From: an uncultured Acidobacteriota bacterium
GTDB lineage: Bacteria > Acidobacteriota > Vicinamibacteria > Vicinamibacterales > Fen-181
Length of the DNA: 64,000 nucleotides
Assembly: GCA_963698725.1 (NCBI GenBank)
Contig: CAVORY010000011.1
Coordinates: forward strand, 446,499 to 510,498
Direction of reading: 5' to 3'
Shown here: positions 1 through 64,000 of the stretch, in pieces
Layout of the letters: every line of letters starts with the position of its first letter
Position numbering within the stretch: position 1 is the stretch's first letter
Position numbers and translations under genes: made by a program
Notes under the pieces: generated by a model
What the model was told of the DNA's origin: nothing
Databases searched by the model: none
What the model saw: the letters and a program-made list of their open reading frames with translations, nothing else

Positions 1-135
1 TTCAGCGTCGGTCCAGACCGCCCAGACACCGGGAGTCAGGGCGGCGGCCACGCGGCGCCACACGGCTCGAGACGCGGGCGAATGGGTCATCCGCCGCTCG
101 TGGTAGTCGCGGAGCACGATGCCGGCGGCCGTCAC
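1..135 (-). CDS. Partial ORF (first ~45 codons, continues beyond window start); function unknown, lies directly downstream of pabA-pabB
   Basis: GTG at 135..133, two nt after the pabB stop. Strong G/C preference at codon position 3 in this frame. Too short for a homology call. Confidence 0.3.
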   Translation of the reverse strand, partial: MTAAGIVLRDYHERRMTHSPASRAVWRRVAAALTPGVWAVWTDAE

Positions 136-137
136 CT

Positions 138-1148
138 TCAGGAGCGTGTATCCCATGACAGCGCGCCGAGCTTGACGTGGAGCTCGTCGAACTCCGACTT
201 CGCGTTCGAGTCGTAGACGATGCCGCCGCCCACGCCGTAGACCCATCTCTCCGGTTCGCGAACGGCCGTTCGGATCAACAGGGCGAAGGTGGAGGCATCC
301 GCGTCGATCAGGCCGAGCGTCCCGCAGTACGCGTAGCGCGGCGTCGCCTCGAGCGCACGGATCTTCTCGAGGGCCGCCGCCTTCGGAGCGCCGGTGACCG
401 AACCGCCCGGGTGGAGCGCGGCCAGGGCGTCGAGTGCGGTCATCCCCTCGTCTAGTTCGCCGACGATATCGCTCACCGTCTGCAGGGCGTACGGAAGCGG
501 GATCACCCGCTGCTCGCACGCGACGGCCACCGAACGCGGCCGGCACACGCTCGTCAGGTCGTTACGCAGCAGATCGGTGATCATCGCCAGTTCCGCGCGG
601 TCCTTCTCGCTGGATTCCAGGACGCCGACGGCGTCGGGGCGGGCGGTTCCCTTCATCGGTTCGGTGCGGATGCGACGGCCAAGTGTCTCGAAGAACAGCT
701 CGGGCGACGCCGAGACGAACTCCTCTCCCCAGGGAAGGCGAACCCACGCGGCGAACCGGGGGGCGCCGTGGCGGCACATCAGTGAGAGGAGCCCGGCGCC
801 ATCGAGGCCACGAACGCTCGCCCTGACCGTATAGCAGACCTGGTAGACATCCCCCGCGGCAATCGCGTCCCGAATGGCGCCAACCGCGGCATCGTATCCC
901 TCGGCGTGCAGCGAGACGCCGAACGGGGCAGCCGGCCGATCGAAGGATGGCTCGACGTCGACCACTTCCTCTGCGATCAGTCGGAACGGATCGCTGCCGG
1001 GCCGCTCGAACGGAGCGTAGACCAGGAACGGGCCGACGGCGTCGGGCCCGGCGGCACGCAGGCCTCGAAGCAGGCGCCAACTGCTGCCGCCGAATCCGGG
1101 ACTGAGCAGCGCGAACGAATCGGCCTGTTCCAGGTCCTGCAGGTTCAC
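138..1148 (-). CDS. pabB: Chorismate-binding enzyme, aminodeoxychorismate synthase component I-like (PabB/TrpE family)
   Basis: C-terminal chorismate-binding signature (GGSVTGAPK..., PRYAYCGTLGLID, GGGIVYDSN). A GTG at 1148 overlaps the pabA stop as GTGA. The track ORF extends to 1241, but that part overlaps pabA. Confidence 0.8.
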   Translation of the reverse strand: MNLQDLEQADSFALLSPGFGGSSWRLLRGLRAAGPDAVGPFLVYAPFERPGSDPFRLIAEEVVDVEPSFDRPAAPFGVSLHAEGYDAAVGAIRDAIAAGDVYQVCYTVRASVRGLDGAGLLSLMCRHGAPRFAAWVRLPWGEEFVSASPELFFETLGRRIRTEPMKGTARPDAVGVLESSEKDRAELAMITDLLRNDLTSVCRPRSVAVACEQRVIPLPYALQTVSDIVGELDEGMTALDALAALHPGGSVTGAPKAAALEKIRALEATPRYAYCGTLGLIDADASTFALLIRTAVREPERWVYGVGGGIVYDSNAKSEFDELHVKLGALSWDTRS

Positions 1149-1714
1149 GACACGGCCTCGAAGAACGCCTCGAGCATTCGCCGCCCGGCAGGAGTGCCGA
1201 ACGAGTCCGGGTGGAACTGCAGGCCGGCCATCGGCAGCCACTCGTGCTCGATCGCCATCGGAATGCCGTCAGCGGTCGTCGCGACTACGCGAAGCGGCGG
1301 CACCACACCATCGAGCGAGAGCGAATGGTACCGCATGACAGAGTGCGGACCCACGATGCCGGGGAAGAGACGGGCGCGCTCGAACGTGATCAGCGCTCGC
1401 TTGCCGTGAACCGGATGGGTGCGGATCAGCCGCGCGCCGTGCGCCAGCCCAAGCGCCTGGTGTCCGAGGCAGATGCCGAGCAGAGGGAGTGCCATGGCCG
1501 CGGCCGCAGGGATGAGGTCCGCGATTCCGGCGCGGACCGGATCGGTCGGGCCGGGACCCACGACCACCGCGCCGACCCGATCGAGGCAGGTCGGATCGAG
1601 CGCCACCTCGCGGCCTGAGCGGATCAGAATCTCCGCCCTGGGCACCGGCAGGGCGTCGATCACGTTCCACGAGAACGAGTCGCCGTTCTCGATGAAGAGG
1701 ACCGCGCGTGTCAT
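1145..1714 (-). CDS. pabA: Glutamine amidotransferase component II (PabA/TrpG type)
   Basis: Class-I GATase catalytic motif LGICLGHQALG, with HSL and FHPDS later. Start taken at MTRAVLFIENGDSF (ATG 1714). The upstream part of the ORF is R/P-rich junk. Confidence 0.85.
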   Translation of the reverse strand: MTRAVLFIENGDSFSWNVIDALPVPRAEILIRSGREVALDPTCLDRVGAVVVGPGPTDPVRAGIADLIPAAAAMALPLLGICLGHQALGLAHGARLIRTHPVHGKRALITFERARLFPGIVGPHSVMRYHSLSLDGVVPPLRVVATTADGIPMAIEHEWLPMAGLQFHPDSFGTPAGRRMLEAFFEAVS

Positions 1715-1927
1715 AGCGACCGTCGGACGAGGCCGTCGTGTGGCGGCTGCCCGAGACCCGACGGCGGGAATCGCGGCATCGGCTCCATCATACATCGTCG
1801 TATCGCGCGGACGATGCCGGCGTACGGACCGCCCGTCGGCAGAATCTGCAGGTCGGCGGCTGCCGGACCTGGTGAACACCGCGCCCTTTTCAGTCGTCTA
1901 TAGTCATGCGAGCGGACCTGCCGAGGG

Positions 1928-4402
1928 ATGGACACCATGAACCTGATTCCGGGCGACCTGAAGTTCGGCGCAAGGCTCCTGTGGAGGAACAGGGGGTTCG
2001 CCGCCACTGCCGTGGCGACACTGGCCGTGTGCATCGCGGTCAACACCGCCATCTTCAGCGTGGTCGAGTCGGTGGTGCTGCGGCCGCTGCCGTTCCCCGA
2101 ATCGGACCGGGTGCTGCTGATGTACAACAGCTACCCTGGCGCCGGGGTGGAGCGGGCCTCGAATGGTGTCCCCGACTACTACGACCGCCTCGCCGGGATG
2201 CCCGCGTTCGAGGAGCAGGCGCTCTTCAACACGCCGAACCTGACGATCGGCTCCGCTGGCTCGGTCCAGCAGGTCCCCGGCATGAGCGTGACCCCCTCGT
2301 TCTTCAGGCTGCTCCGGGCCAGGCCGCTCGTCGGACGGCTGTTCGTGGAAGAGGATGGAGAAATCGGCAAGCAGCGCAAGGCCGTCCTCAGCTATGCGCT
2401 CTGGCAGGAACTCTATGCCGGCGACAGGTCGGTCATCGGCAAGGACATCCGGATCTACGGAAATCCCTACACCATCGTCGGCGTCCTGCCCCGGGACTTC
2501 TCCTTCCTGGATCCGCGGGTCCGCGTGTACCGGCCGCTGGCCTTCACGCCGGAACAGAAGTCTGATGACGCCCGGCACAACAACAGCTGGGAGATGATCG
2601 GCCGGTTGAAACCGGCCGCCACACGGGAGCAGGCCCAGGCGCAGCTCGACGTCATCAACGCCGCCAACATGTCGCGGCTTCCGCATTTCAGGGAGATCCT
2701 CACCAACGCCCGGTTCTCTACCCGCGCAATGCCGCTCCAGGATGAAGTGGTGAAGCCGATTCGGAAGACACTCTTCCTGCTCTGGGGCGGCGCGGTGTTC
2801 GTGCTCCTGATCGGCGTGATCAACATCGCCAATCTCGCCGTCGCCCGCGGCAGCGTGCGGATGCGGGAACTGGCGACGCGCTCCGCCCTCGGGGCCGGGC
2901 GGTGGCGGATCGCGCGCCAGCTGCTGACCGAGAGCGTCCTGATGACAGCCGGCGGCACGGCGCTGGGGCTGCTGCTCGGATACTGGGGACTCGGCGTGCT
3001 GCGACTCCTGCACGTCGAGCGGATCCCGAGGGGCGCGGAGGTCGGCCTCAGCGGAACGGTCGTGCTCTACGTGCTGGGACTGTCGGTGGCGGCGGCGGTG
3101 GTCATCGGGGTGATCCCCGTCGTCCAGGCGCTGCGGGTGAGCCTGGTCTCGGTGCTGCGTGACGACACGAGGACGGGCACCGGCGGACGGGGCGGCCGGG
3201 TGCTCCGCCACGGGCTGGTGGTGGCGCAGGTGGCCTTCGCGCTGATCCTGCTGATGGGCGCGGGCCTGCTCACCGCCAGCTTCCGCCAGGTCCTGGCGAT
3301 CCGTCCCGGCTTCGTCCCCGAACAGGTGGTGACCGGAACGGTGGGCCTTCCGGGGGCCCGATACCGGGACAATGCGGCGATGCGCTCGTTCACGGAACGG
3401 TCGCTGGAGAAGATCCGCGCGATCCCCGGCGTCCTCGAGGCCGGCGTCACCAACGCGATCCCGTTCGGCTCCGACTTCAGCGACAGCGTCATCATGGCCG
3501 AGGGCTACACGATGAAGCCCGGCGAGTCGCTCATTTCCGGCGACAACATGTCCGTCACGCCCCGGTATTTCGAGGCGCTGAAAGTGCCGCTCAAGGAAGG
3601 GCGCTTCTTCGACGAACGCGACACGCCCGACTCCCTGCGGGTCATCATCATCGACGAGAGGCTGGCGCGGAAGTTCTTCCCAGGCACGAACGCGGTCGGC
3701 AGACGGATGTGGCGCCCCACCAGCCCCGACGCGTTTCAGGACCCGTCCAAAGGGACCTACTACACGATCGTCGGCGTCGTCGGGGGGATCAAGCTGCGAG
3801 CCCTGGTGGACACCGACGAGCGCGTGGGCAGCTACTACTTTCCGTACTCGCAGAATCCGGATTCGGGGGTCACCTTCGCGGTCAGGTCGGCGGTGGAACC
3901 AGGGTCGCTCAAGGCCGCGATGCGGAAGGTGGTCACGGAGGTCGATCCCGAACTCCCCCTGTTCGACGTGCTGACGCTCCAGGAGCGGATTGACGACTCG
4001 CTGACGAGCCGCCGATCGCCGATGCTCCTGTCGCTGGGCTTCGGCGCGGTCGCGCTCTTCCTGGCCGCCGTCGGCATCTACGGCGTGCTGGCCTACCTCG
4101 TGGCCAGACGCGCGAGGGAGATCGGCATCCGCATGGCGCTCGGGAGCGACGGAAACCGGATCTTCAGGCTGGTGTTCACGGAAGGCGCGGTGATCGTCGC
4201 GGCCGGCGTCGGCCTGGGCGTGCTGGGATCCTGGGCGCTGGGCCGGTACCTCGAGAGCGCGCTGTTCGGGGTGCGGCCGCTGGATCCGGTGGTCATGGCG
4301 TCGACAGGAGTGACCTTGATCGTGGTCGCGCTGCTGGCGACGACGCTGCCGGCGTGGCGCGCGGCGAAGGTCGACCCGATCATCGCACTGCGGCAGGAGT
4401 AG
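1928..4402 (+). CDS. ADOP-family ABC transporter permease (duplicated MacB/FtsX-type)
   Basis: 824 aa. N-terminal TM after the RNRGFAATAV motif, two MacB periplasmic-domain/FtsX 4-TM modules, and a C-terminal PAWRAAKVDPIIALRQE tail typical of the family. Confidence 0.9.
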   Translation: MDTMNLIPGDLKFGARLLWRNRGFAATAVATLAVCIAVNTAIFSVVESVVLRPLPFPESDRVLLMYNSYPGAGVERASNGVPDYYDRLAGMPAFEEQALFNTPNLTIGSAGSVQQVPGMSVTPSFFRLLRARPLVGRLFVEEDGEIGKQRKAVLSYALWQELYAGDRSVIGKDIRIYGNPYTIVGVLPRDFSFLDPRVRVYRPLAFTPEQKSDDARHNNSWEMIGRLKPAATREQAQAQLDVINAANMSRLPHFREILTNARFSTRAMPLQDEVVKPIRKTLFLLWGGAVFVLLIGVINIANLAVARGSVRMRELATRSALGAGRWRIARQLLTESVLMTAGGTALGLLLGYWGLGVLRLLHVERIPRGAEVGLSGTVVLYVLGLSVAAAVVIGVIPVVQALRVSLVSVLRDDTRTGTGGRGGRVLRHGLVVAQVAFALILLMGAGLLTASFRQVLAIRPGFVPEQVVTGTVGLPGARYRDNAAMRSFTERSLEKIRAIPGVLEAGVTNAIPFGSDFSDSVIMAEGYTMKPGESLISGDNMSVTPRYFEALKVPLKEGRFFDERDTPDSLRVIIIDERLARKFFPGTNAVGRRMWRPTSPDAFQDPSKGTYYTIVGVVGGIKLRALVDTDERVGSYYFPYSQNPDSGVTFAVRSAVEPGSLKAAMRKVVTEVDPELPLFDVLTLQERIDDSLTSRRSPMLLSLGFGAVALFLAAVGIYGVLAYLVARRAREIGIRMALGSDGNRIFRLVFTEGAVIVAAGVGLGVLGSWALGRYLESALFGVRPLDPVVMASTGVTLIVVALLATTLPAWRAAKVDPIIALRQE

Positions 4403-4420
4403 GTTCAGGGGACCTCGTGG

Positions 4421-4440
4421 GGCAAGCCTCTGTGCTTGCC
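4421..4440. terminator. Hairpin between convergent genes (GGCAAGC-ctctgt-GCTTGCC)
   Basis: Perfect 7-bp stem with a 6-nt loop between the ADOP stop (4402) and the Uma2 stop (4449). No U-tract. Confidence 0.4.
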
Positions 4441-4448
4441 GGACACAT

Positions 4449-5144
4449 CTACCGTCGATGAGGTCGTCGTCCGGCAGCGGCCCGTGAAGCGGTGACGCGG
4501 CGTTTGCCGGCGCCGGCAGCGCGGCGTCGGCTCACGCCGGCCGGCGTGCTCGAGGCTGCCTCGTCCTGCTCGCCGGTCCACAGGAGCGCCAGGTCCAGCG
4601 GCACCTCCGAGAACGGCTCTGCACGCACGACCTTCGCGCCGGCATGGGCCGCGGCAATCACCCACCGTCCCGCTTCGAGTTGGAGCGCCTCGAGGAGGCG
4701 CGCGGAAGGATCGATGATCCACGCGTGGCCCACCTTCGCGCGCGCGTAGATCTGGAGCTTCTTCGCCCGGTCGAGCATCGCCGTCGAGGGCGATGAGACC
4801 TCGCACACCCAGTCGGGCGCGAGTGTCAGGTACGGCGCGTCCGGCACGTGTGGGAGGCGGCTGCGGCGCCAGCCGGCCAGGTCCGGCACCAACACGTTCC
4901 GGCCGAAGTGAAGCTCGGGCTCGTAGAGGATCACCCAGCCGCCAGGGCCGCCGCGGCCCAGGTCGAACGGTCCCCCAATGAGCACGCCGAGGAGGGAATG
5001 GGTCTTCGCGTGCCGGAGCGCCGGGCGCGGCGACGCATGCAGTTCGCCGTCAACAATCTCCGCCACCATGATGTCCGGGACCTTCTTCAGGTCCTCATAG
5101 GTGGCCCGGCAATCGAAGGGTGGGACGCGCGGCATCGGCTCCAT
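4449..5144 (-). CDS. Uma2-family (DUF820) putative endonuclease
   Basis: Family-like layout: YEDL..., AEIVDGEL, PDLAGW, APDWVCEVSSPST, DRAKKLQIYARAKVGHAWIIDP. The C-terminal ~45 aa tail is low-complexity. Confidence 0.75.
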   Translation of the reverse strand: MEPMPRVPPFDCRATYEDLKKVPDIMVAEIVDGELHASPRPALRHAKTHSLLGVLIGGPFDLGRGGPGGWVILYEPELHFGRNVLVPDLAGWRRSRLPHVPDAPYLTLAPDWVCEVSSPSTAMLDRAKKLQIYARAKVGHAWIIDPSARLLEALQLEAGRWVIAAAHAGAKVVRAEPFSEVPLDLALLWTGEQDEAASSTPAGVSRRRAAGAGKRRVTASRAAAGRRPHRR

Positions 5145-5297
5145 GATACATCGTCGTATCGCATGGAGGATGCCAACGCCAGGGAGTGGATTCCCGCACG
5201 TTTCGGCGTGATTGTATCGCCCGCGTTGCAGTTTCCTCGAGCCAAGGGCAATGCCCGAGTGCAGAATCTGCAGGCTCGCCGGCGGCCGGCCCCCGCG

Positions 5298-7412
5298 CTA
5301 CTTCAGGCCGCGCGCCTTCAGCAGCGGCTCGATGCTCGGCTCGCGCCCGCGGAACGCCTTGTAGAGAGCCATCGCCTCCTCCGAGCCGCCCTTCTCGAGC
5401 AGCGTGCGGAACGCCGCGGCCGTCGGCTGGTCGAACAGCCCTTTCTCCTTGAACGCCTCGAACGCGTCCTTGTCGAGCACCTCGCTCCAGATGTAGCTGT
5501 AGTAGCCCGACGCGTACAATCCGCCCTCCCCGAAGATGTGGCTGAAGTACGGGCTCCGGTAGCGGACCACGATCTCCGGCAGCAGCCGGATCTTCTCCAT
5601 CGCCGCCTTGTCGAACGCCGTCGCATCCTGCGGCGCCACGCTCGTCAGCGTGTGCCAGTCCATGTCGAGCAGGCACGCCGCCAGGTACTCGGACGTGATG
5701 AAGCCCTGGTTGAAGGTTCTGGCTTTCTTGATCTTCTCGACCAGAGCGACCGGAATCACCTCGCCCGTCTTGTAGTGCGTCGCGTACAGCTTCAGCACCT
5801 CGGGCTCGAGCGCCCAGTTCTCCATGATCTGCGACGGCAGCTCGACGAAGTCGGTCGGCACGTCGTTCAGGCTGCGATACCGCACGCGGCTGAAGAGCGA
5901 ATGGAGCGCGTGCCCGAACTCGTGGAAGAGCGTCTGCACGTCTTCGAGGCCGATCTGCGCGGGCGCCCCGCCGACCGGTCGGGGGAAGTTGCACACCAGC
6001 GTCGCGAGCGGCCGGATGTCGCGCCCCTCCCTCACCCACTGCTTGCGGAAGATGTCGCTCCACGCCCCCGCGTTCTTCCCCGGCCGCGGATGGAAGTCGG
6101 CGTAGAGGATGCCGAGATGCGCGCCGTCCCGGTCCTTCACCTCGAACGTCGAGACGTCCGAGTGGTAGACCGGCAGGTCGGTCCGGCGGACGAATGTGAG
6201 GCCGTACAGCTTCCCGGCAAGCGCGAACGCGCCGTCGCGCACGCGGTCGAGCGAGAAGTACGGCCGCAGCATCTCTTCGTCCAGGTCGAAGCGCTCCTTG
6301 CGGATCTTCTCGGTGTAGTAGCGCCAGTCGGCCGCCTCGACCCTGAATCCCGCCTGCGACTTTGCGCCCATCTCCCGGAGCGACGCGGCTTCCTTGATCG
6401 CCATCTCGCGCGCGGGAATCCACAGCCGGTTCAGCAGATCGTAGACCGCCGCTGGCTTCCTCGCCATCGCCTCTTCCAGCGTGAAGTCGGCGTATGTCGT
6501 GTAGCCGAGCAGCGTCGACCGCTCGAGGCGCAGCGCGGCCTGACGCGCGGCGTTCTTCTTGTTGTCCCACTGGTCGCCGTGGTCGCAGCGGCTCGTGTAG
6601 GCCGCGAGGATCTGCCGGCGCAGATCGCGGTTGTCCGCGTACGACAGGAACGGCCAGATGCTCGGCGACTGCAGGCCGAAGACCCACTTGCCGGGGAGCT
6701 TCGCGGCCCCGGCCGCCTCGGCGGCGCCCTCCACGACGTCCGACGGGAGTCCCGCGAGGTCCTCCCGCCGCTCGATGACCAGACGATACGCGTTCGTGTC
6801 GTGGAGCTGGTTCTCGTCGAACGCGACGCCGAGCGACGACAGCTCCGCGTTGATCGCCCGCAGCCTGGTCTGCGCCGCCTCGCCGAGGTTCGCGCCGCTC
6901 CGGACGAAGTCCTTGTAGGTGTCGTCGAGCAGCTTGCGCTGCGGGCCCGCGAGGCCGAGCCGGTCGCGCTGCTCCCACACCGTTTTGATCCGCGCGAACA
7001 GCCGCCGGTTCATCCGCACGTCGTCCACGTGCGCCGCCAGCATCGGCGCCGCCTCGCGGTTGGCCGCCTGCAGTGCGTCGTTCGTCTCCGACGCCGCCAG
7101 GCTCCTGAACACGAGCCCCACCTTCTCGAGCAGGACGCCCGAGTTCTCCAGCGCCTCCACCGTGTTGGCGAACGTGGGCGATGCCGTGGCCGCGGCAATC
7201 GCCTCGACCTCGCGGCGCTGCTCCTCGATGCCCGCCTTGAAGGCCGGGATGAAGTGCCCGGGCCTGATCTCGGTGAACGGCGGAGCGCCGAACGGAGTGG
7301 CCCACTCCTTCAGCAGCGGATTGGCTTGGGACACGGACGCCTCCGGCTTCTGCGCGCCGACGAGGGCGCCGGCCAGGACCAGTACGAAGAGCGTGGCGGA
7401 CAGTCTCGGCAT
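5298..7412 (-). CDS. dcp: M3-family zinc peptidase, peptidyl-dipeptidase Dcp-like, secreted
   Basis: 704 aa with an N-terminal signal peptide, the HEFGHALH zinc motif, and M3 architecture throughout. Confidence 0.9.
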   Translation of the reverse strand: MPRLSATLFVLVLAGALVGAQKPEASVSQANPLLKEWATPFGAPPFTEIRPGHFIPAFKAGIEEQRREVEAIAAATASPTFANTVEALENSGVLLEKVGLVFRSLAASETNDALQAANREAAPMLAAHVDDVRMNRRLFARIKTVWEQRDRLGLAGPQRKLLDDTYKDFVRSGANLGEAAQTRLRAINAELSSLGVAFDENQLHDTNAYRLVIERREDLAGLPSDVVEGAAEAAGAAKLPGKWVFGLQSPSIWPFLSYADNRDLRRQILAAYTSRCDHGDQWDNKKNAARQAALRLERSTLLGYTTYADFTLEEAMARKPAAVYDLLNRLWIPAREMAIKEAASLREMGAKSQAGFRVEAADWRYYTEKIRKERFDLDEEMLRPYFSLDRVRDGAFALAGKLYGLTFVRRTDLPVYHSDVSTFEVKDRDGAHLGILYADFHPRPGKNAGAWSDIFRKQWVREGRDIRPLATLVCNFPRPVGGAPAQIGLEDVQTLFHEFGHALHSLFSRVRYRSLNDVPTDFVELPSQIMENWALEPEVLKLYATHYKTGEVIPVALVEKIKKARTFNQGFITSEYLAACLLDMDWHTLTSVAPQDATAFDKAAMEKIRLLPEIVVRYRSPYFSHIFGEGGLYASGYYSYIWSEVLDKDAFEAFKEKGLFDQPTAAAFRTLLEKGGSEEAMALYKAFRGREPSIEPLLKARGLK

Positions 7413-7417
7413 GATGC

Positions 7418-9904
7418 CTACTCACACCTCAGCGACACCATCGGATCCACGCGCGCCGCGCGGCGCGCCGGTGCGTAGCACGCCGCCAGCGCGACGAGGA
7501 ACAGAATCGCCGGTACCGTGACGAACGTCAGCGGGTCGCGCGCGCTGACGCCGAAGAGCAGGGCGCTCAGATACCGCGACAGCGCCAGCGCGCCCGCAAG
7601 GCCGACGCAAACGCCAGCGGCCGCGAGCCAGGCGCCGTGCCCGACGACCATGCCGAGCACGCGGCCGCGGCCCGCGCCGAGCGCCATCCGAATCCCAATC
7701 TCGCGCGTCCCCTGCCCAACCAGGTACGCCATGACGCCGTAGGTGCCGACGGCCGCCACGACGAGCGCCAGCAGCGCGAAGACCGTCAGCAGCAGCGCCG
7801 TGAATCGCTGCCGTGCCAGCGACAGGTCGATGTACTGCGCCATCTCACGAACCGAGTACAACGGCAGCGCCGGGTCTATGTCGGCCATGGCCCGGCGGAT
7901 CGGGCCGGCCAGCGACGCGGGATCGACCGTCCCGCGCACGACGACGCTCAGCGTCCGGGTCGGGGCCTGCCCATGCGGCAGGTAGAGCGCAATCCTCGGA
8001 TCGTCGTCCAGCGACTGGTGCTTCACGCGGCCGACCACGCCTGCGACGGTGAGCCATGGGTTCTTCGAATCGACGCCGCCGTGACGCACCCGCTTGCCGA
8101 CGGCCTCGCCCTTCGGCCAGAACTCGCGCGCGAACCGCTCGTCGACAATGACCACTCCCGGGCCCGAGGCCACGTCGCGCTCGTCGAAGAACCGGCCGGC
8201 AACGAGCGGAATCTCCATCGCCTCGAAGTAGCGCCCCGCCACCACGCGCTCGTCGGTGTTGATGAACTGCTCCCCCGGCGGCGGCACCCGCCCCTCGATA
8301 CTGATGGGGGTCCACGCAGGGCTGTCGGTCAGCGGGAGAGCCGAACACCCGCCCGTCGCCCTCACCCCCGGCACCCGGTCGAGGCGTTCCCAGATCCGTT
8401 TGTAGGTGCCGAGCACCGGCTGCGCGCCGGCGTACTGAGGCCCGGCCAGCTGCAGCGCGAACGAGAGGACGCCCCGGGGGTTGAACCCGGGCGCAACGCC
8501 CTGCAGGTTCGCGAAACTCCGGACCAGCAGGCCCGCGCCGATGAGCAGCAGCACCGCCAGGGCCAGCTCCCCGACGACCAGCGCGCGGCGCGTGCGGTGG
8601 CCCCGACCGGCCGCCACGTCGCTCGCGCCCCTCCCCGCCTGCTTCAGCGCCTCCGTCAGATCCGGCCGCGACGCGCGGATGGCCGGCACCAGGCCGAACA
8701 GCACGCCCGAAACGAGCGAAGCGGCGAACGCGAAGCCGAGCACGCGCCAGTCGACGTCCACCTCCGCGAGCCTCGGAATGGACCGCGGGCCGAACCCGCG
8801 CAGCCAGCCGACGCTCCACGTCGCGATCAGCACGCCCAGCGTGCCTCCGCCGAAGGCCAGCACGACGCTCTCGGCCAGCAGCTGTCTGACGATGCGGCCG
8901 CGGCCGGCTCCGAAGGCCGCGCGCACGGCGAACTCCTTGCGCCTCGACAGCGCGCGCGCCAGCATCAGATTCGCCACGTTGGCGCACGCCACCAGGAGTA
9001 CGAACACGACGGCGCCCATCAGCACGTAGAGCCGGAGCCGCACGCCGCCCACCGCCTGCTCGAGCATCGGGACGATGCTGAAGGTCAATCCGCCGTTCGG
9101 CGGATAGACCTCCGGGTGGTCGCGCCGCAGCCGCGCCGTGATCGTGTCCATCTCGGCCTGCGCCTGCGCCGCCGACACGCCCGGCTTGAGCTTGCCGACG
9201 ATGTTGTAGTCTTCACGGTTCCGCGTCCGCGGAGCCGCCTCGCTGAGCGGCAGGGGCAGCACGACCTCGGTTACCTCGCCGCCGTAGAGCAGCGGCAGGA
9301 CGTCGCGCGGCAGCGAGAACGACGCCGGGAGCACGCCGACGACCTGGAACGGCTGCCCGTTCAGGGTGAGCGGCCTCCCCACGATGTCGGGCCGGCCGCC
9401 GTAGCGACGCGTCCACATGCCGTGCGTGAGAATCGCCGTCCCGCCGCGGCCCGGCTTGTCGTCGTCCGCCGTGAACAGACGCCCTTGCGCCGCCGATACG
9501 CCCAGCATCGGCAGGAGAGACGACGACACGCGAACGGCGCCGACCCGCTCCGGCTCGCCCTCGCCGGTCAGGTTCGCCATCGTCCCGATCGCGAGGCCGA
9601 GCTGCTCGAACCCGCGGTGCCCGTCCCTGATGTCGAAGTACTGCGCGGTCGAGAACCAGTCCTCGGCGATGCCGAGACCGGGCGAACGGTTCCAGAGCAC
9701 TGTCAGCCGATCCGCGTCCGCGTACGGAACCGGCCTGAGCAGCAGGGCGTTCAGCACGCTGAAGATCGCGGTCGTGGCGCCCAGGCCGAGCGCCATCGAG
9801 AGAATCGCCGCGGCGGCAAAGCCGCGGTTCGCGGCCAGCGCGCGCACCGCTCGGTTGGCGTCCCCCGCTGCGTCGGCCAAGAAGGCGCGAAGGCGGCGCG
9901 TCAC
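7418..9904 (-). CDS. ADOP-family ABC transporter permease (second copy)
   Basis: 828 aa from the GTG at 9904 (VTRRLRAFLADAAGD...RGFAAAAILSMALGLG), which overlaps the response-regulator stop as GTGA. Ends ...PARRAARVDPMVSLRCE. The ORF extension to 10501 overlaps the regulator and is rejected. Confidence 0.9.
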   Translation of the reverse strand: MTRRLRAFLADAAGDANRAVRALAANRGFAAAAILSMALGLGATTAIFSVLNALLLRPVPYADADRLTVLWNRSPGLGIAEDWFSTAQYFDIRDGHRGFEQLGLAIGTMANLTGEGEPERVGAVRVSSSLLPMLGVSAAQGRLFTADDDKPGRGGTAILTHGMWTRRYGGRPDIVGRPLTLNGQPFQVVGVLPASFSLPRDVLPLLYGGEVTEVVLPLPLSEAAPRTRNREDYNIVGKLKPGVSAAQAQAEMDTITARLRRDHPEVYPPNGGLTFSIVPMLEQAVGGVRLRLYVLMGAVVFVLLVACANVANLMLARALSRRKEFAVRAAFGAGRGRIVRQLLAESVVLAFGGGTLGVLIATWSVGWLRGFGPRSIPRLAEVDVDWRVLGFAFAASLVSGVLFGLVPAIRASRPDLTEALKQAGRGASDVAAGRGHRTRRALVVGELALAVLLLIGAGLLVRSFANLQGVAPGFNPRGVLSFALQLAGPQYAGAQPVLGTYKRIWERLDRVPGVRATGGCSALPLTDSPAWTPISIEGRVPPPGEQFINTDERVVAGRYFEAMEIPLVAGRFFDERDVASGPGVVIVDERFAREFWPKGEAVGKRVRHGGVDSKNPWLTVAGVVGRVKHQSLDDDPRIALYLPHGQAPTRTLSVVVRGTVDPASLAGPIRRAMADIDPALPLYSVREMAQYIDLSLARQRFTALLLTVFALLALVVAAVGTYGVMAYLVGQGTREIGIRMALGAGRGRVLGMVVGHGAWLAAAGVCVGLAGALALSRYLSALLFGVSARDPLTFVTVPAILFLVALAACYAPARRAARVDPMVSLRCE

Positions 9905-10263
9905 CGGGTCTTCACCATCTCCGCGATCAAGGCCACCAGACGGGACGGCTGAACGGGCTTGAGGAGAAAGGTCGCCCCCAAACGGGCGGCTTCGGCCACC
10001 AGCACCGGGTCCTCGTAGCCGCTGGTCACGATGACGGCGGGGGCGGGATCGAGGGTGCCGGCCTGCACGACCAGCTGCAGGCCGTTGTACTCGCCGAGGC
10101 GGATGTCGGTGACGAGAACGTCCGGCCTCACGAACGGCAGGAGCCGATGCGCCTCGGCAAAGCTCGACGCGGGCACCGCGCTGAAGCCGGCGTCGTGGAC
10201 GTAGGCGGCCCACCCCGAAAGTGTGGCGGGGTCGTCCTCGGCGATCAGAACCACGTATGACAC
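9901..10263 (-). CDS. Single-domain response regulator (receiver only)
   Basis: VLIAEDD...VLVTDIRLGEYNG...IVTSGY...LLKP receiver pattern. The GTG at 10263 is preceded by GGAG 8 nt upstream. Alternative ATG at 10293. Confidence 0.8.
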   Translation of the reverse strand: MSYVVLIAEDDPATLSGWAAYVHDAGFSAVPASSFAEAHRLLPFVRPDVLVTDIRLGEYNGLQLVVQAGTLDPAPAVIVTSGYEDPVLVAEAARLGATFLLKPVQPSRLVALIAEMVKTR

Positions 10264-10394
10264 GCCTGGTGCTCCGGGACCATTGTCCCACATCTTCGCC
10301 CCGCTTGACTTCCGGCCGCCGATGACGATACTTGCGGAAACACTGAAGAAGCCGCCGGGCTGGGTTCTCACCCACTGTCGGATTCACTGATGCC

Positions 10395-10715
10395 ATGTTC
10401 GTAACGTTGTTCCTGCTCACCGGCGCCGGCGGTATCGTGTTCTGGAACCTGATCGGCGGCCGGTTCGAAGGCGACCGGCCCCACCGATCGCTCCGGATCA
10501 CGATCGGCCGCTTCAGCCTGCACGTTCACCACTGGCTCTACTGCCTCGGGCTGATGGCGCTGTTCCATTCCTGGGACGCCGCCGGCCCGGGCGTCACCGG
10601 GTTCCTGTCCGGGTCCGTCGTCCAGGGCCTCACCTATCGCGACTGGTATCTGCTGGTCTACGACAGGGACAAGGGCGAGGAGATCTACGCTCGATGGCGC
10701 CCGCAGCCCGATTGA
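10395..10715 (+). CDS. Small hypothetical membrane protein
   Basis: 106 aa with two to three hydrophobic segments and good G/C third-position bias. No recognizable family. Confidence 0.5.
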   Translation: MFVTLFLLTGAGGIVFWNLIGGRFEGDRPHRSLRITIGRFSLHVHHWLYCLGLMALFHSWDAAGPGVTGFLSGSVVQGLTYRDWYLLVYDRDKGEEIYARWRPQPD

Positions 10716-11563
10716 TCGCCGCCGCGGTCCTGGCCGCAGTTGTCGGATCGCCCGTCCCCGCCCTGGCGTTCCAGCCGGCGGACGGTCCCGGTCCGCTGGA
10801 CCGCGTCTTTGCGCGGCTCTACAACTTCGACTTCGCCGGAGGCCTCGCCATTCTCGACGAGATGGAACGGGCGGAGCCGCAGAACCCGCTGGTGCCGTCC
10901 ACTCGGGCGGCCGCCTTCCTCTTCATGGAACTCGACCGCATGAAGATCCTCGAGACGCGGTTCTTCATGAGCGACGACAACATGGTGGACGGCTCCTCCA
11001 GGAAGGTGCCGGACCCGGCGGTCCGCGTCAGGCTGGTCGCCTCGCTCGATCGCGCGCGGACCCTCGCCAAGGCCAGGCTGGCCGCGCTGCCGGACGACGT
11101 GGAAGGGCTGTTCGCGCTGTGCATGAGCGCGAGCGTCGAGACCGACTACACCGCCCTCGTCGAACGCCGGACGTGGAGGAGCACGAAGCTGGCATCGGCG
11201 GTGATCGAGCCTGCACGGAAGCTGCTCGCCCGCACGCCGCCGTTCTACGACGTCTACGTCAACTTCGGCGCCCTCGAGTACATCATGGGCGAGCTTCCGT
11301 TCTTCGTACGGTGGTTCGTGCACATCGACGGTGTGAAGGGGAACAAGAGGCAGGGCATCGACCAATTGAAGCTCGCGGCCTACCACGGCCGCTACTACGC
11401 GCCGTTCGCGCGAATCCTGCTGGTCGTGGTCTCGCTGCGCGAGAAGAAGCTCGCCGACGCGGAGGAGCTGCTGGCCGGCCTCGTCAGGGATTTCCCCGAG
11501 AACCCGGTCCTCCGCGACGAACTGGCCAACGTCAGGCAACGGGCACGCCGCGCGGTGAAATAG
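10694..11563 (+). CDS. Hypothetical exported protein
   Basis: 289 aa with a signal-peptide-like N-terminus (AAVLAAVVGSPVPALA) and a helical, non-repetitive body. Coding-like composition. Confidence 0.6.
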   Translation: MAPAARLIAAAVLAAVVGSPVPALAFQPADGPGPLDRVFARLYNFDFAGGLAILDEMERAEPQNPLVPSTRAAAFLFMELDRMKILETRFFMSDDNMVDGSSRKVPDPAVRVRLVASLDRARTLAKARLAALPDDVEGLFALCMSASVETDYTALVERRTWRSTKLASAVIEPARKLLARTPPFYDVYVNFGALEYIMGELPFFVRWFVHIDGVKGNKRQGIDQLKLAAYHGRYYAPFARILLVVVSLREKKLADAEELLAGLVRDFPENPVLRDELANVRQRARRAVK

Positions 11564-11614
11564 CGAGGCGGCGCCTCGGACCGCCCAGCATCCCCGTCGA
11601 CGACGCCCTTCTCG

Positions 11615-13603
11615 CTAGAACGGTAGGCCGAGCGCCGACCTGATGAAGGCCGCGTCGAACGTCAGGAAGAAGACGTAGGCCGCCGCCGCACACCAGAACC
11701 CGACGAGTCCGGCGCGGACGGCCTGCGGGTAGGTTCGAAACGCCGCGGTGCTCAGCGCCAGCATCAGGAACAGCTCGAACGTCCCCCGCTGCCCATTGCC
11801 AACGTGCACCCAGATCGCCGCGAAGTTCAGGCAGATCCCGATGAGCGCGTAGACGAGCGCCGCCACGCTCGTCGCCGACGGCGCCACGAACGCCAGAACG
11901 ACGCTCAGGAGGAAGCCGCCGGCCAGGAGCACGGGGAAGGCGATCGCTGCCCGGGTCAGCTCCGGCGCCCCCCCGTAGTAACGCCCCTCGGCGACGACGC
12001 GCCAGAGATCCGCGATGCCGGCGAACGGCCATCCGAGGTCCGGCGGGTGACTCAGAAGCGCCTGGATGCCCAGGTCCGGAAACAGCACCCACGCCACGTA
12101 GAGCCGCCAGATCGCCATCACGCCGATGGCGAACAGGCCAACGAGAAGGGCCTCGCGGCGCCGGTTCGAGAACATCCCGGCACCGGCCACGCACGCGACA
12201 GCGACGACACCGGTTTCCCTCACCAGCAGCGACACGGCGAAGAACGCCCCCGCGAGCACCCATCGGCCGCGTGAGAAGCTCAGGATCCCGGCCACGATTC
12301 CCGCAGCGGCGACGGCCTCGGGCAGACCGGACTGGAGCGACGGCCAGAATCCCGGGATGAGCACGATCAACAGGCCGAGCGCCGCCGGCGCGCCCCGGTC
12401 CTGTGCAAGCCTCGCCAGCGCGAATGCTGCCAGGGCCAGCGCCGCAAGGATCAACCACACCATCGTCGCCGGGTACCATTGCCAGCGGCCGCCCGACAGC
12501 GCCCGGGCCAGCAGGCTGAAACCGATCCGGCCGTAGCGGTACGCGGGCGAGTCCATCACCAGCCGGTAGGTGGCCGGTGTGTCCCCGAAGGCCCGCAGGA
12601 ACGGGTCGAACGCGGCGAAGTACATGAACTGGCCGTCGTACCCACTGCCCTGCAGCAGGAGTGTGCCGCGGACGTCGTCGCGCGCGTTGAGCAGTGGGTT
12701 GGCGTCGAACGCACTTCGTGCGATCTGCAGGAAGCCGCTGTAGTTGCCCGAGTAGGAATCGCGCAGACGGGCGTTGACGATTCCGAGGAAGACCCCCAGC
12801 ACCAGCGCACCCGCGAGGCCGGCCCGAACCAGCGCCGCCCGTCGATTCGCGGGTTCGGCCTCCCGCCGCACCAACCACCGCCCGGCCACCCAGAGCCGAG
12901 GTGCAAGGAGCACGGCCAGGCACGTCATGAACGTTCGGGTCGGGAGCACGACGCGGTAGGCCGAGATCCACTGCGAGCACTGGCTGATCGCCAGAAGCAG
13001 GATGAGCGCTCCAGCGATCGTCCGGTAGAAGATCCGGGCCCAACGTGACGCCAGACGCGGAGACGGGAGCGTGAGAATCGCCGCCAGCGCCATCCAGAGC
13101 ACAAGGGTCCAGACGGCCGCAGGGCTCACGTAGCGGGTGGAATCCCACGGCAGCACGAACAGGGTCAGCGCGCCGCTCGTGTTGCCGTGGTGCGTCGCCA
13201 GTTCGAGATACTCGAGCGTCCACGGCGTCAACGGACCCGAAACGACCACCTCGCGGTCGGCCGCAGCCGCCTCGCCAGCCGTCACGGCGCAGTCCACACG
13301 CCGCGAGGCGCCGCCCTCGACGTCCCGTTCGCACGCCTGCGAGCCGTCGAACGAGACCCTCACGCGCTGGCTGCCGGCGGCCGCCGACTTGATCCTGGCA
13401 ATCACCGCGAACGGCGGACGGAGGCCCTTCAATTGCGGAAAGCCGGCCGTCGTCACCCGCACGGTCCCGTCGACCGCCGGGACCGGCGCCTGCAAGACCT
13501 TCGCCCTGACCGGGCGGAACTCGACGAAGACGTGGGTGTGAAAGACCAGCGCGGCCAGGGCTGCAAGCGCCAGCGCGCGCAGGACTCGAAGGGGGCTGCT
13601 CAC
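11615..13603 (-). CDS. Polytopic integral membrane protein (more than 10 TM; GT-C/oligosaccharyl-transferase-like topology, unassigned)
   Basis: About 663 aa from the GTG at 13603 (VSSPLRVLRALALAALAAL). Soluble N-terminal domain followed by many TM helices. The ORF portion upstream of 13603 merely reads through the 33-bp tandem repeat. Confidence 0.7.
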   Translation of the reverse strand: MSSPLRVLRALALAALAALVFHTHVFVEFRPVRAKVLQAPVPAVDGTVRVTTAGFPQLKGLRPPFAVIARIKSAAAGSQRVRVSFDGSQACERDVEGGASRRVDCAVTAGEAAAADREVVVSGPLTPWTLEYLELATHHGNTSGALTLFVLPWDSTRYVSPAAVWTLVLWMALAAILTLPSPRLASRWARIFYRTIAGALILLLAISQCSQWISAYRVVLPTRTFMTCLAVLLAPRLWVAGRWLVRREAEPANRRAALVRAGLAGALVLGVFLGIVNARLRDSYSGNYSGFLQIARSAFDANPLLNARDDVRGTLLLQGSGYDGQFMYFAAFDPFLRAFGDTPATYRLVMDSPAYRYGRIGFSLLARALSGGRWQWYPATMVWLILAALALAAFALARLAQDRGAPAALGLLIVLIPGFWPSLQSGLPEAVAAAGIVAGILSFSRGRWVLAGAFFAVSLLVRETGVVAVACVAGAGMFSNRRREALLVGLFAIGVMAIWRLYVAWVLFPDLGIQALLSHPPDLGWPFAGIADLWRVVAEGRYYGGAPELTRAAIAFPVLLAGGFLLSVVLAFVAPSATSVAALVYALIGICLNFAAIWVHVGNGQRGTFELFLMLALSTAAFRTYPQAVRAGLVGFWCAAAAYVFFLTFDAAFIRSALGLPF

Positions 13604-13644
13604 GGGAAGCCACTCTACCACAGCGGGACCGGCCTGCCGCCGGC

Positions 13645-13809
13645 ACGGCCTGCCTCGCCGAAGCTGCCTGGCAGCGAACGGCCTGCCTCGCCGAAGCTGC
13701 CTGGCAGCGAACGGCCTGCCTCGCCGAAGCTGCCTGGCAGCGAACGGCTTGCCTCGCCGAAGCTGCCTGGCAGCGAACGGCCTGCCTCGCCGCAGCTGCC
13801 TGGCAGCGA
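13645..13809. repeat. Tandem repeat, 5 x 33 bp (ACGGCCTGCCTCGCCGAAGCTGCCTGGCAGCGA)
   Basis: Five head-to-tail copies with 0-2 mismatches. Each contains the palindrome GCTGCC-T-GGCAGC. Lies in the divergent intergenic region between starts at 13603 (-) and 13871 (+). Confidence 0.95.
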
Positions 13810-13870
13810 AGGCGGGAGGCCGGCGCAAGAATCGGCGGGCTCCTCGTTCCAGGTGACAGAAGGAGGTCGC

Positions 13871-14674
13871 ATGAACCGAGCCCGTCGCATCGCCGCCGCC
13901 ATGTCCGCTCTGGCCGCACTGACAGTCGTTCCATCCGCTCTCAATGCCTCCCGCCCGCCCGTCACCGGCACCGTCGAAGTCGTCGTCGAGGGCCGGGCGC
14001 TCCCCGAGTACCGTGCGCACGGCACCCGCTACGTCGAGGCTTTCAAAGGCAAGGAATACGCCATCCGCCTGCACAACCCGTTCGACGTGCGGGTGGCTGT
14101 GGCGCTGTCGGTCGACGGCCTGAGCACGATCGACGCGCGGCACACGACGGCCGCCGCCGCGCGCAAGTGGGTCATCGGCCCCCACGAGACGATCACGATC
14201 TCTGGCTGGCAGACCTCGATGGCGCAGGCCCGGAGATTCTTCTTCACCACCGAGGACCAGTCATACGCCCAACGGCTCGGCCAGCCGGAGAACCAGGGGG
14301 TGATCAGCGCGGTGTTCTTCAAGGAGCGGGCGCCCGTCCACGTCGTGCCGCTCGCTCAGAACAGCGCGGCCGACGACTCGTCGCGCCAGCGGCCGGCGCC
14401 GGCTGGAGCTGCCGGAAAGGCCGAATCGCAGGCAGCCCGCGCCGCCGAAGAGTACGCCGCTACCGGCATCGGCGAACGGACAGATCATGCGGTCGAGATC
14501 GTGCACCTGAACCTCGAATCCAGGCCCGCGGCGACCATCGACATCCGCTACGAGTACCGTTCGCAACTGGTCCGGCTCGGCATTCTCCCGGACCGTCCGG
14601 CGGCGCCCGATCCCCTCTCGCGCCGCCAGAACGCCCACGGGTTCGACAAGGGCTTCTGCCCGGACATTCGGTAG
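13871..14674 (+). CDS. Hypothetical secreted protein
   Basis: ATG preceded by AGGAGG. Signal peptide MNRARRIAAAMSALAALTVVPSALNA. 267 aa with no family recognized. Confidence 0.65.
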   Translation: MNRARRIAAAMSALAALTVVPSALNASRPPVTGTVEVVVEGRALPEYRAHGTRYVEAFKGKEYAIRLHNPFDVRVAVALSVDGLSTIDARHTTAAAARKWVIGPHETITISGWQTSMAQARRFFFTTEDQSYAQRLGQPENQGVISAVFFKERAPVHVVPLAQNSAADDSSRQRPAPAGAAGKAESQAARAAEEYAATGIGERTDHAVEIVHLNLESRPAATIDIRYEYRSQLVRLGILPDRPAAPDPLSRRQNAHGFDKGFCPDIR

Positions 14675-14677
14675 GAA

Positions 14678-14729
14678 AGGGCTCAGGGCTCAAGGCTCAG
14701 GGCTCAGGGCTCAAGGCTTTGGGCTCAGG
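14678..14729. repeat. Heptanucleotide tandem repeat, about 7 units of (A/G)GGCT(C/T)A
   Basis: AGGGCTC AGGGCTC AAGGCTC AGGGCTC AGGGCTC AAGGCTT TGGGCTC, starting 4 nt after the stop at 14674. Confidence 0.9.
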
Positions 14730-14913
14730 CACGCTAGCCGCACGCCTGGATCCAAATCGCCCGGTCCGTGATACCGTGTCTCTGCCCCGGCGAGCCCTCG
14801 CCGAAGCGCTTCGCGCGAAGGCGGGCGGCCCCGCGCGAAGGCTCACGTGTGGCGCGGGGCTTCAGCCCCGCGATTCCCGCGCGTGTACTGGGCGGTCATC
14901 AAGGAGATTGGCG

Positions 14914-16668
14914 ATGCGGAGACGAGGCCTGTTCATGCTCGGGTTCATCCTGCTGGCGGTTGGCCTGATCGGCGCGGCAAGCTCGCAGGACGTGCAGAAA
15001 CCGTCGGCCGTGCAGGGAGCCCTGCCCGACGAGTGGCTCGGCAAGAAGATCTGCGGCTACCCCCGCCCCGAGGGTGTGCCGGTTGAAGTCTGGGAGAACG
15101 CCTGCGAAGCGTGCACGTCGGTGCCCACCAGCCCCGAGACGTCCGCGGACGGCACGCTGACCAGCCATTCCTGCGACGGCGGCTACGAGATCCGGATCAA
15201 GGTCGTGCCCGGCAGGTCCTACCCGGCTGGCGCCAAGCGCGACATCATGAAGGGCGGCGGCCTCGGCGAAGAGAAGCCGCCGGAGCGCCAGGAGCGCAAG
15301 GTCGGGGACATGCCGCAGGTGGCGCAGACCTTCACCCGCTACGACGCGTCGTACCCGTTCATGAACGAGAAGGGCGTCATCATCGGCGAGACGACGATCG
15401 GCGGCCGCCGCGAACTCTACAACGACGAAGGCCTGATGGACATCATGGAGCTCGAGCGGATTGCGCTCGAGCGCGCGTCCACGGCCCGCGAGGCGATCGC
15501 CATCATGGGCGAGATGGCCGAGAAGTACGGCTACGGCGACAGCGGCGAGTGCCTGACGATCGGCGACGCCAAGGAGGTCTGGCAGTTCGAGATCTTCGGG
15601 CCGGGCCCGGCCGAACAGGGCGCCGTCTGGGCCGCCAAGCGGATCCCGCCGGGCGAAGTCGGCGTCTCGGCCAACCGCTCCCGCATCACGACGCTCACCA
15701 GCGACCCGAACTTCACGATGTACTCGAAGAACGTCTACACCGTGGCCGAATCGATGGGTTGGTGGAAGAAGGGCGACCCGTTCCTCTTCAACCGGATCTT
15801 CGGCATGTCCGGCGCGCCGACGCCGAACCGCCGCGAGTGGCGCGTGCTCAGCATCCTGGCCCCGTCGCTGAAGCTCGATCCATGGGCGGGTGAGCAGCCG
15901 TTCTCGGTGAAGCCCGACAAGAAGGTCACGGTCCGCGACCTGATGGCGATCCATCGCGACATCTACCAGGGGACCGAGTTCGACCAGACCAAGGGCCCGC
16001 TCGCCGGCCCGTTCGGCACGCCGAACCGCTGGTCGATGCCGCAGGGCTACCGGGGGACACCCGGCTACTCGGCGACCGAGCGGATGATCGCCGTCCACCA
16101 GTGCTCCTACGTGACCGTCCTGCAGGCGCGCGCCAACATGCCGCCATGGCTCGGGAGCCTGGCGTGGTTCGCGCCCGACGACGCGAAGACGTCGGTCTTC
16201 ACGCCGCTCTACGCCGGCAATTTCAAGGTGCCCGCGGCGTACGAGATCGGCCGGCGCGACCGCTTCGATCGCAACTCGTTCTTCTGGGCCGCGAACTTCA
16301 TCGGCAACTGGGCGAACCTGAACTGGAGCGGGATGATGCAGGACATCCGCGCCAGGCAGGCCGAGATCGAGAACAAGCTGTTCGCCGACCAGCCGGTGAT
16401 CGAGAGACTCGCCCTCGAGATGTCCAAGACCGAGCCGGACCGCGCGCGCGTGTTCATCAGCGACTACTCGAACCGCGTGGCGCAGGAGAACTACATGAAG
16501 TGGTGGGAGCTGGCCGACAAGCTCGTCACCGACTATCAGGACGGCGGGTCGCGCACGTCCGGCGCCAAACGGTCGATCCCGGCCGACTGGCTCGAGAAGC
16601 AGGGGCCGTTCGGCACCAAGCTCCCGGAAACGCCGGCGAAGAAGGTCGAACAGCCCGTGAAGAAGTAG
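14914..16668 (+). CDS. C69-family dipeptidase, secreted
   Basis: AAGGAG RBS and a signal peptide. Candidate N-terminal nucleophile Cys context (ACEACTSV...SADGT), then YPFMNEKGVIIGETT and ...ECLTIGDAKEVWQFEI, typical of peptidase C69. Confidence 0.8.
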   Translation: MRRRGLFMLGFILLAVGLIGAASSQDVQKPSAVQGALPDEWLGKKICGYPRPEGVPVEVWENACEACTSVPTSPETSADGTLTSHSCDGGYEIRIKVVPGRSYPAGAKRDIMKGGGLGEEKPPERQERKVGDMPQVAQTFTRYDASYPFMNEKGVIIGETTIGGRRELYNDEGLMDIMELERIALERASTAREAIAIMGEMAEKYGYGDSGECLTIGDAKEVWQFEIFGPGPAEQGAVWAAKRIPPGEVGVSANRSRITTLTSDPNFTMYSKNVYTVAESMGWWKKGDPFLFNRIFGMSGAPTPNRREWRVLSILAPSLKLDPWAGEQPFSVKPDKKVTVRDLMAIHRDIYQGTEFDQTKGPLAGPFGTPNRWSMPQGYRGTPGYSATERMIAVHQCSYVTVLQARANMPPWLGSLAWFAPDDAKTSVFTPLYAGNFKVPAAYEIGRRDRFDRNSFFWAANFIGNWANLNWSGMMQDIRARQAEIENKLFADQPVIERLALEMSKTEPDRARVFISDYSNRVAQENYMKWWELADKLVTDYQDGGSRTSGAKRSIPADWLEKQGPFGTKLPETPAKKVEQPVKK

Positions 16669-16752
16669 ACGAGGCGGCTGTCCTGGCGGGCGCCACTCCG
16701 GCTCCCGCCAGGATTCCGCCGTCGCTCGACCGGCGGTAGCCGCACGACCGCC

Positions 16753-17736
16753 ATGCCCGCGAACCTCACCCCGGAATACAAGCGCGCCGAGGAACGCTAC
16801 CGGACCGCGAAGAGCCCGGAGGAGCGCCTCGACGCGCTCGAGGAAATGCTGCGCGTCGTCCCGAAACACAAGGGGACCGACGGGCTGCAGGGAGACCTCA
16901 AGGCCCGCATCTCGAAGCTCCGCAAGCAGCCGGCCAGCAAGACCGGCAGAAGCACGTTCAGCCACATGATCCCGCGCGAGGGCGCGGGGCAGGTGGCGCT
17001 GGTCGGCCCGCCGAACTCCGGCAAGTCGGCGCTGGTCGCCGCGCTGACCCGCGCCACGCCCGAGGTCGCCGACTATCCCTTCACGACGCGCGAGGCGACG
17101 CCCGGCATGATGCGCTTCGAACGGATCGCCATCCAGTTGCTCGACCTGCCGGCGTTGTCGCGCCAGCACGTGGAACCCTGGGTGTTCGACCTCGTCCGGC
17201 TGGCCGACCTGTGCTGGATCGTCGTGGACGGCCGGTGGCCGATCGAGGGGCTCGACGAAACGCTGGCGATCCTCGCAGACCGGCACATCGGGATTCGGCC
17301 CGCCGGCGACGATCTGTCGGTCCGCGATCTCGAGCGCGTCGTACGCCCCACCCTGCTCGTCGTCACCGGCGTCGACCGAGCGGAGGTTGGCGAATCGCTC
17401 GACACGCTCGACGAACTGCTGGAGCGCCGCTGGCCGATCTGCCCCGTCTCGGCCGTCACGCGCGCCGGCCTCGACGCGCTGCCGGCCCGGACGTTCGATG
17501 CGCTCGGTATCATCCGCATCTACACGAAGCAGCCAGGCAAGCCGGTCGACCCCAACGGCACGCCGTTCACGCTGCCGCGCGGCGCGACGGTCGAGGATCT
17601 CGCGGTGCGGATCCACAAGGACCTGCTGGCCAACATGACGTTCGCGCGCGCGTGGGGCGCCAACGTCTTCGACGGCCAGACGGTTCACCGCGACCACGTT
17701 CTCTCGGACGGCGACATCGTCGAGATTCACGAGTAG
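16753..17736 (+). CDS. Obg/DRG-like GTPase with C-terminal TGS domain
   Basis: G1 GPPNSGKS, G2 YPFTT, and a TGS-like C-terminus ending DGDIVEIHE. Confidence 0.85.
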
Positions 17737-17761
17737 CGGTATGATCTGGGAGGAGGGCCCC

Positions 17762-18076
17762 ATGCAGATCCAGGTGCACGCGGACAGCAGCGTCAAGGCT
17801 GGCCAGCACGTCGCCGGCGCGGCGGAAGCAGCCGTCGAAGGTGCCGTTCAGCGCTGGGTCCGGAGAATCACGCGCGTCGAGGTCCACCTCAGCGACGTCA
17901 ACCGCCACAAGGGCGGGGCCCAGGACAAGCGCTGCGTCATGGAGGCGCGGCTCGGCGGCCTCGAACCGATCGTGGTCACCCATACGGCCGCAACGCTGTC
18001 CGACGCGATCGACGGCGCCGCCGCGAAACTGCAGAAGACGCTCCAGACCACGCTCGGCCGGCTGAGCGAGCGCTGA
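17762..18076 (+). CDS. HPF/RaiA-family ribosome-associated protein (short form)
   Basis: GGAGG RBS. 104 aa beginning MQIQVHADS..., with a beta-alpha-beta-beta-beta-alpha style pattern and a ...AIDGAAAKLQKTL helix. Confidence 0.6.
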   Translation: MQIQVHADSSVKAGQHVAGAAEAAVEGAVQRWVRRITRVEVHLSDVNRHKGGAQDKRCVMEARLGGLEPIVVTHTAATLSDAIDGAAAKLQKTLQTTLGRLSER

Positions 18077-18111
18077 CGTGCGCCGCCGAGACCGGATGCT
18101 ATGATGGACGC

Positions 18112-18738
18112 GTGTTGAAGGCGCCGCTCGCGGCGATCGTTCTCCTGCTTGCCCTCGGCTCGGCGGCCTCGGCGCAGAACGACTCGGTCGTCGGCGTCGG
18201 CGGCGGTGTGGCGTTCCACGCCGCCACGGACCCGAACGTCGAGTCGCGGCCGGGTTGGGGCCTCGTCGGCCGGCTCCGCCGCGGCACGGGGCTCGGGTTC
18301 TCGCTCGGCATGGGCTGGTATACCTCCGACGTCCGCGCCGGCGTCGAAGGAGAGATCGTGCCGCTCGGCGCCGTCACCGTACGGCCGGTGATGGTCGGTG
18401 CCTCCTACACCCGGCAGTTCGCGCGCTTCGGGCTGACGGCCGGGCTCGTCGGCGGCTGGTCGTTCAATTCGGTGGAGCAGACGCCCGCCCAGCAGAAGGC
18501 CTACGGCGAAGCGATCGGCATGCCTGACGCGCGCCTGTCCGCCTCGAACGGCTGGGCGGCCAGGCCGTCGGTCACCTTCTGGTACGAGCTCGGCAACCAC
18601 TTCGGGGCGTATGCCTCGGTTGGCTACGCGATGGTCCGGACGACGGTCACGGCCAGCGGCGCTGCCGGGCAGCGGGGCGACGCTGTCAATCTCAGCGGCG
18701 GTGTCGTGTCGTTCGGCCTTGCGTACGGAGTGTTCTAG
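18112..18738 (+). CDS. Outer-membrane beta-barrel protein (OmpW/porin-like small barrel)
   Basis: Signal peptide ending ASAQ, alternating beta-strand pattern, aromatic C-terminal residue (AYGVF). Confidence 0.7.
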   Translation: MLKAPLAAIVLLLALGSAASAQNDSVVGVGGGVAFHAATDPNVESRPGWGLVGRLRRGTGLGFSLGMGWYTSDVRAGVEGEIVPLGAVTVRPVMVGASYTRQFARFGLTAGLVGGWSFNSVEQTPAQQKAYGEAIGMPDARLSASNGWAARPSVTFWYELGNHFGAYASVGYAMVRTTVTASGAAGQRGDAVNLSGGVVSFGLAYGVF

Positions 18739-18756
18739 CAGAGAGGAGTTCTTCGA

Positions 18757-19251
18757 ATGGCGATCAAAGACGCCCTGTTGCCCGAGTTCGATCACGAGAT
18801 GCAGGTGACGCGCAAGGTGCTCGCGCGCGTGCCCGACGAGAAGTTCGGCTGGAAGCCGCACGACAAGTCGATGACGCTCGGAAGGCTCGCCACTCATATC
18901 GCCCAGATCCCGGGCTGGGTCAAAGAGACGCTCGTCCAGGACAGTGTCGACATCGGCGCCGGTTTCAAGCCCACCGATCTCGCGACACGCGACGAGGTGC
19001 TCGCCAGGTTCGACGCGCTGGTGGCGTCCGGCCGGGCCATCATCGAGGGGACCACCGACGGGCAGTTCATGTCGCCGTGGACGCTGAAGGACAAGGGCCA
19101 GGAAGTCTTCACGATGCCCAAGGTCGCCGTCGTCAGGGCCTGGGTGTTCAACCACGCGGTTCACCACCGCGGCCAGATGAGCGTCTACCTTCGGCTGAAC
19201 GACGTGCCCGTACCGTCGATCTACGGCCCGAGCGCCGACGAAGCGAACTGA
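18757..19251 (+). CDS. DinB-family protein
   Basis: GAGAGGAG RBS. Four-helix DinB pattern with His residues (LATHIAQ..., NHAVHHRGQMSVYLR). Confidence 0.8.
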   Translation: MAIKDALLPEFDHEMQVTRKVLARVPDEKFGWKPHDKSMTLGRLATHIAQIPGWVKETLVQDSVDIGAGFKPTDLATRDEVLARFDALVASGRAIIEGTTDGQFMSPWTLKDKGQEVFTMPKVAVVRAWVFNHAVHHRGQMSVYLRLNDVPVPSIYGPSADEAN

Positions 19252-19370
19252 CCGGGTGCAGGGCCCCATCGTCTCCCCCACACGCGGCCCGTGGCGGGAT
19301 GCTACACCTTTATCAGTCCGCAAGCCCGAGGCCTGTTGGATAATCCACCGACCCGATAAGCCGACAGAAC

Positions 19371-19404
19371 GACTGAACAAGTCGACTGAACAAGTCGATT
19401 GACA
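19371..19404 (+). promoter_or_regulatory. Tandem 13-mer GACTGAACAAGTC x2 abutting a TTGACA hexamer; candidate operator/-35 region upstream of the hydrogenase operon
   Basis: Exact direct duplication at 19371-19383 and 19384-19396, with TTGACA at 19399-19404. Lies in a 505-bp leader that looks AT-richer by eye. The -10 is weak (CACACT 17 nt downstream). Confidence 0.3.
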
Positions 19405-19756
19405 TCGGGCCGAGTCGGCCCCACACTACGCGTGGCGTCCCGGCCGACCGTCCTCGACGGGTGGGACGCTTCCGGGCGTTTGACACGAAGTCGGGTTCGT
19501 CGTCAGACCTCGTGCACGGCTAGACGGACTACGCGGGAACTTGACTCATTCGCGGCGGCTTCGACTGTTCGACACGTTCAGGGTCGAGGTGGAGTTTCGC
19601 GGCAAGCGGTTCCGGTTGGCGCGTGGCCTCATTCCAGTTTTTCGCATCAGGCCGGCCACTGCCGTCGCGCTCCTGCCTTCCGATCCTGCAAGCGGTCGCG
19701 TTCGTTGAGGAAGCGGTGTGTGCGCGGCCTGCCCACGGCCGCGAGGAGAACCGATC

Positions 19757-21775
19757 ATGTTCGACGCCACCGGTCCCGTGCCTGACGGAACGATGCCGGA
19801 GGTCCAGCGGATGCGCATCGGCGTGTTCATCTGCCACTGCGGCGGCAACATCTCGGACGTGGTGGACGTCAAGCGGGTGGCCGAAGAAGCCTCGCGCATG
19901 CCGGACGTCGCGTTCGCGACGACGCACATGTTCAACTGCTCCGACCCGGGGCAGGCGCTGATCGAGCAGAAGATTCGCGAGCATGCGCTGACGCGCGTCA
20001 TCGTCGCGGCCTGCTCGCCGACGCTTCATCAGATCACGTTCCGGCGGGCGATCGAACGCGCCGGCCTCAACCAGTACCTCTTCGAGCACGTCAACATCCG
20101 CGAGCACGTGTCGTGGGTCATCGAGGATGGCGAGGCGGCCACGGCGAAGGCGTCGCGCCTGGTGCGCGCGGCGGTCAACCGGGCTCGCCATCTCGTTCCG
20201 CTCGATCAGCGCCGCATCCCGATTCACCCGGCGGCCCTGGTCATCGGCGGCGGCGTGGCCGGGCTGATGGCGGCACGCGATCTGGCCGACCGCGGGATGA
20301 AGGTGACGCTCATCGAGAAGCGGCCGTTCCTCGGCGGCCGGATGGCCCAGCTGTGGAACCTGTTCCCGACCGGCGAGGAGGCGCGCCCGATGCTCCTCGA
20401 ACTGGTTCACGACGTCGTGAGGCACCCGCTCGTCACGGTTCTCACCGGCGCGCACGTCACCGACTCGGAGGGCGTTGTCGGCGACTTCAAGACGAAGGTC
20501 ACCATCGACCCGCGGGGCGTGGACGAGCGGCTGACCTACCCGGGCAACGCGATTGCGGCCTGCCCGGAGGAGACGATCAGCGAGTTCGACTTCGCGCTCA
20601 GCCGCCGCAAGGCGATCTATATGCCGTACCCGGGATGCTACCCGCCGATCCCGGCCATCGACTGGCACACGTGCACGAAATGCGGGAAGTGCGTGGCGGC
20701 GGTGGGCGGGAAAGGGATCAACCTCAACGCCCAGCCGCGCGAGCTGACGCTGCACTCCGGCGTCATCGTTCTGGCCACCGGCTACGACCCGTACGAGCCG
20801 CTGCTCGGCGAGTTCGGCTACGGGATCTTCCCCAAGGTGATCACCCTTCAGCAGCTGCACCGGATGCTCGACCCGGAGGGGCCGACGGCGGGCGCGCTCC
20901 CCGTGGACACCCAGAAGCCGGTCCGGATCGGATTCCTGCACTGCGTCGGCGCGCGGCAGATCGAAGGCGTGAACGCGCCGCAGCCGGACGGCAAGGTGAA
21001 GGACTACTGCGCGCGCACCTGCTGCACGGCGGCCATGCACGCGGCGGTCGCCATCAAGGAACGCCTGCCGAACGCGCAGATCACGTCGTTCTACCAGGAC
21101 ATGCGGACCTACGGCCGGGGGCACGAGGAGTACTACGAGAAGGCGTCGGAGAAGGGCGTGCTGTTCGTCCGGTACAGCCCGCGGCACCCGCCGCGCGTCG
21201 ACAAGGACCGCTCGGGCCAGTGGCCGCTGGTCGTGCGCACGAAGGACCTGCTGACCGACAACCTGGCCATCGAAGTGCCGCTGGATCTGCTGGTGCTGGC
21301 GACGGGCGTCGTGCCGCACGACATCTCCGAGCTGGTGACGATGTACTCGTGCGCGGTCGGGTACGACAGTTTCCTGCTCGAGGTGCATCCCAAGCTGAGG
21401 CCGGTCGAACTGGCGGTGTCCGGCGTGTTCCTGGCCGGCTGCTGCCAGGGGCCGATGGACGTCACCGAGGCGTGTTCGGCCGCGTCGGCGGCCGCCTCGA
21501 AGGCGGCGGCGATGATCTCGCAGGGCCAGGTGGAGATGGACCCGTTCATCGCGAGCGTCGACGAGGCGGTGTGCACCGGGTGCGCCACCTGCCTGACGGT
21601 GTGCCCGTACGACGCGATCAGCCGCGACGAAGCGAGGGGGCTGGCGATGGTGAGCGAGGCGCTCTGCACCGGGTGCGGCACGTGCGCCGCCACCTGCCCG
21701 AGCGCGGCCATCCAGCAGGCCGGGTTCAACGACGACCAGGTGCGCGCGGAGCTCGAGGTGCTGCTGGCGGGGTAG
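19757..21775 (+). CDS. hdrA: HdrA-like FAD/FeS flavoprotein (heterodisulfide reductase subunit A family)
   Basis: N-terminal Cys cluster IGVFICHCGGNI, Rossmann motif VIGGGVAGLMAARDLA, and C-terminal 2x[4Fe-4S] motifs CTGCATCLTVCP and CTGCGTCAATCP. RBS GAGGAG. Confidence 0.9.
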   Translation: MFDATGPVPDGTMPEVQRMRIGVFICHCGGNISDVVDVKRVAEEASRMPDVAFATTHMFNCSDPGQALIEQKIREHALTRVIVAACSPTLHQITFRRAIERAGLNQYLFEHVNIREHVSWVIEDGEAATAKASRLVRAAVNRARHLVPLDQRRIPIHPAALVIGGGVAGLMAARDLADRGMKVTLIEKRPFLGGRMAQLWNLFPTGEEARPMLLELVHDVVRHPLVTVLTGAHVTDSEGVVGDFKTKVTIDPRGVDERLTYPGNAIAACPEETISEFDFALSRRKAIYMPYPGCYPPIPAIDWHTCTKCGKCVAAVGGKGINLNAQPRELTLHSGVIVLATGYDPYEPLLGEFGYGIFPKVITLQQLHRMLDPEGPTAGALPVDTQKPVRIGFLHCVGARQIEGVNAPQPDGKVKDYCARTCCTAAMHAAVAIKERLPNAQITSFYQDMRTYGRGHEEYYEKASEKGVLFVRYSPRHPPRVDKDRSGQWPLVVRTKDLLTDNLAIEVPLDLLVLATGVVPHDISELVTMYSCAVGYDSFLLEVHPKLRPVELAVSGVFLAGCCQGPMDVTEACSAASAAASKAAAMISQGQVEMDPFIASVDEAVCTGCATCLTVCPYDAISRDEARGLAMVSEALCTGCGTCAATCPSAAIQQAGFNDDQVRAELEVLLAG

Positions 21776-21786
21776 GGACGGAGGGC

Positions 21787-21861
21787 GGCTCAGGGCTTAG
21801 GGCTTAGGGCTCAGGGCCTTGAGCCATGAGCCTTGAGCCATGAGCCTTGAGCCTTGAGCCT
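21787..21861. repeat. Heptamer-built hairpin (GGCTYAG units facing YTGAGCC units) inside the operon
   Basis: Left arm GGCTCAG GGCTTAG GGCTTAG GGCTCAG. Right arm TTGAGCC ATGAGCC TTGAGCC ATGAGCC TTGAGCC TTGAGCC. The arms are mutually complementary. Confidence 0.9.
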
Positions 21862-21906
21862 GGCGCCCGGGAGCGGCGGGGTCGTCCGGCGGAGGAGACA
21901 GAGCAT

Positions 21907-22422
21907 ATGACCGACACGGACATCGTGACCAGGCCGGACGAAACCGCCAAGCCGGGCGCCTGGGAGCCGCGCATCATCGCGTTCCTCTGTTACTGGTGCT
22001 CGTACACGGGCGCCGACAACGCGGGGACCGCTCGCCTGAAGTACCCGGCCAACATCGACATCATCCGCGTGATGTGCTCGGGACGCATCGACCCCGACCT
22101 CATCATGACCGCGTTCGCCAAGGGGGCGGACGGCGTGATGGTGTGCGGCTGCCACATCGGCGACTGCCACTACATCGCCGGCAACCACAAGACGATGGCG
22201 CGCATGCCGATGGTCGCGCGGGTGCTCGGGGACTTCGGCATCGAGCCGGAGCGATTCGTGCACGAGTGGGTCAGCGCCGCCGAGGGGGACAAGTTCGCGC
22301 GCCTGGTCCGCCAGGTCACCGAGCAGGTCCGGCAGGCGGGCCCGCTCAACTGGCCCGCGCGCATGCGGCAGCGCGGCGTGGGGCACGGCCAGGACCTGCA
22401 TCCCTGGGGAGAAGAGGCATGA
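21907..22422 (+). CDS. mvhD: MvhD/FlpD-type hydrogenase iron-sulfur subunit
   Basis: PRIIAFLCYWCSY...IRVMCSGRIDP...VMVCGCHIGDCHY motif set. GGAGGA RBS. Confidence 0.9.
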   Translation: MTDTDIVTRPDETAKPGAWEPRIIAFLCYWCSYTGADNAGTARLKYPANIDIIRVMCSGRIDPDLIMTAFAKGADGVMVCGCHIGDCHYIAGNHKTMARMPMVARVLGDFGIEPERFVHEWVSAAEGDKFARLVRQVTEQVRQAGPLNWPARMRQRGVGHGQDLHPWGEEA

Positions 22423-23411
22423 CTGCAAGCATCCCGGCGGCCGAACGGCAGCCCGGCAAACTCCGGATCGGGATGTACTGGGCGTCGAGTTGCGGCGGGT
22501 GCGACATCTCGCTGCTCGAGATCGCCGAACACCTGCTCGAGCTGATCGAAGTCGCCGACGTCGTCCTGTGGCCGTGCGTGGCCGACTTCAAGTACCGCAC
22601 CGTCGCCGACTACCCGGACGGGTACATCGACGTCTGCCTGTTCAACGGCGGCGTCCGCAGCTCGGAGCAGGAGGAGATCGCGCGGCTCGTCAGACGCAAG
22701 AGCCGGACGCTGGCCGCCTACGGCGCCTGCGCCATGGACGGCGGCATCCCCGCGCTCGCCAACCTGAAGTCGTCCGACGAGATCTACGACGCCGTCTATC
22801 GCACCAACCCGACGCTGTACAACCCAGGCAAGACGGAGCCGGTCGAGCGGTGGTCCACTCCCCAGGGCGACCTGACGCTCCCCCGGCTCTACCCGCAGGT
22901 TCTCCGCCTGGCGGATGTCGTCCACGTGGATTACCAGATCCCGGGGTGCCCGCCCGTCGGCGCCCAGGTCTGGAAGGTGCTGCAGGCGGTGGCGGCTGGC
23001 GAGGTGCCGGCCCGCGCCGACGCCGTCCGCATCGGCTGCGACAACCGGTCGGTGTGCGACGAGTGCCACCGCGAGAAGCGCAAGACCCGCGTGAAGGAGT
23101 TCAAGCGGCCGCACCTGGCGATCCCCGAGCCCAACTGGTGCCTGCTGGAGCAGGGATTCGTGTGCCTCGGCGCCGCCACCCGCAGCGGCTGCGGCGCGCT
23201 GTGCACGAAGGCGGAAATCACCTGCCGCGGCTGCTACGGCGCCTCGGGCCTGGCGGCCGACCAGGGAACGGCCATGCTCAGCGCGCTCGGCTCGGTCATC
23301 GACGCGACGACCGAGGACCGGGCCCGCGAGATCGTGGACGGGATCGCCGATCCGACCGGGACGTTCTATCGCTTCAGTCTGGCGTCGAGCACGCTCAAGG
23401 CCCGCCGGTGA
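22419..23411 (+). CDS. mvhG: [NiFe]-hydrogenase small subunit (group 3, MvhG-like)
   Basis: ATGA overlap with mvhD. MYWASSCGGCDISLLE proximal-cluster motif and distal Cys clusters (CDECHREK, CLGAATRSGCGALC, CRGCYG). Confidence 0.9.
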   Translation: MTASIPAAERQPGKLRIGMYWASSCGGCDISLLEIAEHLLELIEVADVVLWPCVADFKYRTVADYPDGYIDVCLFNGGVRSSEQEEIARLVRRKSRTLAAYGACAMDGGIPALANLKSSDEIYDAVYRTNPTLYNPGKTEPVERWSTPQGDLTLPRLYPQVLRLADVVHVDYQIPGCPPVGAQVWKVLQAVAAGEVPARADAVRIGCDNRSVCDECHREKRKTRVKEFKRPHLAIPEPNWCLLEQGFVCLGAATRSGCGALCTKAEITCRGCYGASGLAADQGTAMLSALGSVIDATTEDRAREIVDGIADPTGTFYRFSLASSTLKARR

Positions 23412-23430
23412 AGCACGCGAGGAGCGAACG

Positions 23431-24945
23431 ATGACGACCGCGCCGTCCACGACCACGCCGCCCTTCCGGCGGATCAGCATCGACCCGATCACCCGCCTCG
23501 AGGGGCACGGGAAGATCGACATCTTCCTCGACGCCGACGGCGAGGTGGCCGACTGCTTCTTCCAGGTGCCCGAGCTGCGCGGCTTCGAGAAGTTCTGCGA
23601 GGGCCGCCCGGTCGAGGAGATGCCCCGCATCACGCCCCGGATCTGCGGCGTCTGCCCCGAGGCGCACCTGATGGCGGCCGCCAAGGCGTGCGACGCCGTG
23701 TACAAGGTGTCGCTCCCGCTGACGGCCAAACTGATCCGCGAACTCCAGTACAACCTCTTCTACGTCACCGATCACGCGACGCACTTCTACGCGCTCGCCG
23801 CGCCCGATTTCGTCATGGGCCCCGCCAGCAACCCGGCCGAGCGGAACCTGATCGGCGTCATCCGGAAGCTCGGCGTCGAGGTCGGCCAGAAGGTCATCAC
23901 GGCCAGGAAGTGGGGCCACGAGGCGGCGGCGATCTTCGGCGGCCGCCCGGTGAACCCCGAGAACGCCATCCCGGGAGGCGTGTCGAAGCCGATTTCCGCT
24001 TCCGAGCGCGAGCGCCTCGAGGAGATCACGCGCTACATGGTCGAGTTCGCGAAGTTCACGCTGGTCGTGCTGCGCGAGCAGGTGCTGGCGAACTCCGCGT
24101 ACGTCGACCTCATTCTGAACGGACCCTACGTCCACCGGACGTACTCGATGGGCCTGGTCGACGAGAAGAACCGCACCAACTTCTACGACGGCAAGGTGCG
24201 CGTTGTCGACCCGGACGGCCACGAGCTGTGCAAGTACGCGCCGCGCGACTACGCCAAGCACATCGCCGAACGGGTCGAACCCTGGAGCTACCTCAAGTTT
24301 CCGTTCCTCACCCAGGTCGGGTGGAAGGGGTTCGTCGACGGCAAACAGTCGGGCGTCTACCGCGCCACACCGCAATCGCGCCTCAACGTCGCCGACGCGA
24401 TGAGCACACCGCTCGCGCAGGAGGCCTACGAGGAGTACTTCGAGACGCTCACCGGCGACCGCACCGGCCATACCATGGTCCACCAGACGCTGGCGATCCA
24501 CTGGGCGCGGGTCGTCGAGATGGTGAACGCCGCCGAACGCGCCGCGGAACTGGTGCGCCACCCGGAGCTCACGCACCCTGAGAACTACCGCGTGATCCCG
24601 CACGACACCCCCACCGAGGGCGTCGGCATCGTCGAAGCGCCGCGCGGCACGCTCGTGCACCACTACGTCACCGACGAGAACGGCATCGTCCGCAAAGCGA
24701 ACCTCGTGGTGGGGACGACGAACAACCACGCGGCCATCTGCATGTCGATCAAGCAGGCGGCCCAGGGGCTCATCCGGAAGGGTGTCGAGGTCAACGAAGG
24801 CGTGCTGAACATGATCGAGATGGCGTTCCGCGCGTACGACCCGTGCTTCGGGTGCGCCACCCACAGCCTGCCGGGGAAGATGCCGATGGTGGTCAGGGTC
24901 AGGGAGGCGGATGGGACGGTGATTCAGGAGACGAGCAGGGCCTAA
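23431..24945 (+). CDS. mvhA: [NiFe]-hydrogenase large subunit (group 3, MvhA-like)
   Basis: N-terminal RLEGHGKI, L1 RICGVCPEAH, and C-terminal L2 DPCFGCATHS Ni-Fe ligand motifs. Confidence 0.95.
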   Translation: MTTAPSTTTPPFRRISIDPITRLEGHGKIDIFLDADGEVADCFFQVPELRGFEKFCEGRPVEEMPRITPRICGVCPEAHLMAAAKACDAVYKVSLPLTAKLIRELQYNLFYVTDHATHFYALAAPDFVMGPASNPAERNLIGVIRKLGVEVGQKVITARKWGHEAAAIFGGRPVNPENAIPGGVSKPISASERERLEEITRYMVEFAKFTLVVLREQVLANSAYVDLILNGPYVHRTYSMGLVDEKNRTNFYDGKVRVVDPDGHELCKYAPRDYAKHIAERVEPWSYLKFPFLTQVGWKGFVDGKQSGVYRATPQSRLNVADAMSTPLAQEAYEEYFETLTGDRTGHTMVHQTLAIHWARVVEMVNAAERAAELVRHPELTHPENYRVIPHDTPTEGVGIVEAPRGTLVHHYVTDENGIVRKANLVVGTTNNHAAICMSIKQAAQGLIRKGVEVNEGVLNMIEMAFRAYDPCFGCATHSLPGKMPMVVRVREADGTVIQETSRA

Positions 24946-24989
24946 GGCTCAAGGCTCGAGGCTCAGGCCTAAGCCCTGAGCCCTGAGCC
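24943..24989. repeat. Heptamer-built hairpin starting at the mvhA stop codon
   Basis: AAGGCTC AAGGCTC GAGGCTC AGG facing CCTAAGCC CTGAGCC CTGAGCC. Confidence 0.85.
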
Positions 24990-25006
24990 AGTCGAGGAGT
25001 GCACCA

Positions 25007-26323
25007 ATGGCTGAGATGAGGGACCGGTACGACGCGCTCGTGATCGGCGGGGGCATCGCCGGCATGCAGGCAGCCCTCGACCTGGGCGAGCAGGGGTTCG
25101 AGGTGCTCCTGGTCGAGCGCACGCCGTCGATCGGCGGCGTGATGGTCGGGCTCAACAAGGTCTTCCCCACGCTCGACTGTTCGTCCTGCATCTGCACCCC
25201 CCGCATGGCGGAATCGGCGCACCACCCGCGCATCCGGCTGCAGACCTACACGGAGGTCCGGTCGGTCGAACCGGTCGGCACCGGCTTCAGCGTGGATCTC
25301 GAGTGCAAGCCGCGCTACCTCCACGAGGACACCTGCATCGGCTGCGACGAGTGCGAGCTGGCGTGCCCGATCGAGGTGCCGCACGAATTCGACTACGGCC
25401 TCGGCGCGCGGCGCGCCATCTATATTCCCCACGGGAACGCCATCCCCCAGAAGGCGGTGCTCGATCTCGAGCACTGCGTCTTCTGCGGCAAGTGCGAGAA
25501 GGTCTGCCCGACACACTGCATCGACTTCACCGCCGAGGCGAAGCACGCCCGCGTGGACGTCGGCGCCGTGATCGTGGCCACGGGCCTCGACATCCTGCCC
25601 ATGGACAGGAAGCCGGAGTACGGCGGGACGCTGCCGAACGTCATGAGCCCGCTCGCCATGGAGCGTATCCAGTCGAGCAACGGGCCCTACGGGCGCGTGC
25701 TGCGGCCGGCGGACGGCAAGATCCCGCGGTCGATCGCTTACATCCAGTGCGCTGGCAGCCGCGACCGCTCGATCGGCGTGCCGTACTGCTCGCGGGTCTG
25801 CTGCATGTACGCGCTCAAGCAGGCCCTGCTGCTGCGCCACTACATCCACGACGTCGAAGTCGCCCTCTACTACATGGACATCCGCGCGTTCGGGAAGGGC
25901 TACGAGCAGTTCTACCGGCGGGCGGTGGCCGAGGGCGTCAACGTGATCAAGGGCAAGGTGGCCCGCGTCACCCAGACGGACAACTTCGACCTGATCCTGC
26001 GCGTGGAACTGCTCGACGAGGGGGGCCGCGTCGACGAGCACCGCTACGATCTGGTCGTGCTCAGCCAGGGTCTGATCGCCGCCTGGCACCCCGACGGCGT
26101 CATCGACATCGAAGATGCCGACGACGGGTTCATCCACACGCCGGAGATCAAGCTGAACCCGTCGTTCACCACGATGCCCGGCGTCTTCGTCGGGGGCGTG
26201 GCCGCCGGCCCGAAGGACATCCCGGACGCGATTGTCGAGGCGGGCGAGGCGGCGATGGCGGCGGCCAATTACCTGAAGCGGTACCGGTGGCGTTCGAGCA
26301 GGCCGGCGGTCGCCGTCGCGTAG
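25007..26323 (+). CDS. Second HdrA-like FAD-dependent oxidoreductase with 2x[4Fe-4S]
   Basis: VIGGGIAGMQAALDLGE Rossmann motif, CSSCICTPRM, and ferredoxin motifs CIGCDECELACP and CVFCGKCEKVCP. 438 aa. Confidence 0.85.
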   Translation: MAEMRDRYDALVIGGGIAGMQAALDLGEQGFEVLLVERTPSIGGVMVGLNKVFPTLDCSSCICTPRMAESAHHPRIRLQTYTEVRSVEPVGTGFSVDLECKPRYLHEDTCIGCDECELACPIEVPHEFDYGLGARRAIYIPHGNAIPQKAVLDLEHCVFCGKCEKVCPTHCIDFTAEAKHARVDVGAVIVATGLDILPMDRKPEYGGTLPNVMSPLAMERIQSSNGPYGRVLRPADGKIPRSIAYIQCAGSRDRSIGVPYCSRVCCMYALKQALLLRHYIHDVEVALYYMDIRAFGKGYEQFYRRAVAEGVNVIKGKVARVTQTDNFDLILRVELLDEGGRVDEHRYDLVVLSQGLIAAWHPDGVIDIEDADDGFIHTPEIKLNPSFTTMPGVFVGGVAAGPKDIPDAIVEAGEAAMAAANYLKRYRWRSSRPAVAVA

Positions 26324-26371
26324 GCGAGGCCGTGAGCCCTGAGCCGTGGGCCGGAAGTATGGAGTCGCGCT

Positions 26372-26671
26372 ATGCCTGAACCAACCGCGGCGAAAGCCGA
26401 CAAGCCGAAACGAGCGATCGAGGTCCTCCGCGAGCGGCACGGCGGCATGTCGAAAGAGCTCAAGGACTACTTCAACGAGCAGCAGAAGATCTACAAGGCG
26501 CTGCGCGCCGCGCTCAAGAACGGGCCGCGCACCGTCCCGCAGCTCGCCAAGGAGTGCGGCCTACCATCGCCCACCGTCATGTGGCACCTGATGGCGCTGC
26601 GCCGCTACGGCCAGGTGCTCGACGGCCCCGAAGAGAACGGCTACCTGCGCTACACGCTTCCGGGGGCATGA
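26372..26671 (+). CDS. Small winged-helix (ArsR-like) DNA-binding protein
   Basis: 99 aa. The PRTVPQLAKECGLPSPTVMWHLMALRRYGQV helix-turn-helix is followed by a wing. The stop overlaps the next start as ATGA. Confidence 0.65.
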   Translation: MPEPTAAKADKPKRAIEVLRERHGGMSKELKDYFNEQQKIYKALRAALKNGPRTVPQLAKECGLPSPTVMWHLMALRRYGQVLDGPEENGYLRYTLPGA

Positions 26672-27867
26672 TCATGCAGCACTACAGGGTGGACCCGACG
26701 CTCGGCACAGAACTCGCCGCCTTCGGCGGCCGGACGCTCGGCCGGTGTTTCAGTTGCGGGAACTGCACGGCGGTGTGCGGGCTCTCGAAGGGCGATACCG
26801 TCTTCCCCCGGAAGATCATCCGCTACCTCCAGGTGGGCCTCTCCGACCGGCTCCTGGAATCGCCCGAGCCATGGCTGTGCTACTACTGCGGCACCTGCTC
26901 GGAGACCTGCCCGCGCGATGCCGAGCCGGGCGAGCTGATGATGGCCGCCAGGCGGTGGCTCGTCAGCCGCTACGACTGGACCGGCTTGTCCAAGCGCCTC
27001 TACCTCTCCGAGGCCTGGGAGTTCGGCCTGCTCGGAGCGATAGCCCTCTTCGTGCTGGCGCTCTTCCTCGTCCCGGGCTGGCTCGGCCTGCCCTTCGGCT
27101 TCGCGAACATCAACGAGGCCGCCACCCAGCACGTCCGCCTCGACCTCTTCGCGCCCACGCACGTCATCCACTATGCCGACTGGGCGCTGGCGGCGCTGCT
27201 CGCCGGCCTGCTCGGCACCAACGCGGCGCGCATGATCATGTTCGTGAGAAGAGGAAGCGCGGGGCTGACGATCCCGCTCTCGATCTGGCTGGGCAAGGCG
27301 CACGAGTTCGTCGTGCACGGCCTCACCCAGAAGCGATGGCTCCAGTGCGACGCCGACGCGCGGTTCAAGTGGCTGAAGCACTTCGTGCTGGTGACCGGCT
27401 ACGCCACCGTCCTGCTGCTCGTCGTCGTGTTCCTGCCGGCGTTCCAGCGCGAGGACGCCCAGTTCCACTGGACCTCACTCCTCGGCTACTACAGCACCGC
27501 CACGATCCTCGGCGTCACGGCGCTGGCCATGCGCAGCCGGCTGCAGAAGAAGGAGCAGTACCACAAGTTCTCGCACGCCAGCGACTGGACGTTCCTGGTG
27601 CTCCTCTTCCTCACCGCGCTCTCGGGCATCGTCCTCCACCTGTTCCGCCTGTTCGACATGCCCTGGCCGACCTACGTGCTCTACGTCGTCCACCTCATGA
27701 TCGCCGTCCCGATGCTCATCATCGAGGTGCCGTTCGGCAAGTGGAACCACCTGGCGTTCCGCCCGCTGGCGCAGTACCTCGTCGAAGTGCGCGCGGCGGC
27801 GCAAGCGAAGCAGCCGGCGCCGACTCAGGCGGTCCGCCATACCCCCGCCCACGTGGGCGCACGATGA
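26668..27867 (+). CDS. HdrC-like 2x[4Fe-4S] domain fused to a 5-6 TM His-rich membrane domain (NarI/DsrM/HdrE-like)
   Basis: N-terminal CFSCGNCTAVCG and CYYCGTCSETCPR motifs. Then hydrophobic helices carrying conserved-looking His (HVIHYADW, HEFVVHG, HLFRLF, VVHLMIAVP). Confidence 0.75.
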   Translation: MIMQHYRVDPTLGTELAAFGGRTLGRCFSCGNCTAVCGLSKGDTVFPRKIIRYLQVGLSDRLLESPEPWLCYYCGTCSETCPRDAEPGELMMAARRWLVSRYDWTGLSKRLYLSEAWEFGLLGAIALFVLALFLVPGWLGLPFGFANINEAATQHVRLDLFAPTHVIHYADWALAALLAGLLGTNAARMIMFVRRGSAGLTIPLSIWLGKAHEFVVHGLTQKRWLQCDADARFKWLKHFVLVTGYATVLLLVVVFLPAFQREDAQFHWTSLLGYYSTATILGVTALAMRSRLQKKEQYHKFSHASDWTFLVLLFLTALSGIVLHLFRLFDMPWPTYVLYVVHLMIAVPMLIIEVPFGKWNHLAFRPLAQYLVEVRAAAQAKQPAPTQAVRHTPAHVGAR

Positions 27868-28379
27868 CCTTGCCGGCGCGTGAACCGGGCACGACCATCG
27901 TCTTGGGTCTCGGAAACCCGGTCCGCTACGACGACGCGGTCGGGTTGCGCGTGGCGGAAGCGGTCGAGCGCCTGCTGGCCGCCGAGCCGCTGCCCGGCGT
28001 CCGCGTGGCGACGAGCACGCGGGCCGGCCTGGAGCTGATCGACCTCCTCTCGGGCGCCTCGCGCGCCGTGATCGTGGACTGCCTGGTCCGGCCGGACCCC
28101 GTGCCCGGCCGCGTCACCCGCCTCACGCTGGAGGATGTGGCCGGGTCGGCGCGGCTCGTCGGCGCGCACGACGTGACCGTCGACACCGCCTTCAGGTTCG
28201 CCCGCGCCGCCGGCGTGCCGATGCCTGGCACCGTGGACATCTACGCCGTCGAAGCCGCCGACATCGATCGGATCGAAGAGGGCCTGTCGCCTGCCGTGGC
28301 CTCGGCCGTCGACGAGGTGGCCCGCGAGATTCACCGCCGCCTGTCCTTCCCCTCCCCCTGCCGTTGCGCCGCGGTGTAA
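27864..28379 (+). CDS. Hydrogenase maturation endopeptidase (HyaD/HybD/FrhD family)
   Basis: ATGA overlap with the previous gene. IVLGLGNPVRYDDAVG, IVDC and GAHD motifs. Confidence 0.85.
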   Translation: MTLPAREPGTTIVLGLGNPVRYDDAVGLRVAEAVERLLAAEPLPGVRVATSTRAGLELIDLLSGASRAVIVDCLVRPDPVPGRVTRLTLEDVAGSARLVGAHDVTVDTAFRFARAAGVPMPGTVDIYAVEAADIDRIEEGLSPAVASAVDEVAREIHRRLSFPSPCRCAAV

Positions 28380-28586
28380 CCTATCCTCCCCGGACATTCA
28401 GAACGCATCGCGAGATGTGAGACCGCGATTCGGGATCGAGCCGGCAGGGTCGGGATGCATCTGATTCTGGAAATCACGGCACCGCAAGGACGCGTTCCCG
28501 GCCTGCGAAGCGGCCCGCGAGAGATGCGCCCGGCCCTGTTGGCGACTCAGAATCGCGGCCTCCGATTCAGTAGCCGGAGGGCCGAC

Positions 28587-29678
28587 ATGACGACAACTCG
28601 GAACCGAGAGGAACCGACCGGGGACACCCGGCTCGGCGCGCAACGACGGGTGGATCAGATCAACGCCTTCACCCGCGAACTGGCGGAGCTCGAGCGCGAG
28701 GGGATCCTCGCGCTCGCGGCGGACCAGCGGGTCAACGTCGAGCGCCATCATGCGGGCGTGCTGGCGGAACTCGCGAAGCGGTTCGACGTGGACCGCACCG
28801 AAGGCCAGCGCCAGATGGCGCTCGGCATGCGCATCGCGTCGCTGCTCGGCGCCGTGACGCTGAGCGCCGCGGTCGTGCTGTTCTTCTATCGGGTGTGGGG
28901 GCTGCTGACCACCCCAATCCAGGTGGCGGCGCTCGTCGCCATGCCGCTCGTGATGCTGGCCGCCGTCGAGGTGGCGGCCCGGCTCGAACCGACGCGCTAC
29001 ATCGCGGCGGTGCTGTCGCTCATCGCCGCCGCCAGCTTCGCCCTGAACCTGTCCGGCGTCGGCGCCATCTTCAACATGGTCCCGTCCCCGATGATTCTGG
29101 CGGTGTGGGCGGCGTTCGCGTTGGCCGTCGCGTACGCCTACGGCCTCCAGCTCCTGCTGGCCGGCGGCGTGGCCGCCGCCATGGGCTACCTGATGTCGGC
29201 GGTGGCCGTCGCAAACGGGCTCGACTGGACCGTGTCGCTCGCCCGCCCGGAGCCGCTCCTCCTGCTCGGCGCCTGCGCGATCGCCGCGTCGTTCTGGCGG
29301 CGCGCCGTCCAGGCGGACGGGTTCGCTCGAACCTGGCGCCTGGTGGGCCTGGTCGCCCTCCTCCTGCCGCTGCTCTTCCTGTCGACCTGGCCCGAGATCT
29401 TCAGCTACGGTCTGCTGCCGATCGGCGCGCTGCACGCCGTCTACGACACGGCCGGGTTCGTCCTGCCGGCCCTGGCGGTGTGGGCCGGCATCCGCCGGCG
29501 GTGGCCCGAGGTGGCCAACTCGGCCGGCGCGTTCCTCGTGCTGTTCGTCTACGCGAAGTGCTTCGACTGGTGGTGGGAGGCAATGCCTCGCTACCTGTTC
29601 TTCCTGATGCTCGGCGGGCTCGCGATCGCGGCGATGATGGTGCTGGCGAAACTGCGTGGCCGGATGAGGGAGGTGTAG
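28587..29678 (+). CDS. Polytopic membrane protein, DUF2157-like
   Basis: Soluble N-terminal helix (INAFTRELAELEREGIL) followed by about 9 TM segments. Start uncertain: ATG 28587 after GGAGG, with in-frame alternatives up and downstream. Confidence 0.6.
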   Translation: MTTTRNREEPTGDTRLGAQRRVDQINAFTRELAELEREGILALAADQRVNVERHHAGVLAELAKRFDVDRTEGQRQMALGMRIASLLGAVTLSAAVVLFFYRVWGLLTTPIQVAALVAMPLVMLAAVEVAARLEPTRYIAAVLSLIAAASFALNLSGVGAIFNMVPSPMILAVWAAFALAVAYAYGLQLLLAGGVAAAMGYLMSAVAVANGLDWTVSLARPEPLLLLGACAIAASFWRRAVQADGFARTWRLVGLVALLLPLLFLSTWPEIFSYGLLPIGALHAVYDTAGFVLPALAVWAGIRRRWPEVANSAGAFLVLFVYAKCFDWWWEAMPRYLFFLMLGGLAIAAMMVLAKLRGRMREV

Positions 29679-29679
29679 C

Positions 29680-30501
29680 GTGACGCGCAAGGAACTCTGG
29701 ATCGCCGCCATCGTCGTCATCGTGTCGAACGCGTTCACGCTGTGGGCCGCGCGCGCGAACAGGGCCGCTGAGCCGGAGGCGGTGCTCGAACTGACCGAGC
29801 GCGAGTTGCGCCTGCCCGGAACGCGGGAGGCCGACAATACGGCGATGGCGCTGCGGCTCGAATGGACCGACCTGGAGCCGGCCTGGCGAGGCCCAGGGAC
29901 CGAGCAGGTGCCGGCCTGGTTCGACGCGGCGAAACTGGCGTCCATCGGTTTCGACACCAGCCTGCCGGTGACCCGCGAGAACGCCGAGCGTTACCGCGGC
30001 ATGGCGCCGCGAGCGGTGTACGCCGTGCTCGAGAACGACGGCGAGGCGTGGCGCCGCTACGTCGACGGCCTGCCGAGCGGCCAGGAGAAGGACACAGCGC
30101 TCGGCCAGACGCGCCTCGTGCTCATCGACGTCGGCACGGATCCGGGCGCCCTTCGCGTCAGGTACCCCGACCGCCGTCGGATGGCGGTCGTCCCGGCCAC
30201 CGCCGGCCTCAGCTTCGTCCAGCCGCAGTCTGGCGAGCCGTTCCTGAAGGGGCGCATCAACACCGTGTACCCGATGGAACTCAACGTCCCAAAGGACCTC
30301 AGGCCCGCCCTGGAATCGCTCGGGCCCAGGACGATGGTGGGGCGGGTCCCACCAGGCGAGACGATGGTGCGGCAGGGCGAGACGAACGTTGTGCCCCGGG
30401 AGCGCGACCTGGCCTTCGCAGAAGGGCCTCGCTACCGTGTCACTGTGAAATGGGGCCGCTCGCTCGAGCCGTGGATCGTGGGGGTGGAGCGGATCAAGTA
30501 G
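29680..30501 (+). CDS. Membrane-anchored hypothetical protein (possibly DUF4824-like), partner of the preceding gene
   Basis: GTG 2 nt after the previous stop. Single N-terminal TM (WIAAIVVIVSNAFTLW), 273 aa. Confidence 0.6.
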   Translation: MTRKELWIAAIVVIVSNAFTLWAARANRAAEPEAVLELTERELRLPGTREADNTAMALRLEWTDLEPAWRGPGTEQVPAWFDAAKLASIGFDTSLPVTRENAERYRGMAPRAVYAVLENDGEAWRRYVDGLPSGQEKDTALGQTRLVLIDVGTDPGALRVRYPDRRRMAVVPATAGLSFVQPQSGEPFLKGRINTVYPMELNVPKDLRPALESLGPRTMVGRVPPGETMVRQGETNVVPRERDLAFAEGPRYRVTVKWGRSLEPWIVGVERIK

Positions 30502-30916
30502 CGGGCAGCTGATAGCTGGCAGCTGACAGCTCACAGCGGATCTTCTCCGATCCGCTGCCAGCTGCCAGCTTCGCCAGGGCCCGTCCGCCCTCCGTGGTCC
30601 GCTGCCAGCTGCCAGCTATCCGTCCACCTTCCGTGATCCGCCGCCAGCTGCCAGCTATCCGCCCACCTTCCGTGATCCGCCGCCAGCTGCCAGCTATCCG
30701 CCCACCTTCCGTGATCCGCCGCCAGCTGCCAGCTATCCGCCCACCTTCCGTGATCCGCCGCCAGCTGCCAGCTATCCGCTCACCTTCCGTGATCCGCCGC
30801 CAGCTGCCAGCGACGCCCGGGCCCGTCCACCTTCCGTGATCCGCCGCCAGCTGCCAGCGACGCCCGGGCCCGTCCGCCCTCCGTGGTCCGCTGCCAGCTA
30901 CCCGCCACTTCGCAGG
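30501..30916. repeat. Composite repeat: GCTGCCA-heptamer hairpin, then a tandem array (1 x 47 bp, 5 x 39 bp, 2 x 47 bp, 1 partial)
   Basis: 39-bp unit CCGCCGCCAGCTGCCAGCTATCCGCCCACCTTCCGTGAT at 30599-30793. 47-bp variants at 30552-30598, 30794-30840 and 30841-30887. Lies between convergent genes. Confidence 0.95.
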
Positions 30917-30951
30917 ATCGCCACGTCGCAAGATCGCAAGTTACATCCCGT

Positions 30952-32020
30952 CTACGAGATGTCCGGCTTCGGCGTCGTCGCCGTGCTCTTCGGCAGTTCC
31001 GGCTTCTTGGTGTACTCGGGATCGATCTTCCCGGTCAGCACCTTCAGGAAGGTGATGATCTGCTGCGTCTCCGCGTCGGTCAGCTTCTTGCCGAGCTGGT
31101 ACTCGGCCATGTCGCGAACCGCCTTGTCGAGGCTCGCGACCTTGCCGTCGTGGTAGTAGGGACCGGTCTTCTCGATGTTGCGCAGGCTGGGCACCTTGAA
31201 GACGCCCTTGTCGGATTCGCTCTTGGTCACCTTGAAGCGTCCCGGGTCCGCCATCTCCGGATAGGTCTTCACCAGGCCCAGCTTCTGGTACGACGTGCCG
31301 CCGAGCACGGCGCCGTTGTGGCACGCCTGGCAGCCCGTGTCGAGGAACGTCTTCAGGCCGACCAGTTCTTCGGGCGTAAGTGCCGACTGATCGCCGTTCA
31401 GCAGGGCGTCCCAGCGGGACGGCGTCATCAGATTCCGCTCGAACGCGCCGATCGCCTTGGCCATGTTGTCGTACGTGATCGGCTGCTTGTCGTTCGGGAA
31501 CGCCTTCTTGAACAGGTCCAGGTATTCCGGCATCGACTTGAGCACGGCGACGACCTTCGCTTCGCCCGGCATGGCCATCTCCACCGGGTTCAGTACCGGG
31601 TCCCTTCGCCTGGGCCTCGACGTCGGCCGCCCGGCCGTCCCAGAACTGCGCGAAGTGCGCCGCGGCATTGTAGACGGTCGGCGAGTTGCGGTCGCCCACC
31701 TGGCCCTTGTGCCCATCGGAGGTCGGCTGGTTGTCCACGCCGTAGGTCGCCAGGTCGTGGCAGCTGTTGCACGAAATCGTCTGGCTCTTGGAGAGCCGCG
31801 GTTCGAAGTAGAGCATCCGGCCGAGCGTGATCGCGTCGGCATTCATCGCGCCCGACTGCGCCGGTACGGAGGCGGGCAGCGGCGCGAAGACCGACAGCCG
31901 GTCCTTCTCGATCGCCGGGGGCGGCGGAGTTGGGGCGGGCGCGGGTTGCGAGCTGCAGGCGGCAACGAACAACACGATCACCGCCGCGGCCGGCCATGCG
32001 AGAAACCTGAACCTGGTCAT
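30952..32020 (-). pseudogene. Di-haem cytochrome c peroxidase (CCP/MauG family), lipoprotein; interrupted by a +1 nt frameshift near 31596-31604
   Basis: N-terminal frame: lipobox LFVAAC, CNSCH haem motif, FWDGRAADVEAQAKGP. C-terminal frame: VLNPVEMAMP..., CQACHNG, PSLRNI. The junction GGACCCGGTACTG needs one base removed to give the conserved KGPVLNPVEM. Confidence 0.85.
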
Positions 32021-32033
32021 GAGTCCTCCCTTT

Positions 32034-32435
32034 TCAATCGAGCCGCAACCGCTCGACGCCGGCGACGGCGTCGAAGCCGACATCGAACGTCGCAATCCGC
32101 CGGATGTCGTGATTGAGCATCACGGCGGCGTGGATGGCATCGCGAACGCCGACACCGGTCCCACCGAGCAACAGGTCTCTCGCCCGGTCGGTGTCCGCGA
32201 GGGTCACCGGCAGGATCACGGGGCACAGCGCCGCGAACAGATTGTACACGTCCCGCGCCAGGTCGAGTCGCCTGAGAGCGGCGTACCGGTACAGGATCTC
32301 CTGGAGGACCTCCGTACTGCTGCAGACGTCCATCTCGCCGGTGCGCACGCGCTCGAAGAAGCGGAGCGCCGGTCCGCGCAGCGGGTGGTCCCGGCCGGCG
32401 ACGTACATCGGGATGTTCGAATCGACGAAGATCAT
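32034..32435 (-). CDS. vapC: PIN-domain toxin VapC
   Basis: MIFVDSNIPMY... with acidic PIN residues (D5, E, D, D). ATGA overlap with the upstream antitoxin. Confidence 0.85.
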   Translation of the reverse strand: MIFVDSNIPMYVAGRDHPLRGPALRFFERVRTGEMDVCSSTEVLQEILYRYAALRRLDLARDVYNLFAALCPVILPVTLADTDRARDLLLGGTGVGVRDAIHAAVMLNHDIRRIATFDVGFDAVAGVERLRLD

Positions 32436-32668
32436 CGACCCCGCCCCGCCTCGATTTCCGCCAGCATCTGATCGATGTCGCCGGTGGGCGCGCCAAGGGC
32501 CGACAGCCGATCCAATGGATCGACCGGCTCCTTGTCGTCCGCGATCGCGCGCTCCATGGCACGCCGCACCCAGGCACCTTTCGACATCCGGGTGCGCTGA
32601 GCCGCCTTGCGGACCCGCGCATCGAGTCCCTCTGGCACGAGAATCTGCATTCGGATACTCATATGCAC
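32432..32668 (-). CDS. vapB: Ribbon-helix-helix antitoxin VapB
   Basis: 78 aa. IRMQILVPEGLDARVRKAAQRTRMSKGAWVRRAMERA is an RHH pattern. Translationally coupled to vapC. Confidence 0.75.
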   Translation of the reverse strand: MHMSIRMQILVPEGLDARVRKAAQRTRMSKGAWVRRAMERAIADDKEPVDPLDRLSALGAPTGDIDQMLAEIEAGRGR

Positions 32669-32764
32669 ATGCTGTCATGAGTACACATCGTCGTCAAGGC
32701 CCCAGGCCGGGCTCGCCCACCCCGAGTTTCGAGGGCTGGAGGTCCGGCCGTGTCTGGAGGGGGG

Positions 32765-33839
32765 CTATCCGTTCCCGCCCGCGCGCCTGCGCAGCGCGCC
32801 CCAGGCTCTCGCCAGGCGCCCGCCCTGCGACTCACCGGCCTGCTCGAGCAGGTAGGTGTGCCAGTCGTCGCGGTCGCTCGCGACGCGCAGAGGTTTCAGC
32901 GCCAGCAGCCCGGTCGGGCCGATCGACCCTCGCAGGAAGCGCAGTTCCTGCAGCCGGGCTTTGACGTCGGGGTCGGGGGAGGTTTCCAGCCCCGCCTCGC
33001 GCGCCATCAGCATGCCCTTTGCGCGGATGGCCAGTTCGAGTTCGACCCGGAGCAGGCAGAACATGTCGGCCACCACCGGGCCCGGGAACCGCTCCTTGAG
33101 CTGGCCGAGGTACTTCCCGAGCCGCGTGCGCCCGAAGTCGGGGGACGTCACGAGGTTCAGCAGTTCCACATCGAGGTCGAGCCCCTCCCCGACCCACTCG
33201 CGCGTTGCGCGCTCGCTCCGCTCGAACACGTAGGTCACGACCGCAGGCACGAGCACCAGCAGGACGCACGTCGCGACGACCGGCGGCATCGGAAAGTGGT
33301 TGAACGCTGAATGGACGGCCACCGGAAGGGCCAGCGCGGCCGGGACGATGACCACTCCGCGCGCCGGGTACCGGTCGGACAGACTCTTGAGCAGGATCGC
33401 GAACAGCGCGGTCATCGCCCCGTGCAGGATCGCCGGCCCGAACCCGCGGACCAGCCACAGGATGAGACGCTCGTCCTCCACCGTGCGCAGGTACTCCAGG
33501 TTCTCCACCAGCGCGAACCCGGTCCCGACAGAGAAACCGACCAGCGCGGCGTCCACGAGGAACCCCAGCCGCCGCTGCCTCAGCACGATGACGACGTAGA
33601 CCGCCTTGAGGATCTTCCTCCGTCACCGGACCGACGTAGCGGGTGAGCGCGCGCGTGGAGAGGCCCGTTTCGGCCAGCAGCCACGAATGGAGCGCCAGGG
33701 CGGCCAGCGCGCTCAGCGCCCCGGCGATCAGGGCCGCGGCGACGGCTCTGAAGGGCACCAGCTTGAAGCTGTCCATCAGGAGCAGGACAGCCAGGAAGAC
33801 GAGCACCGGGAGCAGGGCCGCGACGATGCTGATCGCCAC
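32765..33839 (-). pseudogene. prsW: PrsW-family intramembrane protease; interrupted by a +1 nt frameshift near 33611-33615
   Basis: Frame A gives the TM-rich N-terminus up to RYVGPVTEE. Frame B continues (I)LKAVYVVIVLRQRRLGFLVDAALVGFSVGTGFALVENLEY...HGAMT...HSAFN. Removing one base in GAGGAAGATCCTC restores the family EExxK motif (EEILK). Confidence 0.8.
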
Positions 33840-33849
33840 GGTCCGAATT

Positions 33850-36829
33850 CTACCTGAGGACCTTCAGCGACACCATCGCCTCGTGGCGAGGCCCGCGCCC
33901 CTGCTCGAACGCCACGCCTGCGCCCACCGACAGCGTCATGTCCAGGTTCGAGAGCACGGTGAAGCGGAAGTCCAGCTGGCCGCCCGCGGTTCCGACGACG
34001 TGGCGGATGTCCGAGGCGTCCATGTTCGTGGCGATGCCGCTCACGAACAGCGCGGGACGCACCCAGGTCAAGTACGCCCCCGGCGTCCCCGCCCTCGCGA
34101 ACCGCCACGGCGGCAGGGTCCATTCGATCATCGTGCGGGCGAAATTGCGGCCGCCCAGCTCGTTCAGCTCCAGTCCGGGGAAGCTGAAGAACTCGCGGTA
34201 CCGCTTCTCGTTGCGGTAGTCCACGTAGTTGTTGCCGAAGCCGCCGAAGTAGAAGTTCGCGAACAGGTTGTTGACGTCGTTCGGCGAGAATCCGGCCGCG
34301 TTGCGGAACCAGACGGACGAATGGGCGATCGGCAGCGGGAACCCGACGTCCAACGTGCCGAGCATCCCGAAAACCGCCGTGCCGTCCACGTAGTCGACCG
34401 CCGCTACGGCGCTCGCCTTGCGGCCCTTCTCGTCGTCCACGCGGCCCATCGAGCCGGTCGTGTTCGAGTACGTTCAGGCGCGCATCGAACGAAGCGAGGC
34501 GATCGACCGACACCTCGACGTTCTGGTACGCCGGCAGCCGGTCGAGGTTGCCCGAGTAACTGGCGCCGAAGGTGACGTCCACCTTCTTCGGCTCGTCGTA
34601 GACGAGGCTCCGCTTGTGCTCGACGCCGAAGACGTACCCCTTGCGCCCGGTCTTGGTCGGCCCGACGATGTCGTAGAAGTCGGCGTTGTTGTACATCGCC
34701 TTGAACTTCCAGTCGTAGCGCTCGTAGTCCATGCGTACGTGGAGCCTCTCGTTGGTCGCAATGTCCCCGTTCAACGAATAGGAGCCCGCCAGCGTGAAGC
34801 GGTTGAGTTCCAGCGGGTCGGAGAAGTTGAAGCGCATCCCGACGGCTTGCGTGTCCTTGTATCCCTGGACGATCGGGTAGAACGACTCGCCCTTCAGACC
34901 TCCGGTCAGGCCGTACTTGCCCTTCTTCTTGTCCAGCGTGTTGTAGTCCACCGGCGGTCTGGTCTCCGTGTTCCAGGTCTTCAGGACCGGATGCTTCTCG
35001 ACCACCTCCGTCCCGAGGAACGTGATGTTGCCGAGGTCGTCGATAGGCGTCGCCGTGAGCCTCGTCAGCACGAACCCCTGGCCCGAGAACCGGAAGGCGA
35101 ACAGGTCGTCTCCGCCGAGCGGCAGCGGCCGGAAGAACCCCGTCTCGGCGTTGGTCACCGCCTCGATCTTCTTCGTGGCCAGCTCGTAGCGGTAGATGTT
35201 CGACACGCCGGTGAGGTAGGAACTCCCGTAGAGAAACCGGCCGTCGGGCGAGAAGACGAAGTTGTTCGGCACGGCGGCCTCGCCGAAGTCGAATTCGGCG
35301 ACCGGCGTGACGTCCTTCTTCAAGACCTTGGCGACGTCCATGACGCGCACGCTCTGGTGGCCGTTGACGAGGCCGAACGAGCACGCCAGGAGTGTGCCGT
35401 CCGGCGACACGTCCAGGTCGTATGGCACCTCGCCGTAAGCGAAGGTGTGTATCTGTTTCCAGTCGGTATAGGGGGGCACGATGCGCACCAGCGTCGCGAG
35501 GCCGTTCAGGTGCCGGATGCCCCACAGCGCCTTGTCGGCGCGGCTGAACGCCAGGTCGCCGATGCGCGCGTCCTTCTGCAGCATCTTCTTCCGGCCGGTC
35601 GCCGGATCGAGCGACATCAGGTCGCGATAGGCGCCGTTGTCCCGCGTGTAGAACAGCATGCGGCTGTCCGGGTCCCAGGCGAGCGCGGTCACCGTGTACA
35701 TCGCCGGGTCCTTCACGTCTGTGATGTGAGCCCCCGACGCGCGCGCGAGGTCGAAGGCGCCGACGTGCGCGACGACACCGGGGTAGTTGAAGGCGGCGTA
35801 GATCTTCCCGGCCTTCTCGTCGTAGTAGGCGCGCGAGACCGAACCCAGCGCTCGCTTCGACAGGTCCTTGTAAGGCGTGATCGGGTATTTCCGGATCGCC
35901 TCGAGGTTCTTCTGCTGGAATCCCTTCTCGAACGCGATCCACTCGGCCCAGGCGTCCTCGATCGACCGGTTGAACACCTTCTTGAACTGCGACGAGTAGT
36001 AGGCCTTGCTGCCGGGCTTTCGCGACGTCCACTCCACGAGTTGCTCGGGCGAGTAGCGGTTCGCCAGCCAGGTCATGAAGCGCGTGCCGTAGAGGTAGGC
36101 GTTGATCTGGAGCTGAAAGTCGATCTTCGTGCCCTCGGACGCCAGGCCCAGAGGATCGTAGATGTGCGCGTTGTCCTTGACCATCGCGCGGAAGACCATC
36201 TCGTCCCACCCGCCCTGCGCACGGCCGATGCCGCCGTCCATCCACGTGTCGGCGAACACCGCGATCCCCTCGTGGAACCACCGTGGCGCGGCCACGCGCG
36301 GCGCGGTCAGGTACGCATAGATCGCGGTCTCGGGCTGCTCCTTGATCGTGGACACCTTGCCGCCGAAGAGGCTGCGGAACGCCTTGTCGGCGCCGGCCGG
36401 CTGCCCCATCGTCGCCACGTGCACCAGCTCGTGGTTCATGATGAGGATGATCCGGTCGTTGGCCGCGATCGTCTCGAACGCGTAGCCGAGCGGCGCAATC
36501 TGGATTGAGAGCCGGTTGCGCGGCGTCACCGACGCGCCGGCATCGGCGCCGTCCGAGAAGTCGGCGAGCAGGACGTACACCTGCTCGTTCGGGTCGAATC
36601 CGAACACCTGGCGCTGGAATTCAAGCGACCTGAGAAACGACTGCACCGCGTGCGGCACGAGGTACGACTCGGTGAAGTCGAAGTAGATGATCGCCAGCTG
36701 GCCGGTGTCGAGGCGCGCGAGCTGCGCGGGGGACGGCGAGGCGGCGAGTGCGGTGAGCAAGAAGACCAGGCTGAACGCGCGAACCGCCCGACCCGACGAG
36801 CCAGCGCGGACCATCGCTTTCGGAGACAT
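33850..36829 (-). pseudogene. Large secreted protein: HExxH metalloprotease-like N-domain, beta-propeller repeats, C-terminal beta-barrel-like domain; +1 nt frameshift near 34469-34473
   Basis: GGGAGGG RBS and a signal peptide. NHELVH, then repeated SPDG propeller motifs. The last ~200 aa (..YSNTTGSMGRVDDEKG...FYFGGFGNNYVDY...) are in another frame. Deleting one base in AACGTACTCG joins them as ..ARLNYSNTTGS... Confidence 0.75.
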
Positions 36830-36935
36830 CGGCCCTCCCGTGCGGTCGGAACGATGGACGAACACACGAAGGCCCGGCGGCTCCCGCCATGGAGTCGCCG
36901 GGCACCTGACCCTCCGGTGAACCGCGCGCCGAACG

Positions 36936-38396
36936 CTACCTCGTTTTGATGAGACTCGCCTGCAGGGCCGCCTGGTCCTTCAGGGCCGCCTCGAAGTCGG
37001 GGTTGCCGATCAGCGCCGCGAAGCTGGGATCCCGGAGCGCTGCCTGGAAGTCGGGGTCGCCCAGCAGGGCGGCGAACGACCTCAGGCCCGCCCGCGCTTT
37101 CAGCGCGGCGTCGGCAGCGTCGCCCTGCATCGCGGCCTGCCCCTTCACCGCGGCCTGCCCCCTGAGCGCGGCCTCGAACGCGTCGTCGCCGCACAGCTTC
37201 GCCATCCCCTTGATGTTGGCTTGGAACGCCTCGTCGGTGAGCAGCTTGCTGAGCAGGCCGTTCTGCGCCTTCAGCGCCGCCTCAAACGACTCGTCGGATA
37301 TCATGGCCGCGAAGCGGTCGCCGTTCTTCAGCGCGGCCTGGACCGCGTCGTCGGCCAGCATCGCCGCGAACAGCTTGTTCCGAAGCGCGGCCTGGATCCC
37401 TGCCTGCTTCAGACTCGCCTGCTTCAGATTCGCCTCCTTGAGCGCCGCCTCGGCCTCGGCGAAGAGCTTCGCGAGCCCGACCTTGTTCCTCAACGCGGCC
37501 TGAACGTCATCGTCCATCAGGTACGCCTTGGCGGCGGGGTCCCTGAGCGCCGCCTCCATTGCCTCGCTCATGAGCGCCGCGTCGACGGCGTCGTCCATGA
37601 GCGCCGCCTCCACGTCGGCGTCGGCCAGCGCCGCGACGACATCCTGATCAGTGAGCGCCGCCTGCACGTCGTCGTCGGCCAGCGCCGCCAGCAGCTTCGC
37701 GTCCTTCAGGGCCGCATCGACGTCCCCGTCCTTCAGCGCCGCTTCCACCGCGTCGCTGGCGAGCAGCGCGCAGACCTCCGGATCCGCGAGCAGGCTGCGG
37801 ATCTCCTTGTTCTTCATGATCTTGTCGAACGTGTCGCTCTGGAGGAACGCCTGCGCATTGCCTGGCTTGGCGCTGACACCCGACGGCTGGGCGCCGCGAT
37901 ACCGGTCGGCCGCCCCGATGGCGCCCTGGGCCCCCTGGTCCACCGTCCGGCCATTGAAGTACACGACGGCGAGAAGGACGACGACCGCGAGCCCGGCGAC
38001 TCCCCACAACGCTTTCTTTGCCACGATCACACCTCCTCCGGCCATGCCGGCCTTGCGGAACGAATCCGAAGAATGGCTTCCCTGCTGAGAACGATGTGCG
38101 AACCAGGGAAATAGTTGGCGGCCGATCGCGGCCGGCAGCGACGCGAGGCGCCGGTGCCAGGCCGGACGCGGGGACCTGACGGCGGCAACCTCCGCCATCA
38201 CCCGGTCCGAAAACCCACCGGGAGGCTCTTCCGGGCCGAGCCCGTCCACCGCGGCGGCCAGACGCGCCAGAAGCTCGGCGCGTGCGCCGAGGTCCCGGTC
38301 CGCTGCGAGGCGGGCGCGGAACTGCTCCGCCTCCCCGGGCGAGAGCGCGCCGTCCAGTGCGCGATGAATCAACTCGTCGTCTTCGGGCCGGATCAT
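36936..38396 (-). CDS. Anti-sigma factor, single TM, with a long extracytoplasmic xxxAAL(K/R/M)D repeat domain
   Basis: The N-terminal anti-sigma helix (IHRALDGALSPGEAEQFRARL) is coupled by ATGA to the ECF sigma gene. TM at GVAGLAVVVLLAVVYF. More than 20 short repeats such as DVQAALTD, DVEAALMD, FEAALKD. Confidence 0.75.
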   Translation of the reverse strand: MIRPEDDELIHRALDGALSPGEAEQFRARLAADRDLGARAELLARLAAAVDGLGPEEPPGGFSDRVMAEVAAVRSPRPAWHRRLASLPAAIGRQLFPWFAHRSQQGSHSSDSFRKAGMAGGGVIVAKKALWGVAGLAVVVLLAVVYFNGRTVDQGAQGAIGAADRYRGAQPSGVSAKPGNAQAFLQSDTFDKIMKNKEIRSLLADPEVCALLASDAVEAALKDGDVDAALKDAKLLAALADDDVQAALTDQDVVAALADADVEAALMDDAVDAALMSEAMEAALRDPAAKAYLMDDDVQAALRNKVGLAKLFAEAEAALKEANLKQASLKQAGIQAALRNKLFAAMLADDAVQAALKNGDRFAAMISDESFEAALKAQNGLLSKLLTDEAFQANIKGMAKLCGDDAFEAALRGQAAVKGQAAMQGDAADAALKARAGLRSFAALLGDPDFQAALRDPSFAALIGNPDFEAALKDQAALQASLIKTR

Positions 38397-38944
38397 GACT
38401 CACGCTTCCAGTTCAGAAGGTCCTCGCCCAGTCGCTGCCGCGCCGAGTACAGCCTCGATTTCACGGTCTTCTCGGGCACGCCCAGCGCCTCGGCCATCTC
38501 AACGTAGGACATCCCCGCGTAGTGGCGCAGGACGACCACCTCGCGGTAGGCGGGCGTCAGACGCCTCAGCGCCAGCCGTACCCCCGTCCGCAACTCGGCC
38601 CGCTCGGCAATCCGGTGGGGGCTGTCCCCGGACGCCATGCTGGCATCGAGCGGCTCCATCAGGCGACGCGACCGCCTGACATTGAGGCACTCGTTCACCA
38701 GGATGCGGTAGAGCCAGCTGAAGAACTTGTGCCCGCTGTCGTACGTCTGGAGCTTCCGATAGGCGCTGACGAACGCGTCCTGGGCGGCGTCGGTGGCCGC
38801 GTCGGCGTCGCCAAGCATCCGGACGGCCACGGTGAACAGTACGCGCTGGTACCGTTCCACGAGCGTCCGGAACGCTGCCGTGTCGCCGCCGAGGCACCGC
38901 TCGACGATCACGCGGTCGTCGTCCTCGCCTACAGGAAAGGACAC
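38393..38944 (-). CDS. ECF-type RNA polymerase sigma-70 family factor
   Basis: Region 2 (FFSWLYRILVNECLNVRR) and region 4 (VVVLRHYAGMSYVEMAEALGVPEKTVKSRLYSARQRL). Confidence 0.9.
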   Translation of the reverse strand: MSFPVGEDDDRVIVERCLGGDTAAFRTLVERYQRVLFTVAVRMLGDADAATDAAQDAFVSAYRKLQTYDSGHKFFSWLYRILVNECLNVRRSRRLMEPLDASMASGDSPHRIAERAELRTGVRLALRRLTPAYREVVVLRHYAGMSYVEMAEALGVPEKTVKSRLYSARQRLGEDLLNWKRES

Positions 38945-39047
38945 GCGACCTCCGGGGAAGTTGGCGCGGGGTGGCCGGACGACTGGTTCGAACCGCGTAC
39001 CTTATACCACATCGCCGGTGGTATGATGACCGGGCTTCGAGCGCGCC

Positions 39048-39501
39048 ATGGTCTCCGAGCCGCGGCTCACCGTCCGTGTGGCAGCCGGCCAGGACGGCCT
39101 TCGCTCGGCCGCGGGCGCCCTCGACCGGTTCGAGGCCGCCCACTCGCTGGAATCCGGAGGCGGCATGGCCGGTTCACGTCGCGCTCGACGAGGTCCTCTC
39201 CAACGTCGTCCGTCACGGGACCGCCGGTCGCCCGAACCCGGTCATCGAAGTCACGTTCACGCTGGCCGCCGGAAGCCTCGAGGTCACGGTGGTGGACGAC
39301 GGTCCGGAGTGGGACCCGCTGGCGCTGCCGCCGCCCGACACGGCGACGCCGCTCGAAGCCAGGCGCCCCGGGGGGCTCGGCGTGCACCTGGTCCGGAACC
39401 TCATGGACCGCGTCACCTACAGTCGGCAGGATGATCGCAACCGGCTGGTGTTCGCGCGCCACTGCGAGGCAGCCGTTCGCGGGGCCCGTCTCAAGGAGTA
39501 G
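39048..39501 (+). pseudogene. RsbW-like anti-sigma factor/serine kinase (HATPase_c); +1 nt frameshift near 39147-39154
   Basis: The N-terminal 34 codons (MVSEPRLTVRVAAGQDGLRSAAGALDRFEAAHSL) are in one frame. The N-box onward (PEAAWPVHVALDEVLSNVVRHG...GGLGVHLVRNLMDRV) is in the +1 frame. Confidence 0.7.
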
Positions 39502-39505
39502 CCGC

Positions 39506-39844
39506 ATGGAGATCTCGCAGGTCGCGATGGACGGCGCGCTGGTGGTGGCGCCGGCAGGGCGCGTCGACAGCACCACCAGCGAGGCGCTCGAGCGCGCGCT
39601 GGCCGCGGCGCTGGACGGCGGGGCGCGCCGGATGGTGGTCGACCTCTCCGGCGTCGCCTACATCAGCAGCGTCGGCCTTCGCGTGCTGCTCGTCGTCGCC
39701 AAGCGGATGCGGACCGAGCGGGGCACGCTGGTGCTGTGCGGCCTGGGGGACGCCGTCAGGCAGGTCTTCGACCTGGCGGGATTCCTGCCGCTGTTCGCCG
39801 TCGAACCGTCGCGCGAACTGGCCGTCAGGCGGGCCGCGAACTGA
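39506..39844 (+). CDS. STAS-domain anti-sigma-factor antagonist (RsbV/SpoIIAA-like)
   Basis: AAGGAG RBS. DLSGVAYISSVGLRVLL contains the phosphorylatable Ser context. 112 aa. Confidence 0.85.
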   Translation: MEISQVAMDGALVVAPAGRVDSTTSEALERALAAALDGGARRMVVDLSGVAYISSVGLRVLLVVAKRMRTERGTLVLCGLGDAVRQVFDLAGFLPLFAVEPSRELAVRRAAN

Positions 39845-39849
39845 ACGGG

Positions 39850-39902
39850 GAGCCGGCAGACCGGCTCAGGGCTCACGGCTCAGGGCTTACGGCTCACGGC
39901 GG
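39850..39902. repeat. Perfect 7-bp hairpin (GAGCCGG-caga-CCGGCTC) running into about 5 GGCTNAS heptamers
   Basis: Begins 6 nt after the STAS stop. CGGCTCA GGGCTCA CGGCTCA GGGCTTA CGGCTCA. Confidence 0.85.
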
Positions 39903-39950
39903 CCGGCCCGGAGGCCGGCGCCGCAAGGGGCGGATTCTGGGGCGGATTGC

Positions 39951-40218
39951 GGTTGAACCACGGAGGGCACAAAGACCACAGAGATTCCAAGCTGAGGCTT
40001 CGACCGGGAGGCGCCACCGCGATGCGGCGGCGCCGGTCGCCCGGACGCGGCGCCGCGGGAACGAGCCCGCCAGTCGCTCTCGCGGGTTCGTTCCCGTTGC
40101 GCCGCGCCCGGCGGTCCGGGCCATTCGGCCCGGCCCCGGTCGAAGCCCGAACGGCCGTCACGCTGGCATACGTGACGCGGGCAAGCCTCCGTGCCCTCTG
40201 TGTTCTCTGTGGTTGAGG
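39951..40218. repeat. About 270-bp structured intergenic element (MITE-like or ncRNA) with related termini and a central 15-bp hairpin
   Basis: Termini share the CCACAGAGA/TCTCTGTGG and GGAGGGCAC/GTGCCCTCC words in inverted orientation. Central stem CGGGAACGAGCCCGC...GCGGGTTCGTTCCCG at about 40052-40095. Confidence 0.5.
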
Positions 40219-40240
40219 TCGGAGAATCGAGCAGACAGAC

Positions 40241-41906
40241 GTGGCCACCCTCGTCCTCACCATCGAACGACCCGGCCGGCCGGCCGAGACCGCGACATTC
40301 GACGCGGAGGAGCTCTTCGTCGGTCGCCGTGAGGGCGTGGACATCGCCATCCCGGACACGAGCGTGTCGCGACGCCACGCCCGGATCTTCCGGCGCGGGG
40401 ATGGCTGGTGGTCGAAGACCTGGCGTCGCGCAACGGCACGAAGCTGAACGGCATCCCCGATTTCCGGGCCAGCGCCATTCGCGGCGGGCGACTGCCGTGC
40501 GCATCGGCGACGCTACGCTGTGCATGCCGGCGCCGGGGGGCTCCGCGCCCCGCCCGGGCCCGTTCGCGAGCGCCTCCGACGACCACCTCACGACCTTCTC
40601 GGTCATCAAGCCGGCCGCCTCGCTGCTGGACGCGACCGGTGACCATGCGCAGGCCTCCTCCCGGCTGCGCATGCTGAACGAGGTGCATCGGGCCCTGGCG
40701 GCCCCGGTGTCGCGCGACGCGCTCCTGCAGATCGTCCTCGACCACGCGTTCGCCGCGTTGCGGCCGGAGTATGCCGCCGTGTTCCTCCTCGGCGCCGGAG
40801 GAGAACTCGTGCGAGCCGCCGAACGCCGCTCGTCGACGGCGTCGGCCACGCTGCTGATCTCGCGCCGCCTGGCCGAGGAGGTCACCGTCAAGGGGGCGGC
40901 GGCGCTGGTGCTGGACGCCCAGCTCGATGAGCGTTTCGCGTCCGAGAGCGTCATTCTCTCCGGCGTCCGCAGCATCGTCGCAGCGCCCCTCTCGGACGCC
41001 GAAGGCTGCCTGGGCATGATCGCCCTCTACTCGCACGCCGAGGCGAAGCGCTTCACCGAGGCCGACCTCGAGCTGCTGGTGTCGCTCGCGTCGGCGGCGG
41101 CGCTGCGCGTGCGCAATATCGCGCTGGTCGAGCAGGCGGCCGAACGCCGGGCGCTCGACCGCGAACTCGCGCTCGCGCGCGAAATCCAGGCGGGCATGCT
41201 TCGCCACCGGCTGCTGGAGCGGCCGGAGGTGTCCTTCGCCGCCCGCCAGATACCGGCTCACCTGGTCGGCGGCGACTTCTACGAGTTCCAGGCCGACCTC
41301 ACCCGCCTCTGGTTCGTCATCGGCGACGTGGCCGGCAAGGGGATGGCGGCCGCCCTGATGATGGCAATGGCGCAGACCCTGTTTCGCGCGACCGCCAGCC
41401 TCGGCCGGCCGATCGACGAGGTCATGGCCCATCTGAACCGCGACCTGGCGCGCGACAACGACCGCGCGATGTTCGTCACCGCCCTCGGCGGCTGCCTCAA
41501 TCTCGAAACGGGCCTGCTGCACCTGGTCAACGCCGGCCACAACCTCGCCTACCGCGTGCGATGCGACGGCTCGTTCGACGTCATCCGGGCCGCCAACGGC
41601 GTCGCGCTGGGGGTGGTCGAGGACGCGGTCTTCCCTGTCACCACGACCGCCCTCGAGCCGGGCGAGGCGCTGCTGGCCTACACGGACGGCGTGTGCGACG
41701 CCATCAGCCCGTCTGGCGCCGCCTTCGGCATCACGGGCCTCGAGCGCCACCTCGCCACGGTTGGCCGCCTCAGCGCCGACGCCGTCGTCGCCAGCGTGTT
41801 CGAGGTCGTGGAGCGGTTCGCCGAGGGCGCCCCTCAGGAGGACGACATCACCGTCGCCATGATCCGGTATCACGGGCCCGCGCGGGACGGCCCGCCGGCG
41901 CCGTGA
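40241..41906 (+). pseudogene. FHA-GAF-PP2C (SpoIIE/RsbU-type) serine phosphatase; two -1 nt frameshifts, near 40405-40411 and 40483-40493
   Basis: The FHA core is split over three frames: VGRREGVDIAIPDTSVSRRHARIFRRGDGW / VEDLASRNGTKLNGIP...AIRGG / TAVRIGDATLCM. The GAF region and PP2C motifs (GGDFYEF, VIGDVAGKGMAAAL, NAGHN, YTDGV) follow in the third frame. Confidence 0.8.
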
Positions 41907-41995
41907 TAAAATAGCTGGTTGTTTGGGTGGTGGACGGTCGTGGCACTAATACCGCCTCCTTCGAGGCACATTCGCAGCAGAGAGGGGATCATCCA

Positions 41996-43282
<1,287 letters not shown>

Positions 43283-43284
43283 AC

Positions 43285-43320
43285 GGGCTCAGGGCTTAGG
43301 GCTCAAGGCTCAAGGCCTAA
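43285..43320. repeat. Heptamer repeat, 5 units (GGCTCAG GGCTTAG GGCTCAA GGCTCAA GGCCTAA)
   Basis: Starts 3 nt after the gdhA stop. Confidence 0.85.
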
Positions 43321-43327
43321 GGAACGA

Positions 43328-43362
43328 GGGGCGGTCGAGCAATCGGCCGCCCCTTTTCTTTT
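43328..43362 (+). terminator. Rho-independent terminator of gdhA
   Basis: GGGGCGG...CCGCCCC stem with an inner CGA/TCG extension, followed by TTTTCTTTT. Confidence 0.7.
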
Positions 43363-43446
43363 CCGCCTCCCCGCCCTCCGCCCTCCGCCCTCCGCCTCCC
43401 CGCCCTCCGCCTTCCCGCCCTCCGCCTTCCCGCCTTCCCGCCTATT
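43363..43446. repeat. CCGCCCT-type 7/8-nt tandem repeat (about 11 units)
   Basis: CCGCCCT CCGCCCT CCGCCCT CCGCCTC CCCGCCCT CCGCCTT CCCGCCCT CCGCCTT CCCGCCTT CCCGCC. Pure pyrimidine-rich strand asymmetry. Confidence 0.9.
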
Positions 43447-43479
43447 CGAGTATCCTCATCTAGCGCGAGAGCGCGCCCG

Positions 43480-45282
43480 ATGACCACCACCCTGACGCGT
43501 CCGGCGATCCCCGCGTTCGACCGGCATTTCTTCGACGGGACCGAGCAGTTCACCTGCATCGGCAGCGGCCCCTACGGCGGCAAGGCCCACGGCCTGCTGA
43601 CGGTGAAGGACCTGCTGGCGACGGGGCTGGAAGCGGCGGCAGGCCGCGCCGTAGCCCGAGGGGCGAAGGCGGGGTCGAAGGCGTTCCTCCGCCACTTCGA
43701 CGTGCAGGTGCCGACGCTCACGGTGGTGACGACCGACCTGTTCGAGACGTTCATGTCGTCGAACCGGCTGTGGGACGTGGTGAACGCCGGCGAGCCGGAT
43801 CACCGGATCGCCCTCGCCTTCCTGGCCGCGGACCTGCCGGTCGAGCTGCTCGGGGATCTCTACGCCCTCACCCGCCAGGTTCACACGCCGCTGGCCATCC
43901 GGTCGTCCAGCCTGCTCGAGGACGCGCTGAACCAGCCGTTCGCCGGCGTCTACGCGACGAAGATGATCCCCAACAACCAGCACGACGTGGAGACGCGGTT
44001 CCACAAGCTGGTCGAGGCGGTGAAGTTCGTCTACGCGTCCACGTTCTTCCAGAACGCGCGTGACTACCGGCGCCTGACAGGCCACACGGGGGAGGACCGC
44101 ATGGCGGTCATCCTTCAGGCGATCGTCGGCCGCCGTCACCGCGACCGGTTCTATCCGGAGCTGTCGGGCGTGGCCCGATCGTACAGCTTCTACCGCTCCG
44201 GGAACACGCGGCCCGAGGACGGCGTCATCAACCTCGCGTTCGGCCTGGGGAAGACGATCGTGGACGGCGGCGTCACGTGGAGCTGCTCGCCGGCGCAGCC
44301 CCGCGCGACGCCGCCGTATTCGTCGGTCCGCGACCTGCTGCGCCAGACGCAGGTGCAGTTCTGGGCGGTGAACATGGGCAAGCCGCCCGCCTACGACCCG
44401 GTCGAGGAGGCCGAGTACCTCGTGCAGTCGGCGGTGGCCGACGCCGAGGAGGACGGCACGCTGCGGCTGGTGGCCTCCACCTACGATGCCGGGTCGGACC
44501 GCCTGTCGATGGGCGTGGGCGTCCGCGGCCCGCGCGCGCTCAACTTCGCGCCGCTGCTGGTGCTCGAGGAGTATGCGCTGAACGACCTCCTCAAGGCGCT
44601 GATGACACTGTGCCAGGAGGCGCTGGGCGCGCCGGTCGAGATCGAGTTCGCGGTGACGTTCCCGCCCGAAGGCGAGGATGGCCCGGCAAAGTTCGGGTTC
44701 CTCCAGGTCCGGCCAATGTCGGTGTCGGACACGGTGGTGGACATCGACCTCCAGTCGCTCGATCGCGGCGCCCTGCTCCTCGCCTCGGAGCGGGTGATGG
44801 GCAACGGCCTCGTCCCGGACGTTCGCGACGTCGTCTACGTGAAGCCGGAGGTGTTCGAGGCCCGCCACACGCCGGCCATCGCGTCCGACATCGCGCGGAT
44901 CAACGTGGGCCTGGTGGACCAGGGCATTCCGTACCTGCTGATCGGGTTCGGCCGCTGGGGAAGCTCGGATCCCTGGCTCGGCATCCCGGTCACCTGGCCG
45001 CAGATCGGGGGCGCCAAGGCCATCGTGGAGGCGACGCTGCCGGCGATGAACGTCGACCTGAGCCAGGGGTCGCACTTCTTCCACAACATCTCGAGCTTCA
45101 ACGTCAGCTATTTCTCGGTCCCCTTCCACGGCGACTTCCCGATCGACTGGGACGGCCTCTCGCGTCAGCCGGCGCTGACCGAGACCGATTTCGTCCGCCA
45201 TGTTCGCCTCGCCGCGCCGCTGCACATCGCCGTGGACGGGCGCCAGGGACACGGCGCCATCCTGTGGAGACAGGTTCCGTAA
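43480..45282 (+). CDS. PEP/pyruvate-binding (PPDK N-terminal ATP-grasp) domain protein, no phosphohistidine swivel domain seen
   Basis: 600 aa. LAIRSSSLLEDALNQPFAGVYATK signature and later a GFGRWGSSDPWLG segment. No GGxTSH motif. Confidence 0.8.
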   Translation: MTTTLTRPAIPAFDRHFFDGTEQFTCIGSGPYGGKAHGLLTVKDLLATGLEAAAGRAVARGAKAGSKAFLRHFDVQVPTLTVVTTDLFETFMSSNRLWDVVNAGEPDHRIALAFLAADLPVELLGDLYALTRQVHTPLAIRSSSLLEDALNQPFAGVYATKMIPNNQHDVETRFHKLVEAVKFVYASTFFQNARDYRRLTGHTGEDRMAVILQAIVGRRHRDRFYPELSGVARSYSFYRSGNTRPEDGVINLAFGLGKTIVDGGVTWSCSPAQPRATPPYSSVRDLLRQTQVQFWAVNMGKPPAYDPVEEAEYLVQSAVADAEEDGTLRLVASTYDAGSDRLSMGVGVRGPRALNFAPLLVLEEYALNDLLKALMTLCQEALGAPVEIEFAVTFPPEGEDGPAKFGFLQVRPMSVSDTVVDIDLQSLDRGALLLASERVMGNGLVPDVRDVVYVKPEVFEARHTPAIASDIARINVGLVDQGIPYLLIGFGRWGSSDPWLGIPVTWPQIGGAKAIVEATLPAMNVDLSQGSHFFHNISSFNVSYFSVPFHGDFPIDWDGLSRQPALTETDFVRHVRLAAPLHIAVDGRQGHGAILWRQVP

Positions 45283-45287
45283 CCGCC

Positions 45288-48200
45288 ATGAACCCGATTA
45301 ACCAGCCGGTCAACAACATCATCGAGCAGCTCCAGGAACGGGCGAAGGAGCTGCATACGCTCTACAAGGTCCACGAGCTGATCAACCAGCAGGACGCCCC
45401 GATCGACGAGGTCTGCCGGGCGCTGACGGAGGTGGTGCCGGCCGGCTGGCAGTACCCGAGCGTCTGCTGGGCGCGCATCACGCTCGACAACACGGTGTAC
45501 CAGCCGCCGCGCGTGACCGAGACCCCGTGGGTGCAGCGCGCCGCCATCACCGCGCAGGGCGAGACGGTGGGATCGCTCGAGGTCTTCTACACCCGCCAGA
45601 TGCCGCGCGCCGACGAGGGGCCGTTCCTCAAGGAGGAGCGGAAGCTCATCGACACCATCGCCGAGCGCCTGGGCCACTTCGTGATGCAGCGCCGGCTGCA
45701 GGCCACGCTCCGCAACTGGCAGTCGGCTATGGAGAACCTCGCGTCGCCGGAGCGGCGCGAGTGGTGGGTCATCATCGAGTTCCTGCGAAAGACCGACCAG
45801 CACCTGCTGATGCGGATCTCGCGCCGGATGCTGAACTACCTGTGCTGGAACGGCATCGACGAGGCGCAGCAGCTGCTGCAGCGGTTCGCCGCCGACTTCA
45901 CGGCGCAGACCGAGGGGTTCGAGGACAACATCCCGCTGCGGCGCAAGAGCATGGAGGAGCTGCTGGCGCTGACCGAGGACGCGTTCCGCATCGCCGCCGC
46001 GCATCTGAGCGAGGGCGAGATCGTCAGCTGCATCCAGACCTGGATCAAGGACGACAAGTCGGGCTTCCTCGTGGAGGCGGTCGAGAACCAGTGCACCTCG
46101 CTCACCGACATCGGGCAGGCGCTGGAGCGCTATCACCAGCTCGCGGTGCAGGACGAGGAGCTGTCACGGTCGGTGCAGATCGGCCTGCGGGTCTCGCTGG
46201 CGCGGCGGTTCTTCACCGAGGATCTCGAGTTCATCAACACCGCGAAGAACTACATCGGGATTGCCGATTTCTACGAGCTGGTCAACCACATCATCAGCCC
46301 GCCCGCGAGCCACGGGAAGCTCGGCGGCAAGAGCGCCGGGATGCTGCTCGCCTCGCAGATCATCCGCCGGTCGGGCGAGCACGCCGACCTGCTGGCGAAC
46401 GTCAAGGTGCCGAAGACCTGGTACATCGCGTCGGACGGCCTCATGAGCTTCGTCGAGTACAACCAGCTCGAGGACGTCTACAACCGGAAGTACCTCGAGA
46501 TCGAGCAGATCCGCCGTGAGTACCCGCACATCGTCCAGGTGTTCAAGAACTCGCGGTTCGCGCCGGAAATCATGAAGGGGCTGTCGCTGGCCCTCGACGA
46601 TCTCGAGGGCAGGCCGCTGATCGTCCGCAGCTCGAGCCTGCTCGAGGACCGGATGGGCGCCGCCTTCTCCGGCAAGTACAAGAGCCTTTTCCTCGCCAAC
46701 GTCGGCACCAAGGGGGAGCGGCTGAGCGCGTTGATGGACGCGATTGCCGAGGTCTACGCGTCGCTGTTCAGCGCCGACCCGATCGAGTACCGCGCCGAGC
46801 GCAACCTGCTCGACCTCCACGAGGAGATGGGGATCATGATTCAGGAGGTGGTGGGCTCGCGCGTCGGCCCCTACTTCCTGCCGTCGTTCGCCGGCGTCGC
46901 GTTCAGCAACAACGAGTTCCGCTGGTCGCCGCGCATCAAGCGCGACGACGGGCTGGTGCGCCTCGTGCCGGGCCTCGGCACGCGCGCCGTCGACCGCGTC
47001 GGCGACGACTACCCGATTCTCGTCGCCCCCGGCCAGCCGGGCCTGCGGGTCAACGTCACGCCCGACGAGATCCTGCGCTACGCCCCGCGCAAGATCGACG
47101 TCATCAACATCGAGACGCGGCGCTTCGAGACGATCGATGCGTCGGAGCTGTTCCGCGATTACGGGCGGGAGCTGCCGGCGCTCGACCAGATCGCGTCGGT
47201 CTACGACAGCGAGGGGATCCACCGGCCCGTCGGTTTCGGCTGGGACCCGGCCGAATCGCAGACCGTCGTCACCTTCGACGGCCTGATCAGCGCCACGCCG
47301 TTCATGGCGAGGATGCGGACGCTGCTCAAGCTGCTGCGCGAGCGGATCGGATCGCCTGTGGACATCGAGTTCGCCTCGGACGGCCGCGACCTCTACCTGC
47401 TGCAGTGCCGGCCGCAGAGCTTCTCGCAGGACGCCGTGCCGTCGGCCATCCCGCGCGACCTGCCGTACGACCGCGTGCTGTTCGCGGCCAACCGCTACGT
47501 GTCGAACGGGCGCGTCCCGGACATCACCCACGTCGTCTACGTCGACCCGGGGGAGTACAGACCAGCTCGAAAGCCTCGCCGAGATGAAGGACGTCGGGCG
47601 CGCGATCGGGCGGCTCAACAAGATGCTGCCGAAACGGCAGTTCATCCTGATGGGCCCCGGGCGCTGGGGCAGCCGCGGCGACATCAAGCTGGGCGTCAGC
47701 GTCACCTACTCCGACATCAACAACACCGCGGTGCTGATGGAGATTGCGGCGAAGAAGGGAAACTACGTCCCCGACCTGTCGTTCGGCACCCACTTCTTCC
47801 AGGATCTCGTCGAGGCCGGCATCCGCTACCTGCCCCTCTTCCCGGGCGACGACGGGCAGAAGTGCAACGAGCTGTTCCTCCGACGATCGCCGAACATCCT
47901 CGCTGAGATCGTGCCGGAATACGCCCACCTCGCGCACGTGGTGCGCGTGATCGACGTGCCCAAGGCGACCGACGGCCTGATCCTCCAGGTGCTGATGAAC
48001 GCCGACCTCGAGGAGGCGGTCGGGTACTTCGCGCCGACGACGGTGACGCAGGGGACGGCGCCGGAGCGGCGCCCCGACATCCACGCGGTCACCGAGGACC
48101 ACTGGCGGTGGCGGCTGCGCATGGCCGAGCACATCGCGGCCGAGGTAGACCCGGTGCGGTTCGGCATCAAGGGGATGTACGTCTTCGGCAGCACGAAGAA

Positions 48201-48471
48201 CGCGACGGCCGGCCCCGGCAGCGACATCGACCTGATCGTCCACGTCGACGCCGTCGAGCAGACGCGGCAGCAGCTGGAAGTGTGGCTCGAGGGGTGGAGC
48301 CTCTGTCTGAGCGAGATCAACTACCTGCGGACCGGCTACCGGACGGAAGGCCTGCTCGACGTGAAGATCGTCACCGACGCCGACTTCACGAACCACTCGA
48401 GCTTCGCGTCGAAGATCGGCGCTATCACCGACCCCGCCCGCGCGCTTCCGCTCCGTCGTGGCGCGGGGTAG
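45288..48471 (+). pseudogene. Multidomain paralog: sensor-like N-domain, PPDK-N ATP-grasp domain, C-terminal minimal nucleotidyltransferase; +1 nt frameshift near 47556-47561
   Basis: LIVRSSSLLEDRMGAAFSGKYKSLF. After VVYVDPGEY the frame shifts to DQLESLAEMKDVGRAIGRLNK...GPGRWGSRGD, which is collinear with the intact paralog. The C-terminal FGSTKNATAGPGSDIDLIVHV is a Pol-beta-type NTase G[ST]x9-10DxD motif. Confidence 0.8.
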
Positions 48472-48759
48472 CCGGCGCAGGTCGGACCCCTGGCCGGCCC
48501 GATGAGGCGCCGGTCGTGGCTGCCCGTCGCGAGGTCGTCCGGGTCTGGAGGGTCCCGCCGGGCAATCCCTCCCCTGGCAAAGAACCGCTGCGCCGGCTCA
48601 CCGTCCCTTCGTCCTGCGGTTGGGGCACACGCCGGGCATGTCGCCCCCATCCCCAACCGCGCCATTGTTGGCCGGCTGGCGGTTCTCGCTGCCCTGTCGA
48701 TGGCGAATGTCCACGGCTCGCTTGGGCGGAACCCTCCAGACCCGGCCGACCGTGACTTT

Positions 48760-48797
48760 CGCCGGTCTCGCGCGACATCCCGCACCCGTCCGCCGCG
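48760..48797. repeat. Partial copy (3-prime end) of the 236-bp dispersed module
   Basis: CGCCGGTCTCGCGCGACATCCCGCACCCGTCCGCCGCG versus CGCCGGTCTCGCGAGGCATCCCGCACCCGCCCGCCGCG at 54618 and 59895 (about 34/38). Confidence 0.7.
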
Positions 48798-49118
48798 CTG
48801 ATGTCTCGCGCGGGCGCCCGCGACACCCAGAAGCCGGTCGTTCCCAACAACAGGCCGCGATTCTGGATCGCGGCAGGCTGGCGGGCCGTTGCCGGACGAG
48901 CCGCTTCGGAGCAGCCCGTCATCGCGGGTCGGAAACCGACGAGCGGGTGGACCGGTTTCCCCCGCCGCCGCGCGGCCGCTCGAGCCAGGGCTTTAGCGCC
49001 AGGCGGGCACCGATGCCCGGAAACCGGTCCAGAGCAAGGATGGTTTCCCGGGCTGCGGAGGCGGCGAGGGAGGCAATGGGTCGACAGCCTGCCGCGACTC
49101 GCAATCGCGGCCTCTCGT

Positions 49119-49982
49119 CTAGATCAGTTCCCTTGTCGCAGAGGCCGGCTCGTCGGGATCGAAGCGCACGAGCGCCAGTTCGGGTCCGTCGTGGGCGGCG
49201 GAGAAGGCGTGCGTGTCGCCGAGCCGGGTGGACCAGTCGCCGGTGATCCGCGCCGACTCGTGCACGTGGCCGTGGAGCGTGACCCGAGGCTGCCGCGCCG
49301 AGATGAAACGCGCGATGGCGATGCTGCCGACATGGACGTCGATCGGCACGTAGTCGACCATGCGACCGTCGAGCGCGGCCCGATCGAGCGCGCTCTTGTA
49401 CGGCGGGCTGTGGAACAGCATGATCGCGCGCTCCAGCGGCCGGTCCCCCACCAGCGCCTCGAGGTCCTGCTGGATCGTCCCGTAGCGGACCTCCGATTCG
49501 TTGACCGGCATCGTCCGCATCCCTTCCTCGGGCGACGAGCACCCCGGGTCCACGTACCGCGACACGTCGTAGCGCTCCCAGTCCTTCAAGCTGAACGGCG
49601 TCGGCGGGACGCACGCGTAGCCGAACACCGTGAAGCCCCGCCACTCGATTCGCCGGTCGTGCGCGTAGTGCCACAGCCCGCGCGTGGCGACGTCGAGCAT
49701 CGCCGCTTCTTCGATGCGCGGATCGTCGTTGCCGAGGATGACGAAGACGTCCGGATAGGCGGGGCCGACGGCGCCCCGCACCCGCTCGAACGCAGGGGCG
49801 AGGAACCCGTTGATGAAGTCGATGTGGTCGGGGTCGACCGACCCCGCCAGGCCGAGGCCGGAGGGCAGCAGATCGCCGCCCAGGAACACCGCCGTCGGAT
49901 GTTCGGCCTCGACCGCCCGCAGCAGCTTGCCGTACCGGTCCGTGCGCCCGTGCAGGTCGGACGCGAAGAAGCACAGCGGCAT
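49119..49982 (-). CDS. Calcineurin-like metallophosphoesterase
   Basis: SDLHG, GGDLLP, GNDD, and GHVHE motifs in canonical order. Confidence 0.85.
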   Translation of the reverse strand: MPLCFFASDLHGRTDRYGKLLRAVEAEHPTAVFLGGDLLPSGLGLAGSVDPDHIDFINGFLAPAFERVRGAVGPAYPDVFVILGNDDPRIEEAAMLDVATRGLWHYAHDRRIEWRGFTVFGYACVPPTPFSLKDWERYDVSRYVDPGCSSPEEGMRTMPVNESEVRYGTIQQDLEALVGDRPLERAIMLFHSPPYKSALDRAALDGRMVDYVPIDVHVGSIAIARFISARQPRVTLHGHVHESARITGDWSTRLGDTHAFSAAHDGPELALVRFDPDEPASATRELI

Positions 49983-50064
49983 AATGAACAGCAGGGCTGC
50001 CCGCCGCCGCGCGGTGCGCTTCGGCGGGTCCGCCGTAGCCGGGCGGAGGCGGAAAGCACCGCTC

Positions 50065-51576
50065 CTACAGATCCCTCAGGCGCAGTACGCTGCGCTGCAG
50101 GTCGATCTCAACTTTGTACCTGCCGAGCAGGCTGTACCCCAGGATTCCGCCGATCTCGTAGCCGATCAGGACGCTGGGCGCCCGCAGGTTCAGGACGACG
50201 ACTGGCTGGTTCGGCATGCTGAGCGGGCCGAGCGCCAGGTGGACGCCCGGCAGCAGGTACGCCTCAGGGTCGGCGCCCGAGGCGCCGTACACCTTCAGCC
50301 GGATCCGCCGGCGGTCGTCCGGCGTGAACAGTCCGCGCGCCGTGCTCGTGCTGATCGAAATCGCCTCGCCGCCGGTGTCGATGATGAAGTTCGTGGGCGT
50401 GCCGTTCACCACCCCCTGCACGGTCGGGAGGCGGTGGTAGCGCAGCGGCATCTCCCTCGCCAGCGAGGCGTCCGGCAGCGGTTCGCCGATGTACAGCTTC
50501 CGGTGCCGGTAGTCGATCGTCATCGACAGGCCGAGCGCGAGCGGCGAGAAGCCGTCCATCTGGTCGGTCGGCAGGTCGCGCATCGACGGCGTCTTGACCA
50601 TGCACGGCAGGTTGAAGACCGTCATCGACCCGATCTCGAGCGACCGCAGCTTCCCGATCTTCAAACCCCGCAAGCCGGCCTCGCCGACGCCCGCCGTCAG
50701 CGTCTCGACCGTCGTCTGGATCTGGAACCGGCGCGCCGTCCGCTCGCTCAGGGCCGTGTGCTCGGCGCCGGTGTCGAGGGCGAAGTCGGCCGAGCGGCCG
50801 CCGTTGATCTTCCCCTTCACGATGACCTTGCCGTTCACCAGGCGGAAGTCGAGCACCTGGCGCTTCTCCCTTCCCTTCCACGCCATCTCGAACGGCACCA
50901 GGCCGTCGAACGATCGCAGGAACGCGATGTGGGTGCGGGCCCACTGCGATCGCTCGTACCGGTCGGCGCCCTTCAGCGTGTCGAGGTACTGGGTGTAGGC
51001 CGCCGCCGCGGCGTCATACCGGCGCATCCGCTCGTAGATGCTGCCGAGCGTGTGGCGAAGGTCGGACTCCCCAGGGGCGTCGCGCAACGCGGCGTGCAGT
51101 TCGTTCAGCGCCGGCTCGAACTGCCCCGTGGACGCCAGCGCCTTGGCGAGCCCGTGCCGCGCCCGCGCGTTGCCCGGCGAGAGCGACAGCGCGTCGCGGT
51201 AGGCCTTCTCGCCGTCATCGAACCGGCCCGACGCCCACAGCGCGTCGCCGGCCAGCGTCAGCGTGGCCGGGTCGATCGACCGGCTCCCTTCCAGCGACGC
51301 CAGGTGCGACGCAGCCACGCCGAACTCGGCCAGACGGAGCGCCGAGCGGACCACTCCCGCCCGCGCGCGATCGCGGATCGCCAGGTCCTCGCATCCCGTG
51401 GCGGCGAGGTACGTCCGGAGCGCCGTCCGATAGTCGGCGTGGTCGAACAGAATGTCGGCGAGCGAGATCTGCATCGTGGCGGTGGCCGCGCTCACCTGCC
51501 GGCTGGCGGTCGCGACCGGCAGCGAGAGGAGGCAGACACACGCGAGAGCGACGGCCAGACGGGGGCGAATGGTCAT
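50065..51576 (-). CDS. Secreted TPR protein with two retropepsin-like aspartyl protease domains
   Basis: Signal peptide and N-terminal TPR-like helices. Two DTG active-site motifs (FALDTGAEHTALS and FIIDTGGEAISIS). Confidence 0.75.
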   Translation of the reverse strand: MTIRPRLAVALACVCLLSLPVATASRQVSAATATMQISLADILFDHADYRTALRTYLAATGCEDLAIRDRARAGVVRSALRLAEFGVAASHLASLEGSRSIDPATLTLAGDALWASGRFDDGEKAYRDALSLSPGNARARHGLAKALASTGQFEPALNELHAALRDAPGESDLRHTLGSIYERMRRYDAAAAAYTQYLDTLKGADRYERSQWARTHIAFLRSFDGLVPFEMAWKGREKRQVLDFRLVNGKVIVKGKINGGRSADFALDTGAEHTALSERTARRFQIQTTVETLTAGVGEAGLRGLKIGKLRSLEIGSMTVFNLPCMVKTPSMRDLPTDQMDGFSPLALGLSMTIDYRHRKLYIGEPLPDASLAREMPLRYHRLPTVQGVVNGTPTNFIIDTGGEAISISTSTARGLFTPDDRRRIRLKVYGASGADPEAYLLPGVHLALGPLSMPNQPVVVLNLRAPSVLIGYEIGGILGYSLLGRYKVEIDLQRSVLRLRDL

Positions 51577-51593
51577 AGGAGCTCTCCGGGACG

Positions 51594-52055
51594 TTACCGC
51601 GCGTATGGTTCAATCGGAACGCCGTCGTACATCTCGTCGATGCGCATGATCTGCGACTCGCGGCCGTAGGTGCCCAGCTCGTAGTCCTCGCTCATGATCA
51701 GCGCCTTGACCGGCTTGGTCGGGCACGCCTCGGCGCACAGGCCGCAGAAGCTGCACCGCGAGAGATTGAAATCGAAATAGTCCAGCGTCTTCAGTTTCTG
51801 CCCGGGCTCTCGATGGCCTCCGAGCGAGATCAGATCGTCCGGGCACGCCTTCGCGCACTGATCACAGACGATACAAGTCTGCGCGCCGGTTCCAGGCTCG
51901 AGCTGGAGGCGGAGCAAGCCGCGGAACCGCGGCGCCGTCGGCCGCCGTTCCAGCGGGTACTGGAACGTGAACGCCGGCTCCGGAGTGTAGGTGAGCGTGA
52001 GCCACAGCCCCTTCAGGAGGTCCACGAGGAAGATCTTGCGCAGGAGTCTCGTCAT
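51594..52055 (-). CDS. nuoI: NuoI-like 2x[4Fe-4S] subunit (complex I subunit I family)
   Basis: YPLERRP...RFRG N-terminal pattern. CIVCDQCAKACP and CSFCGLCAEACP. Confidence 0.8.
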   Translation of the reverse strand: MTRLLRKIFLVDLLKGLWLTLTYTPEPAFTFQYPLERRPTAPRFRGLLRLQLEPGTGAQTCIVCDQCAKACPDDLISLGGHREPGQKLKTLDYFDFNLSRCSFCGLCAEACPTKPVKALIMSEDYELGTYGRESQIMRIDEMYDGVPIEPYAR

Positions 52056-52059
52056 CGCC

Positions 52060-52590
52060 CTACCCCTCCACCAGGACCGGCGTCGTCTCGCCGGACTTGA
52101 TCACCCGAGACTTGCGCAACACCGTGCCCTCGCGGCGGATCTTGTCCTGCAGCCGCATCAGGCCGTACAACAGCGCCTCCGGGCGAGGGGGGCACCCGGA
52201 GATGTACACGTCGACCGGCACCACCTTGTCGACGCCCTGCAGCACGCTGTAGGTCGGGAACGGCCCGCCCGCGTTCGCGCAGCTCCCCATCGAGATCACC
52301 CAGCGCGGTTCGGGCATCTGGTCGTACAGCCGCCGCAGCACCGGCGCCATCTTCTTGGTGACCGTGCCCGCCACGATCATCAGATCGGCCTGCCGCGGCG
52401 ACGCGCGGAACACTTCGGCGCCGAACCGCGCGATGTCGAAGCGGGGGCCGCCCGCCGCCATCATCTCGATGGCGCAGCACGCCAGGCCGAACCCCATCGG
52501 CCAGAGTGACGAGAGTCGTGCCCAGTTGAGGACCGCGTCGACGTTGGTAGTGATGATGTTGTCGGTGAATTGATGATCGATGAGACCCAT
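52060..52590 (-). CDS. nuoB: NuoB-like subunit (complex I 20-kDa / N2 cluster subunit family)
   Basis: [20 protein letters not shown] and [11 protein letters not shown] cluster N2 ligand motifs. Confidence 0.9.
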
Positions 52591-52603
52591 TCTGCCTCTC
52601 CCC

Positions 52604-52681
52604 AGCCGGCAGCGGGCAGCTGACAGCCGTCAGCGGATTCGGAGTGATCCGCTGGCAGCTGCCAGCTGACAGCTGCCAGCT
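52604..52681. repeat. GCTGNCA/TGNCAGC heptamer-built hairpin between ferredoxin and nuoB
   Basis: Left arm GCCGGCAGCGGGCAGCTGACAGCCGTCAGCGGA, loop TTCGGAGTGA, right arm TCCGCTGGCAGCTGCCAGCTGACAGCTGCCAGC. Confidence 0.9.
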
Positions 52682-52940
52682 ATTTCTTGTAGTACTCCGC
52701 GTTGATCTCGATGAAGCGCTTCCACTTCTCGGGCACCTCGTCGAGCGCGAAAATCGCCTCCACCGGGCACGCGGGGACGCACGCGCCGCAGTCGATGCAC
52801 TCGTCCGGGTGGATGTAGAGCATCTCCGCCGCCTCGAACCCCTCCTCGTTCTTCCGAGGGTGGATGCAGTCCACCGGGCAGACGTCCACGCAGGCGGTGT
52901 CCTTCGTCTTGATGCACGGCTCGGTGATGATGTACGCCAT
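52680..52940 (-). CDS. Ferredoxin (FdxA-like, 2 cluster motifs)
   Basis: 86 aa. CIKTKDTACVDVCPVDCIHP and CIDCGACVPACP. Confidence 0.9.
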   Translation of the reverse strand: MAYIITEPCIKTKDTACVDVCPVDCIHPRKNEEGFEAAEMLYIHPDECIDCGACVPACPVEAIFALDEVPEKWKRFIEINAEYYKK

Positions 52941-52962
52941 GATGCCCTCCGCCCCGCCGGCC

Positions 52963-53736
52963 CTACCTCACGCCCATCGCCACGGCAGAGAGATACCCCA
53001 GCCGCATCGACACATGGCGGGCCAGCTCCCACGCGCCCCGGTTGTGCACGCCGGCCAGCGCCCTGTCGTCCACACCCTGGCCACACACGCCAATCCGCGC
53101 CACCTCGTGCCCGGCGTAGTCGAATACCGGCGCGCACGTGCAGCCCACGCGCGAGGGACTCGCCACCGCCTGATCACCTTCTGCACCGGCGCCGGCACGG
53201 CGCACCAGATCGAGCCCGCGTGTCACGTCGCGCGCGTCGGACAAGCGCAGGCAACTGACTGCGAGCGATGGCGGCCTGCCGTTCCCCTCCGCGTACCGCA
53301 CGCAGTGCGACGGCATCTCGCGCCCGTAGTCCGCGCTCATCGCCACGTCGCCCGCCGTCGAACGCCGAACCGTCGTCACCTCGCCGGACGGCGGCACCGC
53401 CAGGAAGAGATCGCAGCCGGTCTGCGCCGCGTAGTCCCGCAGGACCGGATACGCGTGCATCCGAAGTTCCGAACGCCCCAGCATCCGGAAGGACAGGTCC
53501 AGCGTCTTCACGCCGAGGCTGTACCGCTGCGTTTCCGCGTCCTGGATGACGTAGCCGCGGCGCCTGAGTACCGCCAGCAGACGATGGACGCTCGGCCTGG
53601 GGAGTTTCAACGCCCGGCTCAGGTCGGATAGACTCATCCCGCCCGGCTCGAGCGACAGCGCCTCGCAGACGTCGAACGCCTTGTCGATCGACGTCACGGT
53701 GCCGGCGCCGCTATCGCGGTGGGCGTGGTCTGTCAC
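52963..53736 (-). CDS. IclR-family transcriptional regulator
   Basis: N-terminal wHTH (SIDKAFDVCEALS...MSLSDLSRALKLPRPSVHRLLAVL) and a C-terminal effector domain. Start uncertain (GTG 53736, no clear RBS). Confidence 0.75.
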   Translation of the reverse strand: MTDHAHRDSGAGTVTSIDKAFDVCEALSLEPGGMSLSDLSRALKLPRPSVHRLLAVLRRRGYVIQDAETQRYSLGVKTLDLSFRMLGRSELRMHAYPVLRDYAAQTGCDLFLAVPPSGEVTTVRRSTAGDVAMSADYGREMPSHCVRYAEGNGRPPSLAVSCLRLSDARDVTRGLDLVRRAGAGAEGDQAVASPSRVGCTCAPVFDYAGHEVARIGVCGQGVDDRALAGVHNRGAWELARHVSMRLGYLSAVAMGVR

Positions 53737-53752
53737 GGCTGGAGAGTCCAGT

Positions 53753-54307
53753 ATGCGGAATGGAGTTTCGTTCCTCAAACAGTATCCGCGAGGGCCACGG
53801 CTGTCAAGAACTTGCAGGGCGATCGCGCTCTCAGCGGCACTCCTGGCCTCGACCTCGCCCCGAATCGGGGACGCGGCGGTGGCCGCGGGCCAGAACGTCG
53901 ACCCGCCCGGCACGCCGGCCCCGGCGCTCGTCAGGCTGTTCACGCCCCTGCAGGCGCCCGCCGGGGCCTACACCGTGACCGTGTTGACCGACGGCATAGA
54001 GGCGGCGCTGGCGCTGGTGAAGACGGCCCTGGCCCCGAACGCTGCGGCCGGCGACCCGCCCGGGTCGTGGCAGGTCCAGCGAATGGACCCGCTCGAGGCG
54101 TTCGGCACGGCCGGCGCTTACGACCGGTCGAAGGTCGCCCGCCTGTACACCGGCCGCCGCGTGTCGGTCGTCCGCGGCCCCGTCGAGCGCGGCGGCAAGG
54201 TGGTCGCCGCCGTCACGCTCATCTCGCCGTACCCAGACCCTGCGCTCTCGCGGTTGGAGAAGGGGACATTGCTGATCCTGCTCCGCGTGGCTGGCAGCTT
54301 GCCTTGA
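53753..54307 (+). CDS. Hypothetical exported protein
   Basis: Strong G/C third-position bias in this frame. Signal-like AIALSAALLAST. Start uncertain. Confidence 0.5.
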   Translation: MRNGVSFLKQYPRGPRLSRTCRAIALSAALLASTSPRIGDAAVAAGQNVDPPGTPAPALVRLFTPLQAPAGAYTVTVLTDGIEAALALVKTALAPNAAAGDPPGSWQVQRMDPLEAFGTAGAYDRSKVARLYTGRRVSVVRGPVERGGKVVAAVTLISPYPDPALSRLEKGTLLILLRVAGSLP

Positions 54308-54422
54308 GCGAGCGCCCTTCGATGAACTCCGGGCGGCCCGAGCCTGTCGAGGGCCGAAGCGAGTCGCAGGGTAGGCAGTAGGCGGCGACTCCCGCCGCCA
54401 TGCCCCGTGAGCCGCCGGCCGC

Positions 54423-54658
54423 CGCGTCGGCCCGGTGCGGGCGCCCCGCTCGCCGGACTCCGGGCGGCTGCGCGGCAAACCCGCTCTCCGGCCCTTGTCG
54501 GCCGCTCGCCGCGGGGGTCGCGCGGTCTGATCCGCGTGCGTGATCGCGCTCTACCCCGCTGGGGCCCACCGCCTGCGAGCGTGTTTGCGAACTGACGCCG
54601 AGGCGCTTGCCGCCAGTCGCCGGTCTCGCGAGGCATCCCGCACCCGCCCGCCGCGGCG
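54423..54658. repeat. 236-bp dispersed repeat module, copy 1
   Basis: About 96% identical by eye to 59701-59936 in the same orientation. Contains the hairpin GCGCGGTC...GATCGCGC. Confidence 0.9.
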
Positions 54659-54946
54659 GCCGTCGGCCGCTGCACCGCTCGGCGGCGAACGGTGGCGTCC
54701 GCCTGGACAGGACCCGAACAGCGGAAGCCCGGTCGGGTCCGGCACGGACCTCCCGCCACGGGCAGCCGCGCACACGACGAGCGGCCTCACGCCGCCATAC
54801 CCCGTGAGCCCTGCCCTTCGACTCGGTCGCGTCGCGGCCTCGCTCAGGGCACCCCGAGCGAAGTCGAGGGGTGAGCCGTGAGCCCATAGCCCTCGGAGCC
54901 CCGCGTGCTATCATTTTGGTTTGCGGCCGAGCGCCGCTCAGAGCAC

Positions 54947-55855
54947 ATGGCGACCCCCATTCCCCTCGTCCGCAGGCCCGCCCAGAAGCCCGACTGGCTG
55001 AAGGTGAAGGCGCCCGGCTCGCCTCGCTACATCCAGCTCAAGCGGATGATCGGGGACCTCAGCCTCAACACCGTCTGCGAGGAGGCGCACTGCCCGAACA
55101 TCGGCGAGTGCTGGCACCACGGTACCGCGACGTTCATGCTCCTGGGCGACGTCTGCACGCGTAACTGCCCCTTCTGCGCCGTCGCGCACGGCCGCCCCGA
55201 CCCGCTCGACCCGGGCGAACCCGCCCGCGTGGCCGCCGCCGCCGAGCAGATGCAGCTGCGCTACGTCGTGCTCACGTCGGTCGATCGCGACGACCTGGCC
55301 GACGGCGGGGCGTCGGGCTTCGCCGCCACGATTACCGAGATCCGCCAGCGCCTGCCCTCGTGCCGGATCGAAGTCCTGATCCCCGACTTCCAGGGGAAAG
55401 AGGCGCCGCTCCACGCCGTGCTCGACGCCGGCCCCGACATCCTGAACCACAACACCGAGACCGTCCCGCGCCTCTACCGCACGGCGCGCCCGGGCGGCCG
55501 CTACCCGCGCACGCTCGAACTGCTCGACCGCGCGCGCACCTACGCCCCGAACATCCCGACCAAGTCCGGCCTGATGGTCGGCATCGGCGAGGAATGGGAC
55601 GAACTGGTGGCGACACTGGCCGATCTCCGATCGGTCGGCTGCGGCATCCTCACCATCGGGCAGTACCTGAGCCCCTCGGCCTCCCACCTGCCCGTGGCGC
55701 GCTACTATCATCCCGACGAGTTCGAGGCGCTGAAGGCCACCGCGCTCAGCATGGGCTTCGGGCACGTCGAGTCGGGCCCGCTGGTCCGGTCCTCCTATCA
55801 CGCGCACCAGCAGGCCGACGCCTACGACGAATCCACAGGGGTTGCGCACGCATGA
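54947..55855 (+). CDS. lipA: Lipoyl synthase
   Basis: CEEAHCPNIGECW auxiliary-cluster motif and the radical-SAM motif CTRNCPFC. Confidence 0.95.
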   Translation: MATPIPLVRRPAQKPDWLKVKAPGSPRYIQLKRMIGDLSLNTVCEEAHCPNIGECWHHGTATFMLLGDVCTRNCPFCAVAHGRPDPLDPGEPARVAAAAEQMQLRYVVLTSVDRDDLADGGASGFAATITEIRQRLPSCRIEVLIPDFQGKEAPLHAVLDAGPDILNHNTETVPRLYRTARPGGRYPRTLELLDRARTYAPNIPTKSGLMVGIGEEWDELVATLADLRSVGCGILTIGQYLSPSASHLPVARYYHPDEFEALKATALSMGFGHVESGPLVRSSYHAHQQADAYDESTGVAHA

Positions 55856-56865
55856 ACGATCCACTCGCCCCGCTGTCGCATGAGGCGCAGGTCGGACTCC
55901 TCCGGAAGATGCTCCTCGGCCGCCGGTTCGAAGAGCGCTGCGCCGAGATGTACGCGATGCAGAAGATCGGCGGGTTCTGCCACCTGGCGATCGGCCAGGA
56001 GGCGATCTCGGTCGGCGCGTTGTCGACGCTCGAGCCCGGCGATGCGATTTTCTGCTCGTATCGCGACCACGTGCACGCCCTCACCAAGGGCGCCGACCCC
56101 GGGCGGGTGATGGCCGAGCTCTTCGGCCGAGACACCGGCCTCTCGCGCGGCAAGGGCGGGTCGATGCACCTGTTCGACAAGGAGCACGGCATGCTCGGCG
56201 GCCACGCGATCGTGGGCGGCCACATCCCGCTCGCGACCGGCGTCGCGTTCGCGGCCAAGTACGAAGGGCGCCCGCAGGTGGTGCTGTGCTTCTTCGGCGA
56301 GGCGGCCGTCAACATCGGCGCGTTCCACGAGTCGCTGAACATGGCGGCCCTCTGGAAGCTCCCCTGCATCTACATCGTCGAGAACAACCGGTACGGGATG
56401 GGGACCGCCATCGAGCGCGCGTCGGCCCTCTACGACATCGCGGCGCGCGCGTGCGCGTACGACATGGCCAGCGAAACGGTGGACGGCATGGACGTCCTGG
56501 CCGTGCGCGAGGTCGTCGGCCGCGCCGTCGCCCTCGCGCGGCGCGAAAGCGCGCCGACGCTGATCGACGCCCGGTGCTACCGATTCATGGGCCATTCGAT
56601 GTCCGACCCGGTGCACGGCCACTACCGCACGCGGGAGGAAGTCGAGGCGCAGAAGACGAAGGACCCGGTGCGGACCTACTACCAGCGACTCGTCGACCAG
56701 GGGCTCCTCGACCCGGCCGGCCTGGAGCGGATGGACGCGGACGTGCGCACGATCGTCGACGCGGCGGTCGAGTTCGCCGAGGCGAGCCCCGAACCGGCCG
56801 ACAGCGCGCTGTTCGAGGATGTCTACAGCCAGCCGTACGGACCGTATACGAGGAGCCAGCCTTAG
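55852..56865 (+). CDS. pdhA: Pyruvate/2-oxoacid dehydrogenase E1 alpha subunit
   Basis: ATGA overlap with lipA. GFCHLAIGQEA and the ThDP motif GEAAVNIGAFHESLNMAALWKLPCIYIVENN. Confidence 0.9.
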   Translation: MNDPLAPLSHEAQVGLLRKMLLGRRFEERCAEMYAMQKIGGFCHLAIGQEAISVGALSTLEPGDAIFCSYRDHVHALTKGADPGRVMAELFGRDTGLSRGKGGSMHLFDKEHGMLGGHAIVGGHIPLATGVAFAAKYEGRPQVVLCFFGEAAVNIGAFHESLNMAALWKLPCIYIVENNRYGMGTAIERASALYDIAARACAYDMASETVDGMDVLAVREVVGRAVALARRESAPTLIDARCYRFMGHSMSDPVHGHYRTREEVEAQKTKDPVRTYYQRLVDQGLLDPAGLERMDADVRTIVDAAVEFAEASPEPADSALFEDVYSQPYGPYTRSQP

Positions 56866-56945
56866 CTGGCAGCTGTTAGCTGGCAGCTGGCAGCGGACTA
56901 ACGCGTGACTCCGTCCCAGGCCATGAGCCGTGAGCCGTGAGCGGG
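56864..56945. repeat. Two heptamer blocks: GCTGGCA-type (56864-56897), then TGAGCCG-type (56921-56945)
   Basis: TAGCTGG CAGCTGT TAGCTGG CAGCTGG CAGC ... GCCATGA GCCGTGA GCCGTGA GC. Confidence 0.85.
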
Positions 56946-56970
56946 CGCCGATTCGAAGTCGAAGACATCT

Positions 56971-57951
56971 ATGGCACTGATAACCTACCGCGAGGCGCTG
57001 ACCCAGGCGCTGGCCGAGGAGATGCGGCGCGACCCAAAGGTCTTCCTCATGGGCGAGGAGGTCGGCGTTTACCAGGGCGCGTACAAGGTCAGCCGCGGCC
57101 TGCTGCAGGAGTTCGGCCCGCGCCGCGTCATCGACACGCCCATCACCGAGGAAGGCTTCGCCGGCGTCGGCGTCGGTGCCGCGATGGTCGGGCTGCGGCC
57201 CGTCATCGAGATGATGACGTGGAACTTCTCGATGCTGGCGATGGACCAGATCATCAACGGCGCCGCGAAGATGCTCTACATGTCGGGCGGCCAGTTCACG
57301 ATCCCGATCGTCGTGCGCGGGCCGGGCGGCGCGGCGCACCAGCTGGCAGCCCAGCACTCGCAGGCGCTCGAGTCGTGGTACGCGCACGTCCCGGGCCTGA
57401 AGGTCGTCGCTCCCGCGACGCCGTACGACGCCAAGGGCCTGCTGAAGGCGGCCATCCGAGACGACGACCCGGTGATCTTCTGCGAGGGCGAGACGCTCTA
57501 CGGGTCGAAGGGCGAGGTGCCCGAAGGCGATTATGTCGTCCCGATCGGCGTGGCCGACGTCAAGCGCGAGGGCACCGACGTCACCATCGTCGCCTGGTCG
57601 AAGATGGTGAACGTGGCGCTGAAGGCGGCCGATGCTCTGGCCGCCGAAGGCGTGTCGTGCGAGATCGTGGATCTGCGCACGCTGCGCCCGCTCGACGAGG
57701 AGCCGATCCTCGCCTCGGTGCGCAAGACCAACCGCTGCGTCGTCGTCGAGGAAGGGTGGGAGTACGCCGGCGTCGGCGCGCAGCTGGCGTATCTGATTCA
57801 CCGCGACGCGTTCGGCGACCTCGATGCCCCGGTGACGCGGGTGACCGGCGCCGATGTCCCGATGCCCTACGCGAAGAACCTGGAGCACCTGGCGATGCCC
57901 TCCGCCGCGCGCGTCGTGGCGGCGGTCAAAGAGGTGCTGTATATCGAATAG
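56971..57951 (+). CDS. pdhB: Pyruvate/2-oxoacid dehydrogenase E1 beta subunit
   Basis: Transketolase-like Pyr and C-terminal domains ([13 protein letters not shown]..., IVRGPGG). Confidence 0.9.
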
Positions 57952-58024
57952 GGAAGAGGATTGAGGAGCGAGGGGCGAGGGCCTATCCCGTCCCTCGTTC
58001 CTCGTTCCTCATCCCTCGTCCCTA
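57951..58024. repeat. Heptamer-built hairpin of a third sequence type (GAGGNNC facing CCTCGTY)
   Basis: Left arm GGGAAGAGGATTGAGGAGCGAGGGGCGAGGG. Right arm CCCTCGT TCCTCGT TCCTCAT CCCTCGT CCC. Confidence 0.9.
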
Positions 58025-58040
58025 TTGTGAGGAACGACCT

Positions 58041-59303
58041 ATGGCTTCCCGCGTCGTGATGCCGAAGTTGAGCGACACCATGGAGGAGGGCAAGATCCTC
58101 CGCTGGTTGAAACAGGAAGGCGACCGGGTCGAAACCGGCCAGACGCTCGCCGAGGTGGAAACCGACAAGGCCACCGTCGAGATGGAGGCCTACACCAACG
58201 GCGTCATCAGGAAGATCGTGGCAGCGCCGGGCGACACGGTGAAGATCGGCGCGCTCATCGCGGTCATCGGCGCTCCGGACGAGGATGTCTCGGCGCTTCT
58301 CGAGACGCCGGCTCCGGCACCATCACGTGTGACACCGCCGCAGGCCGCAAGCCGCCAGCCCGCCTCCGCCTTTGAGGCTACGGCGGGCAAGCCGCAAGCC
58401 ACACCCCGCGAGCCCGCCTCCGCCTTCGAGGCTACGGCGGGCAAGCCGCAAGCCGCAGGAGGCCGCGCCCTTCGCGCTTCGCCGCTCGCGCTTCGAATGG
58501 CCGCCGAATCGGGCATCAACCTCGGCGCGCTCCAGGGCACGGGGCCGCAGGGCCGCGTCATCAAGCGCGACATCGAAGCCGCGCTCGCCGCCGCTGCCGC
58601 GCCGGCGCCGCCGGCCGCACAACCGGTCGGCGACGTGCAGGAGTTCGAGCTGTCGTCGATGCGGCGGACCATTGCGAAACGCCTGGTCCAGAGCAAGGCG
58701 CCGGTTCCCCACTTCTACCTGACGGTGGACGCCGCGGTCGATCGCCTGTGGGAGGCCTACCGCGCCCTTCGCGAGGAGAACTACCCGATCTCGCTCAACG
58801 ACGTCATCATCAAGGCCGCGGCCGTGGCGCTGCGCAGGCACCCCGAGATGAACGCGTCGTTTGCCGGCGATCACGTCAAGCAGTATTCGCACGTGCACAT
58901 CGGTGTCGCCGTGGCGATTGACGATGGTCTGATCACGCCGGTGATTCGCGACGCCGACACGAAGTCGCTGGCCGACATCGCGTCGGAGGCCAAGGCGCTG
59001 GCCGAGCGCGCCCGCAGCCGCCGCCTGCAGCCGAACGAGTACACCGGCGCGACGTTCTCGATCTCCAACCTCGGCATGATGGGCATCGACGAGTTCTCGG
59101 CCATCATCAACCCGCCCGAGGCGGCGATCCTCGCCGTCGGCGCGGTACGCGAAGTGCCGGTGGTCGAGGGGGGACAGGTGAAGGCCGGCCGCCGCATGAA
59201 GCTCACGCTGTCGGTCGATCACCGCGTCGCCGACGGCGCCCAGGCCGCGCGCTTCCTCGGCACGCTCCGCCGAATGCTCGAAAATCCGCTGCTGCTGGGC
59301 TGA
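58041..59303 (+). CDS. pdhC: Dihydrolipoamide acetyltransferase E2
   Basis: Lipoyl domain (EVETDKATVEMEA), PSBD (ASPLALRMAAESGINL) and catalytic DHRVADG. The linker carries a 54-bp tandem duplication. Confidence 0.9.
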   Translation: MASRVVMPKLSDTMEEGKILRWLKQEGDRVETGQTLAEVETDKATVEMEAYTNGVIRKIVAAPGDTVKIGALIAVIGAPDEDVSALLETPAPAPSRVTPPQAASRQPASAFEATAGKPQATPREPASAFEATAGKPQAAGGRALRASPLALRMAAESGINLGALQGTGPQGRVIKRDIEAALAAAAAPAPPAAQPVGDVQEFELSSMRRTIAKRLVQSKAPVPHFYLTVDAAVDRLWEAYRALREENYPISLNDVIIKAAAVALRRHPEMNASFAGDHVKQYSHVHIGVAVAIDDGLITPVIRDADTKSLADIASEAKALAERARSRRLQPNEYTGATFSISNLGMMGIDEFSAIINPPEAAILAVGAVREVPVVEGGQVKAGRRMKLTLSVDHRVADGAQAARFLGTLRRMLENPLLLG

Positions 59304-59700
59304 CCGCTCGAAGCGCGAGACGGCGCCTGCCCCTCGCGCCCGGCCCCGCGGCCGATGAGACGGCAGTCGTGGCCCCGCCGCCGACCGGTGCAGCGGCCGA
59401 CGGGCGCCGGGGGATGCCTGCTCGAGCGAACATGCGACCGCCTTCGCGCGAGGCTTCGGCGGTCCGCCGATAGCCTGGGCGGAGGCGGAGCCTGCCGTCG
59501 GTCGAATGCACAGCCCGGCACCGCAGGTTCAGACTTGCCCGGAGGCTGTCTGACCGATGCCGACTGGCTCACGAGAGACCCACCGACCGAGGATGCCGGG
59601 CTCGGCGCTGTCGAGCGTTCGCGAGAGCGGGCGCCCACGACGACCGGCGGCTCACGACCGGGCGACCGCAAGCCGGCTCGAGTGCCGGCCTGACCGTCGA

Positions 59701-59936
59701 CGCGTCGGCCCGGTGCGGGCGCCCCGCTCGCCGGACTCCGGGCGGCTGCGCGGCAAACCCGCTCTCCGGCCGTCGTCGGCCGCTGGCCGCGGGGGTCGCG
59801 CGGTCTGATCCGCGTGCGTGATCGCGCTCTACCCCGCTGGATCCCATCACCTGCGAGCGTGTTTGCGAACTGACGCCGAAGCGCTTGCCGCCAGTCGCCG
59901 GTCTCGCGAGGCATCCCGCACCCGCCCGCCGCGGCG
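59701..59936. repeat. 236-bp dispersed repeat module, copy 2
   Basis: See copy 1 at 54423-54658. Confidence 0.9.
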
Positions 59937-60010
59937 TCTGGGCAATGCCGGCCCTGGACGCAGGGGGGAACGCCGACGCGCTCGGGCCGCGCCGCCGGTG
60001 CTGAGGCGGT

Positions 60011-60043
60011 CCGCTGCCAGCTACCAGCTGCCAGCTGCCAGCT
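60011..60043. repeat. GCTGCCA heptamer run (about 4.5 units)
   Basis: CCGCTGCCAGCTACCAGCTGCCAGCTGCCAGCT, about 75 nt upstream of the next start. Confidence 0.85.
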
Positions 60044-60117
60044 TTCTCGGGGTCGTGTAAGATATCCCCGCCATCGTACCTTCCCGTCCGTGTCGCATCG
60101 ATCAATGGAGAGTGCGG

Positions 60118-63102
60118 ATGAACACCCGAAGAGCATGTCACGCCTGGTTCTTCCTGCCCCTGGTCCTCTTCGCCCTCGCGGCGCCTGCCGCCGCGCAGCC
60201 GGCAGCGCCCGACCTCGTTCGTGACCTCAAGTGGCGCAACATCGGCCCGGCCAACATGAGCGGCCGCATCTCGGACATCGAAGCGCTCGACGCCGACTTC
60301 AGCAAAGTCCTCGTCGCCACCGCCTCGGGCGGCGTGTTCAAGTCGGTCAACGCCGGCACCACCTGGGAGCCGATCTTCGACAAGTACTCCAGCGCGTCCA
60401 TCGGCGACGTCGCCTGGTTCCAGAAGAACCCGGACATCATCTGGGTCGGCACCGGAGAAGAGTGCGTCCGCAACAGCGTGGCCTGGGGCGACGGCATCTA
60501 CAAGTCGACCGACGGCGGCAAGACCTTCGCCCACATGGGCCTCAAGGACACCGGCAGCATCGGCAAGGTCCTCCTCCACCCGGCCGACCCCAACATCGTC
60601 TACGTGGCGGCCAGCGGCCACACGTGGGGCTACACCGGCGACCGCGGCCTGTTCAAGACGATCGACGGCGGCAAGACCTGGCAGAAGCTCGCCGGGGGCC
60701 TGCCGAGCGACGGCAAGACGGGCGCCATCGACATGGTGATGCACCCGACGAATCCGAACGTCCTCTACGTCACCTTCTGGCAGCGCCTCCGCCAGCCCTA
60801 CCGCTTCGACTCCGGCGGCCCGAACGGCGGCATCTTCCAGTCGACCGACGCCGGCAAGACCTGGAAGAAGCTGACGACAGGCCTCCCGACCGGCGACCTC
60901 GGCCGCATCGGCATCACCATCAGCCGCTCGAAACCGAACGTCCTGATGGCCATCGTCGAGCACAGCTTCCAGCCGGCCGCGCAGGCCGCGGGCAAGCCGA
61001 ATCCCGACTTCGCCGACATGACCAAGCTCGGATCGGGCATCTACCGCTCGGAAGACGGCGGCAAGACGTGGAAGTACCTGAGCCGCATGAACAGCCGGCC
61101 GTTCTACTACAGCCACATCATCCTCAATCCGGTGGACGACCAGCGGGTGTACTACCTGACCGCCAGCTTCATGAAGTCGGAGGACGGCGGCAAGACCTGG
61201 CAGAACGTGCCCGGCCTGCACCCCGACTACCACGCGATGTGGCTGGACCCGATGCACAAGGACCGCTTCTACAACGGCCAGGACGCCGGCGCGGCGCTCA
61301 CGCACGACCACGGCAGGACGTTCATCTATTTCGACAACATCTGCGCCGGCCAGTTCTACGCGGTGAGCGCCGACATGCGCGACCCGTACCACGTCTACGG
61401 CGGCCTGCAGGACAACGGCACGTGGGGCGGGCCGTCGATGCACCGCGAGGGGGCCATCCTCACCGACTTCTGGTTCAATATCGGCGGCGGCGACGGCTTC
61501 CATACGCAGAACGACCCGACCGACTGGCGCATCGTTTACGGCGAGAGCCAGGGCGGCTCCGTGTCGCGAACCAACGTCGAGACGCGCGAGTCGCGCAGCA
61601 TCCGGCCGACGCCGCAGAACATCGTGAACTACCGGGACTACTACCCGACGCCTCCGCCGGCCCCGGCCGCGCCGGCGCCGGGCCAGCCGCCGCAGCAGCC
61701 CGCCTCGCCGCTCCGCTTCAACTGGAGCACGCCGATCTACCTCTCGCCGCACAACCCGAGCACCGTCTACTTCGGCGGCAACCACCTGTTCAAGTCGGTC
61801 GATCGCGGCGACCGCTGGCAGATGGTCAGCCCCGATCTGACGACCAACGACAAGTCGAAGCTCGGGCCGCGGCAGGGCGGCACGATGACGCCGACCGGCG
61901 GCATGACGACCGACGATACGGGCGCCGAGACCCACTGCACGATCATCACCATCTCCGAGTCGACGCTCCGGCCCGGTGTCATCTGGGTCGGCACCGACGA
62001 TGGCAACGTGCAGGTGACGCGTGACGGCGGCGCGACCTGGGCCAACGTGCGGGCCGCGGTGCCCGGCGTGCCGAAGGGCACCTGGGTGAGCCGCGTCGAG
62101 GCGTCGCGCACCGCGGAAGGTGCGGCCTACCTGACGTTCGACGGTCACCGCAGCGACGACTTCAAGCCGTACGTCTTCGTGACGAAGGACTTCGGGAAGA
62201 CCTGGACGAGCCTGTCGGCCGGCATCCCGGACGGCCAGCCCGTCTACGTCATCCGCGAGGACCCGAAGAACGCGAACCTGCTGTTCCTCGGCACCGAATT
62301 CGGCGTGTTCTTCTCGATCGACGCGGGCAAGCAGTGGCACAGCCTGAAGCTGAACATGCCGACGGTGTCGTTCCACGACCTCCTGATCCACCCGCGCGAC
62401 AACGACCTCATCGCCGCCACGCACGGCCGCGGCATCTGGATCCTCGACGACATCTCGGCGCTGCAGCAGGCGACGCCGACGGTGCTGGCCGAAGACGCCA
62501 GGCTGTTCACGACAACCCGCCCGGCCACGCGGTGGCTGCGCATCCAGCGCGGCGGGTACGGGCGCGGCGACCTGTACTTCCAAGGCGAGAACCCGCCGGC
62601 CGGCGGGTTGCTCCACGTCTACAGGAAGACCGGCGTGCCGGCGACCGTCGAGATCACCGACGGCGACCAGCTCAAGGCGACGTTCATCGTCGACGACGCG
62701 AAGGCCGGCATCAACCGGATCGCGTGGGACCTGCGGTGGGATCCGTCGGCGGTGGTGGTGGAAAACACGGCGAACAGCGCCAAGTCGCAGATCGAGACGG
62801 CGCTCAAGCGGACCGACCTCAAGCCCGAGCAGAAGGCGGCGCTCGAAAAGGGCCTGGCGGCGGTCGCGAAGTACGCGAAGAACTACCGGAAGCTGATCGA
62901 GATCACGCAGGAGCTGGCCGATCTGATTCGGCCGCCCGGCATGGGGATGGGACAGCGCGGCGGCGGCATGCGCGGCGGGTTCGGCGGCGGCGGGCAGGCC
63001 GAGCCCGGCACCTACTTCGTGAAGATGACGGTGAACGGAAAGACGACGACGAGCAGGATCGTCGTGCGGCCGGATCCGATCCAGGCGGCCGCGGGACGAT
63101 AG
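60118..63102 (+). CDS. Secreted sortilin/VPS10-type BNR (Asp-box) repeat beta-propeller protein
   Basis: GGAG RBS and a signal peptide. At least 10 Asp-box motifs SxDxGxTW (STDGGKTF, TIDGGKTW, STDAGKTW, SEDGGKTW x2, TRDGGATW, TKDFGKTW, SIDAGKQW). Confidence 0.85.
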   Translation: MNTRRACHAWFFLPLVLFALAAPAAAQPAAPDLVRDLKWRNIGPANMSGRISDIEALDADFSKVLVATASGGVFKSVNAGTTWEPIFDKYSSASIGDVAWFQKNPDIIWVGTGEECVRNSVAWGDGIYKSTDGGKTFAHMGLKDTGSIGKVLLHPADPNIVYVAASGHTWGYTGDRGLFKTIDGGKTWQKLAGGLPSDGKTGAIDMVMHPTNPNVLYVTFWQRLRQPYRFDSGGPNGGIFQSTDAGKTWKKLTTGLPTGDLGRIGITISRSKPNVLMAIVEHSFQPAAQAAGKPNPDFADMTKLGSGIYRSEDGGKTWKYLSRMNSRPFYYSHIILNPVDDQRVYYLTASFMKSEDGGKTWQNVPGLHPDYHAMWLDPMHKDRFYNGQDAGAALTHDHGRTFIYFDNICAGQFYAVSADMRDPYHVYGGLQDNGTWGGPSMHREGAILTDFWFNIGGGDGFHTQNDPTDWRIVYGESQGGSVSRTNVETRESRSIRPTPQNIVNYRDYYPTPPPAPAAPAPGQPPQQPASPLRFNWSTPIYLSPHNPSTVYFGGNHLFKSVDRGDRWQMVSPDLTTNDKSKLGPRQGGTMTPTGGMTTDDTGAETHCTIITISESTLRPGVIWVGTDDGNVQVTRDGGATWANVRAAVPGVPKGTWVSRVEASRTAEGAAYLTFDGHRSDDFKPYVFVTKDFGKTWTSLSAGIPDGQPVYVIREDPKNANLLFLGTEFGVFFSIDAGKQWHSLKLNMPTVSFHDLLIHPRDNDLIAATHGRGIWILDDISALQQATPTVLAEDARLFTTTRPATRWLRIQRGGYGRGDLYFQGENPPAGGLLHVYRKTGVPATVEITDGDQLKATFIVDDAKAGINRIAWDLRWDPSAVVVENTANSAKSQIETALKRTDLKPEQKAALEKGLAAVAKYAKNYRKLIEITQELADLIRPPGMGMGQRGGGMRGGFGGGGQAEPGTYFVKMTVNGKTTTSRIVVRPDPIQAAAGR

Positions 63103-63107
63103 GGGCC

Positions 63108-63276
63108 GGCTCACGGCCCACGGCTCAGGGCTTAGGGCTCAAGGCTTAGGGCTGGATCACGCTGCCACGCTGTGGGACAGTTTGATCCGGCCGCAAGCCG
63201 TAAGCCGTAGGCCGTAAGCCGCAAGCCGTAAGCCGTGAGCCCTGAGCCCTAAGCCCTGAGCCTTGAGCCTTGAGCC
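63108..63276. repeat. Largest heptamer hairpin: about 6.5 GGCTNAG-type units, a 35-nt palindromic centre, and about 12.5 NNNAGCC-type units
   Basis: Centre GGATCA...TGATCC. Right arm GCAAGCC GTAAGCC GTAGGCC GTAAGCC GCAAGCC GTAAGCC GTGAGCC CTGAGCC CTAAGCC CTGAGCC TTGAGCC TTGAGCC. Lies between convergent genes. Confidence 0.9.
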
Positions 63277-63277
63277 T

Positions 63278-63313
63278 GCGAAGCCCGCGCTATTTCTTCC
63301 GCGCGGGCTTCGC
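63278..63313 (-). terminator. 13-bp perfect hairpin overlapping the last codons of the minus-strand gene
   Basis: GCGAAGCCCGCGC-tatttcttcc-GCGCGGGCTTCGC. The stop codon of the 63290.. gene sits in the loop. Confidence 0.55.
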
Positions 63314-64000
63314 CGGCGCCGGCTCCGGAATCTCCACCAGCCCGGCCGCCTTCAGGATCTCCAGGTAGTTGAGGACGTGCTGCAGGTCGGCGACGCGGCC
63401 CTGGGCCTGCGCGTCCAGCGCCTTCTTGATGTCGAGCGCGCTGTTCTTCCCGTTGCACAGCCGTGACAGCTCCAGCGTGTCGCCCGCCCGGTCGACCGGG
63501 AACTTCGTCCGGACGTCGGCCGGCACCGCGGTGATGAACTCGCGGTAGCCCTGATAGCCGTTCGCCGTCACCTTCGCCGTCGGCTTCGGGACGATCTTCG
63601 ACGCCTTCGCCTCGAGCTCGGTCGGCTGCAGGACCACCGGCGCCACGCTCAGCCTCCGCGCCGCCGCTTTCATGTGCACATCGAGCGCGGCCAGGTGGGA
63701 CGCGCCGACCTGGTCGATCGTCTTCTGCAGGCCGGTCACCTGGTCGCCGATCGCCTTCTTGTCCACCGCCAGCTCGTTCACCGTCTCGAGCGTCGCCTTC
63801 TCGTTGACGACGGCCGCCTCGATGTAGGCGCGGCCCAGCGTGTAGGCGTCCGTCAGGTTCGCCGAGGTCGCGTTGTTCAGCTCCTCGAAGCCGCGCACCA
63901 GCTGGTGCGCCAGCCGGCCGGCGCCGTTGCTGGCCGTTTCGGCTGCGATCTTCGCCGCCGTCACGTCATCCGCGTTCGCAATCGTGTAGGCGGCCGCGGC
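63290..64000 (-). CDS. Partial CDS (C-terminal about 236 aa; N-terminus beyond window end), hypothetical
   Basis: The frame is open to the window edge with coding-like composition. Ends ...LEILKAAGLVEIPEPAPAKPARKK. Confidence 0.6.
   Translation of the reverse strand, partial: AAAAYTIANADDVTAAKIAAETASNGAGRLAHQLVRGFEELNNATSANLTDAYTLGRAYIEAAVVNEKATLETVNELAVDKKAIGDQVTGLQKTIDQVGASHLAALDVHMKAAARRLSVAPVVLQPTELEAKASKIVPKPTAKVTANGYQGYREFITAVPADVRTKFPVDRAGDTLELSRLCNGKNSALDIKKALDAQAQGRVADLQHVLNYLEILKAAGLVEIPEPAPAKPARKK

Follow-up and report, generated by a model that had tools for sequence, protein, structure and literature searches.

Stop-proximal heptanucleotide tandem arrays and hairpins of many unit types in the intergenic DNA of an uncultured Acidobacteriota bacterium

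The question raised by this locus is why so many of its intergenic gaps carry tandem repeats with a period of exactly seven nucleotides, frequently folded back into hairpins, while the repeated sequence itself changes from site to site. The analysed stretch, called the window below, comprises 64,000 nt of contig CAVORY010000011.1 (assembly GCA_963698725.1, forward-strand positions 446,499 - 510,498) of an uncultured Acidobacteriota bacterium. A preliminary description, made from the letters alone, had listed 7-nt-period runs in four unrelated unit sequences and had named period and architecture, not sequence, as their shared feature. Tandem Repeats Finder reported arrays at all listed sites except that near 54853, with copy numbers of 2.4 to 12 and with higher-order periods of 14 and 21 nt, and all four unit types (GGCTYAG/CTRAGCC, GCTGCCA/TGGCAGC, CCGCCCT and GAGGNGC/CCTCGTY) proved correct.

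Significance was assessed with a run scan against shuffled sequence. The 64-kb window contained six strong period-7 runs, versus none in 20 dinucleotide shuffles, and 0 - 1 strong runs for periods 2 - 6 and 8 - 13. In intergenic DNA (9,020 nt) nine period-7 runs were found, whereas 200 shuffles averaged 0.01 and never exceeded 1, and every other period gave 0 - 1 runs; coding DNA (54,981 nt) contained no strong run of any period. No tandem period other than 7 is enriched in the window. Array sites occur at a density of about 1 per 4.6 kb and occupy roughly a quarter of the intergenic gaps (counted from the gene map), 11 in co-directional, two in convergent and none in the five divergent gaps. 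A few unit families are reused within the genome, GGCTYAG at seven sites and AGCTGCC at five; over the window and its relatives (~1.4 Mb), 122 runs comprised 79 canonical unit types, in keeping with the view that the common element is the period and architecture and not the sequence. Rfam 15, searched across the whole window at gathering score, gave no matches.

Six sites consist of facing arrays that are 72 - 88% complementary, as the preliminary description had claimed of such blocks, with predicted RNA folds of -29 to -116 kcal/mol, five of them at z-scores of -4 to -9; features lie on the plus strand unless stated. At 21787 - 21861, (GGCTYAG) x4.4 (21787 - 21817) faces (GCCWTGA) x6.6 (21816 - 21861); this hairpin (fold of 21780 - 21866, -60.8 kcal/mol, z -6.4) lies inside an operon, starting 11 nt past the TAG of an HdrA-like gene (19793 - 21775) and ending 45 nt ahead of an FlpD/MvhD gene. 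A short hairpin at 24944 - 24989, (AAGGCTC) x3.1 (24944 - 24965) facing (CCTGAGC) x3.1 (24968 - 24989), overlaps with its first unit the TAA (24943 - 24945) of a NiFe-hydrogenase large-subunit gene and ends 17 nt before the following ATG (fold of 24940 - 24995, -29.1 kcal/mol, z -2.8). At 57947 - 58026, (GAGGNGC) in about three copies (57963 - 57981) faces (CCTCGTY) x5 (57989 - 58023), with a stem that includes the TAG (57949 - 57951) of the pyruvate dehydrogenase (PDH) E1-beta gene and an end 29 nt before the E2 ATG (fold of 57945 - 58030, -60.1 kcal/mol, z -9.0). The largest hairpin, 63105 - 63279, pairs (GGCTYAS) x6.6 (63108 - 63153) with (GCCGYAA/GCCCTGA) x12 (63190 - 63276); it starts 2 nt past the TAG at 63100 - 63102 and fills a convergent gap, ending 10 nt before the stop of a minus-strand gene at 63290 (fold of 63100 - 63290, -115.7 kcal/mol, z -7.5).

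The remaining two hairpins are of the AGCTGNC type. The one at 30499 - 30570 (AGCTGNC/GNCAGCT, apex CAGCGGATC...GATCCGCTG, period-7 arrays 30506 - 30537 and 30554 - 30570; fold of 30496 - 30575, -41.6 kcal/mol, z -4.1) lies in a convergent gap, its first unit being the TAG stop (30499 - 30501) of a DUF4824 gene. The other, 52603 - 52681 (apex CAGCGGATC...GAATCCGCTG, arrays 52603 - 52634 and 52651 - 52681), has its sense on the minus strand, where it opens with the TAG stop of a Fer4 gene (52680 - 52940) and ends ~13 nt before the ATG of an Oxidored_q6 gene (minus-strand fold of 52598 - 52686, -61.3 kcal/mol, z -7.0). Past the hairpin at 30499, a 39-nt tandem repeat x6.7 (30591 - 30858, containing a period-7 array at 30601 - 30617) is built of units that each comprise the right half of the AGCTGCC hairpin (GATCCGCCGCCAGCTGCCAGCT) plus 17 nt; it is a higher-order amplification, not a spacer array. 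A further pure tandem repeat, with a 33-nt unit, occupies 13645 - 13810. Both of these repeats are free of the unique spacers that define CRISPR arrays.

No complementary partner array was found at 14678, 26329, 39862, 43285 and 60013, or within the unlike pair at 56862 - 56942. Single-arm arrays past stops are (AGGGCTC) x7.4 with a 21-nt super-period (14678 - 14729, beginning 3 nt past the TAG at 14672 - 14674 of a DUF7918 gene), a short (GCCGTGA/GCCCTGA) x3.6 (26329 - 26353, 5 nt past the TAG at 26321 - 26323), (CGGCTCA) x5.6 with a 14-nt super-period (39862 - 39900, 17 nt past the TGA of a STAS-domain gene and followed by a small GC hairpin) and (GGGCTCA) x4.6 (43285 - 43316, 2 nt past the TAG of the glutamate dehydrogenase gene, gdh). 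At 56862 - 56942, (AGCTGGC) x4.4 (56864 - 56894), whose first unit contains the TAG stop of the E1-alpha gene, is followed after ~25 nt by (GCCGTGA) x3.3 (56920 - 56942), and the two are not complementary to each other. Three sites lie upstream of starts and are not stop-proximal: a pyrimidine-strand array (TCCGCCC/CCGCCCT) of ~11 units with 15- and 29-nt super-periods (43362 - 43443, ending 36 nt upstream of the ATG at 43480), a weak site of about three TGAGCCN units seen by direct reading (54853 - 54890, Tandem Repeats Finder score <30) upstream of a lipoyl synthase gene assigned from ortholog annotations, and (GCTGCCA) x4.4 preceded by GGTCCGCT (60013 - 60043, ending 68 nt upstream of the ATG of a BNR/sortilin-like gene). 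Folds of 14675 - 14760, 26324 - 26371, 56860 - 56945 and 60000 - 60060 were not convincingly beyond shuffles (z -1.9 to +0.4, with -1.9 for the array at 14678 and -0.6 for the unlike pair), and the lower values for 39858 - 39925 (z -2.4) and 43283 - 43365 (z -4.9) are owed to the adjacent GC hairpin and to an adjacent intrinsic terminator, respectively.

That terminator (43326 - 43362), in which TTTTCTTTT follows a GC stem of 13 bp, does not belong to the heptamer elements, and no other classical intrinsic terminator occurs near an array. It bears on the proposal that the elements themselves are transcription terminators or attenuators, which we regard as extremely improbable. Stable GC-rich hairpins directly past stops would suit that role, as would the filling of convergent gaps at 30499 and 63105, but no U-tract was found after the heptamer hairpins of the window, which are therefore not intrinsic terminators, and gdh possesses its separate terminator right after its heptamer array. 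Moreover, termination would be damaging at most sites, since they are internal to operons that encode multi-subunit enzymes; the operon sites adjoin genes of obligate complexes, namely PDH E1-alpha/E1-beta/E2 and hydrogenase/Hdr subunits.

The anchor of the elements is the stop codon. Eleven of the 14 window sites start 0 - 17 nt from a stop; the earlier, narrower statement that most start within 0 - 6 nt holds for nine of the 14, with 21787 (11 nt), 39862 (17 nt) and the three sites before starts falling outside it. In all 22 hairpins of the E1-alpha/E1-beta and E1-beta/E2 gaps of relatives, the start of the stem falls within -3 to +7 nt of the stop and its end 15 - 63 nt before the following start. 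A cruder scan of all loci placed 33% of elements within 10 nt of a stop, versus 4.6% of random non-coding positions; its stop-to-stop ORF filter overestimates coding overlap, and it was used for this stop-distance comparison only. The 7-nt register runs into the stop codon: a base of the stop codon recurs 7 nt downstream 55% of the time, compared with 79% for bases within arrays, 42% for those of the last sense codon and 30% for those farther upstream, with clear examples in the relatives L039 (TGAtgagTGAtgagTGA) and L007 (TAGgggcTAGgggcTAG). Arrays survive only in the narrow stretch between a stop codon and the ribosome-binding site or promoter of the next gene; a 7-nt duplication elsewhere shifts a reading frame or disturbs initiation.

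Two further ideas about stops were set aside. An enrichment of TAG at array-adjacent stops was not significant, TAG being the commonest stop in the window. Selection of units for stop triplets, which would give stops in all three frames because 7 = 2 x 3 + 1, found weak support, with 37 of 79 units containing one against 29.6 expected (p ~0.02) and several major units containing none.

Orientation and pairing were examined within the hairpins. In 31 of 34 hairpins the 5' arm is richer in G than the 3' arm, and single-arm arrays after stops lean the same way (14 versus 6, not significant). A reading of this bias as sense-strand specificity was rejected, since the arm order of a palindrome is the same on both strands and the bias therefore shows only that G-first is preferred over C-first; descent of units from the stop-codon heptamer explains it only in part. 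Among stem mismatches on the sense strand of the 22 sense-oriented hairpins, G.U (53) was not in excess over A.C (41; p = 0.26), which gives no positive sign of selection on RNA rather than DNA pairing.

The G-rich arms invite comparison with the G-quadruplexes proposed for the Xanthomonas and Nostoc heptamers. GGGCTCA/GGGCTTA, GAGGGGC and AGGGCGG carry tracts of three to four G every 7 nt, the G-richer arm adjoins the stop as in PMC4692102, and among relatives L029 carries GGGAATC itself and L089 GGGGATT. Set against quadruplex formation are AGCTGCC and most units of the relatives (AATCGTG, GGCTATT, AGTTTTC, GATTTTG and others), which lack G-tracts, and the hairpins, where the G-arm is paired with its complement at about -60 kcal/mol. 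A single dominant G-rich unit (with runs of at least three G) and a preference for four units was not found among the 79 types and copy numbers of 2.4 - 12, and we judge this explanation very improbable.

The origin of the arrays was approached through relatives. E1-beta homologues placed the source organism as Vicinamibacterales-like; an exact-sequence search with the gdh product of the window had matched no record. The suggestion of a genome-wide style is borne out in that the same architecture occurs in relatives of the window, in other Acidobacteriota (Pyrinomonadaceae) and in Gemmatimonadota. In some Gemmatimonadaceae it has a period of 8, so that 7 is not a universal constant, and the idea of a protein or RNP that 'measures heptads' is left unsupported. 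The PDH-operon gaps of the relatives sampled hold dozens of different unit types. The gap between E1-beta and E2 is empty and 19 nt long in L099, contains a short hairpin (GAGGGAC/GTCCCTCGTCCC) in L088 and contains the expanded form in the window; the ribosome-binding block GAGGAACG(T/A)CCTATG is common to all three. Whole arrays differ between close relatives: the gap measures 29 nt in L091 and 204 nt in L086, although their E2 genes are 95% identical in nucleotide sequence. Both PDH-operon arrays are absent from L001 (95% amino-acid identity), and the L001 array orthologous to site 60013 is about one unit shorter than that of the window. L087, 92% identical to the window at the 3' end of E1-beta, carries at that gap an AGCTGGC hairpin plus (GTCTTCT)5 versus the window's GAGGNGC/CCTCGTY. 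The slippage on a 7-nt register that the preliminary description had offered as one mechanism agrees with the differing copy numbers and with the graded series from short to long arrays.

Switches of this kind, in which the unit family at one site changes between ~90%-identical genomes, would also be expected if the hairpins were non-autonomous mobile elements (REPIN/MITE), mobilised in trans by a transposase encoded elsewhere, with the heptamers secondary. One unit family recurs at many loci within one genome, the AGCTGCC apex CAGCGGATC...GATCCGCTG is kept at 30499, 52603 and a different locus of L087, and half-elements at 56862 and 60013 resemble REP singlets. Comparison of filled with empty sites, however, revealed neither a terminal inverted repeat with target-site duplication nor any flanking direct duplication, and the relatives display a graded expansion in place; 79 unit types in ~1.4 Mb are far above any known set of transposase-specific families. 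No transposase or Y1 (RAYT) domain was detected in a Pfam scan of nearly all called window genes, and GTAG heads eight of 25 TAG-adjacent arrays, roughly the composition rate (hand count versus an assumed G frequency). A conserved palindromic unit of 20 - 40 nt was not found, the AGCTGCC group alone sharing an apex, and the earlier verdict that these are not ordinary REP/BIME or MITE elements was upheld, their arms being tandem heptamers of at least four unrelated units. We hold a mobile origin to be unlikely. TA-containing sites are rare in this 69% GC genome and stop codons are among them, which prompted the idea of a MITE that targets TA or TNA; it was rejected, as consistent flanking duplications are absent.

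A binding function was also weighed, in which the arrays are platforms for a single-strand-binding protein with ~7 nt per domain (cold-shock-domain proteins, ribosomal protein S1) and the hairpins protein- or temperature-titratable switches on intercistronic RNA. It would accommodate a period that is conserved while the sequence varies and that is lineage-specific (mostly 7, 8 in some Gemmatimonadaceae), as well as the pyrimidine-rich single arrays that immediately precede ribosome-binding sites in several relatives (GTCTTCT, CTTCTGG, TTGCATT) and in the window (CCGCCCT); binding of CspB to heptamer direct repeats, one protein per heptamer, was shown in work cited in PMC4679880. The extreme diversity of units speaks against a sequence-reading binder, a purely length-measuring binder needs no exact tandem identity, and a conserved regulatory site would not be expected to come and go as quickly as these arrays do between near relatives. 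We consider such platforms improbable.

The window arrays belong to the described intergenic heptanucleotide repeats, comprising Xanthomonas GGGAATC, Nostoc GGGGAYT and the short tandemly repeated repetitive (STRR) sequences of cyanobacteria: they are tandem in at least three copies, non-coding, stop-proximal, single or in inverted pairs and variable in length, with array copy number and sequence varying between relatives. The assertion that the class had not been described therefore fails, as heptameric intergenic repeats are published for Xanthomonas and Nostoc (PMC4692102), and the over-representation of heptanucleotides in bacteria, with polymerase slippage, goes back to a 2007 survey as cited in PMC4679880 and PMC4692102. 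In Xanthomonas, GGGAATC occurs at ~185 sites, 70 - 75 of them convergent inverted pairs, between aligned ORFs, at most 50 bp from or overlapping the stop and with species-variable length, and most of these repeats are transcribed (PMC4692102). As here, the repeats of Xanthomonas, Nostoc and Anabaena (Rehm et al., 2015; PMC4692102) are exact 7-nt tandem units, ~90% intergenic, mostly between co-oriented ORFs and stop-proximal, single or in convergent stem-loop pairs with the G-rich side by the stop, at sites kept while length differs between related species. They consist essentially of one G-tract unit, read as quadruplex-forming, whereas the window has at least four unrelated units and its relatives add dozens, most without G-tracts; Acidobacteriota and Gemmatimonadota are not mentioned in PMC4692102. 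Turnover appears faster here, with arrays present or absent at 95% nucleotide identity. The Xanthomonas genome measures ~5 Mb, and its density is ~1 site per 27 kb versus ~1 per 4.6 kb in the window. Density is higher and unit variety far greater here than in the Xanthomonas and cyanobacterial cases.

Other systems share parts of this pattern. The cyanobacterial STRR sequences (Calothrix/Anabaena) and those of Microcystis likewise comprise several tandem, intergenic heptamers per genome, differing in their AT-richer units. Three heptamer units are reported for Calothrix PCC 7601 (cited in PMC4692102) and 'a range of repeating heptamers' for Microcystis (PMC4679880), and inverted pairing is rare in Anabaena (PMC4692102), in contrast to the prominent hairpins here. 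TAACTGA of marine Beggiatoaceae is similarly an intergenic 7-nt unit in 2 - 6 copies, with same-neighbourhood relatives free of repeats and other heptamers mixed in in some genomes, but it is one unit, found mainly just upstream of starts and almost never inverted (169 direct sets versus one indirect; PMC4679880). Geobacter metallireducens has GC-rich heptamers at tens of sites (GGGACCG x4, 49 sites; MTYCTGA x5), some between genes of one pathway; they differ in their fixed copy number (four or five) and in occurring also inside genes, and GGGACCG is one BLAST-aligned family with no facing-arm hairpins described (PMC2700814). The REP/BIME/REPIN elements of Enterobacteria and Pseudomonas (PMC2817692, PMC3733652) are likewise imperfect extragenic palindromes right past stops and within or at the ends of operons, of several families per genome, in singlets and doublets, and they have been proposed to stabilise mRNA. 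Unlike the tandem heptamers here, their arms have a fixed sequence of 20 - 40 nt with a GTAG or CGTC head, and REPs are tied to RAYT transposases, none of which was found among the window genes scanned.

On balance, we think it probable that these are heptamer arrays grown by slippage, seeded at stops, tolerated only from the stop to the ribosome-binding site and acting in a REP-like manner on operon mRNA, not as terminators. Judging from the comparisons, a 7-nt stretch at or just after the stop codon would duplicate in tandem, and the array would then grow and shrink by slipped-strand replication in steps of 7, 14 and 21 nt. A small stem-loop behind the stop may often expand in both arms, yielding a 'zipper' hairpin with ~20 - 65 aligned arm positions, and some unit families appear also to have been copied between loci; as a few families occupy many sites in one genome, slippage alone is insufficient and some inter-locus copying is needed. 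A telomerase-like or single-template origin (TTAGGGC-like units) is ruled out by the many unrelated coexisting units. By analogy, the hairpins inside operons would be transcribed as part of the mRNA, and their most likely role would be a REP-like effect on it as in E. coli, either as a barrier to 3'-to-5' exonucleases or as a processing point that sets segmental mRNA stability. Stop-proximal REPs have effects on translation, and, with a stem that begins right at the stop codon, the hairpins might conceivably brake the ribosome as it terminates.

A more far-reaching version, which we regard as quite unlikely, combines a 7- or 8-nt 'ruler' with a REP-like, transposase-independent layer of control. 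The ruler would be lineage-tunable, set to 7 nt across most Acidobacteriota and Gemmatimonadota and to 8 nt in some Gemmatimonadaceae; it would actively generate or maintain the hairpins and might reside in the replication or repair machinery or in a single-strand-binding protein with a 7-nt footprint; phylum-wide post-transcriptional control would be anchored on stops, with rapid turnover tuning the stoichiometry of operon products.

In practical terms, the arrays break short-read assemblies and inflate or truncate ORF calls at gene ends, as in L003, where the E1-alpha ORF is extended by 21 codons to the first TGA of the array, and they could serve as strain markers for uncultured soil bacteria. 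Cyanobacteria have been known to harbour intergenic heptamers for decades, and bacteria at large since 2007. The window and its relatives suggest that two abundant soil phyla carry such repeats at unusual density and in unusual diversity. They also place constraints on any mechanism: the stem is positioned at the stop, the register includes the stop, the G-richer arm precedes the other, arrays appear and disappear between genomes that are 95% identical, and a sister lineage prefers 8 nt.

Tandem Repeats Finder recovered period-7 arrays in the window at all sites of the preliminary description except 54853, which is a weak stretch of three units; the rest of the site list stood. In a run scan of the whole window (G+C 69%), 6 strong period-7 runs were obtained, compared with 0 in 20 dinucleotide-preserving shuffles. 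Periods 2-6 and 8-13 gave 0-1 runs each, and the signal at periods 14 and 15 came from multiples of 7 and one other repeat, leaving 7 as the sole enriched short period. A gene map was built from codon usage, with most genes checked against Pfam. The 9,020 intergenic nt held 9 period-7 runs (mean 0.01 when these segments were shuffled 200 times), whatever the period, no run was seen in the coding DNA (54,981 nt). The proposed excess over a shuffled intergenic background was therefore upheld; the existence of the arrays is confirmed and statistically overwhelming, and the exact 7-nt periodicity is limited to intergenic DNA.

The arrays are anchored at the stop codon. Eleven of the 14 sites start 0-17 nt after one, and nine of the 14 within 0-6 nt, in agreement with the earlier statement that most lie this close; at 24944, 30499, 52681 (minus strand), 56862 and 57947 the first unit or stem includes the stop codon itself. 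The majority of sites are found inside operons of multi-subunit enzymes, namely those with HdrA-like, MvhD and NiFe-hydrogenase genes (19.8-28.4 kb), Fer4 and Oxidored_q6 genes (52 kb), and lipoyl synthase and pyruvate dehydrogenase (PDH) E1-alpha, E1-beta and E2 genes (55-59 kb). Two convergent gaps are filled by arrays, and none of the window's five divergent gaps holds one. Units containing stop triplets were weakly enriched (37/79 vs 29.6 expected, p ~0.02). High-GC bacteria usually favour TGA stops; among the 52 called genes at 69% G+C, TAG was the commonest stop (29/52), followed by TGA (19) and TAA (4), and among these stops a TAG excess beside arrays was not significant.

Tabulation of the sites bore out the four unit families described initially: GGCTYAG/CTRAGCC (14678, 21787, 24944, 26329, 39862, 43285, 56920, 63105), AGCTGNC/GNCAGCT (30499, 52603, 56862, 60013, and inside a 39-nt tandem repeat at 30591-30858), CCGCCCT (43362) and GAGGNGC/CCTCGTY (57947). 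Facing complementary arrays occur at six sites, and these facing-arm hairpins are very stable, with predicted RNA fold energies and z relative to shuffled sequence of -60.8 kcal/mol, z -6.4 (21780-21866), -61.3 kcal/mol, z -7.0 (52598-52686, minus strand), -60.1 kcal/mol, z -9.0 (57945-58030), -115.7 kcal/mol, z -7.5 (63100-63290), -41.6 kcal/mol, z -4.1 (30496-30575) and -29.1 kcal/mol, z -2.8 (24940-24995). The remaining sites are single arms, apart from 56862-56942 with two unlike arrays; no complementary partner array was found at any of these non-hairpin sites of the window, and four folds of such sites gave no convincing gain over shuffles, the stability at 39858-39925 (z -2.4) being due to an adjacent GC hairpin and that at 43283-43365 (z -4.9) to an adjacent intrinsic terminator. 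The latter (43326-43362), directly 3' of the gdh array, is the sole classical intrinsic terminator near an array. That the heptamer hairpins themselves serve as terminators is the least probable of the readings considered, as none in the window is followed by a U-tract, and it is excluded outright for the operon-internal sites. Rfam returned no match at gathering thresholds for the whole window.

Other repeats were also noted in the window. At 13645-13810, a 33-nt unit (ACGGCCTGCCTCGCCGAAGCTGCCTGGCAGCGA) is repeated five times at 97% identity and includes a palindrome, AGCTGCC-TGGCAGC, akin to the heptamers of the AGCTGCC family; the repeat is placed between divergent genes (end 13603, start ~13901), or possibly in the 5' part of ORF 13187-14674. 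A long non-heptameric hairpin (40033-40119; 41-nt arms, 80% complementary, 5-nt loop) is located in a gap of 650 nt, after the 39862 array and before a GAF-SpoIIE phosphatase gene. A 54-nt (18-codon) repeat (58337-58454, 2.2 copies) in the E2 linker region carries GCCGCAA motifs resembling units of the 63190 array; as direct reading gives in-frame translation, it was classed as a coding linker duplication and not as an intergenic array. A 239-nt GC-rich repeat with 96% identity is present in the gaps upstream of the lipoyl synthase gene (54420-54658) and of a BNR/sortilin-like gene (59698-59936), with a related copy in a gap of locus L003 (about 7400-7700); it is missing upstream of the lipoyl synthase gene in L001, both loci being relatives from other genomes. 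It may represent a mobile element or else a non-coding RNA. Rfam gave only a sub-threshold M23 match, which adjoins the repeat. Finally, a 56-nt direct repeat (1763-1818 and 5119-5174, 88% identity), found in two different upstream regions, before a MacB-like permease gene (1928) and beside the start of a Uma2 gene (5144), may be a common regulatory element.

Soil metagenomes and MAGs carrying Vicinamibacterales or Acidobacteriota labels encode proteins with 81-95% identity to the window's E1-beta. One hundred related loci (L-numbers) were fetched and a period census performed on 84 of them (1.25 Mb), which gave 89 period-7, 38 period-8 and 12 period-9 runs, and at most 7 runs for each other period from 4 to 12. 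Period-7 arrays and facing-array hairpins thus recur across related loci, as expected of a genome style not confined to the window. They do so with quite different units, in line with the proposal that period and not sequence is the shared feature: GGCTATT/CCAATAG at four sites of one Gemmatimonadales contig (L018), AGTCAGG/CTGACTC and AGTGATG/ATCACTC in L039, AATCGTG/ATTCACG throughout Pyrinomonadaceae (L042, L044, L055, L067, L069, L079), GATTTTG/CAAAATC in L068 and TGGTCCC/GGACCAA in L010. The 122 runs comprised 79 canonical unit types, with the published Xanthomonas unit GGGAATC in L029 and the published Nostoc unit GGGGATT in L089. Recognition by a binding protein with a 7-nt footprint is unlikely. 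In three Gemmatimonadaceae loci (L012, L032, L037), the same hairpin architecture is made with 8-nt units, e.g. GGTGGACC. Octamer arrays (e.g. GGTGGACC/GGTCCACC, GAGGGCGT, GGACGGGC) were seen as intergenic facing pairs in these loci and in L015 and L018, all Gemmatimonadales, at up to 9 per 21 kb (L037), and the preferred repeat period therefore appears to be lineage-specific.

The PDH gaps were followed through the relatives, with 16 further Vicinamibacterales versions of the E1-beta/E2 gap obtained from metagenomes scanned with the E2 start as anchor. E1-beta/E2 junctions without arrays mostly have short gaps, and many gaps above ~85 nt hold heptamer arrays. The stems of all 22 hairpins found in the two PDH gaps begin between -3 and +7 nt from the stop codon, and 15-63 nt separate their ends from the next start. 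The 7-nt register extends into the stop codon: 55% of stop-codon bases match the base 7 nt downstream, compared with 79% within arrays, 42% in the final sense codon and 30% at positions upstream of it, with TGAtgagTGAtgagTGA (L039), TGAcgagTGAcgagTGA (L050) and TAGgggcTAGgggcTAG (L007) as extreme cases.

The E1-beta/E2 gap is empty in L099 (19 nt), holds a short hairpin GAGGGAC/GTCCCTCGTCCC in L088, and in the window contains this hairpin in expanded form, with a ribosome-binding block shared by all three. With E2 95% identical, L091 has a gap of 29 nt (TAGGGCTCGGTGCTGAGCC) and L086 one of 204 nt with a large TGCTGAG-type hairpin. L087, which shares 92% identity with the window over the 3' end of E1-beta, carries an AGCTGGC hairpin followed by (GTCTTCT)5, and the hairpin shares a CAGCGGATC apex with the window copies at 30499 and 52603. 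L001 (95% amino-acid identity) is missing both PDH arrays; at the 60013 site its array is retained with about one unit fewer than in the window, and an AGCTGGC array occupies a place where the window has no array. Such filled, empty and swapped sites argue that array growth, shrinkage, loss and replacement outpace divergence of the flanking genes. Change between relatives is rapid and by whole units, which points to expansion by slippage on a 7-nt register, as suggested in the preliminary description. Unit families are common to several loci, and some move between them. REPIN-like mobility is rather improbable, as none of the window genes scanned with Pfam has a transposase or RAYT domain.

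Two further observations concern these gaps. The L003 E1-alpha ORF extends 21 codons beyond the conserved ...PYGPYTRS end (9870-9940) and is closed by the first TGA within a (TGAGCC)n array; GTGACTCCGTCCCAGGCC is within this extended ORF and intergenic in the window (56866-56942). The extension reflects either loss of the original stop through a change in the array or a long-read frameshift error; the E2 gene of L003 is also broken. In several Vicinamibacterales (L003, L005, L008, L087, L090, L092, L095), pyrimidine-rich single arrays (e.g. GTCTTCT, CTTCTGG, CTGAATT, TTGCATT) are positioned directly 5' of the E2 Shine-Dalgarno region, where the window has the CCTCGTY arm of a hairpin.

Stem mismatches on the sense strand showed no G.U excess over A.C (53 vs 41, p = 0.26) and so give no sign that RNA pairing is under selection. 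In 31/34 hairpins (roughly 18/21 distinct unit types), the 5' arm is the richer in G. This bias was rejected as a sign of the relevant strand: the arm order of a palindrome is the same on both strands, so only a preference for G-first palindromes is indicated. Single arms after stops had a non-significant G-rich lean (14 vs 6). About one surplus G over C per unit would be expected if units descend from a (T/C)AG-plus-four or TGA-plus-four heptamer.

Heptamer repeats are also known from Calothrix, where they are called STRR. The class had been supposed to be undescribed, which is wrong: the Calothrix precedent is cited in PMC4692102, which itself describes GGGAATC repeats in Xanthomonas (186 and 183 sites), 89-93% intergenic, mostly between aligned ORFs, nearer the upstream ORF (mean 28 nt) and in the majority transcribed. 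They form 70-75 convergent inverted pairs capable of stem-loops, and their lengths vary between two species, with the single or paired type usually retained (PMC4692102). As quoted in PMC4692102 and PMC4679880, a 2007 survey ranked heptanucleotides first in abundance among the long simple-sequence repeats of many bacteria and proposed that 7 nt, as the polymerase-contacting stretch, would favour slippage. Further precedents are mixed heptamers in Microcystis and TAACTGA repeats in Beggiatoaceae (PMC4679880), GGGACCG x4 in Geobacter metallireducens (PMC2700814), and Nostoc repeats that affect recF and recO expression (bioRxiv 10.1101/2022.06.06.494920). No report for Acidobacteriota or Gemmatimonadota was found in the literature searched. 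Unlike the known cases, the present arrays have many unrelated units, higher density, dominant hairpins, other host phyla and a period-8 sister case. A quadruplex interpretation fails to generalise because most units lack G-tracts, and is very unlikely.

We infer that arrays would be seeded by tandem duplication of a heptamer at the stop codon, in tight operons almost the sole place where a 7-nt duplication would spare both the frame and the next ribosome-binding site. Expansion would proceed by slipped-strand replication, often in each arm of a small stem-loop after the stop, with arrays occasionally copied between sites. Transcribed with the operon, they would probably have a REP-like role, blocking exonucleases or marking points of processing, and would not act as terminators; the hairpins might also affect the terminating ribosome. 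The heptamer-repeat class is known yet poorly understood, and the main value of the present analysis is in the comparative constraints it adds and in its breadth across two major soil phyla.

Follow-up and report, generated by a model that had tools for sequence, protein, structure and literature searches.

The stretch of Acidobacteriota DNA analysed here (64,000 nucleotides, hereafter the window) carries a conserved operon in which Mvh-type hydrogenase genes, two hdrA genes and a gene for a small winged-helix protein (wHTH) accompany a gene that we call qmoC-like (Table 1). By homology, the product of the latter is a QmoC-type membrane redox subunit in which an HdrC-like domain is followed by a NarI/HdrE-type domain; judged from its sequence, it is a distant paralogue of the true QmoC of the same genome and not QmoC itself. 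We infer that the likeliest function of the operon is that of a membrane-anchored flavin-based bifurcating hydrogenase, with menaquinone in place of heterodisulfide.

Table 1. Genes and domains of the operon, in window coordinates.
Feature	Coordinates	Strand	Description and supporting matches
hdrA, full length	19757-21775	+	672 aa, FAD/FeS flavoprotein, presumed bifurcating subunit
mvhD	21847-22422	+	191 aa, [2Fe-2S] connector subunit; Pfam FlpD E 1.6e-51; NCBIfam VhuD E 8.5e-37
mvhG	22401-23411	+	Hydrogenase small subunit, start approximate; Pfam Oxidored_q6 E 7e-22; NCBIfam VhuG E 1.6e-64
mvhA	23431-24945	+	[NiFe] large subunit, 504 aa; Pfam NiFeSe_Hases; NCBIfam VhuA E 2e-109
Short hdrA	25007-26323	+	438 aa, QmoA-like; residues 146-562 only of 5odc_A, E 3.4e-115
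wHTH gene	26372-26671	+	99 aa, small winged-helix protein, pI 9.6, clade-specific partner of qmoC-like gene
qmoC-like gene	26668-27867	+	399 aa; alternative start 26674
HdrC-like domain	26668-26970	+	Residues 1-101; two [4Fe-4S] motifs, C27-C37 and C71-P82
Six-helix membrane domain and C-terminal amphipathic helix	27010-27810	+	Residues 115-381; AlphaFold2 secondary structure, conservation counts
HycI/HybD-type hydrogenase maturation endopeptidase	27864-28379	+	Pfam HycI; TIGR00072 E 4e-27

The original prediction had read the qmoC-like protein as an HdrC-like di-cluster domain joined to a histidine-bearing membrane domain of the NarI/HdrE/DsrM kind, and the cluster motifs, the HdrC matches and the AlphaFold2 helices bear this reading out. 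The motifs are C27-x2-C30-x2-C33-x3-C37 and C71-x2-C74-x2-C77-x3-C81-P82, with all eight cysteines invariant in an alignment of 64 sequences, and Pfam Fer4_8, Fer4_9 and Fer4_17 match the domain. Residues 6-95 align with the HdrC chain in solved structures of Hdr (8rvv_C, E 1.5e-14), and Foldseek superposes the domain on HdrC with a probability of 1.0 and an rmsd of 2.1-2.6 Å. The HdrC model TIGR03290 is covered only at positions 3-75 of 144 and scores 57.7 bits, below its cut-off of 160; by this model the protein does not qualify as a full-length soluble HdrC. The fusion itself is genuine, as the database contains 2,528 proteins, 349-409 aa long, that match it over the full length (E <= 0.001), a relative is encoded at 580 loci in reference genomes and synteny is conserved. 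A mis-join of two genes was considered and is ruled out by these thousands of full-length homologues together with the synteny.

The architecture is not new, because the fusion of an HdrC-like di-cluster domain with a six-helix HdrE-like di-haem b domain is that published for QmoC (PMC3333476; Pires 2003 cited therein), and the NCBIfam qmoC model NF038018 is matched over its whole length (E 5.6e-54; residues 14-368 align with positions 7-357 of the 360 in the model). QmoC, the protein that the equivalog model NF038018 describes, belongs to the QmoABC complex, which sulfate reducers and some of the sulfur oxidisers possess; it shares with the window protein the two-part architecture, a full-length collinear alignment and the positions of the Cys, the His, K358 and R365. 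The score of the window protein on this model is nevertheless 184 bits, below the cut-off of 300, while the other copy of the genome, on contig C6, reaches 378 bits; the two proteins are 27% identical. The true qmoC lies in the order aprB-aprA-qmoA-qmoB-qmoC-dsrAB, while the neighbours of the window gene are mvh and hdrA genes and not qmoAB and aprBA. The likeness to QmoABC extends to the pair of HdrA-type flavoproteins, a short QmoA-like one and a long one, found with MvhD, the QmoB-like part being split into two genes here. In contrast to QmoABC, the Mvh hydrogenase is inserted in the window operon and aprBA does not adjoin it; the wHTH gene is likewise an addition, which neither the true qmoABC locus nor the Acidobacteriota loci of qmoA-qmoB-qmoC order possess. 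The description of type II Qmo proteins, which are nearer to HdrA than canonical QmoAB and occur with or without Dsr/Apr (Neukirchen et al. 2023, PMC10504309), fits the window clade; the passages describing these proteins mention neither a link to mvh nor a winged-helix gene.

We also compared the window protein with HdrF of Desulfobacterium autotrophicum (PMC2702500) and with fetched Desulfobacterota proteins of about 765 aa. The latter share their QmoC-like N-terminal 385 residues with the window protein at 48-53% identity and branch inside the same well-supported clade. These Desulfobacterota proteins continue into a C-terminal Fer4 plus two CCG (HdrD-like) domain and have no winged-helix gene, whereas the window protein has no CCG domain, either fused or next door. 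At one locus (L082) the HdrF-type gene is cut by the contig end.

Five or six membrane helices had been expected in the second domain, and the AlphaFold2 model (pLDDT 92.4) settles on six, not five (115-134, 164-195, 231-254, 269-293, 304-328 and 332-356). From these helices and the positive-inside rule, the FeS domain and both termini are placed in the cytoplasm. The conserved histidines fall within the predicted helices or at their ends. H238, H342, H361, K358, R365 and C227 are invariant in 82 of 82 aligned sequences, true QmoC included and down to 27% identity, so that the absence of conserved histidines, which had been named beforehand as refuting the di-haem reading, is not what is found. 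Among the 31 hydrogenase-linked members none departs from H267 or H168, and H168, H324, C227, K358 and R365 count as further conserved residues of the domain. On this basis, H238/H361 on the cytoplasmic side and H342/H267 on the periplasmic side are candidate pairs of haem ligands. The sequence VVH342-x18-H361, with H361 in PFGKWNH, compares with RLH187-x17-H205 in NarI, where H205 lies in PFSRLIH: H342 and H361, 19 residues apart, resemble H187/H205, including the PFxKxxH motif, and H238 takes a position like that of H56. The equivalent of NarI H66 is missing from the H238 helix, and H267 in the next helix is its likely substitute.

By other means the kinship to NarI is fainter. Pfam Nitrate_red_gam (PF02665) does not match the qmoC-like protein directly, and hhalign yields no significant alignment to E. 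coli NarI (probability 0.3); the link to the NarI family is only transitive, because PF02665 matches the true QmoC of the genome and not the qmoC-like protein. A likeness to NarI was recovered weakly by Foldseek against the PDB (1y5l_C, rank 26, probability 0.75, TM 0.41), while no DsrM structure, nor any of QmoC or HdrE, appears among the 50 best matches listed. These observations could be taken to mean that the membrane domain is a mere anchor, devoid of haem or of quinone reactivity, and that the complex amounts to an Mvh-HdrA hydrogenase of the soluble type, reducing ferredoxin or another soluble carrier. We hold this to be very improbable, since a passive anchor would not keep the residues invariant across the 82 sequences, and the spacing and the motif are NarI-like. 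A six-helix domain of the NarI/HdrE type should instead carry two b haems and exchange electrons with menaquinone.

The remaining genes of the operon identify its hydrogenase. Full-length HdrA matches NCBIfam HdrA2 (E 6.6e-195, model positions 1-639) and residues 3-647 of 5odc_A (E 3e-163), while the match of the short HdrA to the same model spans positions 139-562; the short protein is devoid of the N-terminal domain and of the C-terminal ferredoxin domain of HdrA. The mvhA translation contains the motifs RICGVCPEAH and DPCFGCATH. MvhA, MvhG, MvhD and full-length HdrA of the methanogen MvhAGD-HdrABC complex (5odc, 8rvu) are thus all present, aligning end to end and encoded together as is typical of Mvh-Hdr (group 3c type), and the N-terminal domain of the fusion corresponds to HdrC. 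The window operon differs from MvhAGD-HdrABC in that HdrC is joined in one protein with a cytochrome-like membrane domain, that a truncated second HdrA and the winged-helix protein are added, and that the CCG catalytic subunit HdrB, the disulfide-reducing site of the group 3c type, is missing. No match to PF02754 (CCG) was found within the window, the nearest one on contig C11 lying more than 260 kb away; the CCG genes of the genome sit elsewhere, including a separate cluster of mvh-hdrC-hdrB-hdrA type on contig C3. A menA gene scoring above its cut-off is present in the genome.

The predicted co-occurrence of the fusion with mvhADG held across several phyla, the eight-gene order hdrA-mvhD-mvhG-mvhA-short hdrA-wHTH-qmoC-like-protease recurring in about 31 fetched loci. 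Their hosts are several Acidobacteriota classes, NC10, Gemmatimonadota, Pseudomonadota-labelled MAGs, one Geobacteraceae MAG and others. Among cultured bacteria, Thermoanaerobaculum aquaticum reportedly has hdr and group 3c genes in a cluster (PMC5317091). A sister operon without hydrogenase contains the same short hdrA, long hdrA, wHTH and qmoC-like genes, with dsrE and tusA upstream in at least 11 loci. A full-text literature search returned no account of the hydrogenase-type operon or of its wHTH.

From the conservation of the operon, we infer that full-length HdrA, MvhD, MvhG, MvhA, the short HdrA and the QmoC-like subunit form one membrane-anchored complex. MvhA would oxidise H2 and pass electrons through MvhG and MvhD to the flavin of HdrA, where they would be split: one branch would run through the ferredoxin domains of HdrA to ferredoxin, and the other would reach menaquinone by way of the HdrC-like clusters and both haems. 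Menaquinone would thereby take over the role that HdrB and heterodisulfide have in methanogens. The complex might also run in reverse, from quinol and reduced ferredoxin to H2. The proposal that the anchor holds the Mvh/HdrA module at the membrane and hands one branch of the bifurcation to quinone fits the conserved operon, the lack of a CCG/HdrB subunit and the menA gene. Quinol oxidation at the outer face is normal for modules of the NarI type, which makes the proposed direction of electron flow, and its coupling to the membrane potential, less certain.

The opposite direction is part of another explanation, in which electrons from quinol enter the cytoplasm through the QmoC-like subunit, as in QmoABC, and a sulfur carrier or some other cytoplasmic acceptor, docked on the short HdrA, replaces quinone as the high-potential partner. 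In sulfate reducers QmoA contacts AprAB, and the haems of QmoC are reduced by quinols (PMC3333476); the dsrE and tusA genes that precede the sister operon, and the dsr/apr/qmo genes of this genome, agree with such a scheme. Beside the hydrogenase-type operon itself, however, dsrE, tusA, dsrC and apr are absent in the window and in all 31 related loci, no CCG domain is there for disulfide or persulfide chemistry, and many carriers (NC10, Gemmatimonadota) are not known as sulfur respirers. We therefore regard a cytoplasmic acceptor as improbable, and menaquinone as the preferred one.

The wHTH gene is tied to the qmoC-like gene in the manner foreseen originally: the coordinates confirm an ATGA overlap, in which the ATG of the qmoC-like gene (26668-26670) shares letters with the stop codon TGA of the wHTH gene (26669-26671). 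A second in-frame ATG at 26674 would give a protein opening with MQHYRV, the N-terminus of most homologues, and for this reason the true start may be 2 nt past the wHTH stop; the two genes are tightly coupled whichever start is used. The stop codon of the qmoC-like gene (27865-27867) is overlapped likewise by the ATG (27864) of the maturation protease gene. Such a coupled wHTH gene had been thought unusual; it is instead a constant feature of the clade, immediately preceding the qmoC-like gene in 49 of the 51 loci that have no fused CCG domain, Asgard archaea included, and being single-copy and adjacent in all 18 related genomes with a close QmoC-like gene, while other relatives lack it. The distance to the qmoC-like gene is always within 20 nt, with a 4-nt overlap in 25 of 48 loci, and the sister operon without hydrogenase retains the gene as well. 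The family is sharply bounded, with 490 representatives among 1.84 billion proteins. In the best 150 of these 490, no fusion to a subunit of the complex was found, all being stand-alone proteins of 69-192 aa. At one locus (L056) tblastn overlooked a divergent copy of 79 aa, and two loci (L030 and L049) are truly without the gene and have other gene contexts. Co-occurrence with the operon is also expected of a local regulator.

Whether wHTH belongs to the complex or simply controls the operon can be weighed from its sequence and model. The protein matches Pfam HTH_20 (28.8 bits, cut-off 27), as well as HTH_24 and HTH_5, and no solved relative is found by sequence below E 0.05. Its AlphaFold2 model (pLDDT 80) has the layout a0-a1-a2-a3-b-hairpin, and Foldseek retrieves ArsR/SmtB proteins (SmtB, E 8e-4, and the repressors NolR, BigR and HlyU) and Z-alpha domains. 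The family is basic (median pI 9.6), with conserved K/R at 20, 22, 42, 77 and 78. All this, the Pfam matches, the DNA-binding repressors among the closest folds and the basic residues, would suit an ordinary ArsR-like autoregulator standing beside the qmoC-like gene by chance and outside the complex, and upstream of hdrA, whose leader occupies 19252-19756, both a promoter-like block and a leader block are conserved; in six aligned leaders these conserved blocks were seen, and no clear shared palindromic operator. Several features nevertheless speak against it. The gene lies inside the operon, between structural genes and translationally coupled to the downstream one, and it holds this place in bacteria and Hodarchaeota alike. 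The model stops at the beta-hairpin, the C-terminal dimerisation helix (alpha5) of ArsR/SmtB proteins being absent, and in the recognition helix the N-terminal part (65-69) is variable, the invariant residues being W71, Y79 and Y94 instead. On the NCBIfam metalloregulator model the protein reaches 18.6, short of the cut-off of 55, and C62, the sole Cys, is kept in 15 of 41 sequences. Furthermore, a separate ArsR gene lies near the sister operon in 8 of 15 loci, in 3 of them upstream of dsrE. An autoregulator thus has an appreciable chance of being correct, yet we somewhat favour the view that wHTH may be a complex-associated partner or adaptor.

A precedent for a winged-helix protein that acts on an enzyme is DsrD, by analogy only: it has a winged-helix fold resembling Z-alpha domains, binds DNA only non-specifically and is an allosteric activator of DsrAB (PMC8794893). 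DsrD, encoded after dsrAB, is like wHTH a small winged-helix protein in a redox-enzyme operon, and the Z-alpha likeness is common to both. No sequence relationship between the two was found, however, and Pfam DsrD does not match wHTH. The small ORF after dsrB of this genome, to which hhalign aligns wHTH with a probability of 0.4, is no confirmed DsrD, because Pfam gives that ORF no match either.

Produced together with the QmoC-like subunit, wHTH would most likely work by protein contacts, as a subunit, an assembly factor or a modulator, which is the least certain step of the mechanism. Altogether, we consider it rather probable that the operon encodes a membrane-anchored bifurcating hydrogenase with a QmoC-type anchor and a menaquinone branch, and with a wHTH acting through protein contacts. 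A bolder and fairly doubtful extension is that it represents an uncharacterised class of membrane-bound bifurcating [NiFe]-hydrogenase that would couple H2 to menaquinone and ferredoxin, or the reverse, with wHTH as an integral, non-DNA-binding subunit joining the HdrA pair to the QmoC-like anchor, and that Planctomycetota and Asgard archaea would employ the core of wHTH, QmoC-like subunit and HdrA again, there with a sulfur relay of DsrE and TusA as its input.

How cytoplasmic flavin-based bifurcation is coupled to the quinone pool in QmoABC-type complexes is unsettled (PMC3333476). Since no disulfide-reducing subunit is encoded in the operon, H2, ferredoxin and quinone would be its only plausible substrates, and a hydrogenase hard-wired to a QmoC-like anchor would be a simpler system in which quinone-linked bifurcation can be tested. 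As a constant partner, wHTH may follow DsrD as the second example of a redox enzyme having enlisted a fold of the DNA-binding type. Acidobacteriota of soil and sediment, and also NC10, commonly carry the operon, which could bear on how these bacteria produce or use H2 and low-potential reductant.

The first 100 residues of the 399 aa fusion protein carry the two expected ferredoxin motifs (C27-x2-C-x2-C-x3-C37 and C71-x2-C-x2-C-x3-C81-P), and all eight motif cysteines are invariant among 64 aligned sequences. By alignment, the counterpart of this N-terminal part in solved Hdr complexes is HdrC (8rvv_C, E 1.5e-14), and the AlphaFold2 model of the protein (mean pLDDT 92.4) superposes on HdrC with a Foldseek probability of 1.0 and an rmsd of 2.1–2.6 Å. 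The hydrophobic remainder, for which five to six transmembrane segments had been proposed, displays six long helices in the model (115–134, 164–195, 231–254, 269–293, 304–328 and 332–356 aa) followed by an amphipathic helix (358–381 aa). Lys/Arg clusters within the loops 194–237 and 291–301 and the C-terminal tail argue for a cytoplasmic location of the FeS domain and of both termini. The fusion is not a mis-joined pair of genes or an assembly artefact, since it matches 2,528 database proteins of comparable length and relatives are found at 580 reference-genome loci.

The fusion architecture itself is already known. For the membrane part, the original prediction drew on NarI, DsrM and HdrE and left out QmoC, the family that displays exactly this type of fusion, HdrC part included (PMC3333476). 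The NCBIfam qmoC model matches residues 14–368 (model positions 7–357 of 360, E 5.6e-54) with 184 bits, below its cut-off of 300, while a second copy on contig C6 of the same genome reaches 378 bits and lies within a contiguous aprB-aprA-qmoA-qmoB-qmoC-dsrA-dsrB cluster. The two proteins are collinear with 27% identity. Based on scores, cluster context and identity, the fusion protein is a distant paralogue of the contig C6 protein, the true QmoC, and not QmoC itself. Going by their published description, it probably belongs among the "type II" Qmo proteins, which Neukirchen et al. describe as nearer to HdrA, occurring both alongside and in the absence of Dsr/Apr, and lacking a clear role (PMC10504309). 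The contig C6 cluster covers ~4900–15500 (1901–12521 of the fetched locus L089), with a gene for a 276 aa CxxCxxCC protein between aprA and qmoA, and an 82 aa ORF after dsrB has no Pfam match.

Gene calls and domain profile searches revealed eight closely packed genes on the + strand of the window.

Genes of the hydrogenase-type operon (window coordinates)
Gene	Position (nt)	Strand
hdrA, full-length	19757–21775	+
mvhD	21847–22422	+
mvhG	~22401–23411	+
mvhA	23431–24945	+
short hdrA	25007–26323	+
wHTH gene (99 aa)	26372–26671	+
QmoC-like fusion gene (399 aa)	26668–27867	+
maturation protease (HycI/HybD-type)	27864–28379	+

As predicted, the fusion ATG (26668) overlaps the TGA of the winged-helix (wHTH) gene, and the protease ATG overlaps the fusion-gene stop in the same manner; an alternative fusion ATG at 26674 gives MQHYRV, the N-terminus in most homologues. 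The long HdrA aligns to solved HdrA over residues 3–647 and the short one over residues 146–562 only, so that the latter retains the flavin and inserted ferredoxin part with both terminal domains absent. QmoA of the same genome has a similar span (HdrA2 model positions 142–560), and the domain content of QmoB/HdrA2 equals that of the long HdrA plus the separate MvhD. The operon leader (19252–19756) holds a promoter-like block, TTGACA ... CACACTAC, common to loci L006 and L007, and a block, GGCGGTTCCGGTTGGCGCGTGGCCTCATT, common to L006 and L009 and partly to L010 and L011; these may reflect a leader RNA or a regulatory site.

Conserved His pairs, whose absence would have counted against the original prediction, are present: H238, H342 and H361 are invariant in 82 sequences, true QmoC included, and likewise C227, K358 and R365. 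C227 is the Cys of the cytoplasmic loop preceding helix 3 (nt 27346–27348), K358 (nt 27739–27741) and R365 (nt 27760–27762) the Lys and Arg beyond helix 6. H267 is invariant in 31/31 hydrogenase-linked members and is found in true QmoC too; within the hydrogenase-linked group H168 does not vary either, and outside it the residue is Glu. E. coli NarI RLH187-x17-H205 with PFSRLIH resembles VVH342-x18-H361 with PFGKWNH of the fusion protein, and NarI H56 corresponds to H238, located where helix 3 begins on the cytoplasmic side. From the topology, a candidate haem close to the FeS domain and the cytoplasm would be ligated by H238 and H361, and a candidate outer-face haem by H342 with H267 (or H324 or H168). 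The likeness to NarI proposed earlier shows as a weak Foldseek match (rank 26); the Pfam NarI model does not match the fusion protein, and profile comparison with NarI is insignificant.

When the eight window proteins were compared with 80 fetched loci by tblastn and a tree of the QmoC-like proteins was built, four groups emerged. The complete eight-gene order occurs at ~31 loci (group 1), in several Acidobacteriota classes, NC10/Methylomirabilota, Gemmatimonadota, Pseudomonadota-labelled MAGs and one Geobacteraceae MAG. At L007, hdrA (2974–4990) and short hdrA (8318–9632) each appear as two overlapping tblastn pieces, probably frameshift errors of MAG assembly. Group 2 is a hydrogenase-less sister operon (mvhD-like, short hdrA, long hdrA, wHTH, qmoC-like) at 15 loci (L022, L024, L025, L036, L038, L042, L043, L046, L051, L058, L065, L068, L078, L086, L087), in Planctomycetota, Krumholzibacteriota, Myxococcota, Hodarchaeota (Asgard) and further MAGs. 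In most cases dsrE and tusA come before it (tusA alone in Hodarchaeota), an ArsR gene lies in the neighbourhood at 8/15 loci, and the arrangement suggests that a sulfur relay instead of H2 feeds the same membrane core. Group 3 (L039, L045, L047, L050, L052–L055, L060, L062, L063, L066, L067, L069, L071–L073, L076, L077, L080, L081, L083, L084) consists of Desulfobacterota proteins of ~690–850 aa, most ~765 aa, that combine the QmoC-like part with Fer4 and two CCG domains in one chain, the HdrF type (PMC2702500); these lack a wHTH gene though nested within the wHTH-linked clade. Groups 1–3 form a clade with 100% SH-aLRT support, outside which lies group 4: Acidobacteriota loci in qmoA-qmoB-qmoC order without wHTH and, far away, true QmoC.

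The wHTH protein matches Pfam HTH_20 barely above cut-off. In its model (pLDDT 80), three helices and a beta-hairpin follow a short conserved helix (I-x2-LRER-x-GG), a C-terminal dimerisation helix is missing, and the folds that come closest are those of ArsR/SmtB repressors and Z-alpha domains. It represents a narrow family of small stand-alone proteins, with 830 clusters when grouped at 90% identity and 490 representatives in a set of 1.84 billion proteins, and with the signature TVPE-x-A ... VLWH-x-MAM-K/R-K/R-YG ... GDY-x-Y-x-L. By tblastn, the gene lies immediately 5' of the qmoC-like gene at 48 loci (gap of −4 nt in 25, −1 to +4 in 17, 10–20 in 6); a divergent copy spotted by eye in L056 adds one, and the gene is absent only at L030 and L049, both unrelated gene contexts. 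Among 40 relatives of the source genome, 17 carry a single copy abutting the close QmoC-like gene, and neither gene occurs alone. We see an even chance that the wHTH protein is a partner of the complex. A partner fits better than a local repressor with the intra-operon position and translational coupling to the anchor gene, with retention alongside either input module, hydrogenase or DsrE-TusA, and from bacteria to Asgard archaea, and with loss exactly where the CCG domain became fused. A published parallel is DsrD: this winged-helix protein was for a long time suspected of binding DNA but in fact activates DsrAB (PMC8794893). More tentatively, the protein could be a regulator: its median pI is a basic 9.6, none of the best 150 of the 490 representatives is fused to a subunit, and a dedicated regulator too would co-occur with its own operon.

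The window contains no CCG domain, that of the disulfide-reducing subunit; the CCG genes of the genome lie elsewhere. We infer a whole electron path from H2 through Mvh and HdrA to ferredoxin and menaquinone. H2 would be oxidised by MvhA, and MvhG and then MvhD would carry electrons to the HdrA flavin, from which one branch would pass through the HdrA ferredoxin domains to ferredoxin and the other, by way of the HdrC-like domain with its two clusters and then the two haems, to menaquinone. A menA gene of the genome that scores above its cut-off makes a menaquinone pool likely. With textbook potentials (H2 −414 mV, menaquinone ~−75 mV, ferredoxin ~−500 mV), the joint reduction of quinone and ferredoxin by H2 is exergonic; very low H2 would be required for the reverse. 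The outer-face reaction of NarI-type modules, QmoC and HdrE is quinol oxidation, and the flow could thus run in either direction, with membrane potential either built or consumed. A sulfur carrier as acceptor is a minor alternative, which dsrE-tusA in the sister operon would favour, but no dsrE/tusA-type genes flank the hydrogenase-type operon.

In full-text literature we found no description of a hydrogenase operon built on a QmoC-like anchor without HdrB, of its wide distribution or of a constant winged-helix partner; in Thermoanaerobaculum, clustered hdr and group 3c genes were reported with "functions yet unknown" (PMC5317091). On contig C3 of the source genome (~934000–941000; L090, L003), mvhG, mvhA, a maturation protease and an HdrC-like gene adjoin two CCG (HdrB-like) matches and an HdrA-like match (L003). 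The organism, which is Acidobacteriota-like and carries the complete core of the dissimilatory sulfate pathway, thus apparently keeps a second, soluble-type Mvh-Hdr set besides the membrane-linked one.

Follow-up and report, generated by a model that had tools for sequence, protein, structure and literature searches.

The window analysed here, a 64-kb stretch of DNA, belongs to a metagenome-assembled genome of a Vicinamibacteria-like member of the Acidobacteriota, a species representative with CheckM-type scores of 90% completeness and 5% contamination. A 16-kb stretch of the window contains six genes interrupted by single-base indels, together with an intact STAS gene that serves as a control within the cluster (Table 1). 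An Rfam scan of the window matched zero families, so neither of its two repeat families is a known RNA.

Table 1 Genes of the 16-kb stretch, with window coordinates and break sites numbered in order of position
Gene	Coordinates	Strand	Site	State of the reading frame
Di-haem cytochrome c peroxidase (CCP)	30952..32095	-	1	Split by +1 at 31597-31600
PrsW-family intramembrane protease	32765..33839	-	2	+1 at 33612-33614, GAAG[A]TCC, within the EExxK motif
Large HExxH/beta-propeller envelope protein	33850..36865	-	3	+1 at ~34468-34475, CTGA[A]CGTACT
RsbW-like anti-sigma kinase	39048..39501	+	4	+1 at 39151, CTGGA[A]TCC
STAS anti-anti-sigma factor	39506..39841	+		Intact
FHA-GAF-PP2C (RsbU/SpoIIE-type) phosphatase	40241..41906	+	5-7	Three indels, all in the FHA domain: -1 at 40410/40411 (TT to T), +1 at 40457-40460 (CCC to CCCC), +1 at 40493/40494 (GAC[T]GCC)
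PPDK_N/nucleotidyltransferase fusion	45263..48471	+	8	Inserted A at 47559, directly 3' of GAGTAC

Single-base indels in the 16-kb stretch

An initial annotation had described seven frame changes in these genes, five +1 and two -1, and all seven are present. Using a seven-state codon-score Viterbi frame model, with which the whole assembly (6.0 Mb, 14 contigs) was scanned, we found frame switches at window positions 31600, 33616, 34471, 40400, 40493 and 47558, and the RsbW site was established separately by alignment. At the Viterbi switches the upstream frame continues without a stop for 45-782 nt, against -2 to +25 nt at ordinary gene junctions of the window. The tally of indels was revised when they were placed by DNA alignment to orthologues, the closest comparators being 85-94% identical and none belonging to the same species: there are eight, seven insertions and one deletion, and the second shift in the FHA domain, formerly read as one -1, is two +1 insertions in alignments to genomes G009 and G012 and the JGI contig L025, against which all three FHA indels were placed. 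The sites were said to lie mostly outside long homopolymers, which is true of all eight (longest run, 4 nt); with no long homopolymer or simple-sequence repeat at these sites, a phase-variable contingency locus was rejected. The frame model also agrees with the initial annotation in finding no further break in the 48 kb of the window outside the stretch. Two simpler approaches were abandoned: a detector demanding that the upstream stop lie inside the downstream ORF found only one of the seven, since at 69% GC an off-frame ORF can run for hundreds of nucleotides before a stop, and mechanical ORF lists and simple GC3 filters were too noisy to be useful.

Comparison with orthologous loci, a check proposed at the outset, showed that the comparators lack the indels and differ by one base only, with none of the eight present in any relative compared. 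Reading across the breaks recovered complete CCP_MauG, PrsW, HATPase_c_2 and FHA domains in Pfam searches. In the CCP gene, where the break follows AGTACC at 31592-31597 and precedes GGG on the + strand, one frame matches profile positions 3-81 and the second frame positions 79-148, the two joining into one stretch (3-148 of 149) across the break; genome G006 is one base shorter there. Genomes G009, G020 and G012 each have one base fewer at the PrsW break, across which the PrsW-protease profile matches as a single stretch (2-194 of 196), and the same three lack one base at the HExxH/propeller break (AGTACG on the + strand), after which the orthologue reading R-L-T-Y-S-D/N-T-T-G-S-M-G-R-V-D-D-E-K goes on in the window's second frame.

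The downstream genes follow the same pattern. The extra RsbW base is absent from G012 and from L025 (93% identical), whose RsbW product is intact at 150 aa, and HATPase_c_2 spans the window's break in a single stretch (6-125 of 127). The window's STAS ORF (111 aa) is collinear with that of G012; L025 has a private frame break in its own STAS gene, which counts against attributing the window's indels to error. Homologues of the phosphatase (81-93% identity) are 554-555 aa long and include FHA, whereas the product called in the window has 469 aa and lacks it; the FHA profile is nevertheless continuous across the breaks (3-67 of 67), and an intact 554-aa phosphatase is encoded on metagenome contigs at 93% protein identity. 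At the PPDK_N junction, seven relatives (G006, G001, G009, G012, G002, G011 and G004) have AGTAC-GAC without the A, and the neighbouring intact paralogue (43478-45262), with which this protein had been described as collinear, aligns across it, covering residues 351-862 of the protein read through the break.

The initial annotation left open whether the indels reflect error or a signalling/envelope gene neighbourhood that has recently decayed into true pseudogenes. The neighbourhood in question would be the CCP, PrsW and propeller genes and the RsbW/FHA-PP2C partner-switching set. The second reading draws on the presence of the indels in the deposited sequence, on a break density (8 indels) in the stretch 4-5 times the genome mean beside an otherwise clean window, which also counts against error, and on the location of six of the eight indels within a PrsW-to-PP2C block that relatives carry at a different genomic location. 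It is at odds with the absence of every indel from the relatives and with the FHA domain, where three indels fall within 85 nt and yet the surrounding protein sequence is perfectly conserved.

Frame breaks across the assembly

Breaks of the same kind occur throughout the genome. The frame model yielded 624 breaks in a loose class (36-nt cut-off) and 474 in a strict, high-confidence class, distributed over every contig at 7-17.5 per 100 kb. Among 20 random breaks checked against Pfam, 13 were true, 5 false and 2 uninformative, and in every false call the next stop was <64 nt away; within the strict subset, 11 of 13 were true, two uninformative and none false. Coding sequence in this consensus is estimated to contain some 500-800 single-base indels, with about one frame break per 8-12 kb throughout. 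Strict breaks are predominantly net +1 (416, against 58 others), an excess of which detection bias accounts for only a small part (detection probability at the loose cut-off, 0.95 versus 0.73 for the two shift directions). Only five same-frame junctions with a gap of ≤12 nt were found, and these resemble ordinary stop, RBS and start junctions, giving a ratio of breaks to premature stops of about 474:0.

Essential genes are also affected, and some genes are hit heavily. Beside dnaA, gyrB is split at CAGTAC[C]GAG, although when read through the break it gives a single continuous TIGR01059 match of 1003.7 bits; an FtsH gene and a PBP gene are also broken, and the pstSCAB operon has ~30 frame changes in 6 kb with its domains still recognisable. 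Pseudogene-rich reductive genomes such as that of Mycobacterium leprae likewise contain many genes interrupted by frameshifts, but these are accompanied by nonsense mutations, deletions, loss of conservation and the sparing of essential genes, none of which is seen here. With similar breaks some 500 times in the genome, gyrB, FtsH and pstSCAB included, without the premature stops or larger deletions of a mixed lesion spectrum, and with three of the eight local indels following a genome-wide insertion rule at AGTAC (below), we consider pseudogenisation of the neighbourhood very improbable.

The cluster that had been described as localized is so within the window, but not on the scale of the genome: 16-kb windows with ≥5 strict breaks make up ~2.9% of all, the present stretch is among them, and denser clusters exist. 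Break counts in 16-kb bins are over-dispersed (variance/mean ratio, 2.09), breaks are 1.55-fold enriched in the 25 kb next to a contig end, and five of the ten dense clusters have such an end no more than 18 kb away.

Sequence context of the breaks

Homopolymers are not enriched at the breaks, with a run of ≥4 nearby at 8.6% of breaks and 8.7% of background positions, which rules them out as the cause. A short motif is strongly enriched instead: 41% of breaks lie at GTAC, which was observed 169 times against 17.8 expected, a 9.5-fold excess. Of 149 oriented sites, AGTAC is followed by C at 130, by G at 12 and by A at 7, never by T; the net change is +1 at 145, and the extra base, usually C, sits directly 3' of the motif. 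Of all AGTACC copies, 7.9% coincide with a break, compared with 0.8-0.9% of AGTACA, AGTACG and AGTACT copies. A weaker class of breaks is associated with AGAATC, and the two motifs together cover about half of all breaks, an association that is new relative to the initial annotation. We know of no published report of an AGTAC-specific insertion.

Locally, sites 1, 3 and 8 are linked to AGTAC, whereas site 4, and possibly site 2 as well, is GAATC-like; neither the three FHA indels nor the pst patch has a motif link. Motif density was excluded as the source of the local cluster, AGTAC being similarly frequent in the 16-kb stretch (1.35 per kb) and elsewhere in the window (1.15 per kb).

A strong net +1 bias linked to a short motif could also point to programmed recoding, in which the frames are restored at a common signal, either by +1 frameshifting on the ribosome or by slippage during transcription. 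AGTAC is on the coding strand at 89 of the 149 sites and on the opposite strand at the remaining 60, so it cannot act in the mRNA; moreover, a comparison of the eight local contexts revealed no common slippery sequence, and orthologues without the extra base encode the same protein in a single frame. Programmed recoding is almost certainly not the explanation.

The motif-linked insertion recurs beyond this genome. In the assemblies of two other species, G002 (20 contigs) and G003 (1 contig), gyrB is interrupted by this same extra C, while the gene is intact at that point in G008, G009 and G022. Judged from these sequences, a gyrB break in three species' assemblies does not look like inheritance, and it would still be an artefact, since it disrupts an essential gene that is unbroken at this point in other relatives. 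The proposal that indels shared by related strains would refute error is consequently unsafe.

Discussion

The eight local indels are very probably errors of the assembly consensus and not mutations in the organism. This reading is favoured by the genome-wide scale of the breaks, the lack of other kinds of decay, the +1 bias and motif link, the essential genes hit, the recurrence of the gyrB break in other assemblies, the private nature of the local indels and the enrichment near contig ends. Of the two possibilities first raised, error is strongly supported and pseudogenisation is not. The error is, however, no patch or collapse peculiar to these 16 kb, which form one patch of moderate density in an assembly with breaks throughout. 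The errors show two components. One is a systematic, sequence-specific insertion of a base, usually C, after AGTAC on either DNA strand, with a weaker class at AGAATC. The other consists of indels without a sequence context, which are patchy and gather where quality is low and towards the ends of contigs. Both are probably mixed in the ordinary way in the 16-kb cluster, with the three FHA indels representing a small low-quality patch.

A refinement of the error reading, and no true alternative to it, is that the indels are errors but the cluster arises mainly from low local coverage or a strain-variable segment, for example if the PrsW-PP2C block were present in only part of the population. 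The over-dispersed break density, the enrichment at contig ends and the FHA and pst indels outside any motif are consistent with this, as is G006, in which the CCP and PPDK genes are only ~3.4 kb apart without the block between them. The motif link of three to five of the eight local sites and the nearly equal AGTAC density inside and outside the stretch argue against it, and we regard it as a plausible, though not the probable, origin of the cluster.

Consensus error of this kind has precedents. Residual indels fragment gene calls in nanopore assemblies and MAGs (Sereika et al. 2022, PMC9262707; proovframe preprint 10.1101/2021.08.23.457338; Kastor, PMC12007338), being worse in low-quality or low-coverage parts and lowering marker-gene completeness in few-contig assemblies (PMC9262707; 10.1101/2021.08.23.457338; PMC12007338). 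As here, single-base indels split conserved genes genome-wide. Published accounts stress homopolymers, whereas the present breaks show no such enrichment and insertions exceed deletions by ~4:1 or more; the lack of the classical nanopore signature of homopolymer indels and the dominance of insertions count against the error reading. Systematic nanopore consensus errors linked to methylation motifs, such as Dcm CCWGG (Wick et al. 2019, PMC6591954), are similar in involving a short motif on either strand, a fraction of its copies and recurrence in independent assemblies of related organisms. The Dcm errors are substitutions, whereas those at AGTAC^N and AGAATC are one-base insertions (the caret marks the insertion point).

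The pattern suggests that the platform was nanopore-type long reads, and the motif effect may be due either to modified bases or to a k-mer bias in basecalling or polishing. It is conceivable, although we think it rather doubtful, that the AGTAC- and AGAATC-linked insertions mark a putative base modification of this Vicinamibacteria-like genus, the frameshifts remaining artefacts. If so, the error pattern might, equally tentatively, indirectly report an uncharacterised methylation motif shared by at least three species (G000, G002 and G003).

These observations bear on how such genomes are used. About one gene in ten is broken in a genome that represents its species, the gyrB break is common to at least two related representative genomes, and truncated proteins of the assembly, such as the 469-aa phosphatase without FHA, are already in public protein collections. 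A frameshift common to several assemblies is no proof that it is real. The AGTAC^N insertion rule, which is simple and can be checked, could flag or correct a large share of the errors. For the organism, the six genes call for correction and for annotation as intact, with errors in the sequence, and not as pseudogenes; among the genes to be read as intact is a complete partner-switching module comprising an ECF sigma factor with RsbW, STAS and FHA-GAF-PP2C proteins.

Eight single-base indels in six conserved genes

Mechanical ORF lists are of no use at 69% G+C; frames were instead assigned across the source assembly (G000) using a codon log-odds table trained on long, high-GC3 ORFs and a seven-state Viterbi model (six frames plus one non-coding state). 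In the window, the model moved to another frame of the same strand at 31600, 33616, 34471, 40400, 40493 and 47558, the upstream frame remaining stop-free for 45–782 nt at these six positions; the distance between switch and stop is −2 to +25 nt at all of the window's ordinary gene junctions. Alignment to orthologous loci placed each lesion as a single-base difference. The frameshifts of the initial annotation are therefore present in the sequence, by Viterbi and by orthologue alignment, but the count of seven is not: there are eight indels, one site having been miscounted. The second FHA shift, read as −1, comprises two +1 insertions, and the tally of five insertions and two deletions becomes seven and one.

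Single-base indels placed by alignment, with AGTAC contexts
Gene or domain	Indel	Evidence	Motif context
CCP	+1 at 31597–31600	DNA alignment with G006	AGTACC at 31592–31597, then GGG; fits AGTAC rule
PrsW	+1 at 33612–33614	DNA alignment with G009, G020, G012	
Large HExxH/propeller protein	+1 at ~34468–34475	DNA alignment with G009, G020, G012	GAGTACG, + strand; fits AGTAC rule
RsbW-like kinase	+1 at 39151	DNA alignment with G012 and L025 (JGI contig, 93% identical)	
FHA domain (FHA-GAF-PP2C phosphatase)	−1 at 40410/40411; +1 at 40457–40460; +1 at 40493/40494	Alignments	
PPDK_N/NTase	A inserted at 47559	Alignment with seven relatives	GAGTAC[A]GAC; fits AGTAC rule
G-numbers other than G000 are genomes of relatives.

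Pfam divided CCP_MauG between two frames (profile positions 3–81 in one, 79–148 in the other), and bridging the breaks yielded single-stretch domains for CCP_MauG (3–148 of 149), PrsW-protease (2–194 of 196), HATPase_c_2 (6–125 of 127) and FHA (3–67 of 67). The claimed collinearity of the PPDK_N/NTase gene with its paralogue held, the adjoining gene at 43478–45262 aligning over the PPDK junction, and the frame model likewise detected none in the remaining 48 kb of the window. On the minus strand, the coding signal of ORF 4449–5146 stops ~80 nt short of the ORF's stop, which is probably a low-scoring C-terminal tail and not a frameshift.

Frame breaks throughout the assembly

G000 comprises 6.01 Mb in 14 contigs at 68.5% G+C, the window being C11:446499–510498, and its listed completeness (89.98%) and contamination (5.04%) identify it as a metagenome-assembled genome (MAG); many relatives in the genus are also in 1–30 contigs and are just 68–92% complete. 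Homologue names place G000 in Acidobacteriota, near Vicinamibacteria. Genome-wide, 624 frame switches stayed on one strand and had no stop close by (loose set); in 474 of them, 100 nt or more separated the switch from the next stop (strict set). Checking 20 random switches outside the window for junction-spanning Pfam domains gave 13 true frameshifts, five ordinary gene junctions and two uninformative cases; each of the five false calls was <64 nt from the next stop, and the strict class yielded 11 true, two uninformative and no false calls. Because the strict set recovers five of the eight real events in the window, the true number of breaks in coding sequence is probably 500–800, or about one per 8–12 kb.

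The breaks had been considered localized, a view that the 474 strict breaks do not support. No contig is spared (7–17.5 loose-set breaks per 100 kb), and at least five strict breaks, as in this stretch, occur in ~2.9% of all 16-kb windows; the cluster is thus moderately dense, not singular. Strict breaks are absent from ~5% of 48-kb windows. Counts per 16-kb bin are over-dispersed (variance/mean 2.09), with 1.55-fold enrichment in the outer 25 kb of contigs and five of ten dense clusters ≤18 kb from an end. The densest patch, the pstSCAB operon with its upstream porin gene (contig C11, 384–390.4 kb), has ~30 frame changes in 6 kb, mostly without a motif link, and once these are bridged PBP_like_2, two BPD_transp_1 and ABC_tran are all recognizable.

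Two short motifs mark about half of the breaks

Breaks are not enriched at homopolymers, runs of at least four lying within 8 nt of 8.6% of breaks versus 8.7% of random coding positions. GTAC was found at 169 of 474 breaks versus 17.8 expected, with GGTAC and AGTAC enriched ~19–20-fold. At the 149 oriented AGTAC sites, the following base is C (130), G (12) or A (7) and never T, the next is G or T, and the net change is +1 in 145; the extra base is the one immediately 3' of AGTAC, as seen in frames such as GAG TAC [C] GAG and CAG TAC [C] GAC and in the gyrB alignment. AGTACC occurs 1,958 times in the assembly, ≤15 nt from a break in 7.9% of cases, versus 0.8–0.9% for AGTACA, AGTACG and AGTACT. 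Since AGTAC occurs on either strand (coding 89, opposite 60), it must act at the level of DNA or sequence read-out, and cannot act in translation or transcription. AGAATC forms a weaker second class (18 sites versus 1.2 expected), GAATC-linked sites being net +1 in 34 of 35 cases, and the motifs together account for 228 of the 474 strict sites. The AGTAC rule applies to three of the eight local sites; the RsbW break lies in GGAATCC.

Almost certainly consensus error rather than pseudogenization

The initial annotation left open local assembly error or recent pseudogenization, and the lesion spectrum favours error. In-frame premature stops are essentially lacking against 474 frame breaks; only five same-frame junctions have gaps ≤12 nt, and these resemble ordinary stop, ribosome-binding site and start junctions. 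Direction is strongly one-sided, net +1 in 416 breaks and net −1 in 58, and unequal detection probability (0.95 versus 0.73 with the loose cut-off of 36 nt) explains only a small part of the excess. In the multiply hit FHA domain and pst operon, amino-acid sequence is kept in every segment, which is not the pattern of relaxed selection after a first inactivating lesion. Searched for in relatives by alignment, the eight local lesions were found in none, and intact FHA-GAF-PP2C proteins of 554 aa are encoded, at 91% and 93% identity, on two independent JGI metagenome contigs; the called product of the window phosphatase is 469 aa and lacks the FHA domain.

Essential genes are also hit. FtsH is split in G000, as is gyrB, beside dnaA, at C13:306229 (locus L027), where an extra C follows CAGTAC; the bridged gene scores 1003.7 bits in a single stretch on the TIGR01059 gyrB equivalog. 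The identical extra C occurs in gyrB of G002 (L029; 20 contigs, 92% complete) and G003 (L034; one contig, 91%), giving two overlapping ORFs in each, and alignment shows gyrB of G008, G009 and G022 to be without it, as one 866-aa ORF in G009. Inheritance does not explain an essential gene broken in three species and intact in other members of the genus; systematic read-out error of a common technology plausibly does. With this break common to three species' assemblies, sharing by relatives is unsafe as a test of reality here. Together, the near-absence of premature stops, the +1 bias, the essential genes hit, the conserved segments and the private lesions make consensus error almost certain and do not support pseudogenization. 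It is best to treat all six genes as intact.

Other assemblies carry private breaks: the CCP gene of G006 (L006, contig C7) has an extra G where the window is in frame, and the STAS gene of L025 has a net −1 at 2068–2087 and is called as just 69 aa, the window STAS being intact. Break sets thus differ from one assembly to the next.

Local excess and gene neighbourhood

Break density in the stretch exceeds the genome mean 4–5-fold. Motif density was rejected as the cause because AGTAC is similarly frequent in the stretch (1.35 per kb) and in the rest of the window (1.15). Low local coverage is plausible, as is a strain-variable block, because CCP and PPDK in G006 (C7:50802–58476) are only ~3.4 kb apart, without the ~9.5-kb PrsW to FHA-PP2C block (window 32450–41900) that separates them here. 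The block keeps its synteny in G009 (C1:590–599 kb) and G012, where it is far from CCP and PPDK; it may have been rearranged or may vary between strains.

Positions 36936–41906 hold a complete signalling module, in which anti-sigma and ECF sigma genes (−) face the RsbW-like kinase, STAS and FHA-GAF-PP2C genes (+), in an order identical in L025, G009, G012 and G020. A ~260-bp repeat with partly inverted ends (39956–40218), between the STAS and FHA-GAF-PP2C genes, has 47 further, partly overlapping BLAST matches in G000 (68–85% identity) as well as copies in both G006 and G002. L025 (93% identical) lacks this repeat, its STAS–FHA gap being just 2 nt, and the repeat looks like a MITE-like insertion. 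A shorter repeat (~55–75 bp; 32690–32766), downstream of PrsW, has ~25 copies in G000 and many in G006, often as inverted pairs ~220 bp apart (for example, C3:540715–540770 (+) with 540938–540989 (−)). Neither repeat matched Rfam.

Probable source and implications

Across the genome, the indels are single-base and mostly insertions, about half at the two motifs and the rest in patches or near contig ends. The assembly probably derives from nanopore-type long reads that were not effectively polished with short reads; residual frameshifting indels are documented in such MAGs below ~40-fold coverage (PMC9262707), as are consensus errors clustered at methylation motifs (PMC6591954). For the motif-linked breaks, the cause may be modified bases at a motif that contains GTAC or, alternatively, a k-mer bias in the basecaller or polisher. 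The AGTAC^N rule is simple and of practical value, and we know of no report of AGTAC-specific insertion. The biological interest of the breaks is low; their practical value is as a warning for G000 and related representative genomes.
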